Assembly (NCBI GenBank): GCA_043804695.1
Contig: JAZDIV010000127.1
Coordinates: 1 to 54,223 of the forward strand
Source of the DNA: PVC group bacterium
GTDB taxonomy: Bacteria; Auribacterota; Erginobacteria; Erginobacterales; Erginobacteraceae
Length of the DNA stretch: 54,223 nt
Direction: 5' to 3'
The translations under genes and the position numbers were made by a program. The notes under the pieces were generated by a model that was not told the DNA's origin, did no database searches, and saw only the letters and a list, made by a program, of their open reading frames with translations. Each line of letters begins with the position of its first letter. Positions within the stretch are counted from its first letter, which is position 1. Below, one piece after another: positions 1 through 54,223 of this stretch.

Positions 1-73
1 CTTGTGTGGCAGGGGAGAAAGTTCATAAGCTAACCACCAGTTCCCCTCTCCCATCCGGGGGGTTAAAAACGGG

Positions 74-186
74 TATAGCCGATGAACTTATTCACCCGTG
101 ACATAAAGTCACGGGGGCCTTCCGGGTTGAAAAGGTTCCGGCTGATAGCTGATAAACTGATTCACCTGCCGCATAAAGCGGCAGGG
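74..186. repeat. Two tandem copies of hairpin repeat family A (GAT-AAC-T-ATTCACC-YGC..ATAAAG..GCRGGGG)
   Basis: 74-117 and 144-186 align to each other. Each holds a GC stem (cacccgtgac/gtcacggggg; cacctgccgc/gcggcagggg) around an ATAAAG loop. The same unit recurs four times at 3806-4024. Confidence 0.8.
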
Positions 187-216
187 GTGAAAAATGACAG
201 TTCGCTTAATTTGGAC

Positions 217-246
217 CTAGGAGCCTGTCCGAGTAATGGCTCCTAG
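217..246. repeat. Palindrome CTAGGAGCC-N11-GGCTCCTAG (family B outer-arm sequence)
   Basis: Perfect 9-bp arms. The string ctaggagcctgtccgagtaa is repeated at 15594-15613 and inverted at 15824-15843. Confidence 0.75.
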
Positions 247-305
247 CTCTACCTTACTCGAAAAGGTATTTTAAGCGGCTTATTTTCGAAGATGGCTTGA
301 ATTTT

Positions 306-394
306 ACCACGGAGATCACGGAGAAAAAATAGATGTTAATGAATAGATTTCGCACATTTTTTTAAAATTCTCCGTGTTCTCTGTGTCCTCCGTG
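306..394. repeat. CCACGGAG-arm inverted-repeat element (sister of the CCACCAAG family)
   Basis: Left arm accacggagatcacggag, right arm ctccgtgttctctgtgtcctccgtg, with an AT-rich loop of about 45 nt. Architecture matches the CCACCAAG elements. Confidence 0.75.
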
Positions 395-479
395 ATTTTA
401 ATTAGTTTCGTTTCAAAGGGATACGCTTTTCGAATAGGGTATAGCTCCGAATTGAAACAGTAACAAAGGGAGGAAACCA

Positions 480-1910
480 ATGTCCAACCCAAAGACACAG
501 GCAGATGCATGTCTGCGCAAAGCGGTCATGGCGGCGGCGGTCTACAGCCAGCTTGATCAGGAAGCCACCGATGCCATCGTCGAGGCGGTCTTTCGAGCAG
601 GTGTGAAGAACCGGGTCAGGCTGGCGAAACTGGCCTATGAAGAGACCGGCAAAGGGGTCTGGCAAGACAAAGTCATCAAGAACCTCGCCGCCACCCTGCT
701 GGTCTATGCCGATATCAAGGATGAACGGACCGCCGGTGTGATATCCCGCGACGAGCTGACCGGGATCACGGAAATAGCCCAGCCGCTCGGCCCCATCCTG
801 GGCGTTATCCCGGTCACCAACCCGACCTCGACGGTAATGTTCAAGATTTTGATCTCGCTGAAGACGAGGAACCCGATCATCATCAGCCCCCACATGGACG
901 CCATGGGGTGCTGCGGGGAAGCAGCCCGGATCTGTTACGAGGCCGCACTGGCGGCGGGCGCGCCGGATGATTGCGTCCAGTGGATATCCGAGTTCTCGCG
1001 GGAACTGACCCACGAGCTGATGATTCATCCCCAGCTGGCCCTGATCCTGGCCACCGGGGGGTCCGGCCTGGTCAAAGCAGCTTACAGTTCCGGGACCCCG
1101 GCCCTCGGCGTGGGGGCCGGCAACGTGCCGGTCTATATCGAGCAGAGCGCCGATATTCCCTTCGCGATCACAAGCATTATCGTCTCCAAATCGTTCGACA
1201 ACGGAACCATCTGCGCCAGCGAGCAGGCCGTTGTGGTCGAGAGGGCCATCGCCGACCGGGTCAGGGCGGAGTTTGAAAAGCAGAACTGTCACTTTATGTC
1301 CCCAAAGGAGATCGAGAAGCTGGAAAAAGTCGCCGTCGATCCGGAGAGCGGCATCATGAACCCCGCGATCGTGGGACAATCCGCCTCCACAATCGCCGGG
1401 ATGGCGGGGATTGACATACCGGAAGGGACAAAACTCCTGATCGCGCCCCAGGAAAAGGTCGGCCGGGATTACCCCCTTTCCGGAGAGATACTGGCCCCGG
1501 TGCTTGCTTACTATGTCCGCGACGATCTGAACAGCGCCCTCAAGCTCTGCATCGAGCTGAACTACCGGGGCGGGGTCGGGCATACCGCCAGTATTTTCTC
1601 GAACGACGACGAAAAGATCATGGCCTTCGCCGAGCTGATGAACGCGGGCCGGATCGTCGTCAACACGCCCTCATCCCAGGGCGCCGTCGGCGGTATTTAC
1701 AACACGCTGTCCACATCCTTCACGCTGGGGTGCGGCGCGGGGGGGAAGAACATCACCACAGACAATATAACCGCCCGTAACCTCATTAATATCAAGCGCG
1801 TCTGTCGCCGGCGGACCAATGAAAAATTCCAGGCTTTCCCCCTCGAAATGTATCTGGACGATACAATCGAACCGGATCGGATCCTGAAGGAATATAACAA
1901 GAATCATTAA
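480..1910 (+). CDS. CoA-acylating aldehyde dehydrogenase (stand-alone AdhE-N-terminal / EutE-PduP-like ALDH domain)
   Basis: 476-aa ORF with a GGGAGG SD upstream. Catalytic region SKSFDNGTICASEQA and GGSGLVKAAYSSGTPALGVGAGNVP resemble AdhE-type acetaldehyde dehydrogenases. No ADH domain follows. Confidence 0.85.
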   Translation: MSNPKTQADACLRKAVMAAAVYSQLDQEATDAIVEAVFRAGVKNRVRLAKLAYEETGKGVWQDKVIKNLAATLLVYADIKDERTAGVISRDELTGITEIAQPLGPILGVIPVTNPTSTVMFKILISLKTRNPIIISPHMDAMGCCGEAARICYEAALAAGAPDDCVQWISEFSRELTHELMIHPQLALILATGGSGLVKAAYSSGTPALGVGAGNVPVYIEQSADIPFAITSIIVSKSFDNGTICASEQAVVVERAIADRVRAEFEKQNCHFMSPKEIEKLEKVAVDPESGIMNPAIVGQSASTIAGMAGIDIPEGTKLLIAPQEKVGRDYPLSGEILAPVLAYYVRDDLNSALKLCIELNYRGGVGHTASIFSNDDEKIMAFAELMNAGRIVVNTPSSQGAVGGIYNTLSTSFTLGCGAGGKNITTDNITARNLINIKRVCRRRTNEKFQAFPLEMYLDDTIEPDRILKEYNKNH

Positions 1911-1925
1911 ATCGAGGTGAAGAGA

Positions 1926-2258
1926 ATGATTGAATGTACCTATCATCCTGAAACCCGGACCTTGCTCTGTCGCTTCTCCGGCCGCATGGATGGAGCAAAC
2001 AGTGAAGAGGTGGAAAAGGTGATCCGGGGCAACATTTCGGCGATCCCCGGTGATGAACCGGCGGCCGACAGTGACGCGGGGCTGAATATCGTCTTTGACC
2101 TGGCGGGGGTTGATTATGTCTCATCCGTTTTCTTCCGGGTCTGCATAGCCACCGCCCGGAAAGCGAAAGAGGGCGGATTTTCGATCATCAACACCGGCCC
2201 GTTTGTTAACAAGATATTCAAGACCGCGGGCCTGGAAGAGATATTAAACGTTTCCTAG
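1926..2258 (+). CDS. STAS-domain protein (anti-sigma-factor antagonist, SpoIIAA-like)
   Basis: ATG at 1926 preceded by GAGGTGA. The DLAGVDYVSSVFFRV...NKIFKTAGLEEIL pattern is typical of STAS. The track ORF starts at GTG 1917. Confidence 0.75.
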   Translation: MIECTYHPETRTLLCRFSGRMDGANSEEVEKVIRGNISAIPGDEPAADSDAGLNIVFDLAGVDYVSSVFFRVCIATARKAKEGGFSIINTGPFVNKIFKTAGLEEILNVS

Positions 2259-3658
2259 CATAAGGAATACGTCTCCAGATATTCCGGCACGGCCGTGTCC
2301 CACCCGAACCGTTCACGGACAGTCGCCGCCAGGGCTTGAGAAGATTGTTCTTCCCCGTGAACGACAAAGAGCTTCTTCGGCCTGGTCGTGAACCCGGAAA
2401 CCCAGTCCAGCAGTTCGTCCCGGCCGGCATGGGCCGAAAAACCGTTAATCTGTTCTATCCGGGCCCGGACCGGATGCTGCGCTCCCAGGATCCGCACCTC
2501 TCCGGGGCGTTCGAGTATGATCCTGCCCAGCGTACCCCGCGCCTGGTAGCCGACAAAGAGAATCGTGCTCTCCGGGCAGGCGATGTTCTGGACCAGGTGG
2601 TGCTTGATCCTTCCCCCCGTGCACATCCCCGAGCCGGCCATGATGATGGCGCTCCCCCGGTGGCGATTGATGGCCTTGGAGTCCTCGGTTGACCGGGTCA
2701 TCTGCAGGAGCGGGAAAGAGAAAGGAGACTCTCCGGGCCTCGACCCGGCAAGATTTTTTCCGTCGAGATACTCCGGGAAAGCCATGTAGATCTTCGTGAT
2801 GTCGATCGCCATCGGGCTGTCGATGAACCCGGAGAGACGGGGAATCTTTCCGTTTTCCATCAGGCGCTTGATGAAATACAGCAGCTCCTGGGCGCGCTCG
2901 ATGGCGAAGGTGGGGATAACCACCTTCCCTCCCTTCCCGGCGGTTTCCACGATCACCCTCTCTAAAGTCCCAACGGCCTCAGCCCCGCTCTCGTGGTTGC
3001 GGTCCCCGTAGGTTGATTCCAGGAAAAGATAATCCGCCCCTTCTATGACTTCGGGGTTATGGAGAAGAGGGTTGTTCTTCCGTCCGAGATCACCGGAAAA
3101 AACAAGCTTATTCCGTCTCTGCCCCCGGCCGATCCCCAGCTCGACGATGGAGGAACCGATGATGTGGCCGGCGTCCCGGAAAACAGCCGTCATGCCGGAG
3201 GAGACCTCGACCGGCTGTGCGTAGGGGGCCGTCTCCAGGTGAGGCATCACCGCCTCGGCGTCCTGTATCGTGTAGAGGGGGACCGACGGGAACGGGCTCT
3301 CCCTCTGTTCTTTCCCGTGGCGGCGTTTCTTATAGGCGGCGTCTTCTTCATGGAGCTTCGCGGAATCGAGCAGAGCCACCCGGGCCACCTCCGCGGTGGG
3401 AGGGGTGCAGAAGATCTTCCCCCCGAACCCCTCCCGCACCAGTTTCGGGAGGTAGCCGCAATGATCGATATGGGCGTGAGTCAGCACCACCGCGTCGATC
3501 TCCCGCGGGGGCACCGGAAAGTCATCCCAGTTCCGGGAACGGAGTTCCCGCTCCTGAAAAAGCCCGCAGTCGATCAGCACACAGGCCTCTTCGTTCCGGA
3601 CCAGGAAGCGGGAACCGGTCACGCTGCCGGTCGCGCCCAGGAAAGTTACGGTGGACAT
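2255..3658 (-). CDS. MBL-fold beta-CASP ribonuclease (CPSF/RNase J-like)
   Basis: 467 aa. Has the HAHIDHCGYLP metallo-beta-lactamase motif, a beta-CASP middle region and a C-terminal FSAHAGRDELLDWV motif. Confidence 0.85.
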   Translation of the reverse strand: MSTVTFLGATGSVTGSRFLVRNEEACVLIDCGLFQERELRSRNWDDFPVPPREIDAVVLTHAHIDHCGYLPKLVREGFGGKIFCTPPTAEVARVALLDSAKLHEEDAAYKKRRHGKEQRESPFPSVPLYTIQDAEAVMPHLETAPYAQPVEVSSGMTAVFRDAGHIIGSSIVELGIGRGQRRNKLVFSGDLGRKNNPLLHNPEVIEGADYLFLESTYGDRNHESGAEAVGTLERVIVETAGKGGKVVIPTFAIERAQELLYFIKRLMENGKIPRLSGFIDSPMAIDITKIYMAFPEYLDGKNLAGSRPGESPFSFPLLQMTRSTEDSKAINRHRGSAIIMAGSGMCTGGRIKHHLVQNIACPESTILFVGYQARGTLGRIILERPGEVRILGAQHPVRARIEQINGFSAHAGRDELLDWVSGFTTRPKKLFVVHGEEQSSQALAATVRERFGWDTAVPEYLETYSLC

Positions 3659-3695
3659 GAGATGCTTTCCCTCCCGTATGGTTTATGATGACGAT

Positions 3696-3729
3696 GGTAA
3701 TCAGTGATCAGTAATCGGTAATCAGTATC
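3696..3729. repeat. Repeat family F (GGTAATCAGTGATCAGTAATCGGTAATCAG)
   Basis: Tandem TCAGTRATC-type units. Related copies at 48563-48589 and, as an inverted pair, at 46706-46830. Confidence 0.6.
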
Positions 3730-3805
3730 TGACTGGGTACCCAGACATTCCTGATAAACGCAAACATTTTTCTATAATCATTAACTTTAGGTCTCTATCC
3801 GCAAA

Positions 3806-4024
3806 GAACTTTCTCACCTGCCGGATAAACCGGCAGGGGCCGTTTTTATGTTTTATGCTTTGTGGTAGCTTTTGAACTCCGCTCCGGTGGGACAAGCCCA
3901 CCGGGGGCGTAGACCCCTGCCGGTTGATCCGGCAGGTGAATGAGTTCAACGGCTACCAAGTCCTCTCTCCCTCCCAAGACCCCCGCGGTTTTATACCGCG
4001 GGTGAATCAGTTCATTGGCTAATC
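3806..4024. repeat. Cluster of four family-A hairpin repeats (two forward, two inverted)
   Basis: Units at 3806-3839, 3864-3906, 3914-3956 and 3980-4024. Each is a GC hairpin (e.g. cacctgccgg-ataaa-ccggcagggg) with a gaact/gttca flank. The 75-aa ORF 3722-3949 is a read-through of these repeats. Confidence 0.8.
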
Positions 4025-4085
4025 GTATCGAAACAAAGCGGAGATCCCGATGTCTCCAATATTAATGGAGGCTTTTCACGACCGA

Positions 4086-6110
4086 TCACCGATTACCCTC
4101 TTTTTCCTGCGCCCGCTTCAATATCTCTTTACGGGTCTTTGTAATCTCCCGGAACCGGTTCGGGATGACCCAGGTTCCGTTATACCGGTCGGAAAGGAGG
4201 TCCTCCCCGGGATAGACCCGGAGCGCCTGGTCCACCCAGCGGAGCGCCGTTTCGTAGTTGCCGCGGGACGCTTCGTATGTGCCCCGCTCGTTCAGCATGT
4301 ACATGTAGGCGTGGCGGACGGCATCGGCGTCTTTATGGGGATAACCCAGCTCCCGGTAGGTGAACTCCCGGTAGGGGAATTCCCGGACCGGGTCGCCTTT
4401 CCGGTAGAGCCGCCAGCAAAGCCCCTCCGGGATCCGGTAGTACCCGGGATGAAACGCGGGGTGCGGTTCCGGGTTGAATTCCGAGGTGATGTAGATCGGC
4501 CGTCGCTCATAGTTCCGCTCGATGATGCTGTGGAGCATCCGGTAGTACCTCCGGTCGAGTTCCCGTCCGTCGTGCACCTCTTTTTTACTGAACCGCTCGA
4601 GATAGGACCGGTAATTTTCAATCTCCCCGGCTGATTTCTCGTATATCTCCGGGTGATGGTCACGAAGCCGGTCGGCGAACCAGCCCTTCTGGAGGCCGTG
4701 GTTGGGGAGGACCAGGACGTCGTCACGAAAGCCCTCGACGGACTGGTAATAATAGAGCGGATGCAGCAGGATCTGGCAGTCGAGCGCAAAGAGGATCGCG
4801 TCCGGCTCGATCCCGCTGAACATGTTATGCACAAAATCTTCCACGAAATAGTTATTGCTCTTGTCGGCCTTCCGGTAATTCAGAAACAGTGCCGGGAGCG
4901 ACAGAATTATCATCAAGACCGGGATCACCCGGAGGGCACGCCGCGAACGGCAGACGGCCCGGTAAAGGCCGTATGCGCCCGCCCCGCCGTAAATAAGAAG
5001 GGCGATATAACCGGGGGCGAAATAAAAGATGTTGTCCCCCACGTTGTAGGTGGCGGCATAGAGAATCGACGGAATGAAGACCGCCAGAACAAAGAAGAAA
5101 TACTTCTTCGACCGGCGGAAGAGGATACCCATCCCCCAGAATATGAGCGGGACAGCGACGTATCCCGTGCGGGAAGGGAACCGGATAAAAAAATCGAGGA
5201 ACGTCTCGCCTTCCGATTGATGGGCGAAGAGGCGGGTCCGGAAGTCGGCGACCGTGAGATTGTCCCAGAGCGCCCGCAGGGTCGTCGGATCGCCCCACAT
5301 GACCAGCGGGCGGCCGGCGGCCCGGATCGGGAGATAGAGATACAGCAGGATACCGACCAGGGCCGGGAGCATGAGCAGGACGATCCGCCCCGGGGGAGTC
5401 TTCCGGGACATGTATTTCACTGTCAGGAGAAGGAAGAAAGCGGGGAAGAGCAGCCCGGTGGTAAGGTGGTTGGCCAGGCTCAGCCCGAGGATGAAGAAAA
5501 AGATCACACCGAGACGCGTCTCCCGACGCGGATTTCCTTCAGCGGCATAGCGCACCGTCAGGTAGATGAGAAGCACGGTAAAAAGGGCATGGAGGGAATA
5601 CACCTCCAGGGTGGTCCCGGTTTCCCAGAAGACGGCTGACCAGCAGAGAAGGAGACCTCCGGTGCCGGCCGCCAGCCACTCCAGCTCTCCCCGGAGCGGC
5701 ATGTCCGGGACACCGACTCCCCGGCCTTTCCCCCCTCTTTTTTTCCCTTTCCCTTTCCCTCTCCCGGCGCCCGGCCGCCCTTCCCTCTCTTGTATCTCCG
5801 CGGTCACCCGGAGAATGGTCCTGATCAGAAGGGTAAAGACGGCCGTGCCCAGAGCGGCAAAGAGGGCGCTCATGATATTTAACCGGGCGATGACGGACGC
5901 TCCGACGGGAAGACGGGAGAAGAGGTGGCCAATCAATGTGAAGAGGGGGTAGCCGGTCGGGTGGGCGATCCCCAGCGTACAGGCAACCGCCGCCAGTTCT
6001 CCGCTGTCGATAAAGTCAACCGTCGGGGTCAGGGTGAGAAGATAGGTGGCGAAGGCGACGCCGAAAACCAGTACCGGCAGAAATCGCAGCCATTTCAGCA
6101 TTTTTGTCAT
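4086..6110 (-). CDS. DUF2723/TMEM260-like GT-C fold membrane glycosyltransferase with soluble C-terminal domain
   Basis: 674 aa. The N-terminal half is multi-pass membrane and has DFIDSGELAAVACTLGIAHPTGYPLF, recalled as the DUF2723 signature. Lys/Gly/Arg-rich insert at 5703-5789. Confidence 0.65.
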   Translation of the reverse strand: MTKMLKWLRFLPVLVFGVAFATYLLTLTPTVDFIDSGELAAVACTLGIAHPTGYPLFTLIGHLFSRLPVGASVIARLNIMSALFAALGTAVFTLLIRTILRVTAEIQEREGRPGAGRGKGKGKKRGGKGRGVGVPDMPLRGELEWLAAGTGGLLLCWSAVFWETGTTLEVYSLHALFTVLLIYLTVRYAAEGNPRRETRLGVIFFFILGLSLANHLTTGLLFPAFFLLLTVKYMSRKTPPGRIVLLMLPALVGILLYLYLPIRAAGRPLVMWGDPTTLRALWDNLTVADFRTRLFAHQSEGETFLDFFIRFPSRTGYVAVPLIFWGMGILFRRSKKYFFFVLAVFIPSILYAATYNVGDNIFYFAPGYIALLIYGGAGAYGLYRAVCRSRRALRVIPVLMIILSLPALFLNYRKADKSNNYFVEDFVHNMFSGIEPDAILFALDCQILLHPLYYYQSVEGFRDDVLVLPNHGLQKGWFADRLRDHHPEIYEKSAGEIENYRSYLERFSKKEVHDGRELDRRYYRMLHSIIERNYERRPIYITSEFNPEPHPAFHPGYYRIPEGLCWRLYRKGDPVREFPYREFTYRELGYPHKDADAVRHAYMYMLNERGTYEASRGNYETALRWVDQALRVYPGEDLLSDRYNGTWVIPNRFREITKTRKEILKRAQEKEGNR

Positions 6111-6140
6111 ATCCCTCTATCCCGATTTATTCATAAATCA

Positions 6141-6473
6141 TCATCTCTTCTTCTTGGCCGCCTTGGCTGCAGCCTTAATCCTCTTTTTCTCCAACTTGTA
6201 CCCTGCCGCACCCGGAGTTGAAGAAACCGGACTCTCCCCTCTGAGACTGCTCCGGTAACGGTACGTCAGAAACAACCATACCAGGATATATGCCACCAGG
6301 AGGGAAGCGGCCGGTATCCAGACGGCGGCCGGCAGTTCGGGGAAGAGCAGGCGCACCCCGCCCAAGACGGAGAGCATGGCCAGACCGCCCCAGGCGTGAT
6401 GCCGGGCCAAATTGTAACCCGATCCGCGGGGCGGGTTTATTTTCGCCCTCTCCACATTATTTTCCATGTTCAT
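6141..6473 (-). CDS. Small membrane protein with lysine-rich C-terminal tail (hypothetical)
   Basis: 110 aa with two predicted TM helices and a KKRIKAAAKAAKKKR tail. Lies 30 nt upstream of the DUF2723 gene on the same strand. Confidence 0.5.
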   Translation of the reverse strand: MNMENNVERAKINPPRGSGYNLARHHAWGGLAMLSVLGGVRLLFPELPAAVWIPAASLLVAYILVWLFLTYRYRSSLRGESPVSSTPGAAGYKLEKKRIKAAAKAAKKKR

Positions 6474-6633
6474 GAGGCGCCGATCCCGGTTTCCATCATC
6501 CGGAGTTCACCATACCATCATCCGGCCTCATAAGCCAGATGGATAGTGGACAGAGCCACATTGATCTTGCACGGGGACCGGTCCCGCGGTACATTGACGC
6601 ATCCTGTCATGTCAACCATCCGGAGGATTTTTG

Positions 6634-7764
6634 ATGAAACAACATCTGACAATTTTCTGTTTCCTGATGACCGCCGTCATGGTTTTCTGCCCGGACAGCT
6701 TTTTATACGCCGCCCGGGAACGGATCCCGGACAAAACCGGCGCGCCCCTCCGGGGCGCCGTCGTTCTCCGGGCGGACACCGGCGAAACGGTCATTGACAG
6801 AAACGCCGATGCCGTTTGCTACCCGGCCAGCATCGTCAAACTGATGATGCTCCTGATCATCCAGGAAAAGATCGAGGAGGGGCTTTTGAAACCTGACGAC
6901 CGGGTGGTCTGCACGGCGGAGGCCGCCCGGATGGGAGGCTCCCAGGTCTATCTCAAGGAGAACGAGATCTTCTCCATCGACGACCTCCTCTACGCCCTCA
7001 TCATCCAGTCCGCCAACGACGCCGCCGTCGCCCTCGCCATTCACGTGGCCGGCTCCAAGGAGGAATTTGTCGCGTTGATGCAGGACAGAGCGCGCCAGCT
7101 GGGGATGAGCGCTACCGAGTTCCATTCCGTCCACGGCCTCCCTCCGGGCAAGGATCAGAAACCCGACATCAGCACCCCCCGGGATATCGCGGTTCTCTGC
7201 CGGGAGCTGTTAAAACACCCCGCGATCCTCGCCTACACCGGGACCGCAGTCCGGGGGTTCCGGGACAACACCTTCGAGATGCGGAGCCACAACCCGCTCC
7301 TGGAAAGCGTCGAGGGGTGCGACGGGCTCAAGACAGGCTACTTCCAGGCCGGCGGATTCTCGATCGCCGCCACCGTCGAGCGGGATGGCCGCCGCCTGAT
7401 CGCGGTTGTAATGGGATCGAAGCAAAAGGAGGACCGTAATAACGCCGCCCGGGAGCTGCTGGCCCAGGCCTTCTCCTCCCTCCCCTCCTCTCCCCGGACC
7501 GCCGGGAAGGCAACCGCGACCGGCGTTTCTCGGAAGGCTGCCGCCGCGCCTAAAACAGCCTTCGTCCCGGCCCCGGAAGATGATCCGGTTCCCGAAAACG
7601 AGGATGAGGATACCGCCGGGGAGGCGACTGGGGGAGGCGGCTTCTGGAGAGCCACCCTGTATGTTCTCGCCTTCCTGGTCCAGGCCGGTTTCTTCTTCTG
7701 GCTCGGACGGAGAAGCAAGAAGGACAGCTCTTCCCGCTTCCCCCCCACCATTCTCCAGAAATAA
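6634..7764 (+). CDS. Serine-type D-Ala-D-Ala carboxypeptidase (peptidase S11, PBP5/6-like)
   Basis: Has SIVK (SxxK), SAND (SxN) and KTG motifs in the correct order, a signal peptide and a C-terminal TM anchor. GGAGGA SD lies before ATG 6634. The track ORF starts at TTG 6631. Confidence 0.85.
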   Translation: MKQHLTIFCFLMTAVMVFCPDSFLYAARERIPDKTGAPLRGAVVLRADTGETVIDRNADAVCYPASIVKLMMLLIIQEKIEEGLLKPDDRVVCTAEAARMGGSQVYLKENEIFSIDDLLYALIIQSANDAAVALAIHVAGSKEEFVALMQDRARQLGMSATEFHSVHGLPPGKDQKPDISTPRDIAVLCRELLKHPAILAYTGTAVRGFRDNTFEMRSHNPLLESVEGCDGLKTGYFQAGGFSIAATVERDGRRLIAVVMGSKQKEDRNNAARELLAQAFSSLPSSPRTAGKATATGVSRKAAAAPKTAFVPAPEDDPVPENEDEDTAGEATGGGGFWRATLYVLAFLVQAGFFFWLGRRSKKDSSSRFPPTILQK

Positions 7765-7769
7765 TCCAG

Positions 7770-7842
7770 GGACCTGCGCAATTTACTGCTTCGGAATTTC
7801 AATAAACATCAGCAAATGGTTTGCCATCCGTTGCGCAGGTCC
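7770..7842. terminator. Large-loop hairpin between convergent genes (GGACCTGCGCAA ... TTGCGCAGGTCC)
   Basis: Perfect 12-bp arms at 7770-7781 and 7831-7842. The loop contains ctgcttcggaatttcaataa, a string also seen near 14040 and 21000. No U-tract. Confidence 0.3.
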
Positions 7843-7849
7843 GACCCCA

Positions 7850-8227
7850 TTACTCTTCGCCCTGGTGGACTTTTTTCTGCATCGCGGCCAGGTAATCGTC
7901 GAGCTCGACGATGCTCTCGAAAATCTCCTGCGGGGGGAGCGCGTTAATGATCTCGAAAACCCTCTGGATGGAGGGAGTGACATTGATCATGGCGAACCTG
8001 CCTCCCCGGCCGGCGAGGCCCTTCTTGGTCTTGATTACCTCGCGTACCCCCATGCTACTGATGTACTCCACTCCCGCCATGTCGAAGATGATGAGCCGCG
8101 GGGAGCGGGCCAGTAGATCCGCAACCTCTTTGCCCAGGATAGGGGCGGTGGACGTGTCGATCGATCCAATCGGTGAGACGACAAAGACGCCGGGGTCTTT
8201 TTCAGTTACCGAAACTTGTAAGGTCAT
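7850..8227 (-). CDS. STAS-domain protein (anti-sigma-factor antagonist)
   Basis: 125 aa. IIFDMAGVEYISSMGVREV...INVTPSIQRVFEI is typical of SpoIIAA/STAS. Confidence 0.8.
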   Translation of the reverse strand: MTLQVSVTEKDPGVFVVSPIGSIDTSTAPILGKEVADLLARSPRLIIFDMAGVEYISSMGVREVIKTKKGLAGRGGRFAMINVTPSIQRVFEIINALPPQEIFESIVELDDYLAAMQKKVHQGEE

Positions 8228-8271
8228 CTTATTAATCCTCCGGTTAGTAATAAAAGTTGGCTTTGCAAGCA

Positions 8272-8362
8272 GGAGTAATGGAATGATGGAGTGTTGGAGT
8301 GATGGACCCGGATAACAGGCTTCCCTCCCAATACTCCAATACTCCAGTACTCCACTATTCCC
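8272..8362. repeat. Inverted-repeat family E (GGAGTRWTGGAGTGATGG ... CCATCACTCCAMYAYTCC)
   Basis: Arms ggagtaatggaatgatggagtgttggagtgatgg and caatactccaatactccagtactccactattcc. Second copy at 27041-27112. Confidence 0.8.
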
Positions 8363-8419
8363 TTTTGCTGAACATCAGCTGTTAAACGATTCCAATAGTT
8401 TCATTCATACCTTTATCTC

Positions 8420-9142
8420 TTAACGGCTATCATCCCCATGGACCATGGGGACGAAGCGGACCGGCAGATCCTCTTCTATTTCGATCTCTTTCCCTTTCTT
8501 CCGGCAGATGACCAGCCGCTGGGACCAGGCGCCCAGGGGAAGGATCATCCGTCCTCCGTCTTTGAGCTGCTCGATCAAAACCCGGGGAACTTCATCCGGG
8601 GCGCAGGTCACAATGATCGCGTCGAAGGGACTTTCCTCCGGCCACCCCCGGTAGCCGTCGCCGGAGAGCACCTGAACTCCGTCATACCCCTGTTCGGCCA
8701 GCACTTTTTTCGCGTGCTCGGCCAGAGCGGGAACAATTTCAATCGTGAAGACCTCCGCGCCCAGTTCGGCCAGGATCGCGGCCTGGTAACCGGAACCGGT
8801 ACCGATCTCCAGGATCTTTTCCCCCGGCTTCAGGGCCAGTTTCTCCGTCATATAGGCGACAATATACGGCTGGGAGATGGTCTGACCGTGCCCGATCGGG
8901 CACGGGTGGTCGCCATAGGGATCAGAGGCATCGCGATATGTCGCCGGGATGAAGAGGTGCCGGGGGACCGTGCCCATGGCGGCAAGAACCTTTGCGTCAG
9001 TGATTCCGTACTGCCGGAGCTGACGCACCATCCGATCCCGGTCCGGGCTTCGATCCTTTTCGGGGATACTCGCCGGTTTACCTCCGCAAGCGAAGGCCAG
9101 CGCTGCCATAACCAGAAAGACCATCTCTCCACGCACCATCAT
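8420..9142 (-). CDS. pcm: Protein-L-isoaspartate O-methyltransferase with lipoprotein-type signal peptide
   Basis: Has GHGQTISQPYIVAYM and the SAM motif LEIGTGSGYQAA. The N-terminus VFLVMAALAFACGG looks like a lipobox. Confidence 0.85.
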   Translation of the reverse strand: MMVRGEMVFLVMAALAFACGGKPASIPEKDRSPDRDRMVRQLRQYGITDAKVLAAMGTVPRHLFIPATYRDASDPYGDHPCPIGHGQTISQPYIVAYMTEKLALKPGEKILEIGTGSGYQAAILAELGAEVFTIEIVPALAEHAKKVLAEQGYDGVQVLSGDGYRGWPEESPFDAIIVTCAPDEVPRVLIEQLKDGGRMILPLGAWSQRLVICRKKGKEIEIEEDLPVRFVPMVHGDDSR

Positions 9143-9232
9143 GTTTTTTTCATCAGGCTGATATACTTTCCCGATTCAGGTGCCAGCCAGGATTGAGACG
9201 GGAAAGCCCTCCTGCAGTCACAAACAAGTGCA

Positions 9233-10057
9233 CTAATTATCCAGCTCTTCCCGGAATTTATTTATCTCTTCCCTCCAGAGAGGGGCGAAATCCCCCCATT
9301 CTCCGCCTGACAGCGTGGCCACGGCTCTTTCCAGTTCGGCCCGGGCCTCTTCCGGCCGATCGTCTTCAGAGAGAGCGTAGGCGTAAAAAAGATGGTTCTC
9401 CGGGTGGCCCGGAAATTCCCTGGCGGCCCGCTCGAGGTATTCGAGAGCCCTCTCCAGATCCCCCGCCCCGGCGGGCCACGCCGGCGCACGGAGATAGAGC
9501 ATCCCCAGAACCCGGACCGGACCGCCCCGGTCCGTCTCCGGCTGTTTCAGAGCCCTCTCCAGAGCCTGCTCAAAACGGGGGACTTCCCCGGCGGCGGTGA
9601 GGCCCTCTTTTTCAATCAGGAGACCGAGAAGGGTGCCAAAGTAATACGCCGCTTCCGGGTCATCACCCTCCCCTCCCGCCGCGAACGCCGCTTCATACCC
9701 CTTCCGGACGACCTCTTCTTTTCTCCCTTCATCCTTGATTACTCCGCTGAGAAGGAGCGCGCTCTTAGCGAGGAGGAGCGCCGCCTCCCGGTTCGACCGG
9801 TCCATCAGGTAAGCCCGCTGGGCAAGCTTGAAGGCCGCCATCTGCTTCTCCAGAGGAGTTGAATAGGAGACATACCAGCCGGCGACCCGCACCATCTCGG
9901 CGGGTTCACCGGAGGCCGTGAGTTCCTCGACCTCCACGTCCACCAGAGCCGGGGGGCACTCGGTCGGGATCGCGGCGCAACCGGCCGCAACACCGACCAG
10001 CCAGAGCAGGGTCAACACCCGGAGACCCGCCGAAAAGCAATCAGTCAGTTTCATCAT
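9233..10057 (-). CDS. TPR-like lipoprotein (possibly TatT-like)
   Basis: 274 aa with lipobox VAAGC. It is helical-repeat rich. The C-terminal LGMLYLRAPAWPAGAGDLERALEYLERA resembles TatT-family proteins as I recall. The family call is tentative. Confidence 0.45.
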   Translation of the reverse strand: MMKLTDCFSAGLRVLTLLWLVGVAAGCAAIPTECPPALVDVEVEELTASGEPAEMVRVAGWYVSYSTPLEKQMAAFKLAQRAYLMDRSNREAALLLAKSALLLSGVIKDEGRKEEVVRKGYEAAFAAGGEGDDPEAAYYFGTLLGLLIEKEGLTAAGEVPRFEQALERALKQPETDRGGPVRVLGMLYLRAPAWPAGAGDLERALEYLERAAREFPGHPENHLFYAYALSEDDRPEEARAELERAVATLSGGEWGDFAPLWREEINKFREELDN

Positions 10058-10892
10058 ATTGCCGGATCACCTCATCCAGGGAATCCGGGTCAATCCGCGA
10101 GAATCCCTTCATCCCGAATGAGCTGAAAACCTCCGCCCCCGCTTCAGTCTCGCCCAGCGTGGTCAGGGCGTGAAGCAGTTTTTCTTTCATGTTCCGGTTG
10201 GCGGAGGTATCGACCATCATCAGTCCCACCTCAGGCAGCCGGGGAGATTCGTAGATGACGGCGAGTTCCTCAAAGAGGGGCAGCGCCTTCAGGCTGTTAT
10301 ACTGAACATCGTCCAGAAGCACGCCGCCCAGTTCCCCCCGGGCCGCCTTCCTGATCGCGGAGAGAGGCCGGGAAGTCGGATCGAGGGTAAGGTCGGATCG
10401 GGGATCGAGCTTCCCGCCGAAAACAACCTTCTTCAGAAAGACCGGGTCTTCGAAGAGAGTGCTCCCGGCTATCGTCTTCCCCTTCATGTCGTCAAGGGCG
10501 CCCGCCGTCCCCTTCTTCACCATCAGGTAATACCGGCCGCCGCTACCCGCGGACATCTCGACCGAGGCCAGGGGGATGAGATGAAGAACCTCGCGGCGGG
10601 AGAGATAAAAGCCGAGAGAGCTGATGATAAAAGCGTCCGGGTGCCCTTTCAGAAAATCCAGGGCGGCCGGGTAATCGGTAAAGTAATGCCCGTTAACGGC
10701 GGCCGGGGAGAGTGACATCCTTCCGGCGACAATGTCCACAAACTGATCGGTGTAGGTCTCCACCTGCTCACGGGGAGGGCCGCCGGGAAAAATGATAACC
10801 ACATTTATTTTCTCTTCTTCCGCTATCGCGGAAGAAGATGAAATAAATGCTGTAAGAATGACACTAATAATGCCTGCATGAAAAATTTTCAC
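10041..10892 (-). CDS. Periplasmic substrate-binding-like protein (PhnD-type fold, tentative)
   Basis: 283 aa with a signal peptide. YYLMVKKGTAGALDDMKGKTIAGS resembles PhnD-like binding proteins. Overlaps the downstream gene by 17 nt. Confidence 0.45.
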   Translation of the reverse strand: MKIFHAGIISVILTAFISSSSAIAEEEKINVVIIFPGGPPREQVETYTDQFVDIVAGRMSLSPAAVNGHYFTDYPAALDFLKGHPDAFIISSLGFYLSRREVLHLIPLASVEMSAGSGGRYYLMVKKGTAGALDDMKGKTIAGSTLFEDPVFLKKVVFGGKLDPRSDLTLDPTSRPLSAIRKAARGELGGVLLDDVQYNSLKALPLFEELAVIYESPRLPEVGLMMVDTSANRNMKEKLLHALTTLGETEAGAEVFSSFGMKGFSRIDPDSLDEVIRQYDETD

Positions 10893-11102
10893 GATGGTTC
10901 GTAGCCTGGATTATGAATAGCCACCTTATTTATGCGGCTACAGCACTCTGCTTTTTCTTCTCAAGAAGGACAACGTGTTATTCTTCCTAGTAACGCTGCC
11001 GGCAGAAAGAGACCTTTGGCTGTAATTCATTGCCAGAGAATTTGATCAAATCAATATCTTTTCGCATAGCCATTCATATAATCTTTGGCATTGTTCAAAA
11101 CT

Positions 11103-11152
11103 AACCCGATTTATGGCTGCCGGCCGGACGGCAGGCAGCCATAAATCGGGTT
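11103..11152 (-). terminator. 19-bp perfect stem-loop overlapping the stop codon of the MMPL gene
   Basis: aacccgatttatggctgcc (11103-11121) pairs with ggcagccataaatcgggtt (11134-11152). A short U-rich stretch follows on the minus strand. Confidence 0.4.
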
Positions 11153-13856
11153 AAGGATGATGTATTTTCTTATAGTGTAGCAGGTCAATCACCGCCGGCA
11201 AAACGTAAAGGGCCGCCACCAGGATGGATACGATCCCGATCAGGATGATGATCCCGAAAGACGCGACACCCTGATGACGGGAGAAAACCAGGCTGAAGAG
11301 GCTGGCCATGGTGGTCAGCGCGGCCAGGGCAACCCCCCGTCCCGAGGTCACGGTGGCGGCGTAGGCGGTAATCTCCGGGCGCTCCATCCAGCGACGGACG
11401 ATATGGACACCGTACACGATCCCCAGACCGAGCAGGAGGGGAAGCCCCGGCATCGAGGCGAAATCATAGCTCCGGCCCAGAATATACATCACGCCCTGGA
11501 CCCAGAGCATGCCCACCGTTAGGGGGATCAGGGAGAGCAGAACCGGCGCCGGACGCTTAAAATCAATCAACAGCATGATCAGGATAATGCCGAACGCGTA
11601 GAGGAGGGCCCGGAGTAGGCTGGTCACCATGACCCGGGAGGTCAGCTGGTGGGTCACCGGAAAACCGGTCGCGTCGGGGGCGATCTCCTTGAGGCTGGAA
11701 ACAAAACGATCAAGAAAATCCACGTCCCAGATTGAACCGCTGGGGAAAACATACGCGACATAGTTGCCCCGGGGACTTTTAAAGCGCCCCAGCAGTTCCG
11801 GCGGGAGGGACGTTTCGTCGGGCGGGGGCGTCTCCAGCCACCTGTACAGCAGCCGGGACAGCTTTTCCAGCCCTCTAAAGAGCGCCTCTTCAAAAGCCCG
11901 GGCGCGTTCCACCGCCCGGGTCTCATCCCCGGGGCGGAAATGCTCGAGCAGGGCTCCGATCTCGGTCAGGTTCTCCTCGATCAGCGCGACCAGGTCGGCC
12001 CGGCCGCCGGAGAAGGCGGCTTCCTGGACGATTTCCAGACCGGCGCGGATCTTCTCAAGTTCGGCCCGGTAGATACCGGGCACGGCGGCGGGAGCGGCCA
12101 GCTCAACTCCGACCTCTGATAGATAGGGGCGATATGAAGCAATCAGCCGCTGCTTTTCAACCGGGTTTTCCGGGATCAGGTCGCCGATCGATTCGACCCG
12201 GCTCACCGTCGGGAGTTCCCGGATGCGCTCGACCTGCCGCTGGAGTCGGTCGAGATCCGGGGCCGTAACCGCCGCGCAGGTCATCTGGAAATCGCTCTCC
12301 TCCTGCATCCGGATCTGGTAAATGGTGGATTCGGCCCCGGGAGGAAGCAGCTTCAGGGCGTTGAAGTCAAATGTAAGGCGGGTGGCGGCAAAGACTCCGA
12401 AAAGGCATCCGCCCCCGGCCGCCAGGACGATGAGCGTCAGGATCAGCCGTTCGCGTTTGCGCGCAGTCACTGCCAGCACACGCTTCAGAGAATAGTGACG
12501 GGGCCGGATCCGGGTGGCCAGCAACAGGGCCGGCAGCAGGAGCAGGGTGGAGAAAAGCACGATGAGCACACCCATGCCGGCGGTCAGTCCGAGCTCGGAG
12601 AAGCCGACGAAGTCGGTCCAGCCGACCGCCAGAAAGGCCAGGCCGGTCGTGAGACCCCCGGTCAGGACGGAACGCCCGGAAACGGTGACGGCGATCCGCA
12701 CCGCCTCTTCCTCCGTCCGGCCCCGGTCCACCTCCTCGGCCGTACGCCGGATCAGATAGATACCGAAGTCAATCCCGATGCCAAAAAGGACCGCCAGGAA
12801 AGACGAGCTGACCAGGTTCAGGTGGCCGATGGTCAGCGAAATCGCGCCGACGGTGATTATCATCCCGCATCCCAGGGGGATGACCGCCAGGAGTATCTTT
12901 TTCAGCGAGTGGAAACCGAAGATCAAAACTGCTATCACCAGGACCACCGAGATCGCGGTCGACCTGGCCACGTCGGCGTTGATGGCGTTCACCTCGGTCA
13001 GGGCATGGGCGGGCAGGCCGGTGAAAGCCACTGTGACCGTTTCTTTGAGACCGGGGTTCTCTTCCAGCACCCGGTCGCAGGCCTGTCTCACCGAACCGAC
13101 AAACGGTTCCAGGAAGACAACGTCATCCGAGACCGAAGCCGGACGGACGAAAAGAAAGAGCAAGCGCCCGTCGCGGGAACGGAGATACCCGCGGGATTCG
13201 ATGATTTTCGTATCCCGGAATCCTGTTTCCCGGATGATCGAGACATAATCGATCTCCTTCCGGGACGGGTCTTCCATGAACCGGCGCCACTCTCTAAACA
13301 GCCGAAGGGACACCGAGAGGCCGGCCGCGGCAACCCCGTGGTCCGCAACGCCTCCGATCTCACCCGCGAATCCCCGGTTGATGACGGCGAGAAGCGAGGG
13401 AAGACTGTCCACCCCGGATACTTTTTCAATGAGCGTACGGTAATCGTCTATCCCTTCCAGCCCCTCCGCGAGCACCGGGGCCGGGAGAAAATACGGCGCC
13501 CGGTCCAGAAAGCCGCCGAGATCGATCCGGTAGAAGACCGACTTCACGTGCTCCCGGTCGCGTTTTATCTCATCGGCGAACCGGTCGGCGGCAGACAGAA
13601 GCGACCGGGGATCGCCTTCGAGAACGACCACCAGGTCGTCGGCGGCGCCGAACTCTTCCAGAAAGGCGAGGAAGCGGGCCTGTTCCGGCTCTTCCGAAGA
13701 GACCAGCTCGTTGTAGGAGGATGAAATCGTGAGCCGGGGGATGAAGGCGGCGAAGAAAAGCGTTATCCCGGTCATGACCAACATGACCGCCCGGCCGCGG
13801 CGGCGGGCCAGGATATACATGAACTGTAGAATTCTGTCCTGCATGGACGGACGCAT
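11151..13856 (-). CDS. MMPL/RND-superfamily exporter (HpnN-like architecture)
   Basis: 901 aa. Two six-helix membrane bundles are each preceded by a large soluble loop. The N-terminus resembles HpnN-type lipid exporters. Confidence 0.75.
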   Translation of the reverse strand: MRPSMQDRILQFMYILARRRGRAVMLVMTGITLFFAAFIPRLTISSSYNELVSSEEPEQARFLAFLEEFGAADDLVVVLEGDPRSLLSAADRFADEIKRDREHVKSVFYRIDLGGFLDRAPYFLPAPVLAEGLEGIDDYRTLIEKVSGVDSLPSLLAVINRGFAGEIGGVADHGVAAAGLSVSLRLFREWRRFMEDPSRKEIDYVSIIRETGFRDTKIIESRGYLRSRDGRLLFLFVRPASVSDDVVFLEPFVGSVRQACDRVLEENPGLKETVTVAFTGLPAHALTEVNAINADVARSTAISVVLVIAVLIFGFHSLKKILLAVIPLGCGMIITVGAISLTIGHLNLVSSSFLAVLFGIGIDFGIYLIRRTAEEVDRGRTEEEAVRIAVTVSGRSVLTGGLTTGLAFLAVGWTDFVGFSELGLTAGMGVLIVLFSTLLLLPALLLATRIRPRHYSLKRVLAVTARKRERLILTLIVLAAGGGCLFGVFAATRLTFDFNALKLLPPGAESTIYQIRMQEESDFQMTCAAVTAPDLDRLQRQVERIRELPTVSRVESIGDLIPENPVEKQRLIASYRPYLSEVGVELAAPAAVPGIYRAELEKIRAGLEIVQEAAFSGGRADLVALIEENLTEIGALLEHFRPGDETRAVERARAFEEALFRGLEKLSRLLYRWLETPPPDETSLPPELLGRFKSPRGNYVAYVFPSGSIWDVDFLDRFVSSLKEIAPDATGFPVTHQLTSRVMVTSLLRALLYAFGIILIMLLIDFKRPAPVLLSLIPLTVGMLWVQGVMYILGRSYDFASMPGLPLLLGLGIVYGVHIVRRWMERPEITAYAATVTSGRGVALAALTTMASLFSLVFSRHQGVASFGIIILIGIVSILVAALYVLPAVIDLLHYKKIHHP

Positions 13857-14050
13857 CCGGGCCGGGTCCGGGGAGGCTCATGCTGCCGGGGAGCATCTCA
13901 CGGTACTCCGGTCAAGCCATTTTGCGGGGCAGTGTACCAGATGAGGCTGAACCGGAGAATAATAATATACATCTCGATTACCATTGTAACTTGATGACTG
14001 CATGATAAAATTCGGTTTTCGGAACCCCGGGAACGTGGTGCTTCGGAATT

Positions 14051-14138
14051 TTCAGCCCGAGGCTTCAGCCTGAGGCTTCAGCCAGAGGCTTCAGCCAGAG
14101 GCTGATCCGCCTCGGGAGGAGATCCGCCTCTGGCGCAC
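14051..14138. repeat. Family D repeat with tandem 12-mer expansion (GAGGCTTCAGCC x ~4, then GAGGCTGATCCGCCTC)
   Basis: Sequence is cccgaggcttcagcctgaggcttcagccagaggcttcagccagaggctgatccgcctcgggaggagatccgcctctggcgcac. The core cagccagaggctgatccgcctc recurs at 19429, 29733 and 31178. Confidence 0.8.
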
Positions 14139-14144
14139 AATAAT

Positions 14145-14180
14145 CTTATTTTTCCTCCGGAAAAATAAGAATGTGCATGC
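14145..14180. repeat. Family G hairpin (CTTATTTTTCCTCCGGAAAAATAAGAATGTGCATGC)
   Basis: Near-identical copies at 30909-30944 and 45142-45175, plus a degenerate one at 19684-19709. Confidence 0.8.
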
Positions 14181-14246
14181 ATAGAAGCAATATTTCAGGA
14201 GTATTTTAAATTACCGGTGTTGCCTCACTATCATCACGATATTCTT

Positions 14247-14287
14247 GGTTCAAAACATAAATTTGCGAGCGCAGCGAGCTAATTTAT
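14247..14287. repeat. Family C module GGTTCAAAACATAAATTTGCGAGCGCAGCGAGCTAATTTAT abutting a start codon
   Basis: Same module at 23952-23993. The core TTGCGAGCGAAGCGAGCTAA also occurs at 21111, 45311, 50385 and 31235 and, inverted, at 20807 and 29684. Confidence 0.8.
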
Positions 14288-14290
14288 TTC

Positions 14291-15490
14291 ATGAGCATTC
14301 TACTTAAAGAAGGAATTTTTTTCGCAGTCAGCGCGATCCTGGCGATCTACTGGCTGATTAAGCTCGCCCTCCTCTTTTATCGCCTGCGGATCGACCCCTG
14401 CCTTTCGACCGAGCCGGAGGAGGCGCCTGGCGGCCCGCTGATCTCGATCGTGATCGCGGTCCGGGACGAGGAGCGGAATATTGAAGACTGCATCCGCTCT
14501 TTTCAAAAACAGACCTACCGCAACTGGGAGATGATCATCGTCGATGACCGCTCCCGGGACCGGACGGCGGAGATCGTGCAGGGACTCCTGGACGGGGATC
14601 CCCGGATCCGCCTGATCAAGAACACCGAGAACCCGCCGGCCAGCTGGAGCGCCCAGGTCTATGCCAACGGAAAAGGGGTCACGGAATCGCGGGGAGAGTG
14701 GCTGGTCTTCACCGACGCCGACACCCGCCACCACCCCGCCCACCTGCAGTCGGCCCTCGCTTACTGTCTCCGGAACCGGGCCGAGGTGCTGACCATCCTC
14801 CCCGGGCAGATCTGCCGGGGCTTCTGGGAGAACACCCTCCAGCCGTTCATCTTCTGGCTTTTCTGGGACTATTTCCCTCCCCGCTCGACGAATAAAAAGA
14901 CCTGCCGGCGGGCCGGGGCCAGCGGCACCTTCTTCCTGGTCCGGCGGGGCGCCTATGAGACGATCGGGGGCTGGGCCAGTGTCCATAACACCATCCCCGA
15001 CGATGTCGCTTTTATGGAACGGGCGAAATCCCTCGGCCTAAACGCCCACCTGGTCATCGCCACCCGGACTCTTCAGGTCAGAATGTACCAGGGATTCCGT
15101 GAGAGCTTCGACGGGTGGAGCCGCTACATGCTGAGCGGGGCCAACAACAATATCCTGATCGCGCTCTGCGAGATCCTGTACGCCCTGGCCTTCAACCTCC
15201 TCCCCTTTCTCTTCCCGTTCTTCATCGGGAGATACCCCTTCACCGCGCTCCTCCTCGCGTTCTCGGCCCTGCTGATCGTCGTGATCAGGTTCGCGGTCAA
15301 TCGACTGCTCGGGGCGGCGGGCTGGGGGGCTCTCACCCACCCGGCGGCATCCCTGATGCTGGCGGCCATCTCCCTCAACACCCTTTACCGGAGAATCACC
15401 GGAAAGGGGGTGAGATGGAAAGGGAGAATTTACCTCGAGGAAGGGCGAAGCATCTTCTGGACCGGGAAGGAGTACCGGGTGAAGGAATAA
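14291..15490 (+). CDS. Family-2 glycosyltransferase, membrane-anchored (HpnB-like, tentative)
   Basis: ISIVIAVRDEE ... IIVDDRSRD ... FTDADT are GT2 signatures. Has an N-terminal TM helix and C-terminal TM helices. Confidence 0.8.
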   Translation: MSILLKEGIFFAVSAILAIYWLIKLALLFYRLRIDPCLSTEPEEAPGGPLISIVIAVRDEERNIEDCIRSFQKQTYRNWEMIIVDDRSRDRTAEIVQGLLDGDPRIRLIKNTENPPASWSAQVYANGKGVTESRGEWLVFTDADTRHHPAHLQSALAYCLRNRAEVLTILPGQICRGFWENTLQPFIFWLFWDYFPPRSTNKKTCRRAGASGTFFLVRRGAYETIGGWASVHNTIPDDVAFMERAKSLGLNAHLVIATRTLQVRMYQGFRESFDGWSRYMLSGANNNILIALCEILYALAFNLLPFLFPFFIGRYPFTALLLAFSALLIVVIRFAVNRLLGAAGWGALTHPAASLMLAAISLNTLYRRITGKGVRWKGRIYLEEGRSIFWTGKEYRVKE

Positions 15491-15521
15491 TGAGAGCTTA
15501 TTCGAAAACTCATAAGCTCTA

Positions 15522-15923
15522 AAATCCTAATATCTAAGCATGAAATTCTAAATAATATCCAATAACCAAAATCATAAATCCCAAATCAAAACACTAGGAG
15601 CCTGTCCGAGTAATTGTAATTTTGATTCAAATCGGGGTCATTGCGAGGAGCGCAGCGACGAAGCAATCTGACCCGAAGGGTCATTCCTTCGGCAAGCTCA
15701 GGACAGGCTCTGAACGTAGTGAAGGATCTCTGCTTATTCAAAGGAGATCCTTCGTTTCACCCAGGACGAGGCTTCGCATCGGATTGCTTCGCCCCTCCGG
15801 GGCTCGCAATGACTTTTTAAGGGTTACTCGGATAGGCTCATAGGGTTCACATAATTATTTTGAGCATTTGGTCCTTGGGATTTTGAATTTATTTAGGATT
15901 TCGATATTAGGATTTAGGATTTT
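15522..15923. repeat. Three-layer nested palindromic composite
   Basis: Outer AAATCCTAATATC arms at 15522-15537 and 15877-15923. Middle ctaggagcctgtccgagtaa arms at 15594-15613 and 15824-15843. Inner gtcattgcgaggagcgcagcgacgaagcaatc arms spanning 15637-15813. Two further small hairpins sit at the core. Confidence 0.85.
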
Positions 15924-15961
15924 CGCGGGGATACTGCTCGATCAGAATACAGGTCAAGACA

Positions 15962-16957
15962 CTACTCTAATCTCCCATTTTCCCTGAACCATTCCAGCGT
16001 CTCCCTGATCGTCTCTTCAATCGGCCGGGGGCGATAGCCCAGCTCCTCGCTGGCTTTCCGATGAGAGACGTGCCGGTGGTTACGGAGCGCATGGAGCGCT
16101 TCCGGGGTGAAGAGCGGACGGCGGCCGGTCAGCCGGGCCCAGCCAACAAACAGGGGGGCTGCTACCCGGCCCAGCCACATGGGCGTCATGAATCCCGGTG
16201 CCGGCCGGCCGCTGATCTTTGCAATCAGCCGGGCCATTTCCCGGAAGTGCACCCACCTCCCCGCCGCCAGATATGACTCCCCCGAACGGCCCCGCTCACC
16301 CGCCGCCAGGGCGAGACTCGCCACGTCCCGCGCGTCCACCCAGTTATAACCGCCGTCGATCAGGGCCGGGATCCGGCGGCGGCAGATATCGAGAAGGACC
16401 TGCCCCATATGGGAAGGCTTGTAGTCATGGGGGCCGATCACGCCGGTCGGGATGATGATGACCGCGTCGAGGCCGCGGGCCATCCCCTTCCTGACCTCCA
16501 TCTCTCCCCGCGCCTTTGAGCGGTCGTACGCCGGGACGTCTTCATCAAGGGCCAGTGCCCGGGCCTCGTCCACAGTACCATCCGCCGGATACGGGGAGAG
16601 GGCGTGAATGGAACTGAAATGAATCAGCCGCCCCACCCCCGAGGAGAGACATGCCTCAACCACGTTGCGGGTTCCTTCGACGTTGGTTCGGTGCACCAGG
16701 CCGTTCCGGTCCCCCGTGATCGAGATCCGGGCCGCGGAATGATAGACCAGCTTCACCCCCGCGAAGGCGCGCCGGAGAGAATCGGGATGCTGAATATCGC
16801 CCTGGATGAAATCAACGTCGAGAGCCTCGAGCGCCCGCCGGTCCCGGTGGATCAGAACCCGAACCCGTTCGCCCCGCTCAAGCAGGGCGCGGACCAGGTT
16901 TCCCCCCAGGTGACCGGAAGCGCCGGTCACCGCGATCATTTTTCTTTTACCGCTCAT
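15962..16957 (-). CDS. NAD-dependent epimerase/dehydratase (extended SDR; HpnA/dihydroflavonol-reductase-like)
   Basis: GASGHLGGNLV Rossmann motif and YDRSK catalytic motif. 331 aa. Confidence 0.8.
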   Translation of the reverse strand: MSGKRKMIAVTGASGHLGGNLVRALLERGERVRVLIHRDRRALEALDVDFIQGDIQHPDSLRRAFAGVKLVYHSAARISITGDRNGLVHRTNVEGTRNVVEACLSSGVGRLIHFSSIHALSPYPADGTVDEARALALDEDVPAYDRSKARGEMEVRKGMARGLDAVIIIPTGVIGPHDYKPSHMGQVLLDICRRRIPALIDGGYNWVDARDVASLALAAGERGRSGESYLAAGRWVHFREMARLIAKISGRPAPGFMTPMWLGRVAAPLFVGWARLTGRRPLFTPEALHALRNHRHVSHRKASEELGYRPRPIEETIRETLEWFRENGRLE

Positions 16958-16987
16958 ACCGTATTGATAGAGTACTTAATGAATTTT

Positions 16988-17012
16988 GCCACCAAGACAC
17001 CAAGACACCAAG
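16988..17012. repeat. Solo CCACCAAG arm (GCCACCAAGACACCAAGACACCAAG)
   Basis: Three tandem CACCAAGA octamers with no partner arm nearby. The track ORF 16986 starts inside it. Confidence 0.7.
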
Positions 17013-17021
17013 AAAAAATTA

Positions 17022-17879
17022 ATGATGAATAGATTGATGGATCCGGCTGTGCCGGTAATTATATTTTTCTTAACCTTCAGCCCGGCCCTTTGGTCGGTTG
17101 CCGGTGACATCGAACGGAAAGAAGTCTGCGACCGGGAGCTGGTCCGATATCGCTGCCGGCTCCCGGACAGTCAGACGGTCCGCTGGGAAGGGGAACGACG
17201 GGTGAAGAGGCTGATGGACGCTCCTCCGGACAGCTACACCGCCAGCTACCGGGAAGAAGGGATCTTCGGGGACGAGAACCGGAAAGAATGCCGCCTGATC
17301 GAGTCCCGTTTTACACTCACCGGCGGACAGCTGGCGCCTCTCCGGTCACGGGAAACCATCCGGGATCAGGCGGGAGAAGTCGTCAACACTCTTGAGATAA
17401 CGTTTGATCGCGAGCGGGGAGAGGTGCGAACACAGACCGTCTCCGGGAGGGGCGGGATAATCCGGTCCGACCGCTTCACCCTGGAACCCCGGATGGTTTA
17501 TACACAGGAACTCTGGCTGTTGCTGCGGTCATTTCCCTTTCCCCGGCCGGGGCGGGAGGATGGTGAAATGACCTGCGAGATCCTCACCGGTAAACCTGCT
17601 TCATACTCTCTGCTGATACAATATGACGGGAGAGAAGATGTCACCACGCCGGCCGGCACTTTCTCCTGCCACCGGTTGCGGATGATCCCCGATCTGGGGG
17701 TGCTGACCTGGCTGGGAAAACTGGCGGCCCCGACCATCTACCTCTGGTTCACGATCGAACCGCCGCACCACTGGATCCGGTATGCCGGTCCGGAGAGCGG
17801 ACCGGGGACGCCGGAGGTCGTAATCGAAACAATTGAAATCGCGGAGAAACCGGTCCCCTGCCTGACAACGGAGCAATAA
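17022..17879 (+). CDS. Secreted hypothetical protein
   Basis: ATG at 17022 followed by a signal-peptide-like VPVIIFFLTFSPALWSVAG. Beta-rich, with no motif I can name. The track start at 16986 lies in a repeat arm. Confidence 0.55.
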   Translation: MMNRLMDPAVPVIIFFLTFSPALWSVAGDIERKEVCDRELVRYRCRLPDSQTVRWEGERRVKRLMDAPPDSYTASYREEGIFGDENRKECRLIESRFTLTGGQLAPLRSRETIRDQAGEVVNTLEITFDRERGEVRTQTVSGRGGIIRSDRFTLEPRMVYTQELWLLLRSFPFPRPGREDGEMTCEILTGKPASYSLLIQYDGREDVTTPAGTFSCHRLRMIPDLGVLTWLGKLAAPTIYLWFTIEPPHHWIRYAGPESGPGTPEVVIETIEIAEKPVPCLTTEQ

Positions 17880-17970
17880 ACGGGGCAATAAATCCTTGTC
17901 GCATATAGGCGATCCTGTTAGTATAGCCTTTTTCTGGAATCGAGTGCCGCGGATCAGGGCGGCTTAGGTA

Positions 17971-17985
17971 ACAGGTAAAACCTGT
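17971..17985. promoter_or_regulatory. Palindrome ACAGGT-AAA-ACCTGT just upstream of the FadL-family gene
   Basis: 6-bp perfect inverted repeat about 20 nt before the start codon. The half-site resembles the FadR-type AACAGGT/ACCTGTT half-site as I recall. Confidence 0.15.
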
Positions 17986-18004
17986 AAACCGGTAAGGAGG
18001 AGAA

Positions 18005-19321
18005 ATGAACCGATCGAAGTTATTGATCGTGATCGTTTTCGCGGCCGGGGCGGCAGTGTTGCTGACGCCGGGACTGTACGCGGGAGCGTATGAATGGGGC
18101 GGCCTGGGCAGCCGGGCCGCCGCCATGGGCGGGGCCTTCATCGGCCTGGCCGACGACTGGACGGCCAGTTACTGGAACCCGGGCGGTCTGGCCCAGCTGG
18201 GGGGCAACGGGGTCGGGATCGACCTCCTCTCCCCGCACGTCACCATCCGCGGGAGCAACTCGTTCGCCAACCTCCCGCCCTCTCCCGGAACCTACGAACG
18301 CTATAAATACACCAAGGACGTGTTTATTAATTACAGCGGGTTAGAGCCTTATAGTTTCAGCAAAACATCCACCAACTACCACTTCTACCAGCCCCAGGGC
18401 GCCGGCTGCTATGTCACCCTCCCGGAGTTCACCCTGGGGATCGCCGTCTACTCGCCGATGGGCTACTACTCGGACTGGGAGGACACCGTCCCCTACGGGA
18501 TGGGGTCCATCTACGCCAAGAACTTTCAACAGCTGATTATCGTGGAGACCCAGTTCACGATCGCCCGGGAGATCGTCGACGGCCTCTATGCCGGGGCCGG
18601 GGCGGCCCTCATCTATGACCGCCTGGAACGGAAGAGCGACAAGGACGTCCAGAATTCGGGGATTCTTGATTACCACTACGACTTCGATATTAAAGACGAC
18701 GGGTTCGGCGCGGAGGGGATGTTCGGCCTCCTCTATCAGATATCGGACATGATCAGCCTGGGCGGCGTCTACCGGACCGGGTCCACGGTCAAGATGACCG
18801 GAAAGGCCTCCAGCAGCCTGACCTTCATGGGACTCTCCGAAGATACCCACAACACCTATAAATTCCGCCATCCGCCAACCTGGGGGATCGGTGTCGCGGT
18901 CAAGCCGATCGTGGACAGGCTCACCCTGACCGCCGATTTCCAGCAGTCGCTCTGGTCGTTCTACCGGACCAATGTTCAGTACAACCAGGACGGCGTGCTT
19001 CTTCAGAGTTCATCTTACGACGAAGACTGGCACGACTCCAACCGGTACCGGATCGGAGGGGAATACATGCTGAAGCCGACCTGGGCTCTCCGGGCCGGCT
19101 ACTTCTTCGACGAATCCCCGCTTCCGGCCAAGGCGGTCAGCCTAGCCCATATCGCCGACGTGGACCGGAACAACTTCACCTTCGGAACCGGCTTCGAGGT
19201 CGCCCGTGACTTTTCCCTCGACCTTCTGGGCGCCTATGGATGGGGGGACCGGACCGCCGAGGGGGCCAAATTTGAACAGCGGATCTGGGCCGTCGGACTC
19301 GACGCCACTTATCTTTTTTAA
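18005..19321 (+). CDS. Outer-membrane transport protein, OMPP1/FadL/TodX family
   Basis: Signal peptide, then GSRAAAMGGAFIGLADDWTASYWNPGGLA (FadL N-terminal signature), and a C-terminal aromatic residue (..ATYLF). Confidence 0.85.
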   Translation: MNRSKLLIVIVFAAGAAVLLTPGLYAGAYEWGGLGSRAAAMGGAFIGLADDWTASYWNPGGLAQLGGNGVGIDLLSPHVTIRGSNSFANLPPSPGTYERYKYTKDVFINYSGLEPYSFSKTSTNYHFYQPQGAGCYVTLPEFTLGIAVYSPMGYYSDWEDTVPYGMGSIYAKNFQQLIIVETQFTIAREIVDGLYAGAGAALIYDRLERKSDKDVQNSGILDYHYDFDIKDDGFGAEGMFGLLYQISDMISLGGVYRTGSTVKMTGKASSSLTFMGLSEDTHNTYKFRHPPTWGIGVAVKPIVDRLTLTADFQQSLWSFYRTNVQYNQDGVLLQSSSYDEDWHDSNRYRIGGEYMLKPTWALRAGYFFDESPLPAKAVSLAHIADVDRNNFTFGTGFEVARDFSLDLLGAYGWGDRTAEGAKFEQRIWAVGLDATYLF

Positions 19322-19340
19322 GCGCATTTTGTTAAAACAA

Positions 19341-19379
19341 AAAGCCCCCGGCTGCTTCGCAGCCGGGGGCTTTATTTTT
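19341..19379 (+). terminator. Rho-independent terminator after the FadL gene
   Basis: gcccccggctg-cttcg-cagccgggggc followed by tttattttt. Confidence 0.8.
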
Positions 19380-19428
19380 ACTAGAGCGAGACTATCAATT
19401 AATTAATAATCTTGTAAATCCTAATATC

Positions 19429-19459
19429 TTCAGCCAAAGGCTGATCCGCCTCTGGCGGA
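19429..19459. repeat. Family D repeat (TTCAGCCAAAGGCTGATCCGCCTCTGGCGGA)
   Basis: Matches the core at 14090-14135, 29731-29760 and, inverted, at 31178-31212. Confidence 0.75.
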
Positions 19460-19490
19460 AAATACTAAATTTTAAACAATATCAAATGAC

Positions 19491-19550
19491 CATAAATTAG
19501 CGCCTGCGGCGCTAATTTATCTGGACTCCCAACTGAATCAGTCGGGAGTC
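19491..19550. repeat. Family C palindrome (AAATTAGCGCC-TGC-GGCGCTAATTT) plus GGACTCCC hairpin
   Basis: The two-hairpin module is the inverted counterpart of 45286-45345. Confidence 0.7.
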
Positions 19551-19758
19551 TGTTGATTAACTAAAATTTTTCATCGAGGCACCACGATAAAAAAGTCTTA
19601 TAACCTTAGCCAACATGTGCCCCAAAGAATATAATTTATCTATCGGTTTCAGATATTCCATTCCTATTTTTCCCTTGGAAAAATAAAATTTAGGATTTTT
19701 AGGGAAAACATAACGACAAGTCCCTGCCTTTTTTAGGAGAAAAAAACTCCGGCATCTC

Positions 19759-20709
19759 CTACCCTTGTATCATCTTCCGCACTTCCTCCAGCTGCCCGGC
19801 GCTGCCCAGTACTTCGTTCTTGTGGGCGATGTACTGGGCGTATTCGTCCATAAAAACCTCTCCCGGCTGGCGCAGGTCGAAGACCTCGGGGTGATCCCGG
19901 AAATACTCCCGGTGGACCCGGCACCAGACCAGCCGGCCGTCGGTGTCGATGTTGACCTTGGTCACCCCCATTTTCGCCGCCTGGCTGATCTGCTCCTCGT
20001 CAACCCCTTTCGCACCTTTCATGGCGCCGCCGGCGGCGTTGATCCGGCGCACTTCATCCTGGGGGACGGAGCTGGAGCCGTGCATCACGATCGGGAAGCC
20101 GGGGAGCAGCTTCTGGATCCCCTGGATGATTTCGAAATGCAGTCCCAGGCTCCCGGAGAACTTGTAGGCGCCGTGGCTGGTCCCGAAGGCGCAGGCCAGG
20201 CTGTCGCAGCCGGTGCGCCGGACGAACTCCGCGGCCTCTTTTGGATCGGTGAGATGAGCGGACGCCTCATCCACGGACACGTGTTCCTCGACCCCTCCCA
20301 GCGTCCCCAGTTCGGCCTCCACCGCGATCCCCCGGGCGTGAGCCGCCTCCACCACCCGTTTGGTGATGGCAATATTCTCCTCGAACCCCTTGCTGCTGGC
20401 GTCGATCATGACGGAACTGTAAAAGCCGCTCTCAATGCAGTCCAGGCAGGTGGCTTCATCGCCATGGTCCAGATGAACGGCATAGATCGTGGACGGGAAA
20501 ATCTCGTCGGCGGCCCTGATCATGGCCTCAAGCAGCCGCTTGTCGGTGAAGGAACGGGCGCCCTTGGAGATCTGGATAATGAAAGGAGCCTCACTGTCCA
20601 GGTTGCCGCGGAAGAGGCCCATAATCTGTTCCGCGTTGTTGATGTTGTAGGCGCCCAGGGCGTACTTTCCGTAAGCGTGCCGGAACAGGTCTTTCGTCGA
20701 TACGATCAT
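19759..20709 (-). CDS. fba: Fructose-bisphosphate aldolase, class II
   Basis: MIVSTKDLF..., HLDHG and GTSHGAYK motifs. GAGGAGGAG SD before the ATG at 20709. The 40-aa upstream extension in the track ORF is non-homologous. Confidence 0.9.
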   Translation of the reverse strand: MIVSTKDLFRHAYGKYALGAYNINNAEQIMGLFRGNLDSEAPFIIQISKGARSFTDKRLLEAMIRAADEIFPSTIYAVHLDHGDEATCLDCIESGFYSSVMIDASSKGFEENIAITKRVVEAAHARGIAVEAELGTLGGVEEHVSVDEASAHLTDPKEAAEFVRRTGCDSLACAFGTSHGAYKFSGSLGLHFEIIQGIQKLLPGFPIVMHGSSSVPQDEVRRINAAGGAMKGAKGVDEEQISQAAKMGVTKVNIDTDGRLVWCRVHREYFRDHPEVFDLRQPGEVFMDEYAQYIAHKNEVLGSAGQLEEVRKMIQG

Positions 20710-20806
20710 TATTCTCCTCCTCGATTTACTTTGACCCAGACGAACACAGATTATGTCCCCTGCCTCGGCCCCTAAAATTAGCAGACGATTGAATGTGATT
20801 GAATGT

Positions 20807-20835
20807 AAATTAGCTCGCCGCGCTAGCAAATTTAT
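20807..20835. repeat. Family C palindrome (AAATTAGCTCGCCGCGCTAGCAAATTTAT)
   Basis: It lies about 100 nt 5' of fba. Its minus-strand reading aaatttgctagcgcggcgagctaattt gives the same orientation relative to the gene as the + strand copies. Confidence 0.7.
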
Positions 20836-21026
20836 ATGAATAATAATTTGCTATGATGCATGTAAACTGATCATGACTTTGGGATTAGAAAAATCCAACA
20901 GTTCACGCCATTACGGCAATTTTTGTCACATTATTAAAGTTCCGAAACAGCCCCGATAATCGGGCCAAGATGGCCCTCCCACAGTTGCAAAGCTAACTTG
21001 CTGCTTCGGAATTTCAATAATTATTA

Positions 21027-21110
21027 GCCACCAAGGCACAAAGGCACCAAGAAAAGAGGGGAAAAAGTAAAATACTCACCTTTTTTGGTTTTTCTTGGTG
21101 TCTTAGTGGC
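21027..21110. repeat. CCACCAAG-arm inverted-repeat element (compact type copy)
   Basis: gccaccaaggcacaaaggcaccaag ... cttggtgtcttagtggc around a 42-nt A/T-rich loop. Confidence 0.85.
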
Positions 21111-21145
21111 AAAAGTTGCGAGCGAAGCGAGCTAAGTTCTATTTA
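21111..21145. repeat. Family C module (AAAAGTTGCGAGCGAAGCGAGCTAAGTTCTATTTA)
   Basis: Immediately 3' of the ACT-protein stop codon. Confidence 0.7.
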
Positions 21146-21628
21146 CAATCCCATGATGGAGTATACGATATCCGTGACCACCCCGTCGGTTTCCAGCCGG
21201 ATCAGGATCGGATCGAGCTCGCTCGGCGACCCCGCCAGCAGGTAGGTCCACCCCTTCGGTCCCGCATTGACCAGCTCGCTGGTCAGAAACGAGTTTTCCC
21301 CCGCCACGTCTCGCGGAGCCAGCTCCCGGGCGGTGCGGATGATGACCGACTTCCGCAGGCTCTGGGACTCATAGGGATGCATCTCCAGCGATTTGACCTT
21401 GCTCAGCCGCCGGATCTTGCGGACCATGATGTCCTTCTCGTCCTCGCTGCAGTGGAAGGTCATGACCACGCTGCCGTCGATCCCGGCCCGCTCTTCCAGG
21501 CCGTGGCCGACCACGGTGTCGATGCTGATCCCTTCGTTGCTGAAAGCCGACGCGATGCTGGTCAGCGCGCCGGAGCGGTCATAGACATGGGCCCGGAAGA
21601 CCCAGTGGCGTTTCTCCTTCTTGTTCAT
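21143..21628 (-). CDS. ACT-domain protein (acetolactate-synthase-small-subunit-like regulatory fold)
   Basis: 161 aa from ATG 21628. WVFRAHVYDRSGALTSIASAFSNEGISIDTV is an ACT signature. The start overlaps the ptb-buk stop in ATGA. Confidence 0.7.
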   Translation of the reverse strand: MNKKEKRHWVFRAHVYDRSGALTSIASAFSNEGISIDTVVGHGLEERAGIDGSVVMTFHCSEDEKDIMVRKIRRLSKVKSLEMHPYESQSLRKSVIIRTARELAPRDVAGENSFLTSELVNAGPKGWTYLLAGSPSELDPILIRLETDGVVTDIVYSIMGL

Positions 21629-23790
21629 TTTTTCATTCTCCTGGTTTTCTCTCTTCCAGAGGAAGGAGGGTAACGGAGAGCCGGCGTTTGGCCCGAGAGG
21701 ACGGCCCGGGCTCCGGCCGCCAGAGCATCCATCTCCAGGGAGCCCTCGAAGACTATTACCGGAGCCAGATAACTGACCCGGCGCCGCACCTCCGTTCGTA
21801 TCCGCCGGCTCCGGGTGAGCCCCCCCGTCAGAATGATCGCCTCCACGTCGCACCCGGCGGCCACGAACATCGCCCCGATCTCCTTGGCTATCTGGTAGAT
21901 CATCGCCTCGACTACCCGCTCCGCCTTTTTATCGCCGCCAGCGATCCGCTCCTCGATCACCGCCATGTTGTCCTCTCCCAGATAAGACCAGAGGCCTCCG
22001 CGTTCGGTCAGCTCGGAGATCAGCTCGTCCCGGGAAAAACGCCCCGAGTAGCAGATGTCAATCAGCGCGGCCGTGGGAAGCCGGCCGGCCCGGCGGGCGG
22101 TAAAGGGCCCCTCCCCCAGGAGCGCGATCGAGTTGTCGATTATCTTGCCCCCCTTCACCGCCGCGACCGTGATACCGCCACCCAGGTGGGCGACCACCAG
22201 GTTGGTATCCTCCACCGGGCGCCTGACCTGGGCGGCAGCCAGCTGGGCGGCCGCCTTCACGCTGAGGACGTGGGCGATGCTGCGGCGCGGGATGCCGACA
22301 TACCCGGACACCTCGGCCGCGGGGACAAACTCATCCACCACCACCGGGTCGGTGATGAAGGCGGGAGCCCGAAACCGCCGGGCCAGCGCCGCCGCCACCG
22401 GAACGCCATAGTTGCTGGCGTGGCGCCGCTCCGGCCGGTCGAACGCCGCGGAGACGATGCCCTCCTCCACGACGATCTGCTTTCCGAGCCTCTCGGCAAC
22501 CAGATAGGTGCCCCCGGGGATTTTCCGGGAGCCGCGGGGCAGGAAGCCGCCCCGGGCGGCCACCGCGTCGATCCGGCGGATCCCCCACCGGCCGACCACC
22601 TCGACCGCCTGCCGGACCAGCCCGGCGGCGACGGCGGCCCGATCCTCCCGGTCCGCCGGCAGAGGAATCGCCCCCTCGATCTCGGTGGAATGGGAGATCC
22701 GGGCTCCCTCGAAGAGAGCGATCTTGACCGAGAGGGAGCCCGGGTTGTAGACCAGGATCCGGGGTTCCTTCCCGGACGCCCGCGCAACCGGCCGGACGGG
22801 GGCGGCCGGCCGGCGGCGGACACGCTGGGCGAATACGCTGCAGAGGGCGATCGACTCCAGGCGGGTCTCCAGGGTGTCGGAGCGGGAGAGAATGATATAG
22901 GGGAAGGGGAAACCCACGGTGATCCCGGCCAGAGACGCCAGGCCGTATTTATTCAGGGCGGTGATGATCTTGTAAAGGGCGTTGGCGGTGTCAATCCCAG
23001 GGCAGACCAGGATGTCCGCCCGCCCGGCCACCTCGCGAGCGGCTTCGTTGGAGGGCACCCCTTTCATGGCCACGGAATCGGGATCGGTCGCCAGGTCGAA
23101 GGAGAGGGGGCCGTAGACAACCGCGTCCGTCCACGTGCGCCGGGAAAGCTGGGCGCCCATCCGGGTGGAGGGCAGGGAAGCGATCTGCTTCTCGTTGGCC
23201 GAGAGGATGGCCACCCGGGGCCGGCTGATCCCCATGACGATCCGGGCCAGATCGACGGCGTTCCTGACCAGGTCCACCATCCGTCCGAAGTTACAGATAG
23301 TGGTGAATCCGGCGTCGGTCAGAATCATCGGACGGCCGGAGGAGATCGGCGCGGCGTCGAAGACGGTCGCCAGGCTGACCGTTGATCGGACCGCCAGGGG
23401 CCGGAGAGCGCGGTTGATGATCGGGGTGGAGATATCCCCCTTGAGCACGATATCGGCGGCGCCCGACCGGACAAGCTCATATGTCGCCGCCGCCGTCTCC
23501 TCGGCGGAACCGGCCGCCACGACCTCGTCCCGGCGGATGCTGATCCCCACCTCGGCGATGCCCTCTTCGATCGCCCGTCGGTCGCCGACCAGGATAATCC
23601 GGTCGACGATCCCGTGGTCCCGGGCCGCCTCAACCAGACGGAGGTCCTCCACCCGGTCCCCCCCGGGAACGATCACGGTCGAAGGGGGGAGCCGGCCCGC
23701 GATCTCCACCAGGTCGGCCACCGATTTTAAAATCTCCGGCTCCTCGTGGTCGCGTTCAGCGTCATTCATCACGATTCTTTGCCTGACCAT
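21625..23790 (-). CDS. Fused phosphate butyryl/acetyltransferase (N) - butyrate kinase (C)
   Basis: Residues ~20-320 resemble PTA_PTB (ILTDAGFT..., VCPGIDTANALYK). Residues ~343-721 resemble butyrate kinase (ILVYNPGSLSVKIALFEG, VAHLGGGITVAA, ILTGGL). An Arg/Pro-rich linker sits at 22762-22827. Confidence 0.85.
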   Translation of the reverse strand: MVRQRIVMNDAERDHEEPEILKSVADLVEIAGRLPPSTVIVPGGDRVEDLRLVEAARDHGIVDRIILVGDRRAIEEGIAEVGISIRRDEVVAAGSAEETAAATYELVRSGAADIVLKGDISTPIINRALRPLAVRSTVSLATVFDAAPISSGRPMILTDAGFTTICNFGRMVDLVRNAVDLARIVMGISRPRVAILSANEKQIASLPSTRMGAQLSRRTWTDAVVYGPLSFDLATDPDSVAMKGVPSNEAAREVAGRADILVCPGIDTANALYKIITALNKYGLASLAGITVGFPFPYIILSRSDTLETRLESIALCSVFAQRVRRRPAAPVRPVARASGKEPRILVYNPGSLSVKIALFEGARISHSTEIEGAIPLPADREDRAAVAAGLVRQAVEVVGRWGIRRIDAVAARGGFLPRGSRKIPGGTYLVAERLGKQIVVEEGIVSAAFDRPERRHASNYGVPVAAALARRFRAPAFITDPVVVDEFVPAAEVSGYVGIPRRSIAHVLSVKAAAQLAAAQVRRPVEDTNLVVAHLGGGITVAAVKGGKIIDNSIALLGEGPFTARRAGRLPTAALIDICYSGRFSRDELISELTERGGLWSYLGEDNMAVIEERIAGGDKKAERVVEAMIYQIAKEIGAMFVAAGCDVEAIILTGGLTRSRRIRTEVRRRVSYLAPVIVFEGSLEMDALAAGARAVLSGQTPALRYPPSSGREKTRRMKK

Positions 23791-23951
23791 ATAACCGCCT
23801 CAAATTCTGTCTACCGGTGAAAATAATAGCATCCCTCTCTTCAATCAGCAAATAAAATAGTCATTATCATTTTCATACTAATCCCGCTGATCTGGCTCCA
23901 GCACACTGTTTCTTCTTGCCCGACAGGAGAACAGCATATATTTTTAGCGCC

Positions 23952-23993
23952 GGTTCAAAACATAAATTTGCGAACGAAGTGAGCTAACTCGTT
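23952..23993. repeat. Family C module abutting the start codon of the EamA gene
   Basis: ggttcaaaacataaatttgcgaacgaagtgagctaactcgtt, directly followed by ATG 23994. Confidence 0.75.
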
Positions 23994-24854
23994 ATGGCTT
24001 ATCTCCTGATTGTTTCTTTGATCTGGGCTTTCTCTTTCGGGCTGATCAAGACATACCTGCAGGGGGTTGACCCCTTTGTCATCGCCTGGGCCCGGATGGC
24101 CGTCGCCCTCCCCCTCTTTCTCCCCTTTCTCCGCCTCCGGGGGCTGCCGCCGGCGATCGCGATCCGCCTGGTCTTCATCGGGTTCGTTCAATACGGGGTG
24201 ATGTACATAACCTATCTCCAGGCCTTCCGGTACCTGGAGGCGTATCAGGTCGCGATTTTCACCATCTTCACCCCCCTCTACGTGACGCTGATCGACGACC
24301 TCCGCGCCCGGCGGTTCCGGCCCCTGAGCCTTCTGGCCGCGGGGATGGCGGTGGCCGGGGCGGCGATCATCACCTACCGGGGGATGGGGCGGGGAGGGAT
24401 CCTGACCGGGTTCTTCCTGATGCAGCTCTCAAATCTCTGCTTCGCCTACGGCCAGATCGAGTACAAGCGTCTCCGCCCCGCCTTTGCCCGTTTCCGGGAC
24501 CGGCAGGTTTATGCTCTCCTCTACCTGGGCGCGGCGGCGATAACCGCGCTCGCCACCACGCTATCAGGAGGATGGGGAAGCCTGGCCATACTGGATCTCA
24601 GACAGGCCGGCACGCTTCTCTACCTCGGCGTCCTGGCGTCCGGCCTCTGTTTTTTCTGGTGGAACAAGGGAGCGGTGCTGACCGACGCCGGGACACTGGC
24701 GGTCTTCAACAACATGAAGATCCCGCTGGCCGTCGCCGTTTCTCTGGCCGTCTTCGGGGAGAGGGCCGATCTGGTCCGCCTGATCCTGGGAGGGAGCGTG
24801 ATGGCATTCGCAGTCTGGTTCTCCCGGAGACCGCCGCCCGGGATCGTTAGCTAG
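23994..24854 (+). CDS. DMT-superfamily (EamA-like) transporter
   Basis: 286 aa, about 10 TM helices, with two EamA-like halves. Confidence 0.75.
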   Translation: MAYLLIVSLIWAFSFGLIKTYLQGVDPFVIAWARMAVALPLFLPFLRLRGLPPAIAIRLVFIGFVQYGVMYITYLQAFRYLEAYQVAIFTIFTPLYVTLIDDLRARRFRPLSLLAAGMAVAGAAIITYRGMGRGGILTGFFLMQLSNLCFAYGQIEYKRLRPAFARFRDRQVYALLYLGAAAITALATTLSGGWGSLAILDLRQAGTLLYLGVLASGLCFFWWNKGAVLTDAGTLAVFNNMKIPLAVAVSLAVFGERADLVRLILGGSVMAFAVWFSRRPPPGIVS

Positions 24855-24882
24855 ACCATGTTCGAAAAGGTCTTTGAGCAGG

Positions 24883-25065
24883 AAATCCTAAATCCTAATA
24901 TCTAAATCCTAAATAAATTCTAAATCCAAATTTCAAATGTTCAAAACATCGTGCCATCGACGCTTTTGTTTTGAATTCATTATTTTGGTCATTAGATATT
25001 GTTTCTGTCTTCGCTCTTCGAGCTTCGCCGGACAGGTAGGATTTCGTGCTTCGATATTAGGATTT
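24883..25065. repeat. AAATCCTAA-arm inverted-repeat element
   Basis: Left arm aaatcctaaatcctaatatctaaatcctaaataaattctaaatcc. Right arm taggatttcgtgcttcgatattaggattt. Same family as the outer layer at 15522-15923. Confidence 0.75.
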
Positions 25066-25172
25066 GAGAGCTTGCGAGCTTTTCTAGTAAGCTCTATCTA
25101 ACCCGATTTATAAGATACATTTTCCAATCGAGGCAAAGCATGCGGCCACGGATACATCGGGCCGGGGGCAGT

Positions 25173-25349
25173 CTTTAGAGGCTGTCCGACAATTGCTATT
25201 TCGCCGAATTTTGAGGTCATTGCGAGGAGCGTAGCGACGAAGCAATCCCAACCCGTTTTGTTGTAACGCATTCCGCTCGAGAATTGAGATCGCTTCGCCC
25301 ATCCGGGGCTCGCGATAACAATTTGGGGGTTGTCGGACAGCCTCTTTAG
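25173..25349. repeat. Nested composite: CTTTAGAGGCTGTCCGACA arms around a GTCATTGCGAGG element
   Basis: Outer arms at 25173-25191 and 25331-25349. Inner element at 25216-25318 (gtcattgcgaggagcgtagcgacgaagcaatc ... ggggctcgcgataac). Confidence 0.8.
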
Positions 25350-25422
25350 GGTTGCGCGACGGCCGGTTTTATGAGAAGTTATGGACAATACACCCACCAT
25401 TGTTACTGCCGGAGAAAAGAAG

Positions 25423-26976
25423 ATGCCCATGAACAATAATAAAACCGAGGATCTGCGCCGACGGAAGGAACGAATCACCCTCGGCGGCGGCGCCGCCGGG
25501 ATCGAGAAACAACACCAGAAAGGCAAGCTGACCGCCCGGGAGAGGCTGGCCCTGCTCTTCGATGAGGGAACCTTCGTGGAACTGGACGCTTTCGTGAAAC
25601 ACCGCTGCACCTACTTCGGGATGGAGAAGAAAGAGGCCCCCGGGGAAGGGGTGGTGACCGGATACGGCCAGGTCGACGGCAGGCCGGTGTGCGCTTTCGC
25701 CCAGGATTTCACCGTCATCGGCGGGTCGCTGGGAGAGATGCAGGCGCAGAAGATCTGCAAGGTCCTGGACAACGCACTGAAAGTCGGAGCCCCGGTGGTC
25801 GGGATGAACGACTCCGGCGGCGCCCGCATCCAGGAGGGGGTCAACTCGCTCAAGGGGTACGGTGACATCTTCTACCGGAACACGCTCGCCTCCGGGGTCA
25901 GTCCCCAGATCTCGGTCATCATGGGCCCCTGCGCGGGGGGCGCGGTATATTCTCCGGCCCTGACCGACTTCATCTTCATGGTGGACAAGACCAGCAAGAT
26001 GTTCATCACCGGGCCGGAAGTGATCAAGTCCGTCACCGGGGAAGAAGTCTCTCCGGAAGCCCTGGGAGGGGCGATGACGCACAACACCACCAGCGGGGTG
26101 GCGTCCTTCATCGCCGGTGACGACGCGTCGTGCATAGCCTCGATCAAACGGCTTCTGGGCTTTCTGCCGTCCAATAACGCGGAGAGCCCCCCGCTCAGCC
26201 CGTCCGTTGACGACCCCAACCGCCTGATTCCGGAGCTGGAGGGGATCATCCCGGAGAACGCGGCCCGCCCGTACGACATCCGCGACCTGATCGGGCGGAT
26301 CGTGGACCAGGGGGATTTCTTCGAGTACATGCCCTATTACGCCATGAACATGGTGACCGGCTTCGCCCGGATGGGCGGCCAGCCGGTCGGCGTGGTGGCC
26401 AACCAGCCGAAGGTGCTGGCGGGCTGCCTGGACATCAACGCCTCCGACAAGGCGGCCCGTTTCGTGAGAACCTGCGACGCCTTCAACATCCCCCTGCTGA
26501 CGATCGTGGACGTCCCGGGATTCCTCCCCGGAGTCGACCAGGAGTACGGAGGGATCATCCGCCACGGCGCCAAGCTGCTGTACGCCTACAGCGAGGCCAC
26601 GGTGCCCCTGGTCACTCTGATCGTGCGCAAAGCCTACGGCGGCGCGTACATCGCGATGAGCTCCAAGCACCTGGGCGGGGACCTGGTGCTGGCCTGGCCC
26701 AAAGCCGAGATCGCGGTGATGGGGCCGGCGGGAGCGGCCAACATCATCTTCCGGAAAGAGATCACGGGCGCCCCCGATCCGGCGGCGATGCGGGCGTCTA
26801 AAATCGGGGAGTACACCGCCGAGTTCGCCACCCCCTACAAGGCGGCCGAACTGGGATATGTTGATGATGTGATCGACCCGGCCGTGACCAGGCCGCGGCT
26901 GATCGACGCCTTCAACATGCTGGAGACAAAGCGGGAGAAACTGCCGGCCAAGAAGCACGGCAACATGCCGGTGTAA
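25423..26976 (+). CDS. Acyl-CoA carboxyltransferase, alpha subunit of Na+-translocating (methylmalonyl/glutaconyl)-CoA decarboxylase
   Basis: PccB/12S-type sequence (GKLTARERL, DSGGARIQEG, MGPCAGGAVYSPA). GGAGAA SD before ATG 25423. Followed by OadG-like, BCCP and OadB-like genes. Confidence 0.85.
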   Translation: MPMNNNKTEDLRRRKERITLGGGAAGIEKQHQKGKLTARERLALLFDEGTFVELDAFVKHRCTYFGMEKKEAPGEGVVTGYGQVDGRPVCAFAQDFTVIGGSLGEMQAQKICKVLDNALKVGAPVVGMNDSGGARIQEGVNSLKGYGDIFYRNTLASGVSPQISVIMGPCAGGAVYSPALTDFIFMVDKTSKMFITGPEVIKSVTGEEVSPEALGGAMTHNTTSGVASFIAGDDASCIASIKRLLGFLPSNNAESPPLSPSVDDPNRLIPELEGIIPENAARPYDIRDLIGRIVDQGDFFEYMPYYAMNMVTGFARMGGQPVGVVANQPKVLAGCLDINASDKAARFVRTCDAFNIPLLTIVDVPGFLPGVDQEYGGIIRHGAKLLYAYSEATVPLVTLIVRKAYGGAYIAMSSKHLGGDLVLAWPKAEIAVMGPAGAANIIFRKEITGAPDPAAMRASKIGEYTAEFATPYKAAELGYVDDVIDPAVTRPRLIDAFNMLETKREKLPAKKHGNMPV

Positions 26977-27040
26977 AGCAACGACAGAATACAGGGGATT
27001 ATCTACTATATTGCAACACACCGTAACGATTAGCTTTAAA

Positions 27041-27112
27041 GGAGTGTTGGAGTAATGGAGTGATGGATGGCCGGCAACCCATCACTCCAACATTCCATCA
27101 CTCCACTATTCC
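27041..27112. repeat. Inverted-repeat family E inside the decarboxylase operon
   Basis: ggagtgttggagtaatggagtgatggatgg ... ccatcactccaacattccatcactccactattcc. Confidence 0.8.
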
Positions 27113-27176
27113 AGAAGAATGCCCGAGCCCCGATGAATCGGCGTTAACCTCCTAAAAGAATACTTCTAAGTGCATC

Positions 27177-27578
27177 ATGCCCGAGGCGACATTACTCCAG
27201 AAGTTTATTGATCCGGCCCTGATCCGGCAGCTGGGCCTGCCGGAAAAGATGCTCGGCTCTCTCTACGTCACGGCCCTGGGGATGGCGATCACGTTCATCG
27301 TGCTGGGACTGGTGTGGGCGGTCGTCGGCCTCTTTTCGAGACTGAGTGCCCCCGCGGCCGCGAAAGAGGCAAAAATCCCGCCGGCCGCCGGACGGCCCCG
27401 GCCGGAAACGGCGGCCGAAGACGCCGGGGAAACGGTGGCCGTCATCATCGCCGCAGTAGCCGACTGTCTGAACGTCCCCCCGGACCGGATCAGGGTGAGA
27501 AATATCACCCGGGGAGCGGACACCACCCCTCCCTGGGGGAGGATGGGCAGGGTGGATCAGTTGAACAACAGCCGGTGA
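27177..27578 (+). CDS. OadG/MmdD-like small membrane subunit of Na+-pumping decarboxylase
   Basis: Single TM helix (GMAITFIVLGLVWAVVGLF), a Pro/Ala linker and a VAVIIAAVA segment, as in OadG-family proteins. Confidence 0.7.
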   Translation: MPEATLLQKFIDPALIRQLGLPEKMLGSLYVTALGMAITFIVLGLVWAVVGLFSRLSAPAAAKEAKIPPAAGRPRPETAAEDAGETVAVIIAAVADCLNVPPDRIRVRNITRGADTTPPWGRMGRVDQLNNSR

Positions 27579-27603
27579 CCGGCGCCAGGAGAAGGAGAAT
27601 AAA

Positions 27604-27972
27604 ATGAGAAAATTCAATGTGCGGGTAAATGGGAGGCCCTACGAGGTCGAAGTGGAGGAGGTGGCGGGACGCCCGGCCGCCGACGGACCCCTCCCCTCCC
27701 CTGTCCGGCGCTCCGCCCCGGAGCCCCCGAAAAAACCGGCTCCCGCCGCCGGGGCCGCCGGCACCACCGTCTTCTCACCCATGCCGGGAACGATTCTGGC
27801 CATCAAGGTCACTGAAGGGGAGATGGTGGTGCAGGGGCAGGTGCTCCTGATCCTGGAAGCGATGAAGATGGAAAACGAGATCCCGGCCCCGGTGGCAGGG
27901 AAGATCATCTCGGTCGCGGCCGCCAAGGGGGCCACGGTCAACACGGGGGACGCCCTGGTGGTCATTCAATAG
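27604..27972 (+). CDS. Biotin carboxyl carrier subunit of the decarboxylase
   Basis: Pro/Ala linker, then LILEAMKMENEI biotinyl-lysine motif. Confidence 0.85.
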   Translation: MRKFNVRVNGRPYEVEVEEVAGRPAADGPLPSPVRRSAPEPPKKPAPAAGAAGTTVFSPMPGTILAIKVTEGEMVVQGQVLLILEAMKMENEIPAPVAGKIISVAAAKGATVNTGDALVVIQ

Positions 27973-27982
27973 GTGACTCCGG

Positions 27983-29113
27983 ATGGGTGAAGCAATCTCC
28001 CAATTTATCGGAAGCACCGGCGTGACCGGGCTGTGGCCCGGCAACGCGGTGATGATCGCCATCGCCTTCATCCTCTTTTACCTGGGGATCAAGAAGGGAT
28101 TCGAACCCCTGCTCCTGATCCCGATCGCCTTCGGCATGTTTCTGACCAACCTCCCCCTGGCCGGGCTGATGGAACCCGGGCGGGCGGGAACGGCCGGCGG
28201 CCTCCTCTGGTACTTTTATCTCGGCAACGAGCTGGGGATCTGGCCCCCGATCATCTTTGCCGGGATCGGGGCCATGATCGATTTCGGACCCCTGATCGCC
28301 GATCCCAAGTCACTGCTGCTGGGCGCGGCGGCGCAGTTCGGCATCTTCACCACCTTCGCCGGGGCCATTTTACTGGGCTTCACCGGCCAGGAGGCCTCTT
28401 CCATCGGCATCATCGGCGGCGCCTCCGGCCCGACGGCGATCTGGCTCACCGTCAAGCTGGCGCCGAAGCTGCTCGGCCCCATCGCCGTGGCGGCCTATTC
28501 CTACATGGCCCTGGTCCCGATCATCCAGCCCCCGATCATGCGGCTGCTGACGACCCGGAAGGAGCGGGGGATCAAGATGGAGCAGCTGCGCCCGGTCTCG
28601 AAGACCGAGAAGATACTCTTCCCGATCCTGGTAACTCTGCTCGTTTCGCTGATCGTCCCTCCCGCGGCCACGCTGATCGGCATGCTGATGCTCGGCAACC
28701 TGCTCAAGGAGTCGCTGGTGGTGGAGAGGCTGAAAGACACGGTCGCCAACGCCATGATGAACATAGTCATACTTCTGCTGGGACTGGCCGTCGGGGCCAG
28801 CGCCACGGCGGAGCAGTTCCTCACCCTTCGGACCATTCAGATCATCATCCTGGGGCTGCTCTCGTTCGCGGTCGGGACGGCCGCGGGGGTTCTGCTCGCC
28901 AAGCTGATGAACAAGCTCTCGGGGGGAAAAGTCAACCCGCTGATCGGCTCGGCCGGCGTCTCCGCGATCCCGATGTCGGCCCGGGTCTCCCAGAAGCTCG
29001 GCCAGGAAGAAAACCCTTCGAACTTCCTCCTCATGCACGCGATGGGGCCGAACGTCGCCGGGGCGATCGGGGCGGCGGTGGTGGCCGGCGTCATGCTGGC
29101 GCTTTTCGGATAG
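27983..29113 (+). CDS. Na+-translocating decarboxylase beta subunit (OadB/MmdB/GcdB family)
   Basis: 376-aa polytopic protein. The N-terminus GLWPGNAVMIAIAFILFYLGIKKGFEPLLLIPIAFG is typical of OadB. Confidence 0.85.
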   Translation: MGEAISQFIGSTGVTGLWPGNAVMIAIAFILFYLGIKKGFEPLLLIPIAFGMFLTNLPLAGLMEPGRAGTAGGLLWYFYLGNELGIWPPIIFAGIGAMIDFGPLIADPKSLLLGAAAQFGIFTTFAGAILLGFTGQEASSIGIIGGASGPTAIWLTVKLAPKLLGPIAVAAYSYMALVPIIQPPIMRLLTTRKERGIKMEQLRPVSKTEKILFPILVTLLVSLIVPPAATLIGMLMLGNLLKESLVVERLKDTVANAMMNIVILLLGLAVGASATAEQFLTLRTIQIIILGLLSFAVGTAAGVLLAKLMNKLSGGKVNPLIGSAGVSAIPMSARVSQKLGQEENPSNFLLMHAMGPNVAGAIGAAVVAGVMLALFG

Positions 29114-29153
29114 GCACGGCCGCAGCCGGAACAACGATCGGAGATTGTGTCGC

Positions 29154-29690
29154 ATGAAAATCAAGTACCTCTTCAAGATCCAGAATATCATCGACAACGA
29201 GATCAGGAGAATCTGCCAGAGCGACGGCGAGGCCCTGGACAGAAATCACCTGGTCAAAACCCAGATCCTGGCTCTGGAAGTCAAGACCGCGGAACTGGCG
29301 AACCTGACCAAATGCTACAAATACCCGGCCGTGGCCAAAAAGTTCGAGAAGAAAAAGCTGCTGATCCGGTACATAGACTGCTTCAAGTTCCTGCTCTCGA
29401 TCGGGAACGACAACGAGTTCAACATCGTCAACTTCAACCTGAAGGACATACCCGAATGTACTGAGGAAAACCTGGTGGACGTTTTTCTCCGCATATTTGA
29501 CCGGATCACGGAACTGAAGAAAAACCTCTTTGCCGGCAATTACATGCCCAGCATCATCGCCTACATGGAGATTTTCAAGGAATTCATTCTCATCGGCTAC
29601 ATGCTCGGAATCACCTTCGAAGAGGTTTTCGAATACTACGACACGCTCTACAAGGGCATGGTCCAGACGGCCGAGCCGCCTAGAACTTAG
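29154..29690 (+). CDS. All-alpha dimeric-dUTPase-like (dUTPase_2 / MazG-like) protein, tentative
   Basis: ILALEVKTAELANLTKCYKY and LLIRYIDCFKFLLSIG resemble the dimeric dUTPase pattern. The gene is visibly more AT-rich than its neighbours. The stop codon lies inside a repeat. Confidence 0.45.
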   Translation: MKIKYLFKIQNIIDNEIRRICQSDGEALDRNHLVKTQILALEVKTAELANLTKCYKYPAVAKKFEKKKLLIRYIDCFKFLLSIGNDNEFNIVNFNLKDIPECTEENLVDVFLRIFDRITELKKNLFAGNYMPSIIAYMEIFKEFILIGYMLGITFEEVFEYYDTLYKGMVQTAEPPRT

Positions 29691-29775
29691 CCCTCGCTTC
29701 TCGGGTAACGTTCTGAAGTGCCTAAAGTTTTCAGCCAGAGGCTGATCCGCCTCCGGCGGAGAAGTGCCTAAAGTT
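29684..29775. repeat. Left copy of a ~95-bp inverted repeat pair flanking birA
   Basis: aacttagccctcgcttc...aacgttctgaagtgcctaaagttttcagccagaggctgatccgcctccggcggagaagtgcctaaagtt. Its reverse complement is at 31157-31259, with a 68-nt perfect core. Confidence 0.9.
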
Positions 29776-29920
29776 AAATAACTGCTCGCCGCCTTCGGAG
29801 TGAAAGCGAGCTATTGTTCAGTATTTTAACAATCATTAAAATTCCCTGCCTGCCGCCTGCCTGCCGGTAGGCAGGGCAGGCAGGCGAAGTAGCAAGTTAG
29901 CGCCTTCGGCGCAATTTCTT

Positions 29921-30024
29921 ACCACTAAGACACCAAGACACCAAAAATAAAAACAATTAAAAATCATTACATAACCTATTTCCATAATTTTTTTGGTGTA
30001 CTTAGTGTCTTTGTGTCTTGGTGG
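29921..30024. repeat. CCACCAAG-arm inverted-repeat element
   Basis: accactaagacaccaagacaccaa ... ttggtgtacttagtgtctttgtgtcttggtgg. Confidence 0.85.
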
Positions 30025-30119
30025 TTGAAATTTTTGTCCCGATTCATTTATTCAAAAGTATTGTTATCGGGATTCCAAAGCAGTCAATCAGCCCGCGGTG
30101 ACTGATCTTCACCAGGGAG

Positions 30120-30932
30120 ATGGATACGACAGATTCGCTCTCGGAGGAGATCCTCCGTAACGCTCTGGGGTCAGCCCGGTTCGGGAAGACCGTTTATTAC
30201 TTCCCGGCCATCGGCTCGACCAATGATTTCGCCCGGGAACTGGCCTCCGGCGGCGCGGCGGAAGGCGCCGTCGTCGTGAGCGGGGAACAGATCCGGGGCC
30301 GGGGAAGGCAGGGGAGGCGGTGGATCTCCGCTCCCGGCGCCGGGATCTACCTCTCGATCATCCTTCGCCCCGGTCTGCCCCCCGCGAATGCCACAGGGAT
30401 AACCCTGCTGGCGGCGGTGGCGACCGCCCGGGCGATCGATACCGTCACCGGTCTGAGGCCCGGGATAAAATGGCCGAACGACATCCTGATCGGGGGAAAG
30501 AAAATCTGCGGCATCCTGACCGAGGCGGGCTCCGACCGGGCCGGAGAAAAATACCTGATCCTGGGAATCGGCGTCAACGTCAACAATGACGAGTTCCCCC
30601 CGGAAATTCGAAAGAGCGCCTCATCGCTGAAGATGCGACTGGGGCGGGCGGTAAGCCGGAAAAAGCTCATCGTCGAGATCATCCATCGGATCGAGGAGTC
30701 CTATCCGGACTTTTCCGCCCGGGGCGACCTCTCAAAAATCATCGTCGTTTATCGCCGGTTCTCGGTAACGCTCGGGCAACAGGTGCGGGTGGAGGGATAC
30801 CGGGGCGGCTTTCAGGGGCGGGCCCTTGATGTCGCGGCCGACGGGTCCCTCCTGGTGAAAAAAGAAAACGGCGAGGTGACGGCGGTGCGTTCGGGGGAAA
30901 TCACCCCTCTTATTTTTTCTTCGAAAAAATAA
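30120..30932 (+). CDS. birA: Biotin-[acetyl-CoA-carboxylase] ligase (class I, no N-terminal HTH)
   Basis: GRGRQGRRW and KWPNDILIGGKKICGILTE motifs. 270 aa. The last ~8 codons are encoded by a family G repeat. Confidence 0.9.
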   Translation: MDTTDSLSEEILRNALGSARFGKTVYYFPAIGSTNDFARELASGGAAEGAVVVSGEQIRGRGRQGRRWISAPGAGIYLSIILRPGLPPANATGITLLAAVATARAIDTVTGLRPGIKWPNDILIGGKKICGILTEAGSDRAGEKYLILGIGVNVNNDEFPPEIRKSASSLKMRLGRAVSRKKLIVEIIHRIEESYPDFSARGDLSKIIVVYRRFSVTLGQQVRVEGYRGGFQGRALDVAADGSLLVKKENGEVTAVRSGEITPLIFSSKK

Positions 30933-30944
30933 GAATGTGCAAGC
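30909..30944. repeat. Family G hairpin overlapping the 3' end of birA
   Basis: ctcttattttttcttcgaaaaaataagaatgtgcaagc. Supplies ..LIFSSKK-stop. Confidence 0.75.
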
Positions 30945-31015
30945 ATTGAATCAACATCACAGGAATATTTGAAATTATTAATGAGATCGTTTTACTATTT
31001 ACATCATAGATTGCA

Positions 31016-31094
31016 GTCATTGCGAGCGCAGCGAAGCAATCTCTTGTTGTGCAAAGAGTTGAGACTGCTTCGTCGCGTTGCTCCTCGCAGTGAC
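31016..31094. repeat. GTCATTGCGAG inverted-repeat element
   Basis: gtcattgcgagcgcagcgaagcaatc ... ctgcttcgtcgcgttgctcctcgcagtgac. Confidence 0.8.
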
Positions 31095-31156
31095 ATGTCA
31101 ATACAATTATGGACTCCTTAGTAAATTCGTGTAATTCGCGTAATTCGTAGTTTTTT

Positions 31157-31259
31157 AACTTTAGGCACTTTAGGCACTTCTCCGCCGGAGGCGGATCAGC
31201 CTCTGGCTGAAAACTTTAGGCACTTCAGAACGTTGCCCGCGCGAAGCGAGGGCTAAGTT
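31157..31259. repeat. Right copy of the ~95-bp inverted repeat pair; ends 2 nt before ATG 31262
   Basis: Reverse complement of 29684-29775 with one extra gcctaaagt unit and a few changes near the cgaagcgagggctaagtt end. Confidence 0.9.
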
Positions 31260-31261
31260 TT

Positions 31262-32200
31262 ATGCTCCCTCTGTACCTCAACACCAAGGCTTTTTTTCAT
31301 CACATCGCCCTTTTTTTCAAGGGGATCAAGGTCTTCGCGCTGGTCGGCAAGAGCGGAACCGGCAAGAGCTTCCGGGCCCAGCTGATCGCCCATAGGTTCA
31401 ACATTGACATCATCATCGACGACGGGCTGGCCATCAAAGACCAGCGGATCCTGGCCGGGCGATCGGCCAAAAAAGAGAAGCAGTCGTACACGGCGGTCAA
31501 GACCGCCCTTTTCTATGATGAGCACCACGCCCGGGAAGTTATCGACCGGCTGAAGGTGGAGGATTTTCAAAAGGTCCTGATCGTCGGCACCTCTGAAAAG
31601 ATGGCCAGGATCATCGCCTACCGGCTGGGACTGCCGGAACCAAGCCGGATCATCAAAATCGAGGATATCGCCACCGAGGAGGAGATCGAAGCCGCCGCCC
31701 GATCCCGCAAGACCAGCGGCAAGCACATCATTCCGGTCCCGGCGATCGAGGTCAAGCGGGAGCACCAGCACATCTTCCTCGATACGGTGCAGGTTTTCCT
31801 GAAGCGGAGCATCTTCTTCTGGAGAAAGAAAAAAACTTTTGAAAAGACACTGGTGCGCCCCGAATACAGCGAGAAAGGGACGGTGAAGATTTCGGAAAGC
31901 GCGTTGAGCCAGATGGTGATCCACTGCGTGAACGAGTACAATCCCGAACTTAAGATCATGAAAATCGTCGTGACCCCGGCAGGAGGCTCCTACTCACTGG
32001 AAGTCATCCTCCGGCTGCCCTTCGGGATGAAGATCAGCGGACGGATCCACGGCCTCCAAGTCTACATCCTCGAAAACATCGAGCAGTTTACCGGCCTGGA
32101 CCTGAAGAAGGTCAACGTGACGATCGGGTCCGTCTCCCGGCCGGGGAAGCGAGAGCGGCGGTGGCTGCGGTCTTTGATGAAAGATGAAGAAGAGGGATAA
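31262..32200 (+). CDS. P-loop NTPase fused to an Asp23/Gls24-like domain (hypothetical)
   Basis: Walker A GKSGTGKS at 31346-31369. The C-terminal ~110 aa (GTVKISESALSQMV...KVNVTIGSV) resemble Asp23-family proteins. Confidence 0.6.
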   Translation: MLPLYLNTKAFFHHIALFFKGIKVFALVGKSGTGKSFRAQLIAHRFNIDIIIDDGLAIKDQRILAGRSAKKEKQSYTAVKTALFYDEHHAREVIDRLKVEDFQKVLIVGTSEKMARIIAYRLGLPEPSRIIKIEDIATEEEIEAAARSRKTSGKHIIPVPAIEVKREHQHIFLDTVQVFLKRSIFFWRKKKTFEKTLVRPEYSEKGTVKISESALSQMVIHCVNEYNPELKIMKIVVTPAGGSYSLEVILRLPFGMKISGRIHGLQVYILENIEQFTGLDLKKVNVTIGSVSRPGKRERRWLRSLMKDEEEG

Positions 32201-33356
32201 GGTCTATCTCGATCAGGCCGCCACCTCGTTTCCGAAACCGGAGGCGGTCTATCGGGCCGCCGACGAGTTCGCCAGAACGGTCGGGATCGGCAACGACCGG
32301 GGCTTTTACCGCGAGAGCCGGGCGGCCGGCCGGCTCTACGATCAGGCCCGGGCGGGCCTGGCCGGTCTGATCAACTGCCGGGCCGGGGACCTGATCTTCA
32401 CCTCCGGCGCCACGGAATCATTGAACACCGTCATCCTCGGCTGCCTCCGGGCGGGGGACCACGCCATCATCTCTCCTTTCGAACACAACTCCCTGGTCCG
32501 CCCGCTGGCTGCCCTGTTCGATCGCCCCGGCGTCGCCGTCACCCGGCTCGACGGCTCGCTCAGGGACGGCATCGATCTCGACAGATGCGAACAGGCGATC
32601 CGGCCCGAAACCAGGATGTGCCTGATCAATCACATTTCCAACGCCTTCGGCATCGTGGCGCCGATTAAAGAACTGGGAGAGATCCTCCGGCGACATCCCG
32701 GCATCATTTTCGTCCTCGACGCCGCACAAAGTCTGGGAACCTATCCGATCGACGTGGAGGAGATGGGGATCGATTTCCTCGCCTTCTCGGGGCACAAGGG
32801 GCTCCTGGGGCCGACCGGCACCGGGGGATTCTTCATCCGCCCGACCCTGGCCGACAAGGTCCGTCCGCTCAAGTTCGGGGGAACCGGGATCCGGTCGACC
32901 CGGGAGGTCTTCATCGACGAACTTCCCCATAAATATGAAGTCGGCACCCAGAACAGCTGGGGGCTCGCCGGACTGCAGGCGGGCGTCGAGTTCATCCGGG
33001 CGAAAACCGTCCCCGTCATTCATCGTCACATCGAAAACCTCACCCGGCTCGCGGCCGCGGGGCTGAGGCGGATCGAATCGCTCACACCCTGTTTCCCCTC
33101 CCCCGGAATTCACCACGGCGTGGTTTCTTTCAACCTCGGCGGTCTCCACCCCCGGGAGACGGCCAGCCTGCTCGACCGGGTCTTCAACATCAAGGTCAGG
33201 GACGGGCTCCACTGCGCGCCGGACGCGCACCGCGCCGCCGGCACTTTTCCGGACGGCACCGTCCGGGCCAGCTTCGGGATCTTCAACACCGAAGACGATG
33301 TCCGATATCTCTGCGAAGCACTCTCGGAAATTGCTCAATCCTTTAAAGGGAAATGA
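32184..33356 (+). CDS. Class-V aminotransferase-fold PLP enzyme (cysteine desulfurase/selenocysteine lyase-like)
   Basis: YLDQAATS start and FSGHKGLLGPTGTG PLP-lysine motif. Overlaps the upstream gene by 17 nt. Confidence 0.8.
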   Translation: MKKRDKVYLDQAATSFPKPEAVYRAADEFARTVGIGNDRGFYRESRAAGRLYDQARAGLAGLINCRAGDLIFTSGATESLNTVILGCLRAGDHAIISPFEHNSLVRPLAALFDRPGVAVTRLDGSLRDGIDLDRCEQAIRPETRMCLINHISNAFGIVAPIKELGEILRRHPGIIFVLDAAQSLGTYPIDVEEMGIDFLAFSGHKGLLGPTGTGGFFIRPTLADKVRPLKFGGTGIRSTREVFIDELPHKYEVGTQNSWGLAGLQAGVEFIRAKTVPVIHRHIENLTRLAAAGLRRIESLTPCFPSPGIHHGVVSFNLGGLHPRETASLLDRVFNIKVRDGLHCAPDAHRAAGTFPDGTVRASFGIFNTEDDVRYLCEALSEIAQSFKGK

Positions 33357-33629
33357 GCCACCAAGGCACCAAGACACCAAGAAAACTGAAAAAGTACAAT
33401 AAAATGATTCCAACAAGATTAAGAAAATTAGGTCGGCCTGGAATCGATTGGACTGTTGCCAAATTATCATAATATCGGACCTTGAATAACGGCCACATAA
33501 TCCTTGTCTCATCCGATTTGTTGCCTGCTTGCAAACTGATTATACGATCTTCATTCTCTTTAACTTAACTTGGTGCCTTTGTGTCTTGGTGGCAAAAAAG
33601 GGGGCGAGGTAGGGTAGTGTCTCGGTGGC
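33357..33629. repeat. CCACCAAG-arm element with extended right arm and ~190-nt loop
   Basis: Begins the nucleotide after the TGA stop. The right arm cttggtgcctttgtgtcttggtggc is followed by aaaaaagggggcgaggtagggtagtgtctcggtggc. Confidence 0.85.
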
Positions 33630-33645
33630 AAATACAGGAGTTCTG

Positions 33646-34338
33646 ATGAAGTGGGAGAGAAAATCCGGCATCATGCTCGCCCTTGACGTCGGGACCGGGG
33701 CGGAGGCTTTCAGCCTGCTCGACCGGGTGGCGGGCGGGATCGATGTGATTAAGTTCAATTACCCGCTGGTGCTCCGGGAGGGGATGGAGATCATCTCCAC
33801 AGTCAAGGAACGGTACCGGAAACCCATCCTGGCCGACTTCAAAATCGCCGACGTCCCGGTGACCAACAACCGGATCATCCGTCTCTGCCGCGAGGCCGGG
33901 GCCGATGGGGTGATGGTCCAGGGTTTTATCGGGATCGACGCCATCCAGTCGGCGATCGAGGCGGCGGGGGTGGTGAAGATCTTTGTCGTGACGCAGCTCA
34001 CCAATCCCGGAGGGCTCGATTTCACGGCCCGGTTCACCGAGGAGTTCGCCGGACTGGCCCGGATGCTGGGCGCGGCCGGCGTCCAGGCGCCCGGAAACCG
34101 TCCCGAGGTGGTGGCCAGAGTCCGGGAGATCGTCGGAGAAGAGCTGATGATCGTCTGCTGCGGGATCGGCGCCCAGGGGGGCGCGTTCGGCCGGGCGATT
34201 GAAGCGGGCGGCGACTTCGAGATCATCGGCCGGGCCATCTACGAAGCGGAAGACCCGGCGCGGGCCGTCCGGGAGATCAAAGACGCCATCGCCTCTTTTC
34301 TGCCACCAAGGCACCAAGTCACCAAGAGAAGCAAATAA
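33646..34338 (+). CDS. pyrF: Orotidine-5'-phosphate decarboxylase
   Basis: LALDV..., ILADFKIADVP (DxKxxD) and a C-terminal IIGRAIY motif. The C-terminal LPPRHQVTKRSK-stop is encoded by a repeat arm. Confidence 0.8.
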   Translation: MKWERKSGIMLALDVGTGAEAFSLLDRVAGGIDVIKFNYPLVLREGMEIISTVKERYRKPILADFKIADVPVTNNRIIRLCREAGADGVMVQGFIGIDAIQSAIEAAGVVKIFVVTQLTNPGGLDFTARFTEEFAGLARMLGAAGVQAPGNRPEVVARVREIVGEELMIVCCGIGAQGGAFGRAIEAGGDFEIIGRAIYEAEDPARAVREIKDAIASFLPPRHQVTKRSK

Positions 34339-34669
34339 AAGAGAAGAGCAGAGAGTTATTAAGGAAAGTATGGAATAGGTTGCATGTCATTCAGACTGTG
34401 TCGCAATCGCCATTTTAAACGTTTTCAATGTCATTGCGAGCCCCGGAGGGGCGAGGCGATCTGACCCGAAGGGTCATCCTGAACGAAGTGAAGGATCTCT
34501 ATAGATCCCTCGTTTCACTCGGGACGATGCTACGCATCGGATTGCTTCGGCCTACGGCCTCGCAATGACGTGTAATTAAATCCTCATTTATAAATATTTC
34601 TTAGTGATTCTTGGTGTCTTAGTGTCTTGGTGGCAAAAAGGGGCCGTGGTAGGGGCAGTGTCTTGGTGG
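34302..34669. repeat. CCACCAAG-arm element containing a nested GTCATTGCGAG element (34430-34569)
   Basis: Left arm gccaccaaggcaccaagtcaccaag. Right arm cttagtgattcttggtgtcttagtgtcttggtggc plus the extended ggggccgtggtaggggcagtgtcttggtgg. Confidence 0.85.
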
Positions 34670-34998
34670 TGAAAATACAGGATTTAAATCTGAGCGTTCA
34701 CGAATACTGCCACGAGGAGAGCACGGTCACCGTCCAGGGAACCGTCCCTCACCCGCTCGACCTGCCGGCCCTGGCCCGCGCGGGGAAAAAGCTCACGGAG
34801 CAGGTCATGCTGATGGACCGTCTGGAGGTCCTCTATCTCACGCTGGGGGGGGTGACCGTGCACATCCACCGCAACGGGGAGATCGTCGTCAACCGGGTCG
34901 GCTCCATCGAGGAAGCGGAGAGAATACTGTCCCTGCTCCTGGGCGATGACAATCGCTCAGAGCCGGCGCCTCGGGGGAAGAATCCCATTGAAAAATAA
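34627..34998 (+). CDS. Small hypothetical protein (start uncertain)
   Basis: The ORF begins inside the repeat arm. The real start may be GTG ~34670 or ATG 34807. No recognisable motif, but codon usage is consistent with coding. Confidence 0.35.
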   Translation: MVAKRGRGRGSVLVVKIQDLNLSVHEYCHEESTVTVQGTVPHPLDLPALARAGKKLTEQVMLMDRLEVLYLTLGGVTVHIHRNGEIVVNRVGSIEEAERILSLLLGDDNRSEPAPRGKNPIEK

Positions 34999-35068
34999 AG
35001 AATACCCGGCTACCATTTCTTCAAGAGATTGTTACTGAAGCCGTTCCTTACGATCGGGGGTATCAACG

Positions 35069-35512
35069 ATGGATAAAAACGACCTCTTTGAACTGCTGCG
35101 ATGGTTTGAAAAGAGCACTCTTTCCGAGATCGCGCTGGAGAGACCCGACACCAAAGTGGTGATGAAAAAGGGAGGGGCGATCGCCGCCGGGGAGGCCGGC
35201 GCCTCCCCTCCGGGGGGCCTTCATTCCTCCCCGCCCCCGGCAGTCCCGGCGGCGGCTCCGGAAGAGGGCACCGAGGTGATCACCGCGCCGATGGTAGGAA
35301 CGTTTTACCGGTCGCCGGCGTCGGACGCGCCGCCGTTCGTGGAAGCCGGGGTGAAGGTCACCAAAGGCAAGCCCCTCTGTATCCTGGAAGCGATGAAGGT
35401 CATGAACGAGCTGGTGGCGGAGTTCGACTGCGAAATCATCGAGATCCTGGCCCGCAACACCTCCCTGGTCGAGTACGGCACTCCCCTCTTCCGGGTGCGG
35501 CGAGATGATTGA
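35069..35512 (+). CDS. accB: Acetyl-CoA carboxylase biotin carboxyl carrier protein
   Basis: CILEAMKVMNEL biotinylation motif with an Ala/Pro linker. Confidence 0.9.
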   Translation: MDKNDLFELLRWFEKSTLSEIALERPDTKVVMKKGGAIAAGEAGASPPGGLHSSPPPAVPAAAPEEGTEVITAPMVGTFYRSPASDAPPFVEAGVKVTKGKPLCILEAMKVMNELVAEFDCEIIEILARNTSLVEYGTPLFRVRRDD

Positions 35513-36830
35513 ATCGCTTCTCGTGGCCAACCGGGGCGAGATCGCGGTCCGGATCATCCGGGCCTGCCGCGACCTCGGGGCCCGGGCGGTCGCCGTCTAC
35601 TCCGAGGCCGACCGCCATGCCCTTCACGTCCGGCTGGCCGATCGCGCGATCTGCATCGGCCCCGCCCGGGCCCGGGACAGCTACCTGAAGGGGGAGAACA
35701 TCGTCACCGCCGCCATTCACGCGGACTGCGACGCCGTCCATCCGGGGGTGGGATTTTTATCCGAGGATCCCGGGTTCGCCCGGCTGGTCGAGGCATCGGG
35801 GCTGAAGTGGATCGGCCCCGCGCCCGGGGTGATTGAACTTCTCGGCGACAAGCTGGCCGCCCGGAAGACGGCCCGGAACCTCGGCATCCCGGTCATCCCG
35901 GGAGCGGAGATCGACACGGGGGACCCCGCCTCCGTCCGGAAGACGGCCGAGGCACTGGGTTATCCCGTCATCCTGAAAGCGGCCGGGGGCGGCGGAGGCA
36001 AGGGGATGCGGATCGTCCGGGCGGAGACGGAACTGGAAAGCCTGCTCGCCCTGGCGGCCCGGGAAGCCCGGTCCGCCTTTGCCAACGGCAGCCTTTATCT
36101 GGAAAAATACTTCGAAGATCCCCGCCATGTCGAAATCCAGGTCATCTCCCTCCCCGGCGGCGCCGGACGCCTGTTGGGGGAACGGGACTGCACGGTCCAG
36201 TTCAACCACCAGAAGCTGATCGAGGAGACCCCTTCGCCGGGGCTGGCGGGAAAACTCCGGCAGGCGATGGAAAAGGCCGCGCTGGCCCTTTTCGAGGGAC
36301 TCGGCTACGCCGGGCTGGGGACGGTTGAATTCCTGGTCGCGCGGGGGAAGTATTATTTCATGGAGGTGAACGCCCGCCTCCAGGTGGAGCACTCAGTCAC
36401 CGAGATGCTCACCGGGATCGACCTCGTGCGCCAGCAGATCATCGCCTGCACCGAAAACCGTCTCGATCTGGACGATGATTTCAGGATCCCGCCGGGATAC
36501 GCCCTCGAGTGCAGGATCAACGCCGCCGCCCCCGGACGGGTCCGGGAGTTCATCCCCCCCGGAGGTTTCGGGGTCCGCGTGGACACTCACCTCTTTGCCG
36601 GTCTCGAAATCACCCCTTACTACGATGCCCTGGTCGCCAAGGTCATCGTCGGCGCGCGGGATCGGGCGGAGGGGATCCGGAGGATGCGGCGGGCGCTGGG
36701 CGAGTTTCTGCTCGAGGGGATCCCCACCAACCTCGAACTCCAGAAGGCTGTTATCGCCCACCGGCGATTCGCCCGCGGTGACTTCGGGACCACCACCTTC
36801 GACTCCTGTCTCGAGGAAGAGAAGCCATGA
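35505..36830 (+). CDS. accC: Acetyl-CoA carboxylase biotin carboxylase
   Basis: ATP-grasp motifs (GGGGKGMRIV, EMNARLQVEH-like MEVNARLQVEH). Start overlaps the accB stop. Confidence 0.92.
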   Translation: MIESLLVANRGEIAVRIIRACRDLGARAVAVYSEADRHALHVRLADRAICIGPARARDSYLKGENIVTAAIHADCDAVHPGVGFLSEDPGFARLVEASGLKWIGPAPGVIELLGDKLAARKTARNLGIPVIPGAEIDTGDPASVRKTAEALGYPVILKAAGGGGGKGMRIVRAETELESLLALAAREARSAFANGSLYLEKYFEDPRHVEIQVISLPGGAGRLLGERDCTVQFNHQKLIEETPSPGLAGKLRQAMEKAALALFEGLGYAGLGTVEFLVARGKYYFMEVNARLQVEHSVTEMLTGIDLVRQQIIACTENRLDLDDDFRIPPGYALECRINAAAPGRVREFIPPGGFGVRVDTHLFAGLEITPYYDALVAKVIVGARDRAEGIRRMRRALGEFLLEGIPTNLELQKAVIAHRRFARGDFGTTTFDSCLEEEKP

Positions 36831-37711
36831 AACGGGGCGGTTTTTTCAAACATCTCCCGTTCCTCTCCCGGAGGGGGAAAACGGCGATGGGAAAGGCCCC
36901 TTTCCGGGTCGAGGAACGGGTGCTGGTGAGGAAACGCCACCAGTGCCCCTTCTGTCACCGTCATATCGAGAGCACTGAGCTGGCGAAAAACTTCTTCGTC
37001 TGCCCCGGCTGCTCCCACCATTTCCGTCTCACCCCCCATGAGCGGATTTTATTCCTGGTTGATCCCGGCAGCTTCCGGGAGACGGCGGCGGAGATCACCA
37101 GCCTCAACCCGATCGATTTCCCCGGTTACGAGGAAAAAATCCGGCGGGTGACGAACATCACCGGCATTGACGAGGCGGTCATCACCGGCCACGCGGAGAT
37201 CAGGGGGAGAAAAACGGTCCTGGGAGTGATGTCATTTCAGTTCATGGGAGGGAGCATGGGCTCCGTTGTCGGCGAGAAGATCGCCCGGGTCATTCTCGCC
37301 GGAGCACGGCAAAACCTCCCGGTCACCATCTTTACCGCCTCCGGCGGGGCCCGGATGCAGGAGGGCATCTTTTCCCTGATGCAGATGTCCAAGACCGCCT
37401 GGGCCGCAGGCGAGCTGGAAAGAGCGGGGATGCCGCTCTTCATCGTCCTGACCGATCCCACCATGGGCGGCGTGACCGCCTCCTTCGCCATGCTCGGCGA
37501 CGTCACGCTGGCGGAACCGGGGGCTCTGATCGGCTTTGCCGGGCCCCGGGTGATCGAGGGAACCATCCAGCAGAAACTCCCGGAGAAATTCCAGCGATCG
37601 GAGTTCCTGCTGGGGAAAGGCATGATCGACCTGATCGTGGAGAGGAAGGAACTGCGCCCGACTCTCTCCTATCTGCTGGAAACTCATTCCCGGACGAGGA
37701 GAACCGGATGA
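36827..37711 (+). CDS. accD: Acetyl-CoA carboxylase carboxyltransferase beta subunit
   Basis: CPFC...CPGC zinc ribbon, then GGSMGSVVGEK. ATGA overlap with accC. Confidence 0.9.
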   Translation: MKRGGFFKHLPFLSRRGKTAMGKAPFRVEERVLVRKRHQCPFCHRHIESTELAKNFFVCPGCSHHFRLTPHERILFLVDPGSFRETAAEITSLNPIDFPGYEEKIRRVTNITGIDEAVITGHAEIRGRKTVLGVMSFQFMGGSMGSVVGEKIARVILAGARQNLPVTIFTASGGARMQEGIFSLMQMSKTAWAAGELERAGMPLFIVLTDPTMGGVTASFAMLGDVTLAEPGALIGFAGPRVIEGTIQQKLPEKFQRSEFLLGKGMIDLIVERKELRPTLSYLLETHSRTRRTG

Positions 37712-38709
37712 AAAAGCGGATGATCGAGTCCATGATCCAGGAGCTGATGGCCCTGGCGGAAAGAGACCGGATCGACATCGGCGACGAGATTATTAAACTC
37801 CAGGAAAAAATCACCGCCGGCGACGACCCGTCCGCCCGGGCCTGGGCCCGGGTCCTTCTGGCCCGCCACAGCGAGCGACCGACCGCCCTCGACCTGATCA
37901 ATCGGATCGCCGACCGTTTCCTCGAACTTCACGGAGATCGCAATTTCGCCGACGACCCGGCCCTGATCGGCGGGATCGGTATCATCGACGGCGTCCCCGT
38001 CACCTTCCTCGGACACCAGAAGGGACGGAACCTGAAAGAGAACCTCAAGCGCAACTACGGGATGGCCCATCCGGAGGGCTACCGGAAAGCCTGCCGGCTG
38101 GCACTGCAGGCCGAGAAGTTCGGCCGGCCGATCATCGCCTTCATCGATACCCCCGGCGCCTATCCGGGGATCGCCTCCGAGGAACGGGGGATCGGGGAAG
38201 CGATCGCCCGGAACCTCAAAGTCTTCTCGGCCATCAAAACCCCGATCATCTGCGTCATCACCGGGGAGGGCGGATCGGGCGGAGCACTGGGGATCGGCGT
38301 CGGCGACCGGCTCCTGATGCTGGAGAACGCCATCTACTCGGTGATCTCCCCCGAGGGCTGCGCCGCGATCCTTTTGAAAAACGCCGGGGAAGCCCGCTCC
38401 GCCGCCGCCCTCCTCAAGCTCACCGCCCCCGATCTTCTCCGGTTCGGCATCATCGACGGGATCATCCCCGAGCCGCCCGGCGGCGCTCACCGCAACATTC
38501 CCGCCACCGCCGACGCGATCAAAGAACAGCTGCTCAAGGAGCTCCAGGTACTCCGGACAATTCCCCTCTCTCAACTTCTGAAAAGCCGGGGGGAGAAACT
38601 GCACAATCCGGGAAGATTCCATGAAACAACCAGGGAGCCAAGAGAAGGACTGGTCAATAAATTCATGACCCGGATCCGGGGGTCGTTCTTCCCCCGCCTT
38701 CCCCTTTAG
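37708..38709 (+). CDS. accA: Acetyl-CoA carboxylase carboxyltransferase alpha subunit
   Basis: FIDTPGAYPGIASEERG and GEGGSGGALGIG motifs. ATGA overlap with accD. Confidence 0.9.
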   Translation: MKKRMIESMIQELMALAERDRIDIGDEIIKLQEKITAGDDPSARAWARVLLARHSERPTALDLINRIADRFLELHGDRNFADDPALIGGIGIIDGVPVTFLGHQKGRNLKENLKRNYGMAHPEGYRKACRLALQAEKFGRPIIAFIDTPGAYPGIASEERGIGEAIARNLKVFSAIKTPIICVITGEGGSGGALGIGVGDRLLMLENAIYSVISPEGCAAILLKNAGEARSAAALLKLTAPDLLRFGIIDGIIPEPPGGAHRNIPATADAIKEQLLKELQVLRTIPLSQLLKSRGEKLHNPGRFHETTREPREGLVNKFMTRIRGSFFPRLPL

Positions 38710-38762
38710 CCTTGATTATTCGCAAAACAACAATTCCGGCACGATCTTCTCCCGGCCTGGCC

Positions 38763-39314
38763 ATGCGGGGAAAAAAGAAAATAACCGCCGTTTTCGGAAG
38801 CGCGGTGACGGGAGAGGACACACCCGGCTACCGGGGCGCCGTTGACATCGGGCGGATCATCGGGGAAGCGGGCTACGACATCCTCTGCGGCGGCTACGGG
38901 GGAGTCATGGAGGCGGTCTGCCGGGGCTGCCGGGACGGCGGGGGACGGTGCCACGGGATCGGGCTTCGCCATTTCCCCGATCCGCCCAACCCGTACATCA
39001 ACGAGTTTGTGAAAGCAAAAACGCTGGGCGCCCGGCTTGATTACTTTGTCGCCCACGCCGACCTCTTCCTGGCCCTGGACGGAGGGATCGGTACTATCAC
39101 CGAAATCATGTTCGTCTGGGACCTCCTGAAGAGCGGGCAGATGACCGGCACGACCGTATTTCTGTACGGGAAAGGGTGGGAAAATTTTCTCGCCGACCTC
39201 CGGCGCGATTTCATCATTGACCCGGCGAGCTTCCACCACCTCCGCCTCGTCTCCTCACCGGAAGATTTAAAGCACCACCTGGTCTCGCTTCTCAAAAATA
39301 ACGTTAATAACTAA
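38763..39314 (+). CDS. LOG-family / TIGR00725-like Rossmann protein
   Basis: VFGSA..., CGGYGGVMEA and LDGGIGTITEI motifs. ATG 38763 is preferred over the track start at 38712. Confidence 0.7.
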   Translation: MRGKKKITAVFGSAVTGEDTPGYRGAVDIGRIIGEAGYDILCGGYGGVMEAVCRGCRDGGGRCHGIGLRHFPDPPNPYINEFVKAKTLGARLDYFVAHADLFLALDGGIGTITEIMFVWDLLKSGQMTGTTVFLYGKGWENFLADLRRDFIIDPASFHHLRLVSSPEDLKHHLVSLLKNNVNN

Positions 39315-39403
39315 GTCATTGCGAGGAGCGAAGCGACGAAGCAATCTGACCTGAAGGGTCACAATGCTACGCATTGGATTGCTTCGCTGTCGCTCGCAAT
39401 GAC
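39315..39403. repeat. GTCATTGCGAG inverted-repeat element starting the base after the LOG stop codon
   Basis: gtcattgcgaggagcgaagcgacgaagcaatc-tgacctgaagggtca-...gattgcttcgctgtcgctcgcaatgac. Confidence 0.85.
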
Positions 39404-39633
39404 GATGGCAGCAAGAATCTTTATAGACTCAACACCAGGAGCCCCTCTCACGATTCCCGGTCGGGCGGCACAATGGTGAATTGGTCGCGGATCTCCTCCG
39501 AGATGGCGTTTCGCCTCCTCGACGATCGGCCCCCGGACAGGGAACAAGCCCCCGCCCGGAGAAAACCGGGACAGGGGCTCGCGGCTGATAGTCCGACGTA
39601 ATGGCTCTCGACGATATGTCCCATAACACGGGT

Positions 39634-39804
39634 TCAGATGCCCAATGCTTTGAGCGCGGCCAGGACGTTTTCGTCCCCCCCCGCCGGGGGAGACCAGTCG
39701 ACCTGGACGCAGGTGTATTCGGCGTCGTCCAGGGCTTCCTTGAAAGAAACCAGGCCGATATTGATCGCCTTCAGCTCCTGTTCGAAGAGTCCGTTCAAGA
39801 TCAT
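39634..39804 (-). CDS. 56-aa ORF translationally coupled to fdrA (FdrA/YlbE-associated module, tentative)
   Basis: Not in the ORF track (<60 aa). The ATG overlaps the fdrA stop as ATGA. Sequence is MILNGLFEQELKAINIGLVSFKEALDDAEYTCVQVDWSPPAGGDENVLAALKALGI. The INxGL...VDWxPPAGG pattern is one I recall fused to FdrA or DUF1116 proteins elsewhere. Confidence 0.5.
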   Translation of the reverse strand: MILNGLFEQELKAINIGLVSFKEALDDAEYTCVQVDWSPPAGGDENVLAALKALGI

Positions 39805-41375
39805 TGTTTGCCTCCCAGAATCTTTATAATGTCAACCGTCAGCGCGCTGGCGGCGGCGTTGGTGGGCATCACGATCGCCCCGGCGTCCTGCAGCTCCTTC
39901 TCGACTTTCTTCCGGTTCTGCGGGTCCCGGTAGGTCCCGGTGATCGAGCAGACCACCGCCAGATGGCGGCCGGCCTCCTTCGCGATCTCCTTCGCCTCCC
40001 GGATCGGGGTGACAAGCTCCTGGCCGGGGGCCATGTTCGACCCGTACCCGAGCACGACGTCGAGGAGGATGACCGCGGTTTCGGGATCTTTCGCCTCCTC
40101 CATGATCCTTTTCTTCCGGAGCAGGAAGTCGATCATCGGGTGGGGGCGGCCGACCGTGAACTCGTCCTCGCCCAGGTCGACGACCGTGTTTTCCCGGCTC
40201 TTCCAGATGTCCTCGAGCTTGAAGGCCGGGTCGATCGGGGACGGGCTGTACACCGGGCCGATCTCTTCCTTGAACATCAGCTGGGTCTCGTCGCAGAGCG
40301 TCCCCCCGCTGAAGAGCCCGCGGAGATACTTCTGGCCTTCTTTCATCTTTCCGGCTTCGGCGGCGGCCTGCTTCCCGATCTCTTTCCGGCGCGCGAGCAG
40401 TTCGGCCTCGATCCCCTGCGGGTCCTCGCCCCGGGCCAGAGCGACCGCGATCAGGCCGGCCCGCTCCAGGTCCCGGGCGGACCGGGCTCCCGCCGCGTCC
40501 ATCACCCGGGGATCGCCGCCGATCAGAATCGCCACCACCGGCTTATCGATCCCCTTGATGGTCTCGGCCACCTTCTTGAGAACCTCGGGCGCGGGCGGCT
40601 TGGAGACAAGGACGAGCACCTCGGTGGCGGAATCCGCGGAGAGAGCCTTGATCCCCTCGATGAACATGATCCCGCCGATGTCCTTCTTAACGTCCCTCCC
40701 GCCGGTTCCGATCGCCTGGGAGATCCCCTCCCCCTGGTTGCCGATAATGCAACTCACCTCCTGCAGCCCCGTCCCCGAGGCGGCCACGATCCCGATCCGG
40801 CCCCGCTTGACGACGTTGGCGAAGCAAAGGGGAGCGCCGTTGATGATCGCCGTCCCGCAGTCCGGACCCATCACCAGGAGCCCCTTCTTCCGGGCGAACT
40901 CCTTGAGCTCTTTCCCTTTCTCGATCGAGACGTTGTCCGAGAAGAGCATCACGTGCAGCCCTTTCTCCAGGGCCTCCATCGCCACGTCGACGGCGTATCT
41001 TCCGGCCACGGAGATGAGGGCCATGTTGGCGCCCGGCGCCTGCTCCATCGCCCCCTCGATGCTTTTGGGCAGGTGCTTACCCGAGGAGGCCTTCTTCTGC
41101 TTGCTCTCCACCAGCAGCTCTTCCGCCCGGACCAGGACCTCATCCGCCTTCGCCCCGTCGGCGGCTTTGCCGACGATCAGCAGGTCGGTGTCGGTGGCGC
41201 CCTGGAACTCGGCGAGCAGCATCCCCGACGCGGCCAAAATCTGCTTGTTCTCCGCCGTTCCCATCACCACGGCGGCATCGTCGACCCCCTCCATCTCGGT
41301 GAGGGAGCGGGCGACCAGCATCAGGGTCACCGAGTCAAAGTACTCGCCGGTTTTCTTGATACCCTTAACGGCCAT
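39801..41375 (-). CDS. fdrA: FdrA-family acyl-CoA-synthetase-like protein (succinyl-CoA synthetase alpha-like fold)
   Basis: The N-terminus YFDSVTLMLVARSL...DDAAVVMGT is typical of FdrA. CoA-ligase-like Gly-rich segments are present. 524 aa. Confidence 0.8.
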   Translation of the reverse strand: MAVKGIKKTGEYFDSVTLMLVARSLTEMEGVDDAAVVMGTAENKQILAASGMLLAEFQGATDTDLLIVGKAADGAKADEVLVRAEELLVESKQKKASSGKHLPKSIEGAMEQAPGANMALISVAGRYAVDVAMEALEKGLHVMLFSDNVSIEKGKELKEFARKKGLLVMGPDCGTAIINGAPLCFANVVKRGRIGIVAASGTGLQEVSCIIGNQGEGISQAIGTGGRDVKKDIGGIMFIEGIKALSADSATEVLVLVSKPPAPEVLKKVAETIKGIDKPVVAILIGGDPRVMDAAGARSARDLERAGLIAVALARGEDPQGIEAELLARRKEIGKQAAAEAGKMKEGQKYLRGLFSGGTLCDETQLMFKEEIGPVYSPSPIDPAFKLEDIWKSRENTVVDLGEDEFTVGRPHPMIDFLLRKKRIMEEAKDPETAVILLDVVLGYGSNMAPGQELVTPIREAKEIAKEAGRHLAVVCSITGTYRDPQNRKKVEKELQDAGAIVMPTNAAASALTVDIIKILGGKQ

Positions 41376-41401
41376 AGGAACCCCCTTTTTAAATATTTAT
41401 T

Positions 41402-41540
41402 ACCACCAAGACACTATCCCCTCCCTCGCCCCCTTTAATAACCACCAAGACACTAAGACACTAAGAAACACTAAGAAAATTAATGTTCCCCCTACCTCGC
41501 CCCCTTTTATAACCACCAAGACACTAAGACACTAAGAAAA
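41402..41540. repeat. Two tandem extended CCACCAAG arms (same orientation)
   Basis: accaccaagacactatcccctccctcgccccctttaataaccaccaagacactaagacactaag, then ccccctacctcgcccccttttataaccaccaagacactaagacactaag. These are the reverse complement of the extended right arms at 33569-33629 and 34600-34669. Confidence 0.8.
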
Positions 41541-41550
41541 ATAATTGCGC

Positions 41551-41610
41551 GTTGAACGTTGAGAGTTGAGCGTTGAACGTTCGATGTTCGATGTTCAATG
41601 TTCGACGTTC
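41551..41610. repeat. Short tandem/palindromic repeats (GTTGAACGTT / GTTCGATGTTC units)
   Basis: gttgaacgttgagagttgagcgttgaacgttcgatgttcgatgttcaatgttcgacgttc. Confidence 0.7.
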
Positions 41611-41661
41611 CGCTTTTCATGCCCCATCCCTTACCCCTTACCCATTATCCCTGCTTTTCTG

Positions 41662-42519
41662 TCAGGTCTCAGTATAGCAAAGAAGATCCTTCATGGTTAA
41701 TAAAAAACCGACGCCCATGTCGCTTCCCGAGCTTTCACCAAGTGTAACGAGTTTTTCCGTCTGTCGCCGAATGTGATCGGCGCCACCCTGAAGCAACGCT
41801 ACTACCAATTCCTTAAACCCTTCGAACAGGAACCCGTCGGCGGCCAGGGCCATAAACGAGTTCGACAGGAGATTACCTGAACGGGCGGTTGCCACGATCT
41901 CTTTTCTTAACGCCGAACGATCCGCCCCGTCCAGCCGGTCCAGCAGATTCAGGCCGGCTAGAAGACCGGCAATAAAATCGTCCCCGGATGGCGTCAGGCC
42001 GAACCCGACGCCTTTCAGTTGCCGGATTCCTTCAATTATCCGGGATGTCTCAGCACTATGGATAATCCGGACCGCACCTGCTATCCGCTCGGCGACCTTT
42101 TGATCAAACTGTGTCGCAAAAAACCTTTTCCGGGCCGGCTCGATAAGAAAAGCCAAACTTTTCGGGGGCACGCAATCCAGCAGGACGGTTTCAAAAATAC
42201 TCAAATTGGCCCTTAGTCCGTCAAAATTGACTGTTGCCGTTTCTACCCGGGAATGAAAAATCTCCGCCTGATCGGTTGCAAACGGCCGATCGTTTAAAAA
42301 GATGAAACCTCCGTCCGCGCGGAGAGTGTTAAGCTGCGCGAGATCAATTCCCCGTACAACAATATTGACGGGTCCCCTCCCCACCTCCTCCGTCACCACC
42401 GAGACCAGCCGGTCCCCGTTGGCGAAATTGACGACTCTCTTAAACCGGGAGTGAACCGAGTACTCCCCCGGAAAGACCCGGTCGCCGATATTGATGATTC
42501 CTTCTTCTTTTGCCACCAA
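41662..42519 (-). CDS. DUF2877 (YlbF-like) protein
   Basis: GLTPSGDDFIAGLLAGL motif, with fdrA and DUF1116 genes nearby. The start (TTG 42519 or GTG 42516) lies inside a repeat arm. Confidence 0.6.
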   Translation of the reverse strand: MVAKEEGIINIGDRVFPGEYSVHSRFKRVVNFANGDRLVSVVTEEVGRGPVNIVVRGIDLAQLNTLRADGGFIFLNDRPFATDQAEIFHSRVETATVNFDGLRANLSIFETVLLDCVPPKSLAFLIEPARKRFFATQFDQKVAERIAGAVRIIHSAETSRIIEGIRQLKGVGFGLTPSGDDFIAGLLAGLNLLDRLDGADRSALRKEIVATARSGNLLSNSFMALAADGFLFEGFKELVVALLQGGADHIRRQTEKLVTLGESSGSDMGVGFLLTMKDLLCYTET

Positions 42520-42962
42520 GACACCAAGTTAAAGAACCCTTCGTTGAATGCCGAACTTCATAATGGGAACGTTAAAATTAAGAATGAACCCCAATCGTTT
42601 CCCGGTAAGTTTTATGTGGCTTAACAACTGAGCCTCCCAGACAGGATTGACTTTATCTACGGCCTTCAATTCACAGATAACCAAGTCGTCAACCAACACA
42701 TCTAACCGGAGTCCTTCATCGAAGAGCAACCCATCGTATTCTATAGGGACATCAACTTGGCGAAGGACATTATGTCCACGCTTAGACAACTCATGGCAAA
42801 AACAAACCTCGTATACTTTTTCAAGCAATCCTGGACCGAGTGCCTTATGTACCGTGTAAGCCGCATCTACAATCGACTTGGCAATTCGATCTTCTTCTTC
42901 GGATATAGGTTTAAATTTCTCACTCAATTTATTCCCCCTTGGTGACTTGGTGCCTTGGTGGC
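42512..42962. mobile_element. CCACCAAG-arm inverted-repeat element carrying a GxxExxY gene as cargo (candidate autonomous copy)
   Basis: The arms are gccaccaagacaccaag (42512-42528) and cttggtgacttggtgccttggtggc (42938-42962). The 409-nt loop is filled by one AT-richer ORF. A 42-nt direct duplication of arm plus flank lies at 43081-43122. Confidence 0.35.
42529..42927 (-). CDS. GxxExxY-family protein (PD-(D/E)XK nuclease-like fold as I recall)
   Basis: GPGLLEKVYE contains the G-x-x-E-x-x-Y signature, in the typical context IAKSIVDAAYTVHKALGPGLLEKVYEVCFCHEL. TTG at 42927 has GGGGG 6 nt upstream. The longer track ORF to 43023 reads through repeat arms. Confidence 0.75.
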   Translation of the reverse strand: MSEKFKPISEEEDRIAKSIVDAAYTVHKALGPGLLEKVYEVCFCHELSKRGHNVLRQVDVPIEYDGLLFDEGLRLDVLVDDLVICELKAVDKVNPVWEAQLLSHIKLTGKRLGFILNFNVPIMKFGIQRRVL

Positions 42963-43080
42963 GAAATTCATTTAGCCTTTCCCTCGTTACCACGCTCTGC
43001 GTGGCAACGTACTTGAGGAACACTCGCTCTGCTCCTTCGTCCCCACGCGGAGCATGGGAACGAGAAATTTCTCTCTTTTT

Positions 43081-43122
43081 CTTGGTGACTTGGTGTCTTG
43101 GTGGCGAAATTCATTTAGCCTT
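43081..43122. repeat. Second copy of arm plus flank (direct repeat of 42938-42979, 41/42 identical)
   Basis: cttggtgacttggtgtcttggtggcgaaattcatttagcctt. Includes the last three codons and stop of the NCS1 gene on the minus strand. Confidence 0.85.
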
Positions 43123-45012
43123 ATTTTTCAATTTCGCGCTCATCCAGACCGCGTAGACGGCGAAGGAGATAAAGAAACCGCTGAACCAGGCATAGAGATA
43201 GAAGGTCTTGAAAAACTGGGGAACAATATGAGCAAACGTCTGCGGGGCGATTTCGGCCATGAAACCCGGGATATTGGGAAGTACTCCCAGAATGAAGGAT
43301 ATGATCCCGACCCAGTTGAAGCCGCCGGAAAACGTATACGGGCCGTCTTCTTCATACAGGCCGGCCAGGTTGAGCCGTCGGCGGCGGACGACGTAGAAGT
43401 CGGCGATCATCACTCCGGCCACGCCGCCCATCAGCGCCGAGTAACCGATCAGCCAGGTAAAGATAAATTTCCCGGCCGTCGACAGCAGTTTCCAGGGCAT
43501 CATCACGATCCCGATGACGCCGGTGATCAATCCTCCCATCCGGAAGGATATCTTGTGGGGCGCAATATTGGAGAAACCGTTTGCCGGGGCCACCACGTTG
43601 GCTGCTATGTTGGTGGTCAGGGTGGCAACGGCGAGAACCGCCATCGAGAGCACGACCATCCAGGGAATCTTGAAATGGGCAAGTAATGCCACCGGATCCC
43701 AGGGGGCATCTTCCTGGGCCAGAATAGTGGGAAAAGCGATCAGGGCGGCACAGGTAGCGACCACGCCCACGAAAGCGTACAGGGTCATCGTGGTGGGGAG
43801 ACCGATTGCCTGGCCAATGATCTGATCCTTCTGGGATTTGGCAAAGCGGGTGAAATCGGGGATGTTCAGGGAGAGGGTAGCCCAATAACCGACCATGGCG
43901 GTGAGCGCGGGGAAGAAAGCAATAAAGAGCCACGGCCCCGCGGGTCCTCTCTCCTCCCGTTGGGCTGATGCGAGCACAATGGTGGTGGCTTCCGGGTCTT
44001 TGATGCTTCCCAGTTGCGCGCCGACGGTGATCTCCGAGGCATCCTCCCTCCAGTCAACACTGAATTCAGGCCTGAACGGTTCCCACTCCTTATCGGCCAG
44101 GGCATGCGCGACGGTGGATTTTGCTTCCTGTCCCGGGAGAACAACAACTTTCATTCTTTCAACCCGATATACACCGTCTTTTCCCCGCAACGGATCAAGT
44201 ATGACTTTCAAGGAAGTCTCTTCCCTGGTCAGGGTTAGGGTCGGCTGGAGAAAGAGTTTCGAGTTTTTCAACACCGAGGCCAGACCGCCGCCCGTATGAA
44301 TCGCCCAGACGAAGAGCGCGACCCCTACCAGGATCAGGGCCGGGGCGGACAGGGACTCGAACCACTTGATCGACTCCACGCCCCGGAGGACAATAATCAT
44401 GTGGAGAGCCCAGAAAAAGAGGAAGCAGAGCAATTGACCCCCGTTAATCCCGATAAAAGTTGACGTGAGCCCGGGCCATAAATTATCGAGATTGGGGAGA
44501 AAGATCAAAGCGAGAGTGTAGATGGCGAAACCGCCGATCCAGGTCTGGATTCCGAACCACCCGCAGGCCACCAGCCCCCGGAGGATGGAAGGGATCTGGG
44601 CCCCCCGGGTGCCGAAAGAAGAACGGATTAGAACCGGAAACGGGATCCCGTATTTGGTGCCGGGGATGGCGTTCAGGCAGAGCGGGATCAGAACGATGGC
44701 GTTTCCGAGCAGTATGGCCCAGATAGCCTGAACCCAGTTCAGCCCCGTCTTCATCAGGCTGGCCGCCAGCATGTAGGTGGGGATGCAGACGCTGATCCCC
44801 ACCCACAGGGAGGCGATGTTCCAGGTGTTCCAGGTCCGATCCCGGACCGGGACCGGAAGGTTGTCCTCGTTGGCCAGGGGGGACGACGAGACATCGACGG
44901 TCAGTTCGTACATCCCGTGAATCACCCGCTCGGTGCCGCTTTCTTGAAGACCGGATTTCGTTTCCGGCGATGGGGAATGGCCGTTTTGTTCGGTCATATC
45001 TGCTCCCTCCAT
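43111..45012 (-). CDS. NCS1-family nucleobase/hydantoin/allantoin-type cation symporter with a ~100-aa loop insertion
   Basis: 12-TM NCS1 pattern (WNIASLWVGISVCIPTY; GYWATLSLNIPDFTRFAKS). The soluble insert between these regions is encoded at about 43939-44265. Confidence 0.8.
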   Translation of the reverse strand: MEGADMTEQNGHSPSPETKSGLQESGTERVIHGMYELTVDVSSSPLANEDNLPVPVRDRTWNTWNIASLWVGISVCIPTYMLAASLMKTGLNWVQAIWAILLGNAIVLIPLCLNAIPGTKYGIPFPVLIRSSFGTRGAQIPSILRGLVACGWFGIQTWIGGFAIYTLALIFLPNLDNLWPGLTSTFIGINGGQLLCFLFFWALHMIIVLRGVESIKWFESLSAPALILVGVALFVWAIHTGGGLASVLKNSKLFLQPTLTLTREETSLKVILDPLRGKDGVYRVERMKVVVLPGQEAKSTVAHALADKEWEPFRPEFSVDWREDASEITVGAQLGSIKDPEATTIVLASAQREERGPAGPWLFIAFFPALTAMVGYWATLSLNIPDFTRFAKSQKDQIIGQAIGLPTTMTLYAFVGVVATCAALIAFPTILAQEDAPWDPVALLAHFKIPWMVVLSMAVLAVATLTTNIAANVVAPANGFSNIAPHKISFRMGGLITGVIGIVMMPWKLLSTAGKFIFTWLIGYSALMGGVAGVMIADFYVVRRRRLNLAGLYEEDGPYTFSGGFNWVGIISFILGVLPNIPGFMAEIAPQTFAHIVPQFFKTFYLYAWFSGFFISFAVYAVWMSAKLKNKAK

Positions 45013-45141
45013 ATTTAAAAGAGAAGAAGGTCAGGATCATTGCATACTCCAGATGTAAAGTCAACAAAGCGCCCCCATTACGACTTGTTTCCCCCCTGGA
45101 AAAATTGCATTCGCATTGACAAGCAGGGAAATAACTTATAT

Positions 45142-45175
45142 CTTATTTTTCCTCCGGAAAAACAAGAATGCATGC
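45142..45175. repeat. Family G hairpin (CTTATTTTTCCTCCGGAAAAACAAGAATGCATGC)
   Basis: Matches 14145-14180 and 30909-30944. Confidence 0.75.
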
Positions 45176-45285
45176 CTCAAGCTCAAGCTGATAAAAGAGT
45201 CATCTCCCAGAACGTAAATATCGGTTAATATTCATACGGCTTTCTTATGGTGTTGCCTCGATGATAATATTATAATCAGCCAACA

Positions 45286-45345
45286 GACCCCGATTGAATC
45301 AATCGGGGTCCATTATAAATTTGCGAGCGAAGCGAGCTAATTTAT
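45286..45345. repeat. GACCCCGAT hairpin plus family C module upstream of the DUF1116 gene
   Basis: gaccccgattgaatcaatcggggtc, then cattataaatttgcgagcgaagcgagctaatttat, followed by AAGGAGG and ATG 45356. Confidence 0.75.
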
Positions 45346-45355
45346 AAGGAGGTGC

Positions 45356-46609
45356 ATGATGGTAGATATTGCCCAGGCAAATGAACAGGCTCTGAAAAAG
45401 CTGCTGGAGGCGCGCCCCTTCTGGGTCGACATCCAGCCGGCGAGCGAGTGCGTGCCCGGGATGAAGAAGAACCTCATCCTCCACGCCGGCCCTCCCGTCA
45501 CCTGGGACCGGATGTGCGGCCCGCAGCGAGGCGCAACGATCGGCGCCCTGATCTACGAGGGGATGGCGAAGACCCCCGAGGAAGCGGAAGAACTGGCCGC
45601 CTCCGGCGAGATCGAGTTCGATCCCTGCCACCACCACGACACGGTCGGCCCGATGGCCGGGATCGTCTGCCCCTCAATGCCGATGATCGTAACCGAGGAC
45701 GAGGTCACCGGCAATCGGGCATATCAAAGCCTGAATGAAGGCATCGGCAAGGTCCTCCGCATGGGTGCCTACGATGACGACGTCATCAAACGGCTGAAAT
45801 GGATGGAAAGAGTGCTGGGGCCGGTCCTCCGGAAAGCGATCCGCCAGGCCGGAAAAATCGACCTCAAGAACATCATGGCCCAGGCGATCCAGATGGGCGA
45901 CGAACTCCACAACCGGACCCGGGCCGCCTCCTACATCCTCTTCACCAAGATGGCCCCCTACATCCTGGAGACTCTGGACCAGAAGGACCTGCACGACACC
46001 ATCGAGGCGCTCAAGTTCCAGGAAGCGAATATCCACAATTTCCTGGGCTTTGCCATGACCAGCGCCAAGGTCAGCCTGATGGCGGCGGAGAATATCGAGG
46101 GCAGCACCATGGTCACGGTGATGGCCCGCAACGGCACCGACTGGGGTATCCAGGTCAGCGGACTCGGCAAGCAATGGTTTACCTGCGAATCGCCGGTGCC
46201 GGAGGTGCTGCTCTTTCCCGGATTCACCAAAAAAGATGTCGGCCGGGATATCGGAGACAGTGCCATCATGGAAACCTACGGGATCGGAGGATGCGCCATC
46301 GCCGCGGCACCGGCCATCGTACTCTTTGTCGGCGGCACCTACGATCTGGCGGTCTCGAAGACCATGGACATGTACGAGATCACTCTCGGCGAGAACAACG
46401 TTTTCCAGATCCCTTCCCTCAACTTCCGGGGGACCCCGACCGGGATCGACATCGTCAAGGTGGTGAAGAAAAACCTGCCGCCGTTCATCGACACCGGCGT
46501 CGCCCACAAGGACGCGGGGATCGGCCAGGTCGGCGCGGGACTGTGCGACGCCCCGATGGATGTCTTCAAAAAGGCCGTTGTGGCGTTCTCCCAAAAATAT
46601 GCTAAATAA
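45356..46609 (+). CDS. DUF1116 (YlbE-like) protein
   Basis: The N-terminus AQANEQALKKLLEARPFWVDIQPASECVPGM..LILHAGPP matches my memory of E. coli YlbE. 417 aa. Confidence 0.75.
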   Translation: MMVDIAQANEQALKKLLEARPFWVDIQPASECVPGMKKNLILHAGPPVTWDRMCGPQRGATIGALIYEGMAKTPEEAEELAASGEIEFDPCHHHDTVGPMAGIVCPSMPMIVTEDEVTGNRAYQSLNEGIGKVLRMGAYDDDVIKRLKWMERVLGPVLRKAIRQAGKIDLKNIMAQAIQMGDELHNRTRAASYILFTKMAPYILETLDQKDLHDTIEALKFQEANIHNFLGFAMTSAKVSLMAAENIEGSTMVTVMARNGTDWGIQVSGLGKQWFTCESPVPEVLLFPGFTKKDVGRDIGDSAIMETYGIGGCAIAAAPAIVLFVGGTYDLAVSKTMDMYEITLGENNVFQIPSLNFRGTPTGIDIVKVVKKNLPPFIDTGVAHKDAGIGQVGAGLCDAPMDVFKKAVVAFSQKYAK

Positions 46610-46614
46610 ATGTA

Positions 46615-46877
46615 ACCACCAAGACACTACAGACTGATAACCACCAAGACACTAAGACACCAAGAGAGAAGAAGGATAAAATAACCTGTTTCGGAGAGGG
46701 GAGGAGATCAGATTATCCGAGAATCAGTTAGAAGGTTATCAGGATAACAGGCAACCAGGACCCTGGTGCAGGCCCCCTGATCTCCCGGTTTCCTGATTCT
46801 CTGCTCACTGATATCCTGATTTCCTGATACGCATTTCTTCTTCGTGTCTTAGTGGTTATTCGAACGTGTCTTGGTGG
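46615..46877. repeat. CCACCAAG-arm element (doubled arms) with nested family F inverted repeat (46706-46830)
   Basis: Left arm accaccaagacactacagactgataaccaccaagacactaagacaccaag. Right arm cttcttcgtgtcttagtggttattcgaacgtgtcttggtgg. Confidence 0.8.
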
Positions 46878-46893
46878 TAACAAAAGGAGGAAA

Positions 46894-48561
46894 ATGATGA
46901 GCAAGGGTATGATTGAGTTTTTGAGCAAAGCGAAGTGGTACGACCTGACCCAGGCGCTGAGCATCTTCACGCCGCCCTGGCCGGGCGAGATGCCGCTCCA
47001 GATCCAGTTCTTTAAAAGGCTGACCGGCTCGTTCATCGGCGGCGCCGGCGCCAACGGCCAGCTGATCGAGTGGTCCAACAACACCGGGACCCACCTGGTC
47101 GGCCCCACCGCCTTCCATTCCGGAATGCGCTCGATCGCCGACATCCCGCTGGAGGACATCTGCGGCGAAGGGGTGGTGGCCGATATCTCCGACGAGGTCT
47201 CCGACTACAGCCTCTACACCCCGGAGATGATCGAGAAGCGGGTCAAGGTCAAGGAAGGGGACATCCTGATCATCAATACCGGCTACCACAAGTTCGGCTA
47301 CGATCAGCCGGACGTCAAGAACCCGAAGGCCCAGGGCGGGATCGAAAATAAGGAGTTCGGCTACCTGGTCCGCCACCCGGGGCCGGGGCCGGGGTTCTTC
47401 GAGTGGGCCCTGAAAAAAAAGATCAGGGTAATCGGCGTTGATTGCGGCTGCGCCGAGCACCCAATGAACACCAACATCCGCTACATGCACGAGCGCGAGT
47501 TCGCCAAGGCGGAAGCGAAACTGAAAAAAAACCACGGCAAAACCTGGGATGAAGTCTTCCCACCCGATAAGTACTACAAGCTGACCCACCAGACCATGCC
47601 CAAGGCGGGGCTCCTGCTGGCGGAGTCGCTGGGCGGCCAGATCGGCAAGCTGAGCAACCAGCGGGCCTGGATCATGATCCACCCGATCCCCTTCTGCGAG
47701 GTCGAGTCGGCCTGGGCCCGGGTGGTGGCCCTGCAACCGCCCAAGGGGATGAGCGCGCAAGCCTTCTTCGCCCGGATGAAGAGGGAGAAGATGTACGACA
47801 TGTCGATCCCCTTCTCCGTCCAGACGCCCCAGTGGGCGAACTATGTCCCCCTGATCGTCCACTACACCAAGCGGGTCGGCGGCCAGTACTTCGGCCTGGG
47901 GCGCAATAACGCCCACTGCAAGGCCAGCTTCCACCTGAGCTGCCACATGGACGGCGAGAAGCATTTTTCCATGGGCGGCCGCACGATCGGCCAGACGCCG
48001 ATGGACTTCTGGGTCGGCCCCGGGGCGATCGCCGACATCTCCGGCATGGTCAGCGACACCAGCGTCTACACGCCGGCGATGGTCGAGGAGGTCGTCGATG
48101 TGAAGAAAGGCGACATCCTGATCATCAAGACCGGCTACTACAAGTACGGCTGGTGCAGCCCGGATTCCGACGAGTTCCGCTACATGATCCGGCACCCGGG
48201 GCCGGCGCCGGACTTCGCCGACTGGTGCATCAAGAAGCAGATCAAGTGGCTGGGCATTGACTGCGTGGCGATGGAACACCCGATGAACACCATCCAGCGG
48301 AACTGGCACCCCAAGACCTTCGCCGAGGCCGACCGGAAACTGCAGGAAAAATTCGGGAAGTCCTGGGACGAGATGTACCCGCTGGACAAGTTTTACCAGG
48401 ATATGCACCTGAACCTCTTTCCCAAGGGGATCATCCACGCCGAGAACCTGGGCAAGGACCTGGGGGAGATAAAGAGCGGCCGCTACTTCATCGGCTGCTT
48501 CATCCAGAAGGGGATGGAGCTCGCCTCCTGCTGGGCCCGCTTCGTCGCCTGGAAGGAGTAA
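46894..48561 (+). CDS. Tandem-duplicated cyclase-fold (kynurenine-formamidase/isatin-hydrolase-like) protein
   Basis: AAGGAGG SD before ATG 46894. The two halves are clearly paralogous (GDILIINTGYHKFGY / GDILIIKTGYYKYGW; RHPGPGPGF / RHPGPAPDF; AEHPMNT / MEHPMNT). Confidence 0.75.
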   Translation: MMSKGMIEFLSKAKWYDLTQALSIFTPPWPGEMPLQIQFFKRLTGSFIGGAGANGQLIEWSNNTGTHLVGPTAFHSGMRSIADIPLEDICGEGVVADISDEVSDYSLYTPEMIEKRVKVKEGDILIINTGYHKFGYDQPDVKNPKAQGGIENKEFGYLVRHPGPGPGFFEWALKKKIRVIGVDCGCAEHPMNTNIRYMHEREFAKAEAKLKKNHGKTWDEVFPPDKYYKLTHQTMPKAGLLLAESLGGQIGKLSNQRAWIMIHPIPFCEVESAWARVVALQPPKGMSAQAFFARMKREKMYDMSIPFSVQTPQWANYVPLIVHYTKRVGGQYFGLGRNNAHCKASFHLSCHMDGEKHFSMGGRTIGQTPMDFWVGPGAIADISGMVSDTSVYTPAMVEEVVDVKKGDILIIKTGYYKYGWCSPDSDEFRYMIRHPGPAPDFADWCIKKQIKWLGIDCVAMEHPMNTIQRNWHPKTFAEADRKLQEKFGKSWDEMYPLDKFYQDMHLNLFPKGIIHAENLGKDLGEIKSGRYFIGCFIQKGMELASCWARFVAWKE

Positions 48562-48562
48562 C

Positions 48563-48589
48563 CAGTTATCGGTGATCAGTAATCGGTGG
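48563..48589. repeat. Family F repeat (CAGTTATCGGTGATCAGTAATCGGTGG)
   Basis: Related to 3696-3729. Confidence 0.55.
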
Positions 48590-48594
48590 CAGGG

Positions 48595-48633
48595 AAAAGG
48601 GCGCGCCGGGTTTTTCCCGGGGCGCCCTTTTTA
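48595..48633 (+). terminator. Rho-independent terminator after the cyclase gene
   Basis: aagggcgcgccggg-ttttt-cccggggcgccctt followed by ttt. Confidence 0.7.
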
Positions 48634-48808
48634 CTTCTCTCCGACGCTGGGATATCATCCCCGGGCGGAGAAAAATCTAAAGCAAAAAAACAGCCCGAGA
48701 GAAACAGTTGTTGCATGGATTAATTCCATGTGGTAGAAAGAAATTTCCCGATATATGAAGGCATTAATCTTTTAAGGCATTATTCAAAACCACCACAAAC
48801 CAAAGACA

Positions 48809-49060
48809 ATGAATATTCGCTTTCATCCCCACGCTATTGAGCGCATGAAAGAACGCGGAGCGGACGAGAAAGAAGTGATCGGGACTATTCAATCGGGTGA
48901 AAAATTTCCGGCGAAATTCGGAAGAACCGGTTTCCGGCGTAATTTCTCTTTCAATAAGAGCTGGATAGGAAGAGCATATAAAACAAAACAAATTGAAGCT
49001 TTGGCGATAAAAAAAGAGGCCGATTGGTTGGTTATCACTGTGATCACCAAATATTTTTGA
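48809..49060 (+). CDS. DUF4258-domain protein (putative toxin)
   Basis: MNIRFHPHAIERMKERGADEKEV... is typical of DUF4258. AT-rich. 83 aa. Confidence 0.7.
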   Translation: MNIRFHPHAIERMKERGADEKEVIGTIQSGEKFPAKFGRTGFRRNFSFNKSWIGRAYKTKQIEALAIKKEADWLVITVITKYF

Positions 49061-49081
49061 TGATCCGACAAGGAGACTGTC

Positions 49082-49327
49082 ATGAGATTTACATATGATC
49101 CGCGCTACAACATAGCCTATCTCCGATTTCAGGAAAAAATGGCCGGTGTAGAGACGGTGAAGTTAAGCGATGAGCTGTTAGTAGACATGGACCCGGATGG
49201 AAGGATATATGGTATTGAACTACTCAATGCAAACGAGCAGTTAACGCGTGGTGATGAAAATCAACTTCTGGTAATTAACGAAGCCACGGGAGAGGAAACG
49301 GGATTGCCGATCGCGATCGGCGGTTGA
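49082..49327 (+). CDS. DUF2283-domain protein (putative antitoxin)
   Basis: MRFTYDPRYNIAYLRF...DGRIYGIELLNA is typical of DUF2283. Lies 21 nt after the DUF4258 gene. Confidence 0.7.
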   Translation: MRFTYDPRYNIAYLRFQEKMAGVETVKLSDELLVDMDPDGRIYGIELLNANEQLTRGDENQLLVINEATGEETGLPIAIGG

Positions 49328-49366
49328 ATTTTAATTTTTACGAAGCAAAAATATCAGGAGGCAGAT

Positions 49367-50254
49367 ATGGCCATAGCGCTGGAGTTCGACTATTTCAAGC
49401 CCGGGACCCTGGAGGAAGCCGTCGAGCTGAAGGCCAGGTATGGCGGGAAGGCGCGCTTCCTGGCCGGCGGCACCGACCTGGTCAACGACCTGAGCGACGA
49501 GGCGATCGAACCGGAGGCAGTGATCGACCTCAAGGGGATCGAAGAACTGGGACGCCTGGAATTAAAAGGCGACACGCTCTTTATCGGCGCCCTGGTCACC
49601 TTCAGCGATCTGATCGATTCGGACCTGATTAAAAAGCGGTTTCCCCTGCTCTGGGAGGCGGCCGGGGAAGTGGCCTCGGTAGTGATTCGCAACCGCGCCA
49701 CGGTCGCCGGCAACATCTGTTCCTGCGTCCCCTGCATGGACAGCGCCCCCGCCCTGGTGGCTTACGGGGCCTCGGTGTTGATCCGGGGACCCAAGGGCGA
49801 AAAAACCATCCCGGTGACGGAGTTCTTTCTCGGCCCGCGGAAAACAGCCCTGAAAGACAATGAAGTCCTGGTTGGTATTCTCCTGCCGGTTCCCGAAAAG
49901 CACGGCGCCAGCTACCTGAAGCAGAAAAGATACCGGGGCGAGGACCTGGCCCAGTCGGATGTGGGGATATTGGCCCTGGAAGGCAACGACTACCGGATCG
50001 TCTTCGGCTCGGTCGGGCCGGTTCCCATCCGGGCCGAAAAGATCGAGAAAGTTCTGCGGGGCAAAAAGCTTACCGACGAATTGATAGCCGAAGCCAAGAA
50101 ACTGGTCAAAGACGAAATCGCGCCCATTGCCGATATCCGTTCAAGCAAGGAATACCGGCTGATCATGGCCGAGGTCATGCTGGAGAGAGCACTGAAAGCC
50201 GCCGTGGCGCGGCTAAACGGCAAAGGCCCGGCCTACGGAACCAGTTTAATTTAA
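49367..50254 (+). CDS. FAD-binding subunit of a xanthine-dehydrogenase-family molybdoenzyme (CoxM/XdhB-like)
   Basis: FLAGGTDL and RNRATVAGNIC motifs, plus a CO-dehydrogenase flavoprotein C-terminal region (SSKEYRLIMAEVMLERAL). Confidence 0.85.
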   Translation: MAIALEFDYFKPGTLEEAVELKARYGGKARFLAGGTDLVNDLSDEAIEPEAVIDLKGIEELGRLELKGDTLFIGALVTFSDLIDSDLIKKRFPLLWEAAGEVASVVIRNRATVAGNICSCVPCMDSAPALVAYGASVLIRGPKGEKTIPVTEFFLGPRKTALKDNEVLVGILLPVPEKHGASYLKQKRYRGEDLAQSDVGILALEGNDYRIVFGSVGPVPIRAEKIEKVLRGKKLTDELIAEAKKLVKDEIAPIADIRSSKEYRLIMAEVMLERALKAAVARLNGKGPAYGTSLI

Positions 50255-50289
50255 ACCAGGATTAATTTACGGTATTTTAATAGAAATTA

Positions 50290-50380
50290 GCCACCAAGTC
50301 ACAAAGTCACCAAGAAAAAAAGTGAAGTGTTAAATCCCTAACTTATTTTGTTTTTCTTAGTGTCTTGGTGTCTTGGTGGC
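50290..50380. repeat. CCACCAAG-arm element between the FAD and Fe-S subunit genes
   Basis: gccaccaagtcacaaagtcaccaag ... cttagtgtcttggtgtcttggtggc. Confidence 0.85.
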
Positions 50381-50384
50381 AAAA

Positions 50385-50412
50385 ATAGCTAGCGGAGCGA
50401 GTTAAGTTCTGA
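50385..50412. repeat. Family C module (ATAGCTAGCGGAGCGAGTTAAGTTCTGA)
   Basis: Degenerate copy of the GCGAGCGAAGCGAGCTAAGTT core, followed by AGGAGG and ATG 50429. Confidence 0.55.
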
Positions 50413-50428
50413 AATTTCAGGAGGCACG

Positions 50429-50887
50429 ATGAAAAAAACCATTACTGTAACGCTGAACGGCGAAACCCGCACCGTCGACGTTGAGCCGAACGATATCCTG
50501 CTCAACGTGCTGCGGGATAAACTGGGCGTGAAGAGCCCCAAGTACGGCTGCGGGCGCGGGGACTGCGGGACCTGCACGGTACTTCTGAACGGCGATCCGG
50601 TCAGAAGCTGCATCATGCTGGCCATCGAGGTTGACGGCCGGGAGATCACGACCGTGGAAGGGATCATGGACGACGGGCTCACCCCTCTTCAGGAAGCCTT
50701 TCTCGAAAATAATTCGTTCCAGTGCGGTTACTGCGCCCCCGGGATGACCCTGGCCGCGACCGCCCTGTTGAAAAAGAACCCTCATCCCACCCGGGAAGAA
50801 GTACAGGAAGCGATCTCGGGCAATCTCTGCCGCTGCACCGGTTATACCGCCATCATCGACGCCATCCTGGAAGTCGCTAAAAAATAG
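50429..50887 (+). CDS. [2Fe-2S] subunit of the xanthine-dehydrogenase-family enzyme (CoxS-like)
   Basis: CGRGDCGTCTV and QCGYCAPGM ... CRCTGY cluster motifs. Confidence 0.9.
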   Translation: MKKTITVTLNGETRTVDVEPNDILLNVLRDKLGVKSPKYGCGRGDCGTCTVLLNGDPVRSCIMLAIEVDGREITTVEGIMDDGLTPLQEAFLENNSFQCGYCAPGMTLAATALLKKNPHPTREEVQEAISGNLCRCTGYTAIIDAILEVAKK

Positions 50888-50907
50888 CTCATTTCACTCG
50901 ATATTTT

Positions 50908-51196
50908 GCCACCAAGGCACCAAGACACCAAGGGGAGGATAAAGGAGCGCTTCGCGCTAATTGACAATAGCTATATCCTAAAGATTTTACCAAAGGTTAT
51001 CTGAGTCAACCCCGTTGTCATTGCGGGCGAAGCAATCTCATCATTCTTATCTGTCATTACGAGGAGCGCAGCGACGAAGCAATCTCAATTATTCGAGCAA
51101 CAAAATATCCTGATTACCATTGGAGATTACGCTGCCCCCACGGGGCTAACGATGCCTACATATATTATTTACTTGGTGCCTTAGTGCCTTGGTGGC
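50908..51196. repeat. CCACCAAG-arm element with nested GTCATTGCG-type elements, between the Fe-S and Mo subunit genes
   Basis: Arms gccaccaaggcaccaagacaccaag and cttggtgccttagtgccttggtggc. Inner gtcattgcgggcgaagcaatc (51017) and gtcattacgaggagcgcagcgacgaagcaatc (51053). Confidence 0.85.
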
Positions 51197-51237
51197 TAAC
51201 AAATAACTAAAATTTAGATACCGGTAGGGAGAATAAT

Positions 51238-53592
51238 ATGGAAACAACAAAAGTAGTTGGCCATTCCTGCCCCCGGATTGACGGAAAAGAGAAGATAACC
51301 GGCACGGCCCAGTACGTTGACGATATCGAGTTCGGCCCCAATCTTCTCTATGCCGAGATTATCGAGAGCCCGCATCCCTCGGCCTTGATCAAGAGAATCG
51401 ATACCTCGAAAGCCGAGAAGGTGCCCGGGGTAAAAGCCGTGATCACGGGCAAAGACTTCCCCTATAAGTTCGGACTCTACATGCAGGACCGCTATATCCT
51501 GGCCCAGGACCGGGTCCGGTTCGTCGGGGAGCAGGTGGCGGCGGTCATCGCCCGCGATCCCAAGATCGCCAAGCGGGCAGCCAAACTGGTCAAGGTCGAT
51601 TACGAACCGACCCCGCCCAACCTGGACCAGATGAAGGCCTTCAAGAAAGACGCCGTACTGATCCATCCCGACCTCGGCGACTATGAACACGTTCCCTGGT
51701 TTTTTCCCAAGGGGGGGACCAATATCGCCCATCACCGGAAGATCCGCCGGGGCGATCTGAAGAAGGCGTTCAAGGAATCGGATATCGTCCTCGAAGACAC
51801 CTATCATATCCCCCGCTACGCTCATTGCTGCATGGAACCGCACATCGCGGTGGGACTCTGTGACTACTCGGGAAGACTGACGGTCTGGTCGTCCTCCCAG
51901 TCCCCCTATACCCAGCGCCACCTCTTCGCCGGAGCCTTGGCCCCTCTTGGTTTTACCGATAAAGACATCCGGGTCATTACCCCCTTCATCGGCGGCGGTT
52001 TCGGCGGGAAGGCCGGAGTCACCATGGAGATCATGGCGGCCGCGTTCGCGACCAAGACCAAAGGGATGCCGGTGCGGGTGGCCTGGAGAAGAGACCAGGA
52101 GTTCTATAATACCTACATGCGCCAGGCGGTGGAGACCAAACTGAAGATCGGCGTCAGCAAAGACGGTAAACTCACCGCCTTTGAGATGACCAACTACTGG
52201 GACGCCGGGCCCTACGTCGAGTACGGCGCGAACGTCGTCAACTCCTCCGCCCTCTCCGCCACCGGCCCCTACTATATCCCCAATCTGAAGATCGACTCCT
52301 ACTGCATCTACACCAACCTTCCCGCGGCCGGCCCGTACCGGGGCTTCGGCTATTCGGAGATGCTCTTCAGCGTGGAGTCGCACATGGATCGCCTCGCCGC
52401 CAAACTGGGGATGAGCCCGCTCGAGTTTCGCCAGAAGAACGTTCTCAAGCGGGGGATGCCCCTCACCTACGGCGCGGGGATGACCGAGAACAATCTCTCG
52501 GAATGTCTGAAACGGGTGGCGGAAGCGATCGATTTCGGCAAAAAAGAGGTTTCGAAAGATCCCAACAAGGCGATCGGAAAAGGGATCGCCTCGGCCTGGA
52601 AGGGGCCGGCCATGCCCCCCAACGCCTCCTCCTCCGCATTCATCAAGTTCAACGAGGACGGCAGCCTGAACATCCTGGTCTCCGGGATCGACATGGGCCA
52701 GGGGCTTCTGACCGTGATGGCCCAGATCGCCTCCGAGGTCCTCACCGTTCCCATGGATAAGATCCGGACCGAATGCCCGGACACCGACCGCAATCCCTAC
52801 GAGTGGCAGACCGTGGCCAGCCACGTGACCTGGTCCTGCGGGAACGCGGTCAAACGGGCCGCGCTCGACGCCCGGGACCAGATCTTCAAGACGATCGGAC
52901 GGGCCTATAAATACAATCCGGAGTCCCTCTACCTGGAAGACGAACAGGTCAAGTGCCAGACCGACCCGGACTTCGCGGTCGCTCTCAAGGATTTCGTCAT
53001 CGACGGGATCATGCAGAAGGACGGGACCTTCCTGGGTGGGCCGATAACCGGGCAGGGAATGTTCATGCCCGAGTTCATGTCCACCGTCTGCGACCCCGAG
53101 ACCAGCCAGGGCGGCCATCCCAATCCGCACTACACGGTGGGGGCCGGCGGCATCGTGATCGAGATCGACAAGGAGACCGGAAAGGTCAAGGTCCTGAAAG
53201 CGGCCGAGGGATTTGACTGCGGAAGGGTCCTCAACCCGTCCCTGGTCGAAGGCCAGATCATCGGCGGTTTCATGCAGGGGCTGGCCACGGCCCTCTATGA
53301 GGACATGCGGTTCGGCGAGGACGGGGCGATCCTCAACCCCAACTTCACCGACTACAAGATCCCGACCGCGCTCGATATCCCCGACGAGATCATCCCGATC
53401 ATGGGGATCGAATCACTCCAGCACGACGGCCCCTACGGCGCCCGGGGAATCGGCGAGCATACCATGATCCCGGTCGCCCCGATGGTGGCCAACGCCGTCG
53501 CCGACGCCCTCGGGATCCGGATCAAGCGCCTCCCCATCACCGCCGAAAAGATCGCCCTGGCGATCAAGGAAGGAAAGACCGAAGTGGACTAA
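51238..53592 (+). CDS. Molybdopterin-binding large subunit of a xanthine-dehydrogenase/aldehyde-oxidase-family enzyme
   Basis: 784 aa. Has the a/b-hammerhead N-terminus (VGHSCPRIDGKEKITGTAQY), GGGFGGK, YRGFG and a C-terminal ARGIGEHT catalytic-Glu motif. Substrate not assignable. Confidence 0.9.
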   Translation: METTKVVGHSCPRIDGKEKITGTAQYVDDIEFGPNLLYAEIIESPHPSALIKRIDTSKAEKVPGVKAVITGKDFPYKFGLYMQDRYILAQDRVRFVGEQVAAVIARDPKIAKRAAKLVKVDYEPTPPNLDQMKAFKKDAVLIHPDLGDYEHVPWFFPKGGTNIAHHRKIRRGDLKKAFKESDIVLEDTYHIPRYAHCCMEPHIAVGLCDYSGRLTVWSSSQSPYTQRHLFAGALAPLGFTDKDIRVITPFIGGGFGGKAGVTMEIMAAAFATKTKGMPVRVAWRRDQEFYNTYMRQAVETKLKIGVSKDGKLTAFEMTNYWDAGPYVEYGANVVNSSALSATGPYYIPNLKIDSYCIYTNLPAAGPYRGFGYSEMLFSVESHMDRLAAKLGMSPLEFRQKNVLKRGMPLTYGAGMTENNLSECLKRVAEAIDFGKKEVSKDPNKAIGKGIASAWKGPAMPPNASSSAFIKFNEDGSLNILVSGIDMGQGLLTVMAQIASEVLTVPMDKIRTECPDTDRNPYEWQTVASHVTWSCGNAVKRAALDARDQIFKTIGRAYKYNPESLYLEDEQVKCQTDPDFAVALKDFVIDGIMQKDGTFLGGPITGQGMFMPEFMSTVCDPETSQGGHPNPHYTVGAGGIVIEIDKETGKVKVLKAAEGFDCGRVLNPSLVEGQIIGGFMQGLATALYEDMRFGEDGAILNPNFTDYKIPTALDIPDEIIPIMGIESLQHDGPYGARGIGEHTMIPVAPMVANAVADALGIRIKRLPITAEKIALAIKEGKTEVD

Positions 53593-53685
53593 ATAACCAC
53601 CCCCGTACAGCTTCGCTACGGGGCGGGGCAAGACATCTGCCCGCCACCGCAAGCAAGGCGTTGCGGGCGGGCGAAGACACAAAGA

Positions 53686-53724
53686 AATCCCCGGGGGATT
53701 CCCTCCCCCGGGGATTTTTTATTT
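53686..53724 (+). terminator. Rho-independent terminator after the molybdoenzyme genes
   Basis: atccccggggga-ttccc-tcccccggggat followed by tttttatttat. Confidence 0.8.
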
Positions 53725-54120
53725 ATATTAAGCGAAGCGGAAAAGGGAGTGACGAAGCAATATTAATTAATTGACATTATAAATTGTTACAGTGCGAATA
53801 GAAACGATGTTTTATTTTGCCTTGATGGAAGTGAGTTGTTATACTGTAGGGTAATTCAAGGAAATATGGATCAGGCTAAAAACCCGACTGCTGCCAGAAA
53901 CTTGAATAATTTACTGTATCATAATCATCCGCTTGAGGCCGGGAACGCGGCAGTATTATGAGGCGAGTTTTTCAGGAAAGGATCAGGGTCAAACCTTGAC
54001 GGGCTGTTGCCCAAATCATCTCAACACTACCTCACCCCTGTCTCAACACTGTTTTAGCTCGCGGAATATAGTCTATTAGTATATACTATATTTTGAGCTT
54101 TTAAAGGAGGGCTAAGACAA

Positions 54121-54223
54121 TGATGGGCATAGACCAACCTCAGGAAGAACTGTTCGATTATCATGTAAATCTTACTAAACGCGTGCGCCCTGATCATCCT
54201 CTTCGACGGATAGATAAGATAAT
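54121..54223 (+). mobile_element. 5' end of an IS5/IS1182-type DDE transposase gene (truncated by the window edge)
   Basis: AAGGAGG SD, then MMGIDQPQEELFDYHVNLTKRVRPDHPLRRIDKI. The ..LF.Y.VNLE.R.P.DHPLR.I pattern is the InsH-N/DUF772 N-terminal domain as I recall. The surrounding DNA from ~53725 is AT-rich. Confidence 0.55.

Follow-up and report, generated by a model that had tools for sequence, protein, structure and literature searches.

Genes and features of the locus

The window (the whole 54,223-nucleotide stretch of DNA analysed here) was originally predicted to combine an FdrA/YlbE/YlbF trio with an NCS1 importer, a cyclase-fold hydrolase and a three-subunit molybdenum hydroxylase. Assignment with Pfam and NCBIfam models confirmed this observation, all of the named components being intact at the following positions.

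39634-39804, minus strand: split-off C-terminal tail of AllF/FdrA, a 56-aa ORF (similarity to FdrA/AllF C-termini)
39801-41375, minus strand: AllF/FdrA-like subunit, succinyl-CoA-synthetase-alpha-like, CoA_binding and Ligase_CoA domains (PF00549, PF02629, NF004760)
41662-42519, minus strand: AllH/DUF2877-like subunit (PF11392, E 2.4e-21)
42529-43023, minus strand: GxxExxY / PD-(D/E)XK_3 gene, inserted passenger (PF13366, TIGR04256)
43111-45012, minus strand: NCS1 permease, hydantoin/allantoin/uracil subfamily (PF02133, E 1.8e-106)
45036-45144, no single strand: divergent promoter-like sites in the NCS1-allG intergenic region (consensus scan, consensus matches only)
45356-46609, plus strand: AllG/DUF1116-like subunit (PF06545, E 4.4e-88)
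46894 (or 46852)-48561, plus strand: tandem cyclase-fold (KynB / isatin-hydrolase-like) metal hydrolase, 555 aa (two PF04199 domains in one ORF)
48809-49327, plus strand: DUF4258 and DUF2283 pair, toxin-antitoxin-like inserted passenger (PF14076, PF10049)
49367-50254, plus strand: Mo hydroxylase FAD subunit (PF00941, PF03450)
50429-50887, plus strand: Mo hydroxylase two-[2Fe-2S] subunit (PF00111, PF01799)
51238-53592, plus strand: Mo hydroxylase molybdopterin subunit, 'type A' (PF01315, PF02738, PF20256)
53682-53720, plus strand: strong terminator-like hairpin ending the plus-strand operon (17-bp stem with 9 G-C pairs, then a T-run)

The cluster consists of two divergent transcription units with one inversion point. 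The promoter-like site on the plus strand (45116-45144) matches the consensus at 10 of 12 positions and that on the minus strand (45064-45036) at 9 of 12, with a TG extension. Repeats, the GxxExxY gene and the toxin-antitoxin-like pair have invaded the cluster. These three genes were rejected as members of the pathway and are read as passengers. The GxxExxY gene is bounded by CCACCAAG-type inverted repeats, occupies the same site in related loci L001 and L006 and is absent from it in L003, and the gap between the cyclase and FAD subunit genes in L003 and L006 is too small for the DUF4258/DUF2283 pair.

Relationships of the encoded proteins

AllF scored 497 bits against NF004760 (cut-off 433) and is 38.6% identical to E. 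coli FdrA, from which it differs in being split into 524 and 56 aa. The start of the 56-aa ORF overlaps the allF stop, and its product aligns with residues 509-554 of E. coli FdrA (39% identity, E 3e-7) and with the C-terminal end of AllF in locus L020, a 576-aa protein (48% identity). The tail follows AllF directly in most cassettes and is likewise a separate ORF in a Bacillota locus (L019). Along its entire length AllG is 45.6% identical to E. coli YlbE, many residues being invariant, and AllH is 29% identical to YlbF over the C-terminal 119 aa. In the AllG tree the window protein falls inside a cassette clade apart from the E. coli allantoin-type enzymes, the two sets flanking one long branch with SH-aLRT values of 100 on both sides. 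The trio had been called uncharacterised; the enzyme type is by now known, as E. coli AllFGH is the oxamic transcarbamylase that converts oxalurate and phosphate to oxamate and carbamoyl phosphate (PMC11326118).

The tandem cyclase, an exact match to database protein P0003, is a fused pseudo-dimer with a single intact predicted metal site. Its halves are 39% identical and the H-x3-H-x-D-x3-H metal motif is intact in the C-half only, that of the N-half being degenerate. All 35 single-domain cyclases from other cassettes keep the H/H/D/H motif. An AF2 model of the tandem protein matched only cyclase-fold structures, isatin hydrolase among them, an enzyme that opens a five-membered alpha-keto-lactam. 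Fold and C-half motif are shared with KynB and isatin hydrolase (PF04199), but the cassette hydrolase is very distant (E 5e-8; 60 bits against an arylformamidase cut-off of 223) and differs in its fused domains with one degenerate site and in its extreme conservation, the tandem family being at least 75% identical across phyla.

The closest sequence relatives of the Mo hydroxylase are HcrABC and E. coli XdhABC, which have the same three-subunit FAD, 2x[2Fe-2S] and Mo architecture. In contrast to these, the cassette enzyme scores about half the equivalog cut-offs, its FAD subunit lacks the conserved extra Cys cluster and its Mo subunit is ~30% identical to E. coli XdhA. The best NCBIfam models for the Mo subunit were XdhA (522.7 bits, cut-off 780) and HcrA (514.9 bits, cut-off 994.55), and every equivalog model of the FAD subunit fell below its cut-off. 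The Mo subunit fell outside the aldehyde oxidoreductases and CO dehydrogenases, in agreement with the original prediction; the nearest solved structure was 4-hydroxybenzoyl-CoA reductase alpha (1rm6_A, E 9e-101, 341 bits, the next at 251). Orthologues 57-84% identical occur in cassettes of at least six phyla. Cassettes carry either this type A or a CoxL-form-II-like type B subunit, about 30% identical to each other, so that lineages may oxidise different substrates.

The NCS1 permease matched PF02133 in two stretches, with a soluble insert of ~100 aa at approximately residues 252-355. Its best solved relative is the hydantoin permease Mhp1 (E 1.6e-34), and equivalents of the ring-contacting residues W117, Q121, W220, N314 and N318 are kept. 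The allantoin-permease equivalog gave 270 bits, under a cut-off of 620. Cassettes of other genomes carry an NCS2 permease instead. The first position of the NAT motif (PMC5972032) is Glu in 26 of 26 of these, as in UraA (E290) and RutG, whereas XanQ has Gln (Q324), a reading validated against three E. coli proteins only. Most cassette NCS2 proteins are nearer UraA/RutG (28-55% identity) than XanQ (20-28%), and uracil permease was the best equivalog for two of three tested; for the Caldisericota type, the pbuX (xanthine) model scored above the uracil model.

Conservation of the gene set among genomes

The 80 species-level loci nearest the window's AllG were surveyed, 44 of which, from at least 12 phyla, had enough flanking sequence. 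The gene order was AllH-AllF-tail-AllG-cyclase-FAD-FeS-Mo. Among the 44 loci the cyclase was found in 42, AllF in 41 and the Mo subunit in 40, and AllF, AllG, the cyclase-fold hydrolase and the three hydroxylase subunits were kept together in 39-42. AllH copies 25-40% identical lie upstream of AllF in 24 of the 80 loci, and AllH was undetectable in many cassettes. Recurrence in many phyla puts the grouping far outside what chance would give, and bears out the co-conservation expected from the original prediction. The window cluster is intact but rearranged, and the gene set to which it belongs is widespread and unstudied. It had also been described as an island; AllG is present in all 13 genomes of the window's taxonomic order and the cluster is vertically conserved there, and it is therefore not a recent acquisition.

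That the route differs from the textbook allantoin pathway also held: allD, allC and allE were absent from all 80 window-type loci, while they occurred in 47-51 of the 80 loci whose AllG is closest to E. coli YlbE (allD in 51). Carbamate kinase accompanied 70 of those 80 E. coli-type loci, and a cyclase or Mo enzyme none. Searches of the window by tblastn with E. coli proteins returned no allantoinase, AllC, AllD, AllE or carbamate kinase, as first noted, but the last of these is encoded elsewhere in the genome. The sole carbamate kinase lies on contig C150 beside an OTCase-like gene, which could be its real partner. Within the phylum, carbamate kinase was found in 24 of 25 AllG-positive as opposed to 6 of 54 AllG-negative genomes (7/7 versus 4/16 by family).

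A proposed anaerobic route for cyclic ureides

We give a probability of about 0.5 to the cassette serving anaerobic catabolism of a cyclic ureide, with uracil and/or thymine as the likeliest substrates, via AllFGH-like formation of carbamoyl phosphate. The NCS1 permease would import the base and the Mo hydroxylase would place a water-derived oxygen on a ring C-H, converting uracil to barbiturate with release of two reducing equivalents. This oxidative direction is one we infer, and XDH homologues of anaerobes can run reductively, as does XdhD (PMC12507026). The cyclase-fold hydrolase would then open the ring of this cyclic imide, giving ureidomalonate, a linear N-acyl-urea, which AllF with its split tail, AllG and AllH would cleave with phosphate to carbamoyl phosphate and an amide (malonamate). 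Carbamate kinase may finally use carbamoyl phosphate and ADP to yield ATP, CO2 and NH3. The overall scheme of the original prediction, with its putative chemical steps, is supported, and the substrate it left open can be narrowed to a likeliest class, the pyrimidines. If true, this uncultured anaerobe would save the urea-like ring fragment as carbamoyl phosphate, convertible to ATP.

The aerobic oxidative pyrimidine pathway proceeds from uracil via barbiturate to ureidomalonate, employing uracil/thymine dehydrogenase (EC 1.17.99.4), barbiturase (EC 3.5.2.1) and ureidomalonase (EC 3.5.1.95). The proposed intermediates are the same, and in both routes hydroxylation with oxygen from water comes first. 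However, the cassette hosts are anaerobes, the ring opener would be a cyclase-fold metal hydrolase and not an AtzD/barbiturase-fold enzyme, and phosphate, not water, would cleave the ureide, yielding carbamoyl phosphate where the aerobic route yields urea. No PF09663 match was found in the window's genome, the control genomes being silent as well. No paper describing the proposed route was found in the literature.

The last steps would follow the anaerobic allantoin branch of E. coli, in which members of the same three families, AllF, AllG and AllH, are encoded together and act with the carbamate kinase AllK (Kim & Kim 2024, PMC11326118). The chemistry would be shared as well, an N-acyl-urea being split by phosphate into carbamoyl phosphate and an amide before carbamate kinase makes ATP. 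The window trio differs in its divergence, in the lack of adjacent allD/C/E or allK and in having a nucleobase permease, a Mo hydroxylase and a cyclase-fold hydrolase encoded alongside. AllFGH acts on oxalurate (PMC11326118), of which ureidomalonate is the CH2-homologue. Genes for an amidase, CN-hydrolase, family III CoA-transferase, thiolase with DUF35 and GNAT-like protein accompany sister cassettes and could process the amide acid; near the cluster in the window's genome no such partner for malonamate was detected among amidases, CoA-transferases or thiolases.

A less probable but appreciable alternative is another cyclic ureide, five-membered or in a higher oxidation state (hydantoin or 5-hydroxyhydantoin, parabanate, an allantoin-derived compound), that would be oxidised and hydrolysed to oxalurate, from which AllFGH would form oxamate and carbamoyl phosphate as in E. 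coli. Oxalurate is the substrate of the only assayed member of the family (PMC11326118), isatin hydrolase is among the structural relatives of the cyclase, and the window's permease is an NCS1 and not an NCS2, with hydantoin and allantoin permeases as its best named relatives, which speaks against a pyrimidine. Against this ring type stand the separation of the window's AllG clade from all allantoin-context enzymes, the lack of allD/C/E in cassette loci and the UraA/RutG-type permeases of sister cassettes; on chemical grounds, hydantoin to parabanate would moreover entail two oxidations at an sp3 carbon, atypical for this enzyme family.

A purine route is unlikely, in which the Mo enzyme would dehydrogenate xanthine/hypoxanthine or reduce urate and the cyclase and AllFGH-like proteins would process a ring-opened purine. 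XdhA is the best NCBIfam model, pbuX is best for one NCS2 group, PucR-type regulators, named for purine catabolism, lie beside some cassettes, and Chloroflexota versions carry Bmp/ABC nucleoside-type transporters. Yet all equivalog scores are far under their cut-offs, every cassette NCS2 has the UraA/RutG Glu and not the XanQ Gln, and enzymes specific to purines or the imidazole ring (SsnA, YgfK, xanthinase, allantoin genes) were absent from the surveyed cassettes. The reductive uric-acid pathway (XdhD-YgfK-SsnA-...-YgeW-YqeA-YgeX) is also an anaerobic N-heterocycle route ending in phosphorolytic ureido cleavage and carbamate kinase, but its signature genes are all missing from the cassette, its published cluster has no cassette genes, and its transcarbamylase is the OTCase-fold YgeW and not AllFGH (PMC12507026).

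Equally doubtful is a reaction of AllF/AllG(/AllH) other than that of the E. coli transcarbamylase (OXTCase), such as CoA- or acyl-phosphate-dependent cleavage or the carbamoylating direction, which would put the ATP gain beside the point. The succinyl-CoA-synthetase-alpha domains of AllF, the recurrent CoA-transferase and thiolase/DUF35 genes, the long branch between the AllG clades, the patchy detection of AllH and a carbamate kinase gene next to just 3 of 44 cassettes would fit such a change, whereas the tracking of AllG by carbamate kinase in the phylum, the full-length likeness of AllG to YlbE and the presence of all three subunits in the window argue for the E. coli-type reaction. Accidental neighbourhood of genes from unrelated pathways, which the division of the cluster into two units broken by repeats and passengers might suggest, is very improbable, being contradicted by the recurrence of the gene set, its order unchanged, in at least 12 phyla and down to 40-60% protein identity.

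Gene content and layout of the cluster

The window is one complete contig (C127; 54,223 bp) from a metagenome-assembled genome (MAG) of 2.97 Mb and 88% completeness, the closest named relative of which is Candidatus Euphemobacter frigidus (phylum Candidatus Auribacterota). An ORF listing combined with Pfam and NCBIfam scans of the window resolved the cluster into two divergent transcription units:

39634-39804, minus strand: 56-aa ORF, detached C-terminal tail of FdrA (by identity to E. coli FdrA)
39801-41375, minus strand: AllF (FdrA; CoA_binding and Ligase_CoA)
41662-42519, minus strand: AllH (DUF2877; PF11392)
42529-43023, minus strand: GxxExxY gene (Pfam/NCBIfam scan)
43111-45012, minus strand: NCS1 permease (PF02133)
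45356-46609, plus strand: AllG (DUF1116; PF06545)
46894-48561, plus strand: tandem cyclase (two PF04199 domains)
48809-49327, plus strand: DUF4258 and DUF2283 (Pfam)
49367-50254, plus strand: FAD subunit (FAD_binding_5 and CO_deh_flav_C)
50429-50887, plus strand: 2Fe-2S subunit (Fer2 and Fer2_2)
51238-53592, plus strand: Mo subunit (Ald_Xan_dh_C, MoCoBD_1 and MoCoBD_2)
53682-53720, plus strand: strong terminator-like hairpin (sequence scan)

The subunits AllF, AllG and AllH are all encoded together here, and the domain set of the three-subunit molybdenum hydroxylase family is complete (FAD, two 2Fe-2S and Mo by Pfam). As every pathway ORF aligned over its full length to orthologues, the cluster looks functional. 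Searches of the window by tblastn with the E. coli proteins as queries found no allantoinase, AllC, AllD, AllE or carbamate kinase, which confirms the original observation.

Inverted-repeat elements built of CCACCAAG(A/G)CAC-type octamers were found in every intergenic spacer of the cluster (41375-41662, 42498-43122, 46603-46892, 50254-50429 and 50887-51238, with the elements themselves at 50278-50397 and 50900-51213 in the last two); in relatives the cassette genes are almost contiguous. The GxxExxY gene, common to two relatives, sits between two inverted-repeat arms, and the DUF4258/DUF2283 pair is too large for the short cyclase-FAD spacing of two compared loci, L003 and L006. A 33-nt repeat, GTCATT(A/G)CGAGGAGCG...AAGCAATCT, has two copies in the region (51053-51085 and 39315-39347) and reached a summed read depth of up to ~2400 in two sediment metagenomes; cover this deep marks it as a short element of very high abundance in both communities. 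Among public reads, the best run shared at most 0.06 of sampled words with the stretch, and the sediment runs mapped to it only as fragments of relatives at 85-95% identity and as the abundant 33-nt repeat. Two short contigs from a groundwater RNA library match exactly (at 46638-46886 and 49182-49362), which demonstrates neither transcription nor operon structure.

Elsewhere in the window, a 721-aa ORF (21625-23790, minus strand) carries PTA_PTB (phosphotransacetylase) and acetate-kinase domains and could represent a Pta-Ack fusion. The genes of a Na+-translocating biotin decarboxylase (carboxyltransferase, biotin carrier and OAD_beta) are located at 25381-29113, ~10 kb upstream of the cluster, and a complete acetyl-CoA carboxylase (35505-38709) directly upstream of it. 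The two were considered as a malonyl-CoA sink, but ~10 kb of housekeeping genes lie between the decarboxylase and the cluster, and AccC is a true ATP-grasp carboxylase; for neither is a link to the cluster claimed.

A recurrent cassette distinct from the allantoin operon

A scan with an AllG alignment returned matches in at least 592 species genomes, and the 80 loci nearest to the window AllG were taken as the cassette set. These span Synergistota, Caldisericota, Cloacimonadota, Elusimicrobiota, Verrucomicrobiota, Kiritimatiellota, Spirochaetota, Chloroflexota, Bacillota and others, with a constant gene order: [GNAT-like 241-aa protein]-[thiolase-DUF35]-AllH-AllF-tail-AllG-cyclase-FAD-FeS-Mo-[NCS2]-[family III CoA-transferase]-[amidase]. 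Counts were made over 44 loci, those in which AllG has no less than 4 kb of sequence before it and 6 kb after it. The predicted recurrence of the gene set was confirmed by this neighbourhood comparison, with the cyclase present in 42 of the 44 loci, AllF in 41, the Mo subunit in 40 and the FAD and FeS subunits in 39 each. NCS2 was found in 21/44, a recognisable AllH in 16/44, carbamate kinase in 3/44 and allD/C/E in 0/44. Compared with this canonical operon, the AllH-AllF-tail block is inverted in the window, an NCS1 permease takes the place of NCS2 and a two-domain cyclase that of the one-domain form. The cassette is real, intact, conserved, unpublished and catabolic; literature on FdrA/DUF1116/allFGH, barbiturase/ureidomalonate, malonamate, and anaerobic uracil with molybdenum yielded no description of it.

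DUF1116 and DUF2877 are now named AllG and AllH in Pfam, and the purified E. coli AllF-AllG-AllH is an oxamic transcarbamylase that interconverts oxalurate plus Pi and oxamate plus carbamoyl phosphate (Kim & Kim 2024, PMC11326118). The trio can therefore no longer be called uncharacterised, as it initially was. Its E. coli operon lies downstream of allECD and includes the carbamate kinase AllK (PMC11326118). Identity of the window proteins to those of E. coli was 38.6% for AllF, 45.6% for AllG and 29% for AllH, the last over the C-terminal part only. The window AllF is split into 524 and 56 aa, the 56-aa ORF matching residues 509-554 of E. coli FdrA at 39% identity and the C-terminus of a 576-aa AllF at 48%; the FdrA tail is likewise an ORF of its own in one Bacillota locus. 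Homology to the E. coli subunits, which were co-purified, suggests that the window AllF, AllG and AllH may associate as one enzyme. AllFGH genes are also carried beside biuret/triuret genes by nitrifier MAGs (PMC12625717).

The window AllG falls outside the clade of the assayed E. coli enzyme. A maximum-likelihood AllG tree has a branch of ~0.9 changes per site, with an SH-aLRT of 100 on both sides of it, between 96 cassette-side and 78 E. coli-side rows. All 81 cassette-context rows lay opposite to all 50 allantoin-context rows across this single long branch, although the rows were gathered by two queries and intermediate sequences may exist. Gene context divides in the same manner. Of the 80 loci closest to E. 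coli YlbE, none had the cyclase or the Mo enzyme, while carbamate kinase accompanied 70, allD 51, allE 48 and allC 47. As allD, allC and allE are absent from the window and from all 80 cassette loci, but present in 47-51/80 of the E. coli type, the expectation that this is not the textbook allantoin route is upheld. The earlier description of the cluster as an island did not stand: AllG is found in 25/79 genomes of the window's phylum, including 13/13 of its order, so the cluster is inherited and not recently acquired.

Hydroxylase, cyclase and permeases

The Mo subunit scored at about half of every equivalog cut-off in NCBIfam (XdhA 522.7 vs 780; HcrA 514.9 vs 994.55), and the FAD subunit was below that of the HcrB model (131.8, cut-off 404.55). 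Among solved structures the Mo subunit is closest to 4-hydroxybenzoyl-CoA reductase alpha (341 bits); next come 6-hydroxypseudooxynicotine dehydrogenase (251 bits) and a mycobacterial CoxL (245), with bovine xanthine oxidase, PaoC and D. gigas aldehyde oxidoreductase at 210-220 bits. In all cassette Mo subunits a G-I-G-E motif aligned with L-G-E of E. coli XdhA, placing there the catalytic Glu near the C-terminus, which we take to be the bovine E1261 position. Two unrelated kinds of Mo subunit, ~30% identical to each other, are found among cassettes. Type A, that of the window, is 57-84% identical across at least 6 phyla; type B is CoxL-form-II-like and occurs with CoxG in Chloroflexota. In one Chloroflexota locus (L009, 3895-11396) hydroxylases of both types follow the cyclase in tandem.

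Bovine E802 and R880, presumably the purine-specific positions, correspond to Ala and Ser in the window. Their use as a test of purine specificity was dropped since E. coli XdhA itself lacks both residues, making the test non-discriminating in this subfamily. An extra Fe-S or metal site in the FAD-contact loop of the FAD subunit (C-S-C-V-P-C, 49709-49735) was likewise set aside. Only the closest relatives have the cysteine cluster; the remaining type-A orthologues carry G-N-I-C-S-A-V-P-S in place of C-x-C-x-x-C, and a conserved metal site is unlikely on this alignment.

The tandem cyclase (PF04199, 180 bits, two domains) was found in 18 species genomes, mostly adjoining AllF, AllG and hydroxylase subunits. 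Members of the family have ~554 aa and share at least 75% identity across Bacillota and Chloroflexota, their sole annotation being "cyclase family protein". The halves of the tandem cyclase are 39% identical to each other. Alignment to KynB structures showed the metal motif H-x3-H-x-D-x3-H to be kept in the C-half (H-L-S-C-H-M-D-G-E-K-H), while the N-half site (N-T-G-T-H-L-V-G-P-T-A) has lost 3 of 4 metal ligands, in a degenerate form that is invariant within the family. Single-domain cassette cyclases have the metal motif in 35/35 cases. An AlphaFold model (pLDDT 75, pTM 0.83) retrieved only cyclase-fold matches in Foldseek (KynB, isatin hydrolase and Mn/Zn hydrolases; target TM-scores 0.6-0.75 per domain). 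Against the arylformamidase KynB model (TIGR03035) the cyclase scored 60.5, below the cut-off of 223. Tandem cyclases 80-82% identical to the window's were also found in two Bacillota/Syntrophomonadaceae MAG loci, L005 (9989-11665) and L017 (6639-8303), with AllF and AllG not nearby; they are preceded by 2-3 MttB-family methyltransferases, a hydantoinase_A-like protein and a pterin-binding protein.

The window NCS1 permease matched PF02133 with 357 bits. It scored 346 against TIGR00800 (cut-off 353.1), a shortfall attributed to a ~100-aa soluble insert (residues ~252-355, 43939-44265) that splits the match between two conserved membrane blocks, and 270 against the allantoin-permease equivalog (cut-off 620). 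The insert is retained in Auribacterota relatives, whose NCS1 alignment coverage is 0.99-1.0. The nearest solved relative is the hydantoin permease Mhp1, the W117, Q121, W220, N314 and N318 of which have equivalents in the window; we take these Trp, Gln and Asn residues of the substrate/Na+ site to be the hydantoin-ring contacts. The NCS2 permeases inside cassettes have Glu at position 1 of the NAT signature motif (as in PMC5972032) in 26/26 cases. In E. coli this position is Glu in the pyrimidine transporters UraA (E290) and RutG, and Gln in the xanthine transporter XanQ (Q324). Most of the 26 are nearer to UraA/RutG than to XanQ, one being 55% identical to UraA. "Uracil permease" was the best NCBIfam equivalog for 2 of 3 NCS2 representatives and the pbuX subfamily for the Caldisericota type.

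A candidate route for pyrimidine catabolism

In the aerobic oxidative pyrimidine pathway a single hydroxylation converts uracil to barbiturate, which is hydrolysed to ureidomalonate, the CH2-homologue of oxalurate. The cassette probably follows a general scheme in which uptake would precede Mo hydroxylation, ring hydrolysis and phosphorolytic release of carbamoyl phosphate. Its specific assignment to pyrimidines, which draws on the UraA/RutG-like Glu of the NCS2 permeases and on the chemical kinship of ureidomalonate and oxalurate, stands at even odds or slightly under. The Mo hydroxylase would then form barbiturate from uracil with water as the oxygen source, and the cyclase-fold hydrolase, as a new kind of barbiturate opener, would give ureidomalonate. 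An AllFGH-class enzyme of new specificity, a ureidomalonate phosphorolase, would save the ureido group as carbamoyl phosphate, and malonamate might be taken to acetyl-CoA by the amidase or CN-hydrolase, CoA-transferase, thiolase/DUF35 and GNAT-like protein of sister cassettes. Taken together, we give a probability of roughly 40% to an undescribed, ATP-yielding and O2-independent "oxidative" pyrimidine pathway in hundreds of anaerobic species, combining a Mo hydroxylase, a new barbiturate hydrolase and a new AllFGH specificity.

The pyrimidine assignment is weakened by the window permease being NCS1 and not NCS2, by PucR regulators in some cassettes, by the differing Mo-subunit types and by the rarity of adjacent carbamate kinase; it also leaves the methyltransferase context of the L005 and L017 tandem cyclases unexplained. 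A search for the barbiturase/cyanuric-acid-hydrolase fold (PF09663) was uninformative, being silent in the genome (88% complete) and in all control genomes alike. The best match to the dihydropyrimidinase model was under cut-off. An Rfam search of the cluster (E-value mode) and 14 cassette loci returned only terminator look-alikes and tRNAs, with no riboswitch ligand clue. The reductive urate pathway differs in that it contains none of the cassette's genes (PMC12507026).

Carbamate kinase, through which carbamoyl phosphate would yield ATP, is encoded in 24/25 AllG-positive genomes of the phylum, the lone exception being 75% complete, and in 6/54 AllG-negative ones; by family the figures are 7/7 vs 4/16, related genomes being non-independent samples. 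The sole carbamate kinase of the MAG is on contig C150 (8700-12400; 5733-9405 of locus L107), where its neighbours, an OTCase-like gene on one side and a 410-aa PLP enzyme on the other, could be its true partners. The best model for the OTCase-family gene was N-acetylornithine/ornithine carbamoyltransferase, under cut-off.

To our knowledge, the reductive route, which has no ATP yield, is the only one by which strict anaerobes are known to break down pyrimidines. If true, the proposed pathway would make nucleic-acid turnover a source of fermentative energy in sediments, groundwater, digesters and guts, and provide a physiological role outside the allantoin pathway for the very widespread "FdrA/DUF1116" genes. 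It would also give a first function to a cyclase-fold protein that ranks among the most conserved unassigned ones, and a new substrate class to Mo hydroxylases. The compact cassette occurs in full canonical form, including the NCS2 permease, in Caldisericum sp. AR60 (NZ_JBLOBF010000001.1, locus L032), the record of which is labelled like an isolate genome and not a MAG; a direct test may therefore be feasible. The 241-aa protein heads 20-24 cassettes (e.g. 6661-7386 of L032), has no Pfam or NCBIfam match and is GNAT-like by language-model features. Two paralogues of 61-62% identity are encoded in the MAG, at 12585-13316 of contig C110 and 26659-27396 of contig C33, both distant from the cluster.

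Follow-up and report, generated by a model that had tools for sequence, protein, structure and literature searches.

A GxxExxY nuclease gene enclosed by tandem-octamer arms: a candidate promoterless mobile cassette

Very small nucleases can be the cargo of selfish inserts, and PD-(D/E)xK homing endonuclease genes such as that of I-Ssp6803I exist in free-standing and intron-borne form. A comparable layout is known from the intervening sequences (IVSs) of 23S rRNA genes. The IVS of Coxiella is 428 nt long and is bounded by an inverted-repeat stem at which RNase III cuts; a small ORF in the sense orientation is preceded by three heptamers in tandem, and there is no nuclease (PMC4990558). The function of the GxxExxY / PDDEXK_3 proteins is given as unknown (PMC3424549), and there is almost no literature on this family, which comprises 15,687 clusters at 50% identity in a representative library. 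Here we describe a GxxExxY gene that is enclosed by arms of tandem octamers. We found no earlier description in the literature of a cassette consisting of GxxExxY plus arms.

The gene-bearing element and its protein

The element lies in the spacer flanked by the NCS1 permease gene and allH, within the 54,223-nt stretch of DNA that was analysed (the window), and its parts are listed in Table 1. The loop between the two arms (42529-42937) is 409 nt long and is occupied by a single minus-strand ORF. Read on the strand of this gene, the arms are GCCACCAAGGCACCAAGTCACCAAG upstream and CTTGGTGTCTTGGTGGC downstream. The first-pass annotation of the window had described an ORF that fills the loop almost exactly, with its stop abutting one arm, and this was borne out: the distance between the TAA stop and the downstream arm is 0. 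The in-frame TTG that it proposed as start, with a Shine-Dalgarno-like G-run derived from the arm, is also present. The G-run of GGGGAATAAA, together with the terminal AAG of the arm (AAGGGGG), is the sole Shine-Dalgarno-like sequence for this TTG. The same 132-aa product is annotated in a public protein collection (P0001), and in the alignment with a homologue (L001) the ATG of the latter falls on this TTG. The gene region is indeed AT-richer, with a G+C content of about 43% in comparison with 58% window-wide. The description of about three octamers per arm stands for the upstream arm, which has three units, but not for the downstream arm, which has only two.

Table 1. Features of the octamer-arm family in the window
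Feature	Positions	Strand	Remarks
Solo arm, three units	16988-17012		No nearby partner
Gene-less hairpin, same arm family	21027-21110		3 + 2 units, 42-nt loop
Gene-less hairpin, same arm family	29921-30025		3 + 3 units, partly degenerate
Same arms, 187-nt non-coding loop	33357-33593		Followed by truncated extra arm at 33594-33640
Same arms, 273-nt loop	34302-34634		Palindromic repeat in loop, GTCATTGCGAG...CTCGCAATGAC; then truncated extra arm
Arm + ~25 nt of flank, two direct copies	41404-41535		Without partner arm
Downstream arm (relative to the minus-strand gene)	42512-42528		GCCACCAAGACACCAAG; GC + two CACCAAG units
GxxExxY / PDDEXK_3 nuclease gene	42529-42927	minus	132 aa; TTG start 42927-42925; TAA stop 42531-42529
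Spacer from arm to start codon	42928-42937	minus	GGGGAATAAA
Upstream arm	42938-42962		Three octamer units + GC; reverse complement of the 42512-42528 arm
Segment between the two upstream-arm copies	42963-43080		118 nt
Outer upstream-arm copy + NCS1 end	43081-43122		Direct repeat of 42938-42979
Hairpin nested in truncated outer hairpin, same family	46617-46880		Inner arms 46642-46664 and 46840-46854
Gene-less hairpin	50290-50380		3 + 3 units
Same arms, 239-nt non-coding loop	50908-51196		Other repeats inside loop

In the predicted RNA fold the two arms pair with each other in both the MFE and the centroid structure, forming a closing stem of 18 bp. The fold of the entire element has no extra stability in comparison with shuffles (z = -1.1); the closing stem alone is informative. 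There is no other GxxExxY gene in the window, and exact-sequence look-ups with the NCS1 permease and P0001 matched no further contig.

The 42-nt direct repeat beside the NCS1 gene, which had been noted earlier as a duplication of the arm plus the last codons and stop of that gene, is real: the two copies are identical at 41 of 42 positions, and the lone mismatch falls at a spacer position of the arm. In the outer copy, 43081-43105 is a second arm and 43106-43122 is the true 3' end of the NCS1 permease gene, with its final codons and its TGA stop. The first 17 nt of the segment between the two arm copies (42963-42979) are a duplicate of this 3' end and stop, and the rest of the segment contains two imperfect palindromes (CTCGTTACCACGC... 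/ ...GCATGGGAACGAG) for which there is no second copy within the window. The repeat had been taken as the footprint of an insertion. It does not hold as a general footprint, since no target duplication is visible at other loci, and duplications of arm plus flank are a recurrent local trait of this window.

The protein matches TIGR04256 (GxxExxY) with 127.5 bits (cut-off 35; E 3e-37) and PF13366 (PDDEXK_3) with 121.1 bits (cut-off 22; E 4e-35). G33, E36, Y39, D76, E86 and K88 are invariant among 48 homologues including the window protein, and the catalytic D76 and E86-x-K88 are assigned to the PD-(D/E)xK site; we also read an E...D...ExK pattern and a Q-x-x-x-(H/Y) helix motif in the sequence and the alignment. 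The AF2 model (pLDDT 86.6) has Cas4 and lambda exonuclease as its nearest folds in Foldseek, where the neighbours 4r5q, 4ic1, 3syy and 1avq are all weak (E of at least 2.6e-3, TM 0.3-0.5), and a PDB sequence search with the protein matched no solved structure. The protein is under strong purifying selection, with a dN/dS of 0.066 (~0.07). Tandem two-domain GxxExxY fusions exist, which suggests that the protein may work as a dimer, predicted to sit on arm units that are inverted or adjacent. A 2094-aa protein with 27 matched stretches (P0245) was discarded as a low-complexity artefact. The first-pass annotation was correct in that GxxExxY proteins in databases carry odd N-terminal extensions; FRHQDTKAQR, THKDTKE, EATKTQRHKKG and SHEGTKAQR are examples, and they are translated arms.

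Gene, arms and gene-less hairpins across genomes

Both arms are present at 55 of 80 close homologues and at none of 139 displaced controls (Fisher p = 1.5e-32), and the close homologues with arms come from more than 10 phyla. Desulfonema magnum (CP061800) and Bacteroides finegoldii (AP027244) are among the species whose complete genomes contain the element. In a more distant sample (35-100% identity) arms were found at 48 of 68 loci and at 2 of 122 controls. The enrichment of arms at GxxExxY genes for which the first-pass annotation proposed a test is thus found in both samples, and the recurrence of the same layout in dozens of genomes shows that the arms form one element and not two neighbours. 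When the search was made from the arms, 104 arm pairs had a gap of 405-435 nt; 87 of these carried GxxExxY, and no other gene was directly bounded by these arms. A host atpI-like gene lies inside one arm pair, which is probably a chance hit. PF05635 in locus L341 was considered as an alternative cargo and rejected, as it turned out to belong to a second, complete element that is nested within the loop. Such nesting in the loops of other hairpins is also seen in Desulfobacterales, where the outer shells are of the type GTAAC..TCAG.

The junctions between gene and arms recur as well. At 26 of 56 loci the stop codon and the arm are separated by 0-2 nt, and the last arm unit, ...AAGG(A), is mostly 7-8 nt upstream of the ATG in homologues. 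The gene is co-oriented with its upstream neighbour at 66 of 73 loci and with the neighbours on both sides at 46 of 57, as judged by a crude ORF heuristic; as a yardstick for this bias, about 70-75% of neighbouring bacterial genes are co-oriented. Examples of occupied operons are fabD>X>fabG, radA>X>FAD protein and OEP>X>RND pump, and a plasmid search gave six records that are usable as annotated examples. The cassette lands in short spacers of co-directional genes, in the sense orientation. Homologues from different phyla are 70-78% identical.

A typical arm consists of three tandem 8-bp units, each of them CAC-N-AAG plus a purine. The fixed positions of the partner arm are 89-100% conserved, mostly at 97% or more, and at the N position A, C, G and T are about equally frequent. 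There is no covariation of N and spacer positions between the arms (38 Watson-Crick pairs in comparison with 38.7 expected under independence). A preference for sense-strand G·U among arm mismatches would be an RNA signature; the counts match the expectation under independence and carry no weight in either direction. A·C mismatches between arms are not depleted. Conserved fixed positions, combined with N and spacer positions that are random and vary independently in the two arms, point to sequence-specific recognition of the arms rather than simple pairing. Six near-invariant bases per 8-bp unit around a randomised base, with no pairing covariation, is an unusual signature, and it makes protein-DNA recognition directly open to test. 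More distant clades have different arm units with the common core C(A/G)C-N-(A/G)AG; this covariation of clade and arm type is qualitative, as 49 sequences of the diverse clade fell together under single-linkage clustering at 62% and no clean table of the two resulted. Additionally, gene family and arm type are matched, GxxExxY occurring with CRCNRAG and PF05635 with GGTTCANGG, and the lone apparent exception is a nested insertion.

The same arms also occur without the gene. The two-unit pattern is found 33 times in the window (0.01 expected from shuffles), and these occurrences form about 11 intergenic elements, of which about 10 are gene-less and one bears the gene. The hairpins occupy divergent, convergent and co-directional spacers. 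Gene-less 3+3-unit hairpins of this family are at least ten times commoner than gene-bearing cassettes, and the GxxExxY gene is absent from 511 kb of arm-ascertained IMG/VR contigs despite 77 hairpins there. A role as terminators was rejected, as the hairpins have a T-run 5' and an A-run 3' on both strands and are found in divergent as well as convergent spacers. Searches of Rfam (with the window), PADLOC and PHROGs gave zero matches.

Mobility and competing explanations

At the radA-FAD junction of Bacteroidaceae the spacer either is 0-36 nt long and without arms, or contains arms plus gene. One intermediate (L170) has kept the arms around an internally deleted gene. The unoccupied junctions have no arms, no hairpin and no conserved motif. 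The presence/absence polymorphism that the first-pass annotation proposed to look for is therefore seen between related species, with arms and gene as a unit. Copies within the same MAG are 89-97% identical in nucleotide sequence, in comparison with a median of 68.5%. Orthologous Bacteroides copies are stable across species, so that they have moved little in recent times. A target-site duplication was visible neither in the comparison of occupied and empty radA junctions, the spacers being too diverged for base-exact mapping, nor in the flanks of loci L001-L080, and no defined target was found. In summary, arms and gene are inserted together as a unit, the cassette multiplies within genomes and crosses phyla, and its copies decay through internal deletion.

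The arms-plus-gene package looks like an undescribed selfish mobile cassette. We propose, with about an even chance of being right, that this locus represents a mobile cassette which is widespread and lacks a promoter, and that the nuclease encoded in it probably acts both on the flanking arms and on the far commoner gene-less hairpins, by a catalytic step that we infer. The gene would be transcribed through read-through from the host operon, and in the transcript the arms would pair, enclose the ORF and sequester the arm-borne ribosome-binding site, a sequestration that we liken to the RNase III-processed intervening sequences of 23S rRNA. The nuclease, probably dimeric, would recognise the repeated units sequence-specifically in DNA. 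It would make the breaks through which the cassette itself and, by action in trans, the gene-less hairpins are copied or moved, by a REPIN/RAYT-like logic with another enzyme. One point against this proposal is that the cargo of ORF-bearing rRNA intervening sequences, which are built in the same way, is not a nuclease (PMC4990558), so that a nuclease is not obviously needed for such elements. The 77 hairpins in the 511 kb of IMG/VR contigs without a single GxxExxY gene, the stability of the Bacteroides copies across species and the failure to find either a target-site duplication or a defined target also count against it.

Alternatively, the element may be passive, in the manner of an IVS. The arms would then be an RNA stem that is cut by RNase III and makes insertion into operons harmless, GxxExxY would be one of several selfish or accessory cargoes, and spread would occur via host recombination, horizontal transfer or another factor and not through the nuclease. 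Consistent with this, the similar IVS of Coxiella 23S rRNA has no nuclease (PMC4990558), PF05635 genes lie in operon spacers with tandem-octamer arms as GxxExxY genes do, the predicted RNA fold is closed by the arms, which also hold the ribosome-binding site, and the orthologous copies in Bacteroides are stably inherited. However, a structural stem should preserve pairing while its sequence drifts, and the opposite was observed; each gene family goes specifically with its own arm type, and the active site of the nuclease is intact and under strong purifying selection. We consider a passive element unlikely, although it deserves serious weight. It is decidedly improbable that the hairpins are primary and that GxxExxY is a homing endonuclease which cuts gene-less hairpins or other palindromes, the gene then being copied into the loop by repair with the ~25-bp arms as homology. 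This would fit the position of the gene, always at the exact centre of the palindrome, the nesting of elements in the loops of other hairpins, the lack of visible target duplications and the length of the arms, since the shortest homology that supports RecA-dependent exchange is close to ~25 bp. Yet the unoccupied radA sites are armless, which indicates that arms and gene arrive together, and a ratio of gene-less to occupied hairpins of at least 10:1 is not expected for efficient homing targets.

The high conservation of each hairpin copy, the low dN/dS and the stable inheritance in Bacteroides could also be explained by a benefit to the host, the hairpins being regulatory or structural (mRNA stability, insulation or nucleoid sites) and GxxExxY a housekeeping nuclease. 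This is very unlikely in view of the patchy presence among close species, the spread across phyla at 70-78% identity with a foreign base composition, the copies with internal deletions, the occurrence of hairpins in divergent, convergent and co-directional spacers alike and the lack of matches to known RNA families and defence systems. Lastly, the arms at 42512 and 42938 might belong to two independent hairpins with the gene merely between them. The extra upstream arm at 43081-43105 shows that an arm can lack a partner, and the arm pair around the atpI-like gene is probably such a case of chance, but we give this explanation practically no weight, as it is refuted by the gene-between-arms layout at 55 of 80 homologous loci in many phyla against 0 of 139 controls.

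If GxxExxY genes were shown to be the cargo of a conserved octamer-armed cassette that spans phyla and is gained and lost between species, a common origin of aberrant N-terminal extensions and wrongly called start codons in annotations would be explained, an abundant class of intergenic hairpins in many environmental bacteria would be accounted for, and the repeats would be tied to the thirty-year-old puzzle of the origin and spread of ORF-bearing rRNA IVSs. A wider reading, which we hold tentatively and at somewhat less than even chances, is that GxxExxY plus arms is the type of a large unrecognised superfamily of autonomous, promoterless, one-protein 'hairpin cassettes' of ~450 bp. Each cassette protein (the nuclease here, a four-helix bundle in the sister group) would recognise its own tandem-octamer arms; the cassettes would seed genomes with gene-less hairpins by the thousand and would nest within the loops of one another, and those landing in rRNA genes would be the so-called ORF-bearing intervening sequences. 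If true, this would provide a mobility mechanism for IVSs and a role for two very large families of unknown function.

Comparison with known systems

Cas4, RecB-family nucleases and lambda exonuclease are the closest structural neighbours of the GxxExxY protein, which differs in having neither Fe-S cluster cysteines nor extra domains. With PD-(D/E)xK homing endonuclease genes the cassette shares a very small nuclease as the sole gene of a selfish insert, the absence of a visible target duplication and the recurrent occupancy of a site by divergent alleles. In contrast with them, it has no intron or intein and carries its own inverted arms, and no conserved recognition sequence or hairpin is visible at its empty orthologous sites. 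Terminal inverted repeats (the 25-nt arms), many short gene-less derivatives and an internally deleted intermediate (L170) are shared with MITEs and their parent IS elements; the cassette, however, has no recognised transposase family, no detected target-site duplication and no promoter of its own, and the whole element is only ~450 bp.

The REP/RAYT-like logic put forward by the first-pass annotation stands as an analogy of layout and not as membership. As in REP/REPIN-RAYT systems, one small gene is flanked on both sides by a short palindromic repeat in inverted orientation, of which the genome holds many further copies that carry no gene; each protein clade has its cognate repeat type, the repeats are intergenic and target duplications are not seen. 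RAYTs, however, are HUH tyrosine transposases of the IS200/IS605 type, whereas the window protein is not an HUH/Y1 transposase: its sole Pfam/NCBIfam match is PDDEXK_3 / GxxExxY and its fold is nearest to Cas4 and lambda exonuclease. The arms are tandem 8-bp arrays with an unconstrained central base and not a REP palindrome, and GxxExxY spans many phyla at ~70% identity while RAYTs are largely vertically inherited. The TAACTGA heptamers of Beggiatoaceae (PMC4679880) were rejected as the same thing, being direct repeats with no link to a nuclease.

The ORF-bearing 23S rRNA IVSs of Coxiella and Leptospira (S23p/PF05635) share with the cassette a size of ~430-450 nt, a stem of about three tandem 7-8-nt units around one ORF of ~125-130 aa, the sense orientation of this ORF to the host transcript and a purine-rich ribosome-binding region in the stem. 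Both are patchy and horizontally acquired, with an ORF that can decay (PMC4990558). They differ in cargo, which is a PD-(D/E)xK nuclease (PF13366) here and the four-helix-bundle S23p / PF05635 in IVSs, in the arm unit, which is CRCNRAG and not GACAGAT or GGTTCANGG, and in the site, which is a protein-coding operon spacer and not helix 25 or 45; no conserved 23S rRNA motif was found in 2.0 Mb of fetched loci. In a sister system, PF05635 four-helix-bundle genes outside rRNA lie in operon spacers between their own cognate octamer arms (GGTTCANGG).

The element in the window

The first-pass annotation had described two arms, inverted arrays of tandem CACNAAG-type octamer units, around a 409-nt loop filled by one minus-strand ORF, and the same arms, ORF and coordinates were found here (see the table). 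The stop codon TAA (42529-42531) directly adjoins one arm, and GGGGAATAAA, whose G-run extends the final AAG of the other arm, precedes an in-frame TTG (42927-42925); the abutting stop and the Shine-Dalgarno-like run are thus both present, as proposed. The TTG is aligned with the ATG of a homologue (L001), and the 132-aa product is an identical call in the public protein collection (P0001). In a profile search it matches GxxExxY at 3e-37 and PDDEXK_3 at 4e-35. The G+C content of the gene is approximately 43 %, against 58 % for the whole window. The order on the minus strand is NCS1 permease > element > allH > CoA-ligase-like gene, and the element is sense-oriented within this catabolic cluster. 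The permease (633 aa) aligns with its Pfam model in two separate segments, residues 362-610 being the best, which suggests a sizeable insertion in mid-transporter.

There are 33 instances of the two-unit arm pattern across the window (0.01 expected); they make up approximately 11 intergenic elements, and only the one at 42512-42962 holds a GxxExxY gene. Truncated outer arms lie approximately 24 nt from full arms (TACCCTACCTCGCCCCCTTTT); at 46.6 kb the distance is 12 nt. They give hairpin-in-hairpin nesting within one family. The long loops of two gene-less hairpins hold another repeat family.

A 42-nt direct repeat had been read as the likely footprint of a recent insertion or duplication. Its 41/42 identity is real, the lone mismatch being an arm spacer position, and its copies flank a 118-nt segment that has no second copy in the window. 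However, no such duplication was found at the other loci looked at and the window contains several other duplications of arm plus flank, so the repeat is not a general footprint. The 101-nt insert between the upstream-arm copies has no second copy within the window.

Coordinates of features and arm units by clade
Feature	Position	Sequence or remark
Downstream arm	42512-42528	GCCACCAAGACACCAAG, read on + strand
Upstream arm	42938-42962	CTTGGTGACTTGGTGCCTTGGTGGC, three units; reverse complement of the 42512-42528 arm
Insert, 101 nt	42980-43080	Two imperfect palindromes (CTCGTTACCACGCTCTGCGTGGCAACG / CGTCCCCACGCGGAGCATGGGAACGAG)
NCS1 permease gene	43111-45012 (-)	
Direct duplications of arm and flank, or truncated outer arms	41404-41535, 33594-33640, 34633-34680, 46617-46641, 46856-46880	Truncated outer arms read CCACCAAGACAC
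Long loops of two gene-less hairpins, holding another repeat family	34327-34600, 50933-51171	GTCATTGCGAG...GAAGCAATCT / ...CTCGCAATGAC palindromes
PF05635 element within a CACNAAG hairpin loop	L341:1375-1823	GGTTCANGG arms; GTAAC..TCAG outer palindrome
Arm unit, Bacteroides		CACAGAGGA / CGCAGAGGA
Arm unit, Cyanobacteria		CGC(A/G)GAGG
Arm unit, Anaerolineae		ACACNAAGG
Arm unit, Betaproteobacteria		CGCGAAGGA
Arm unit, Tepidisphaerales		CACGGAGT
Arm unit, some Bacteroidaceae		C(A/G)CAGATT
Arms of PF05635 genes		GGTTCA(A/C)(G/A)G upstream, CCGTGAAC downstream

Association of the gene with its arms

Enrichment of octamer arms at GxxExxY genes, a check suggested in the first-pass annotation, was assessed at 80 loci whose homologues show 67-78 % identity, distributed over Desulfobacterota, Bacteroidota, Ignavibacteriota, Planctomycetota, Chloroflexota, Acidobacteriota, Nitrospinota, Cloacimonadota and other phyla. 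In 55 of the 80, two or more CACNAAG units precede the gene and two or more CTTNGTG units follow it; the pattern is seen in none of 139 control windows shifted 900 nt inside the same loci (Fisher p = 1.5e-32). This recurrence refutes chance adjacency of two independent hairpins round the window gene. These genes fit between their arms as closely as the window gene does, with 0-2 nt between stop codon and arm in 26/56 loci. Since most upstream arms stop 7-8 nt short of the ATG, their last ...AAGG(A) is predicted to serve as the ribosome-binding site. Loops between paired arms fall into two modes: 2-91 nt (gene-less) and approximately 394-440 nt (gene-bearing).

The search was also run in reverse, starting from the arms. 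In 185,579 species genomes, pairs of arms with a 405-435-nt gap gave 104 elements, 87 with a GxxExxY gene (36-76 % identity to the window protein). Most of the other loops hold stacks of gene-less hairpins or are non-coding, and one encloses a host atpI-like gene. Adjacent gene-less CACNAAG hairpins are also stacked several together in the complete genome of a cultured organism, Desulfonema magnum 4be13 (CP061800; L317, L338, L372). PF05635 as an alternative cargo was rejected: the one such gene among these 104 elements, at L341, belongs to a full second element that has arms of its own and lies inside the loop. Its ORF contains a 24-nt palindromic micro-insertion (CCTGTCTGCCG...CAGGCAGG). In Desulfobacterales, GxxExxY and PF05635 elements alike are found enclosed by an outer shell, which is made by a third palindrome, GTAACNNNTCAG...CTGANNNGTTAC (L003, L026, L029, L036, L042, L052, L055, L416, L426). 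This palindrome is either a hairpin favoured as a target or one component of a composite element.

Among relatives of a Bacteroides finegoldii GxxExxY protein, itself 41 % identical to the window protein, inverted repeats flank 48/68 loci compared with 2/122 controls. The arm units of every clade listed share a C(A/G)C-N-(A/G)AG core. Some Chloroflexota copies have no enclosing arms and instead a complete hairpin right after the stop codon. In orthologous Bacteroides elements (L085-L090) the proteins are 90-100 % identical and the downstream arms identical, while the upstream arms vary at N and unit position 2 (CGCAGAGG vs CACTGAGG; CACGGAGG vs CACAGAGG), which hints that unconstrained arm positions change fast.

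Insertion, arm conservation and orientation

The presence/absence polymorphism that had been proposed for checking was found at the junction of radA and a gene for an FAD-dependent protein, compared in 80 Bacteroidaceae genomes (FAD gene located in approximately 50). Empty junctions have a 0-36-nt spacer without arm trace, e.g. TAA|GTA|ATG. In eight genomes arms and a GxxExxY gene fill the spacer (452-606 nt). The gene stands without recognisable arms in L193, arms surround an internally deleted gene in L170 and a decayed arm remnant is left in L171. These junction states show that arms and gene insert together and that gene-less derivatives arise through deletion. The empty sites without arms weaken a homing model for the cassette. 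The occupants form three groups, 48-66 % identical between groups and with differing arm units, in genomes whose radA is 84-100 % identical; the site has thus either been entered more than once or carries an old polymorphism with transfer. As a further sign of spread, copies at different loci of one MAG share 89-97 % nucleotide identity (all-pair median 68.5 %). The dN/dS is 0.066 (149 closest pairs) and the catalytic residues are invariant, which argues that the protein is functional.

Arm conservation was studied in IMG/VR contigs, possibly non-viral (59 stretches, 511 kb), where one perfect arm led to 77 hairpins whose loops measure 10-86 nt. Fixed positions of the partner arm are kept in 68-76 of 76 cases, N is A, C, G or T at approximately 25 % each and the spacer is chiefly pyrimidine. 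In gene-bearing elements N is independent between arms (38 Watson-Crick pairs, 38.7 expected), R/Y spacers pair randomly and A·C is not depleted. The arms thus appear to be kept as sequence rather than as a stem, the reverse of what is expected from a purely structural hairpin, and the pattern fits protein recognition of each 8-bp unit with the central base ignored. The arms also form the 18-bp stem that closes the RNA fold predicted for the window element, and both readings are compatible.

At 66/73 loci the gene upstream has the same orientation, and at 46/57 both neighbours do (heuristic ORF calls). Annotated contexts, where X is the inserted gene, include fabD > X > fabG, radA > X > FAD protein, ade > X > mannose-1-phosphate guanylyltransferase and OEP > X > RND pump. 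The element is too tight to house a promoter, which makes transcription by read-through the simplest assumption. The AF2 model of the window protein (pLDDT 86.6) indicates a minimal RecB/Cas4-like PD-(D/E)xK core; the best structural matches (4r5q, 4ic1 and lambda exonuclease) are each weak, and a sequence search of solved structures found no relative. Approximately 15 of the top 150 representatives of the family are proteins of 266-295 aa with two tandem GxxExxY domains (P0244, P0253, P0255, P0262 and others), suggesting that the protein may work as a dimer.

Taken together, a promoterless cassette of arms and gene inserts as one unit, multiplies and crosses phyla. Selection keeps its nuclease intact, copies decay to hairpins, and gene-less hairpins are far more numerous than the cassette. 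Host read-through would express the gene and, after the downstream arm has been transcribed, a stem in the transcript would hide the ribosome-binding site. The nuclease may recognise the arm units and make breaks that move its own cassette, and the same breaks may mobilise gene-less hairpins in trans. The main rival is a passive element, similar to the intervening sequences (IVS) of 23S rRNA, with mobility from an unrelated source. Two observations weaken it: how the arms are conserved, and the specific pairing of each gene family with one arm type.

Comparison with IVS and REP/RAYT

The Coxiella 23S rRNA IVS is described as a selfish 428-nt element in which RNase III cuts the inverted-repeat stem; three tandem GACAGAT heptamers precede its sense-oriented S23p ORF and the stem contains a purine-rich ribosome-binding region (PMC4990558). 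The GxxExxY element shares this architecture, with another cargo and another site. In open-access full-text papers and preprints, GxxExxY was found named in only three and PDDEXK_3 in one, which gives its function as unknown and remarks on multiple transfers (PMC3424549). Arms around the genes are described in none of these, and an earlier description is conceivable elsewhere.

Outside rRNA, PF05635 genes (S23p-type, four-helix-bundle) are, like GxxExxY genes, sense-oriented wedges in operons. They encode approximately 130 aa between host genes in metagenome and genome contigs (L406-L435), e.g. aroA > IVP > aroK and epimerase > X > epimerase. They have tandem-octamer arms of their own type, with the stop codon within the arm. 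Each small-protein family thus possesses cognate arms, as RAYT clades possess cognate REPs.
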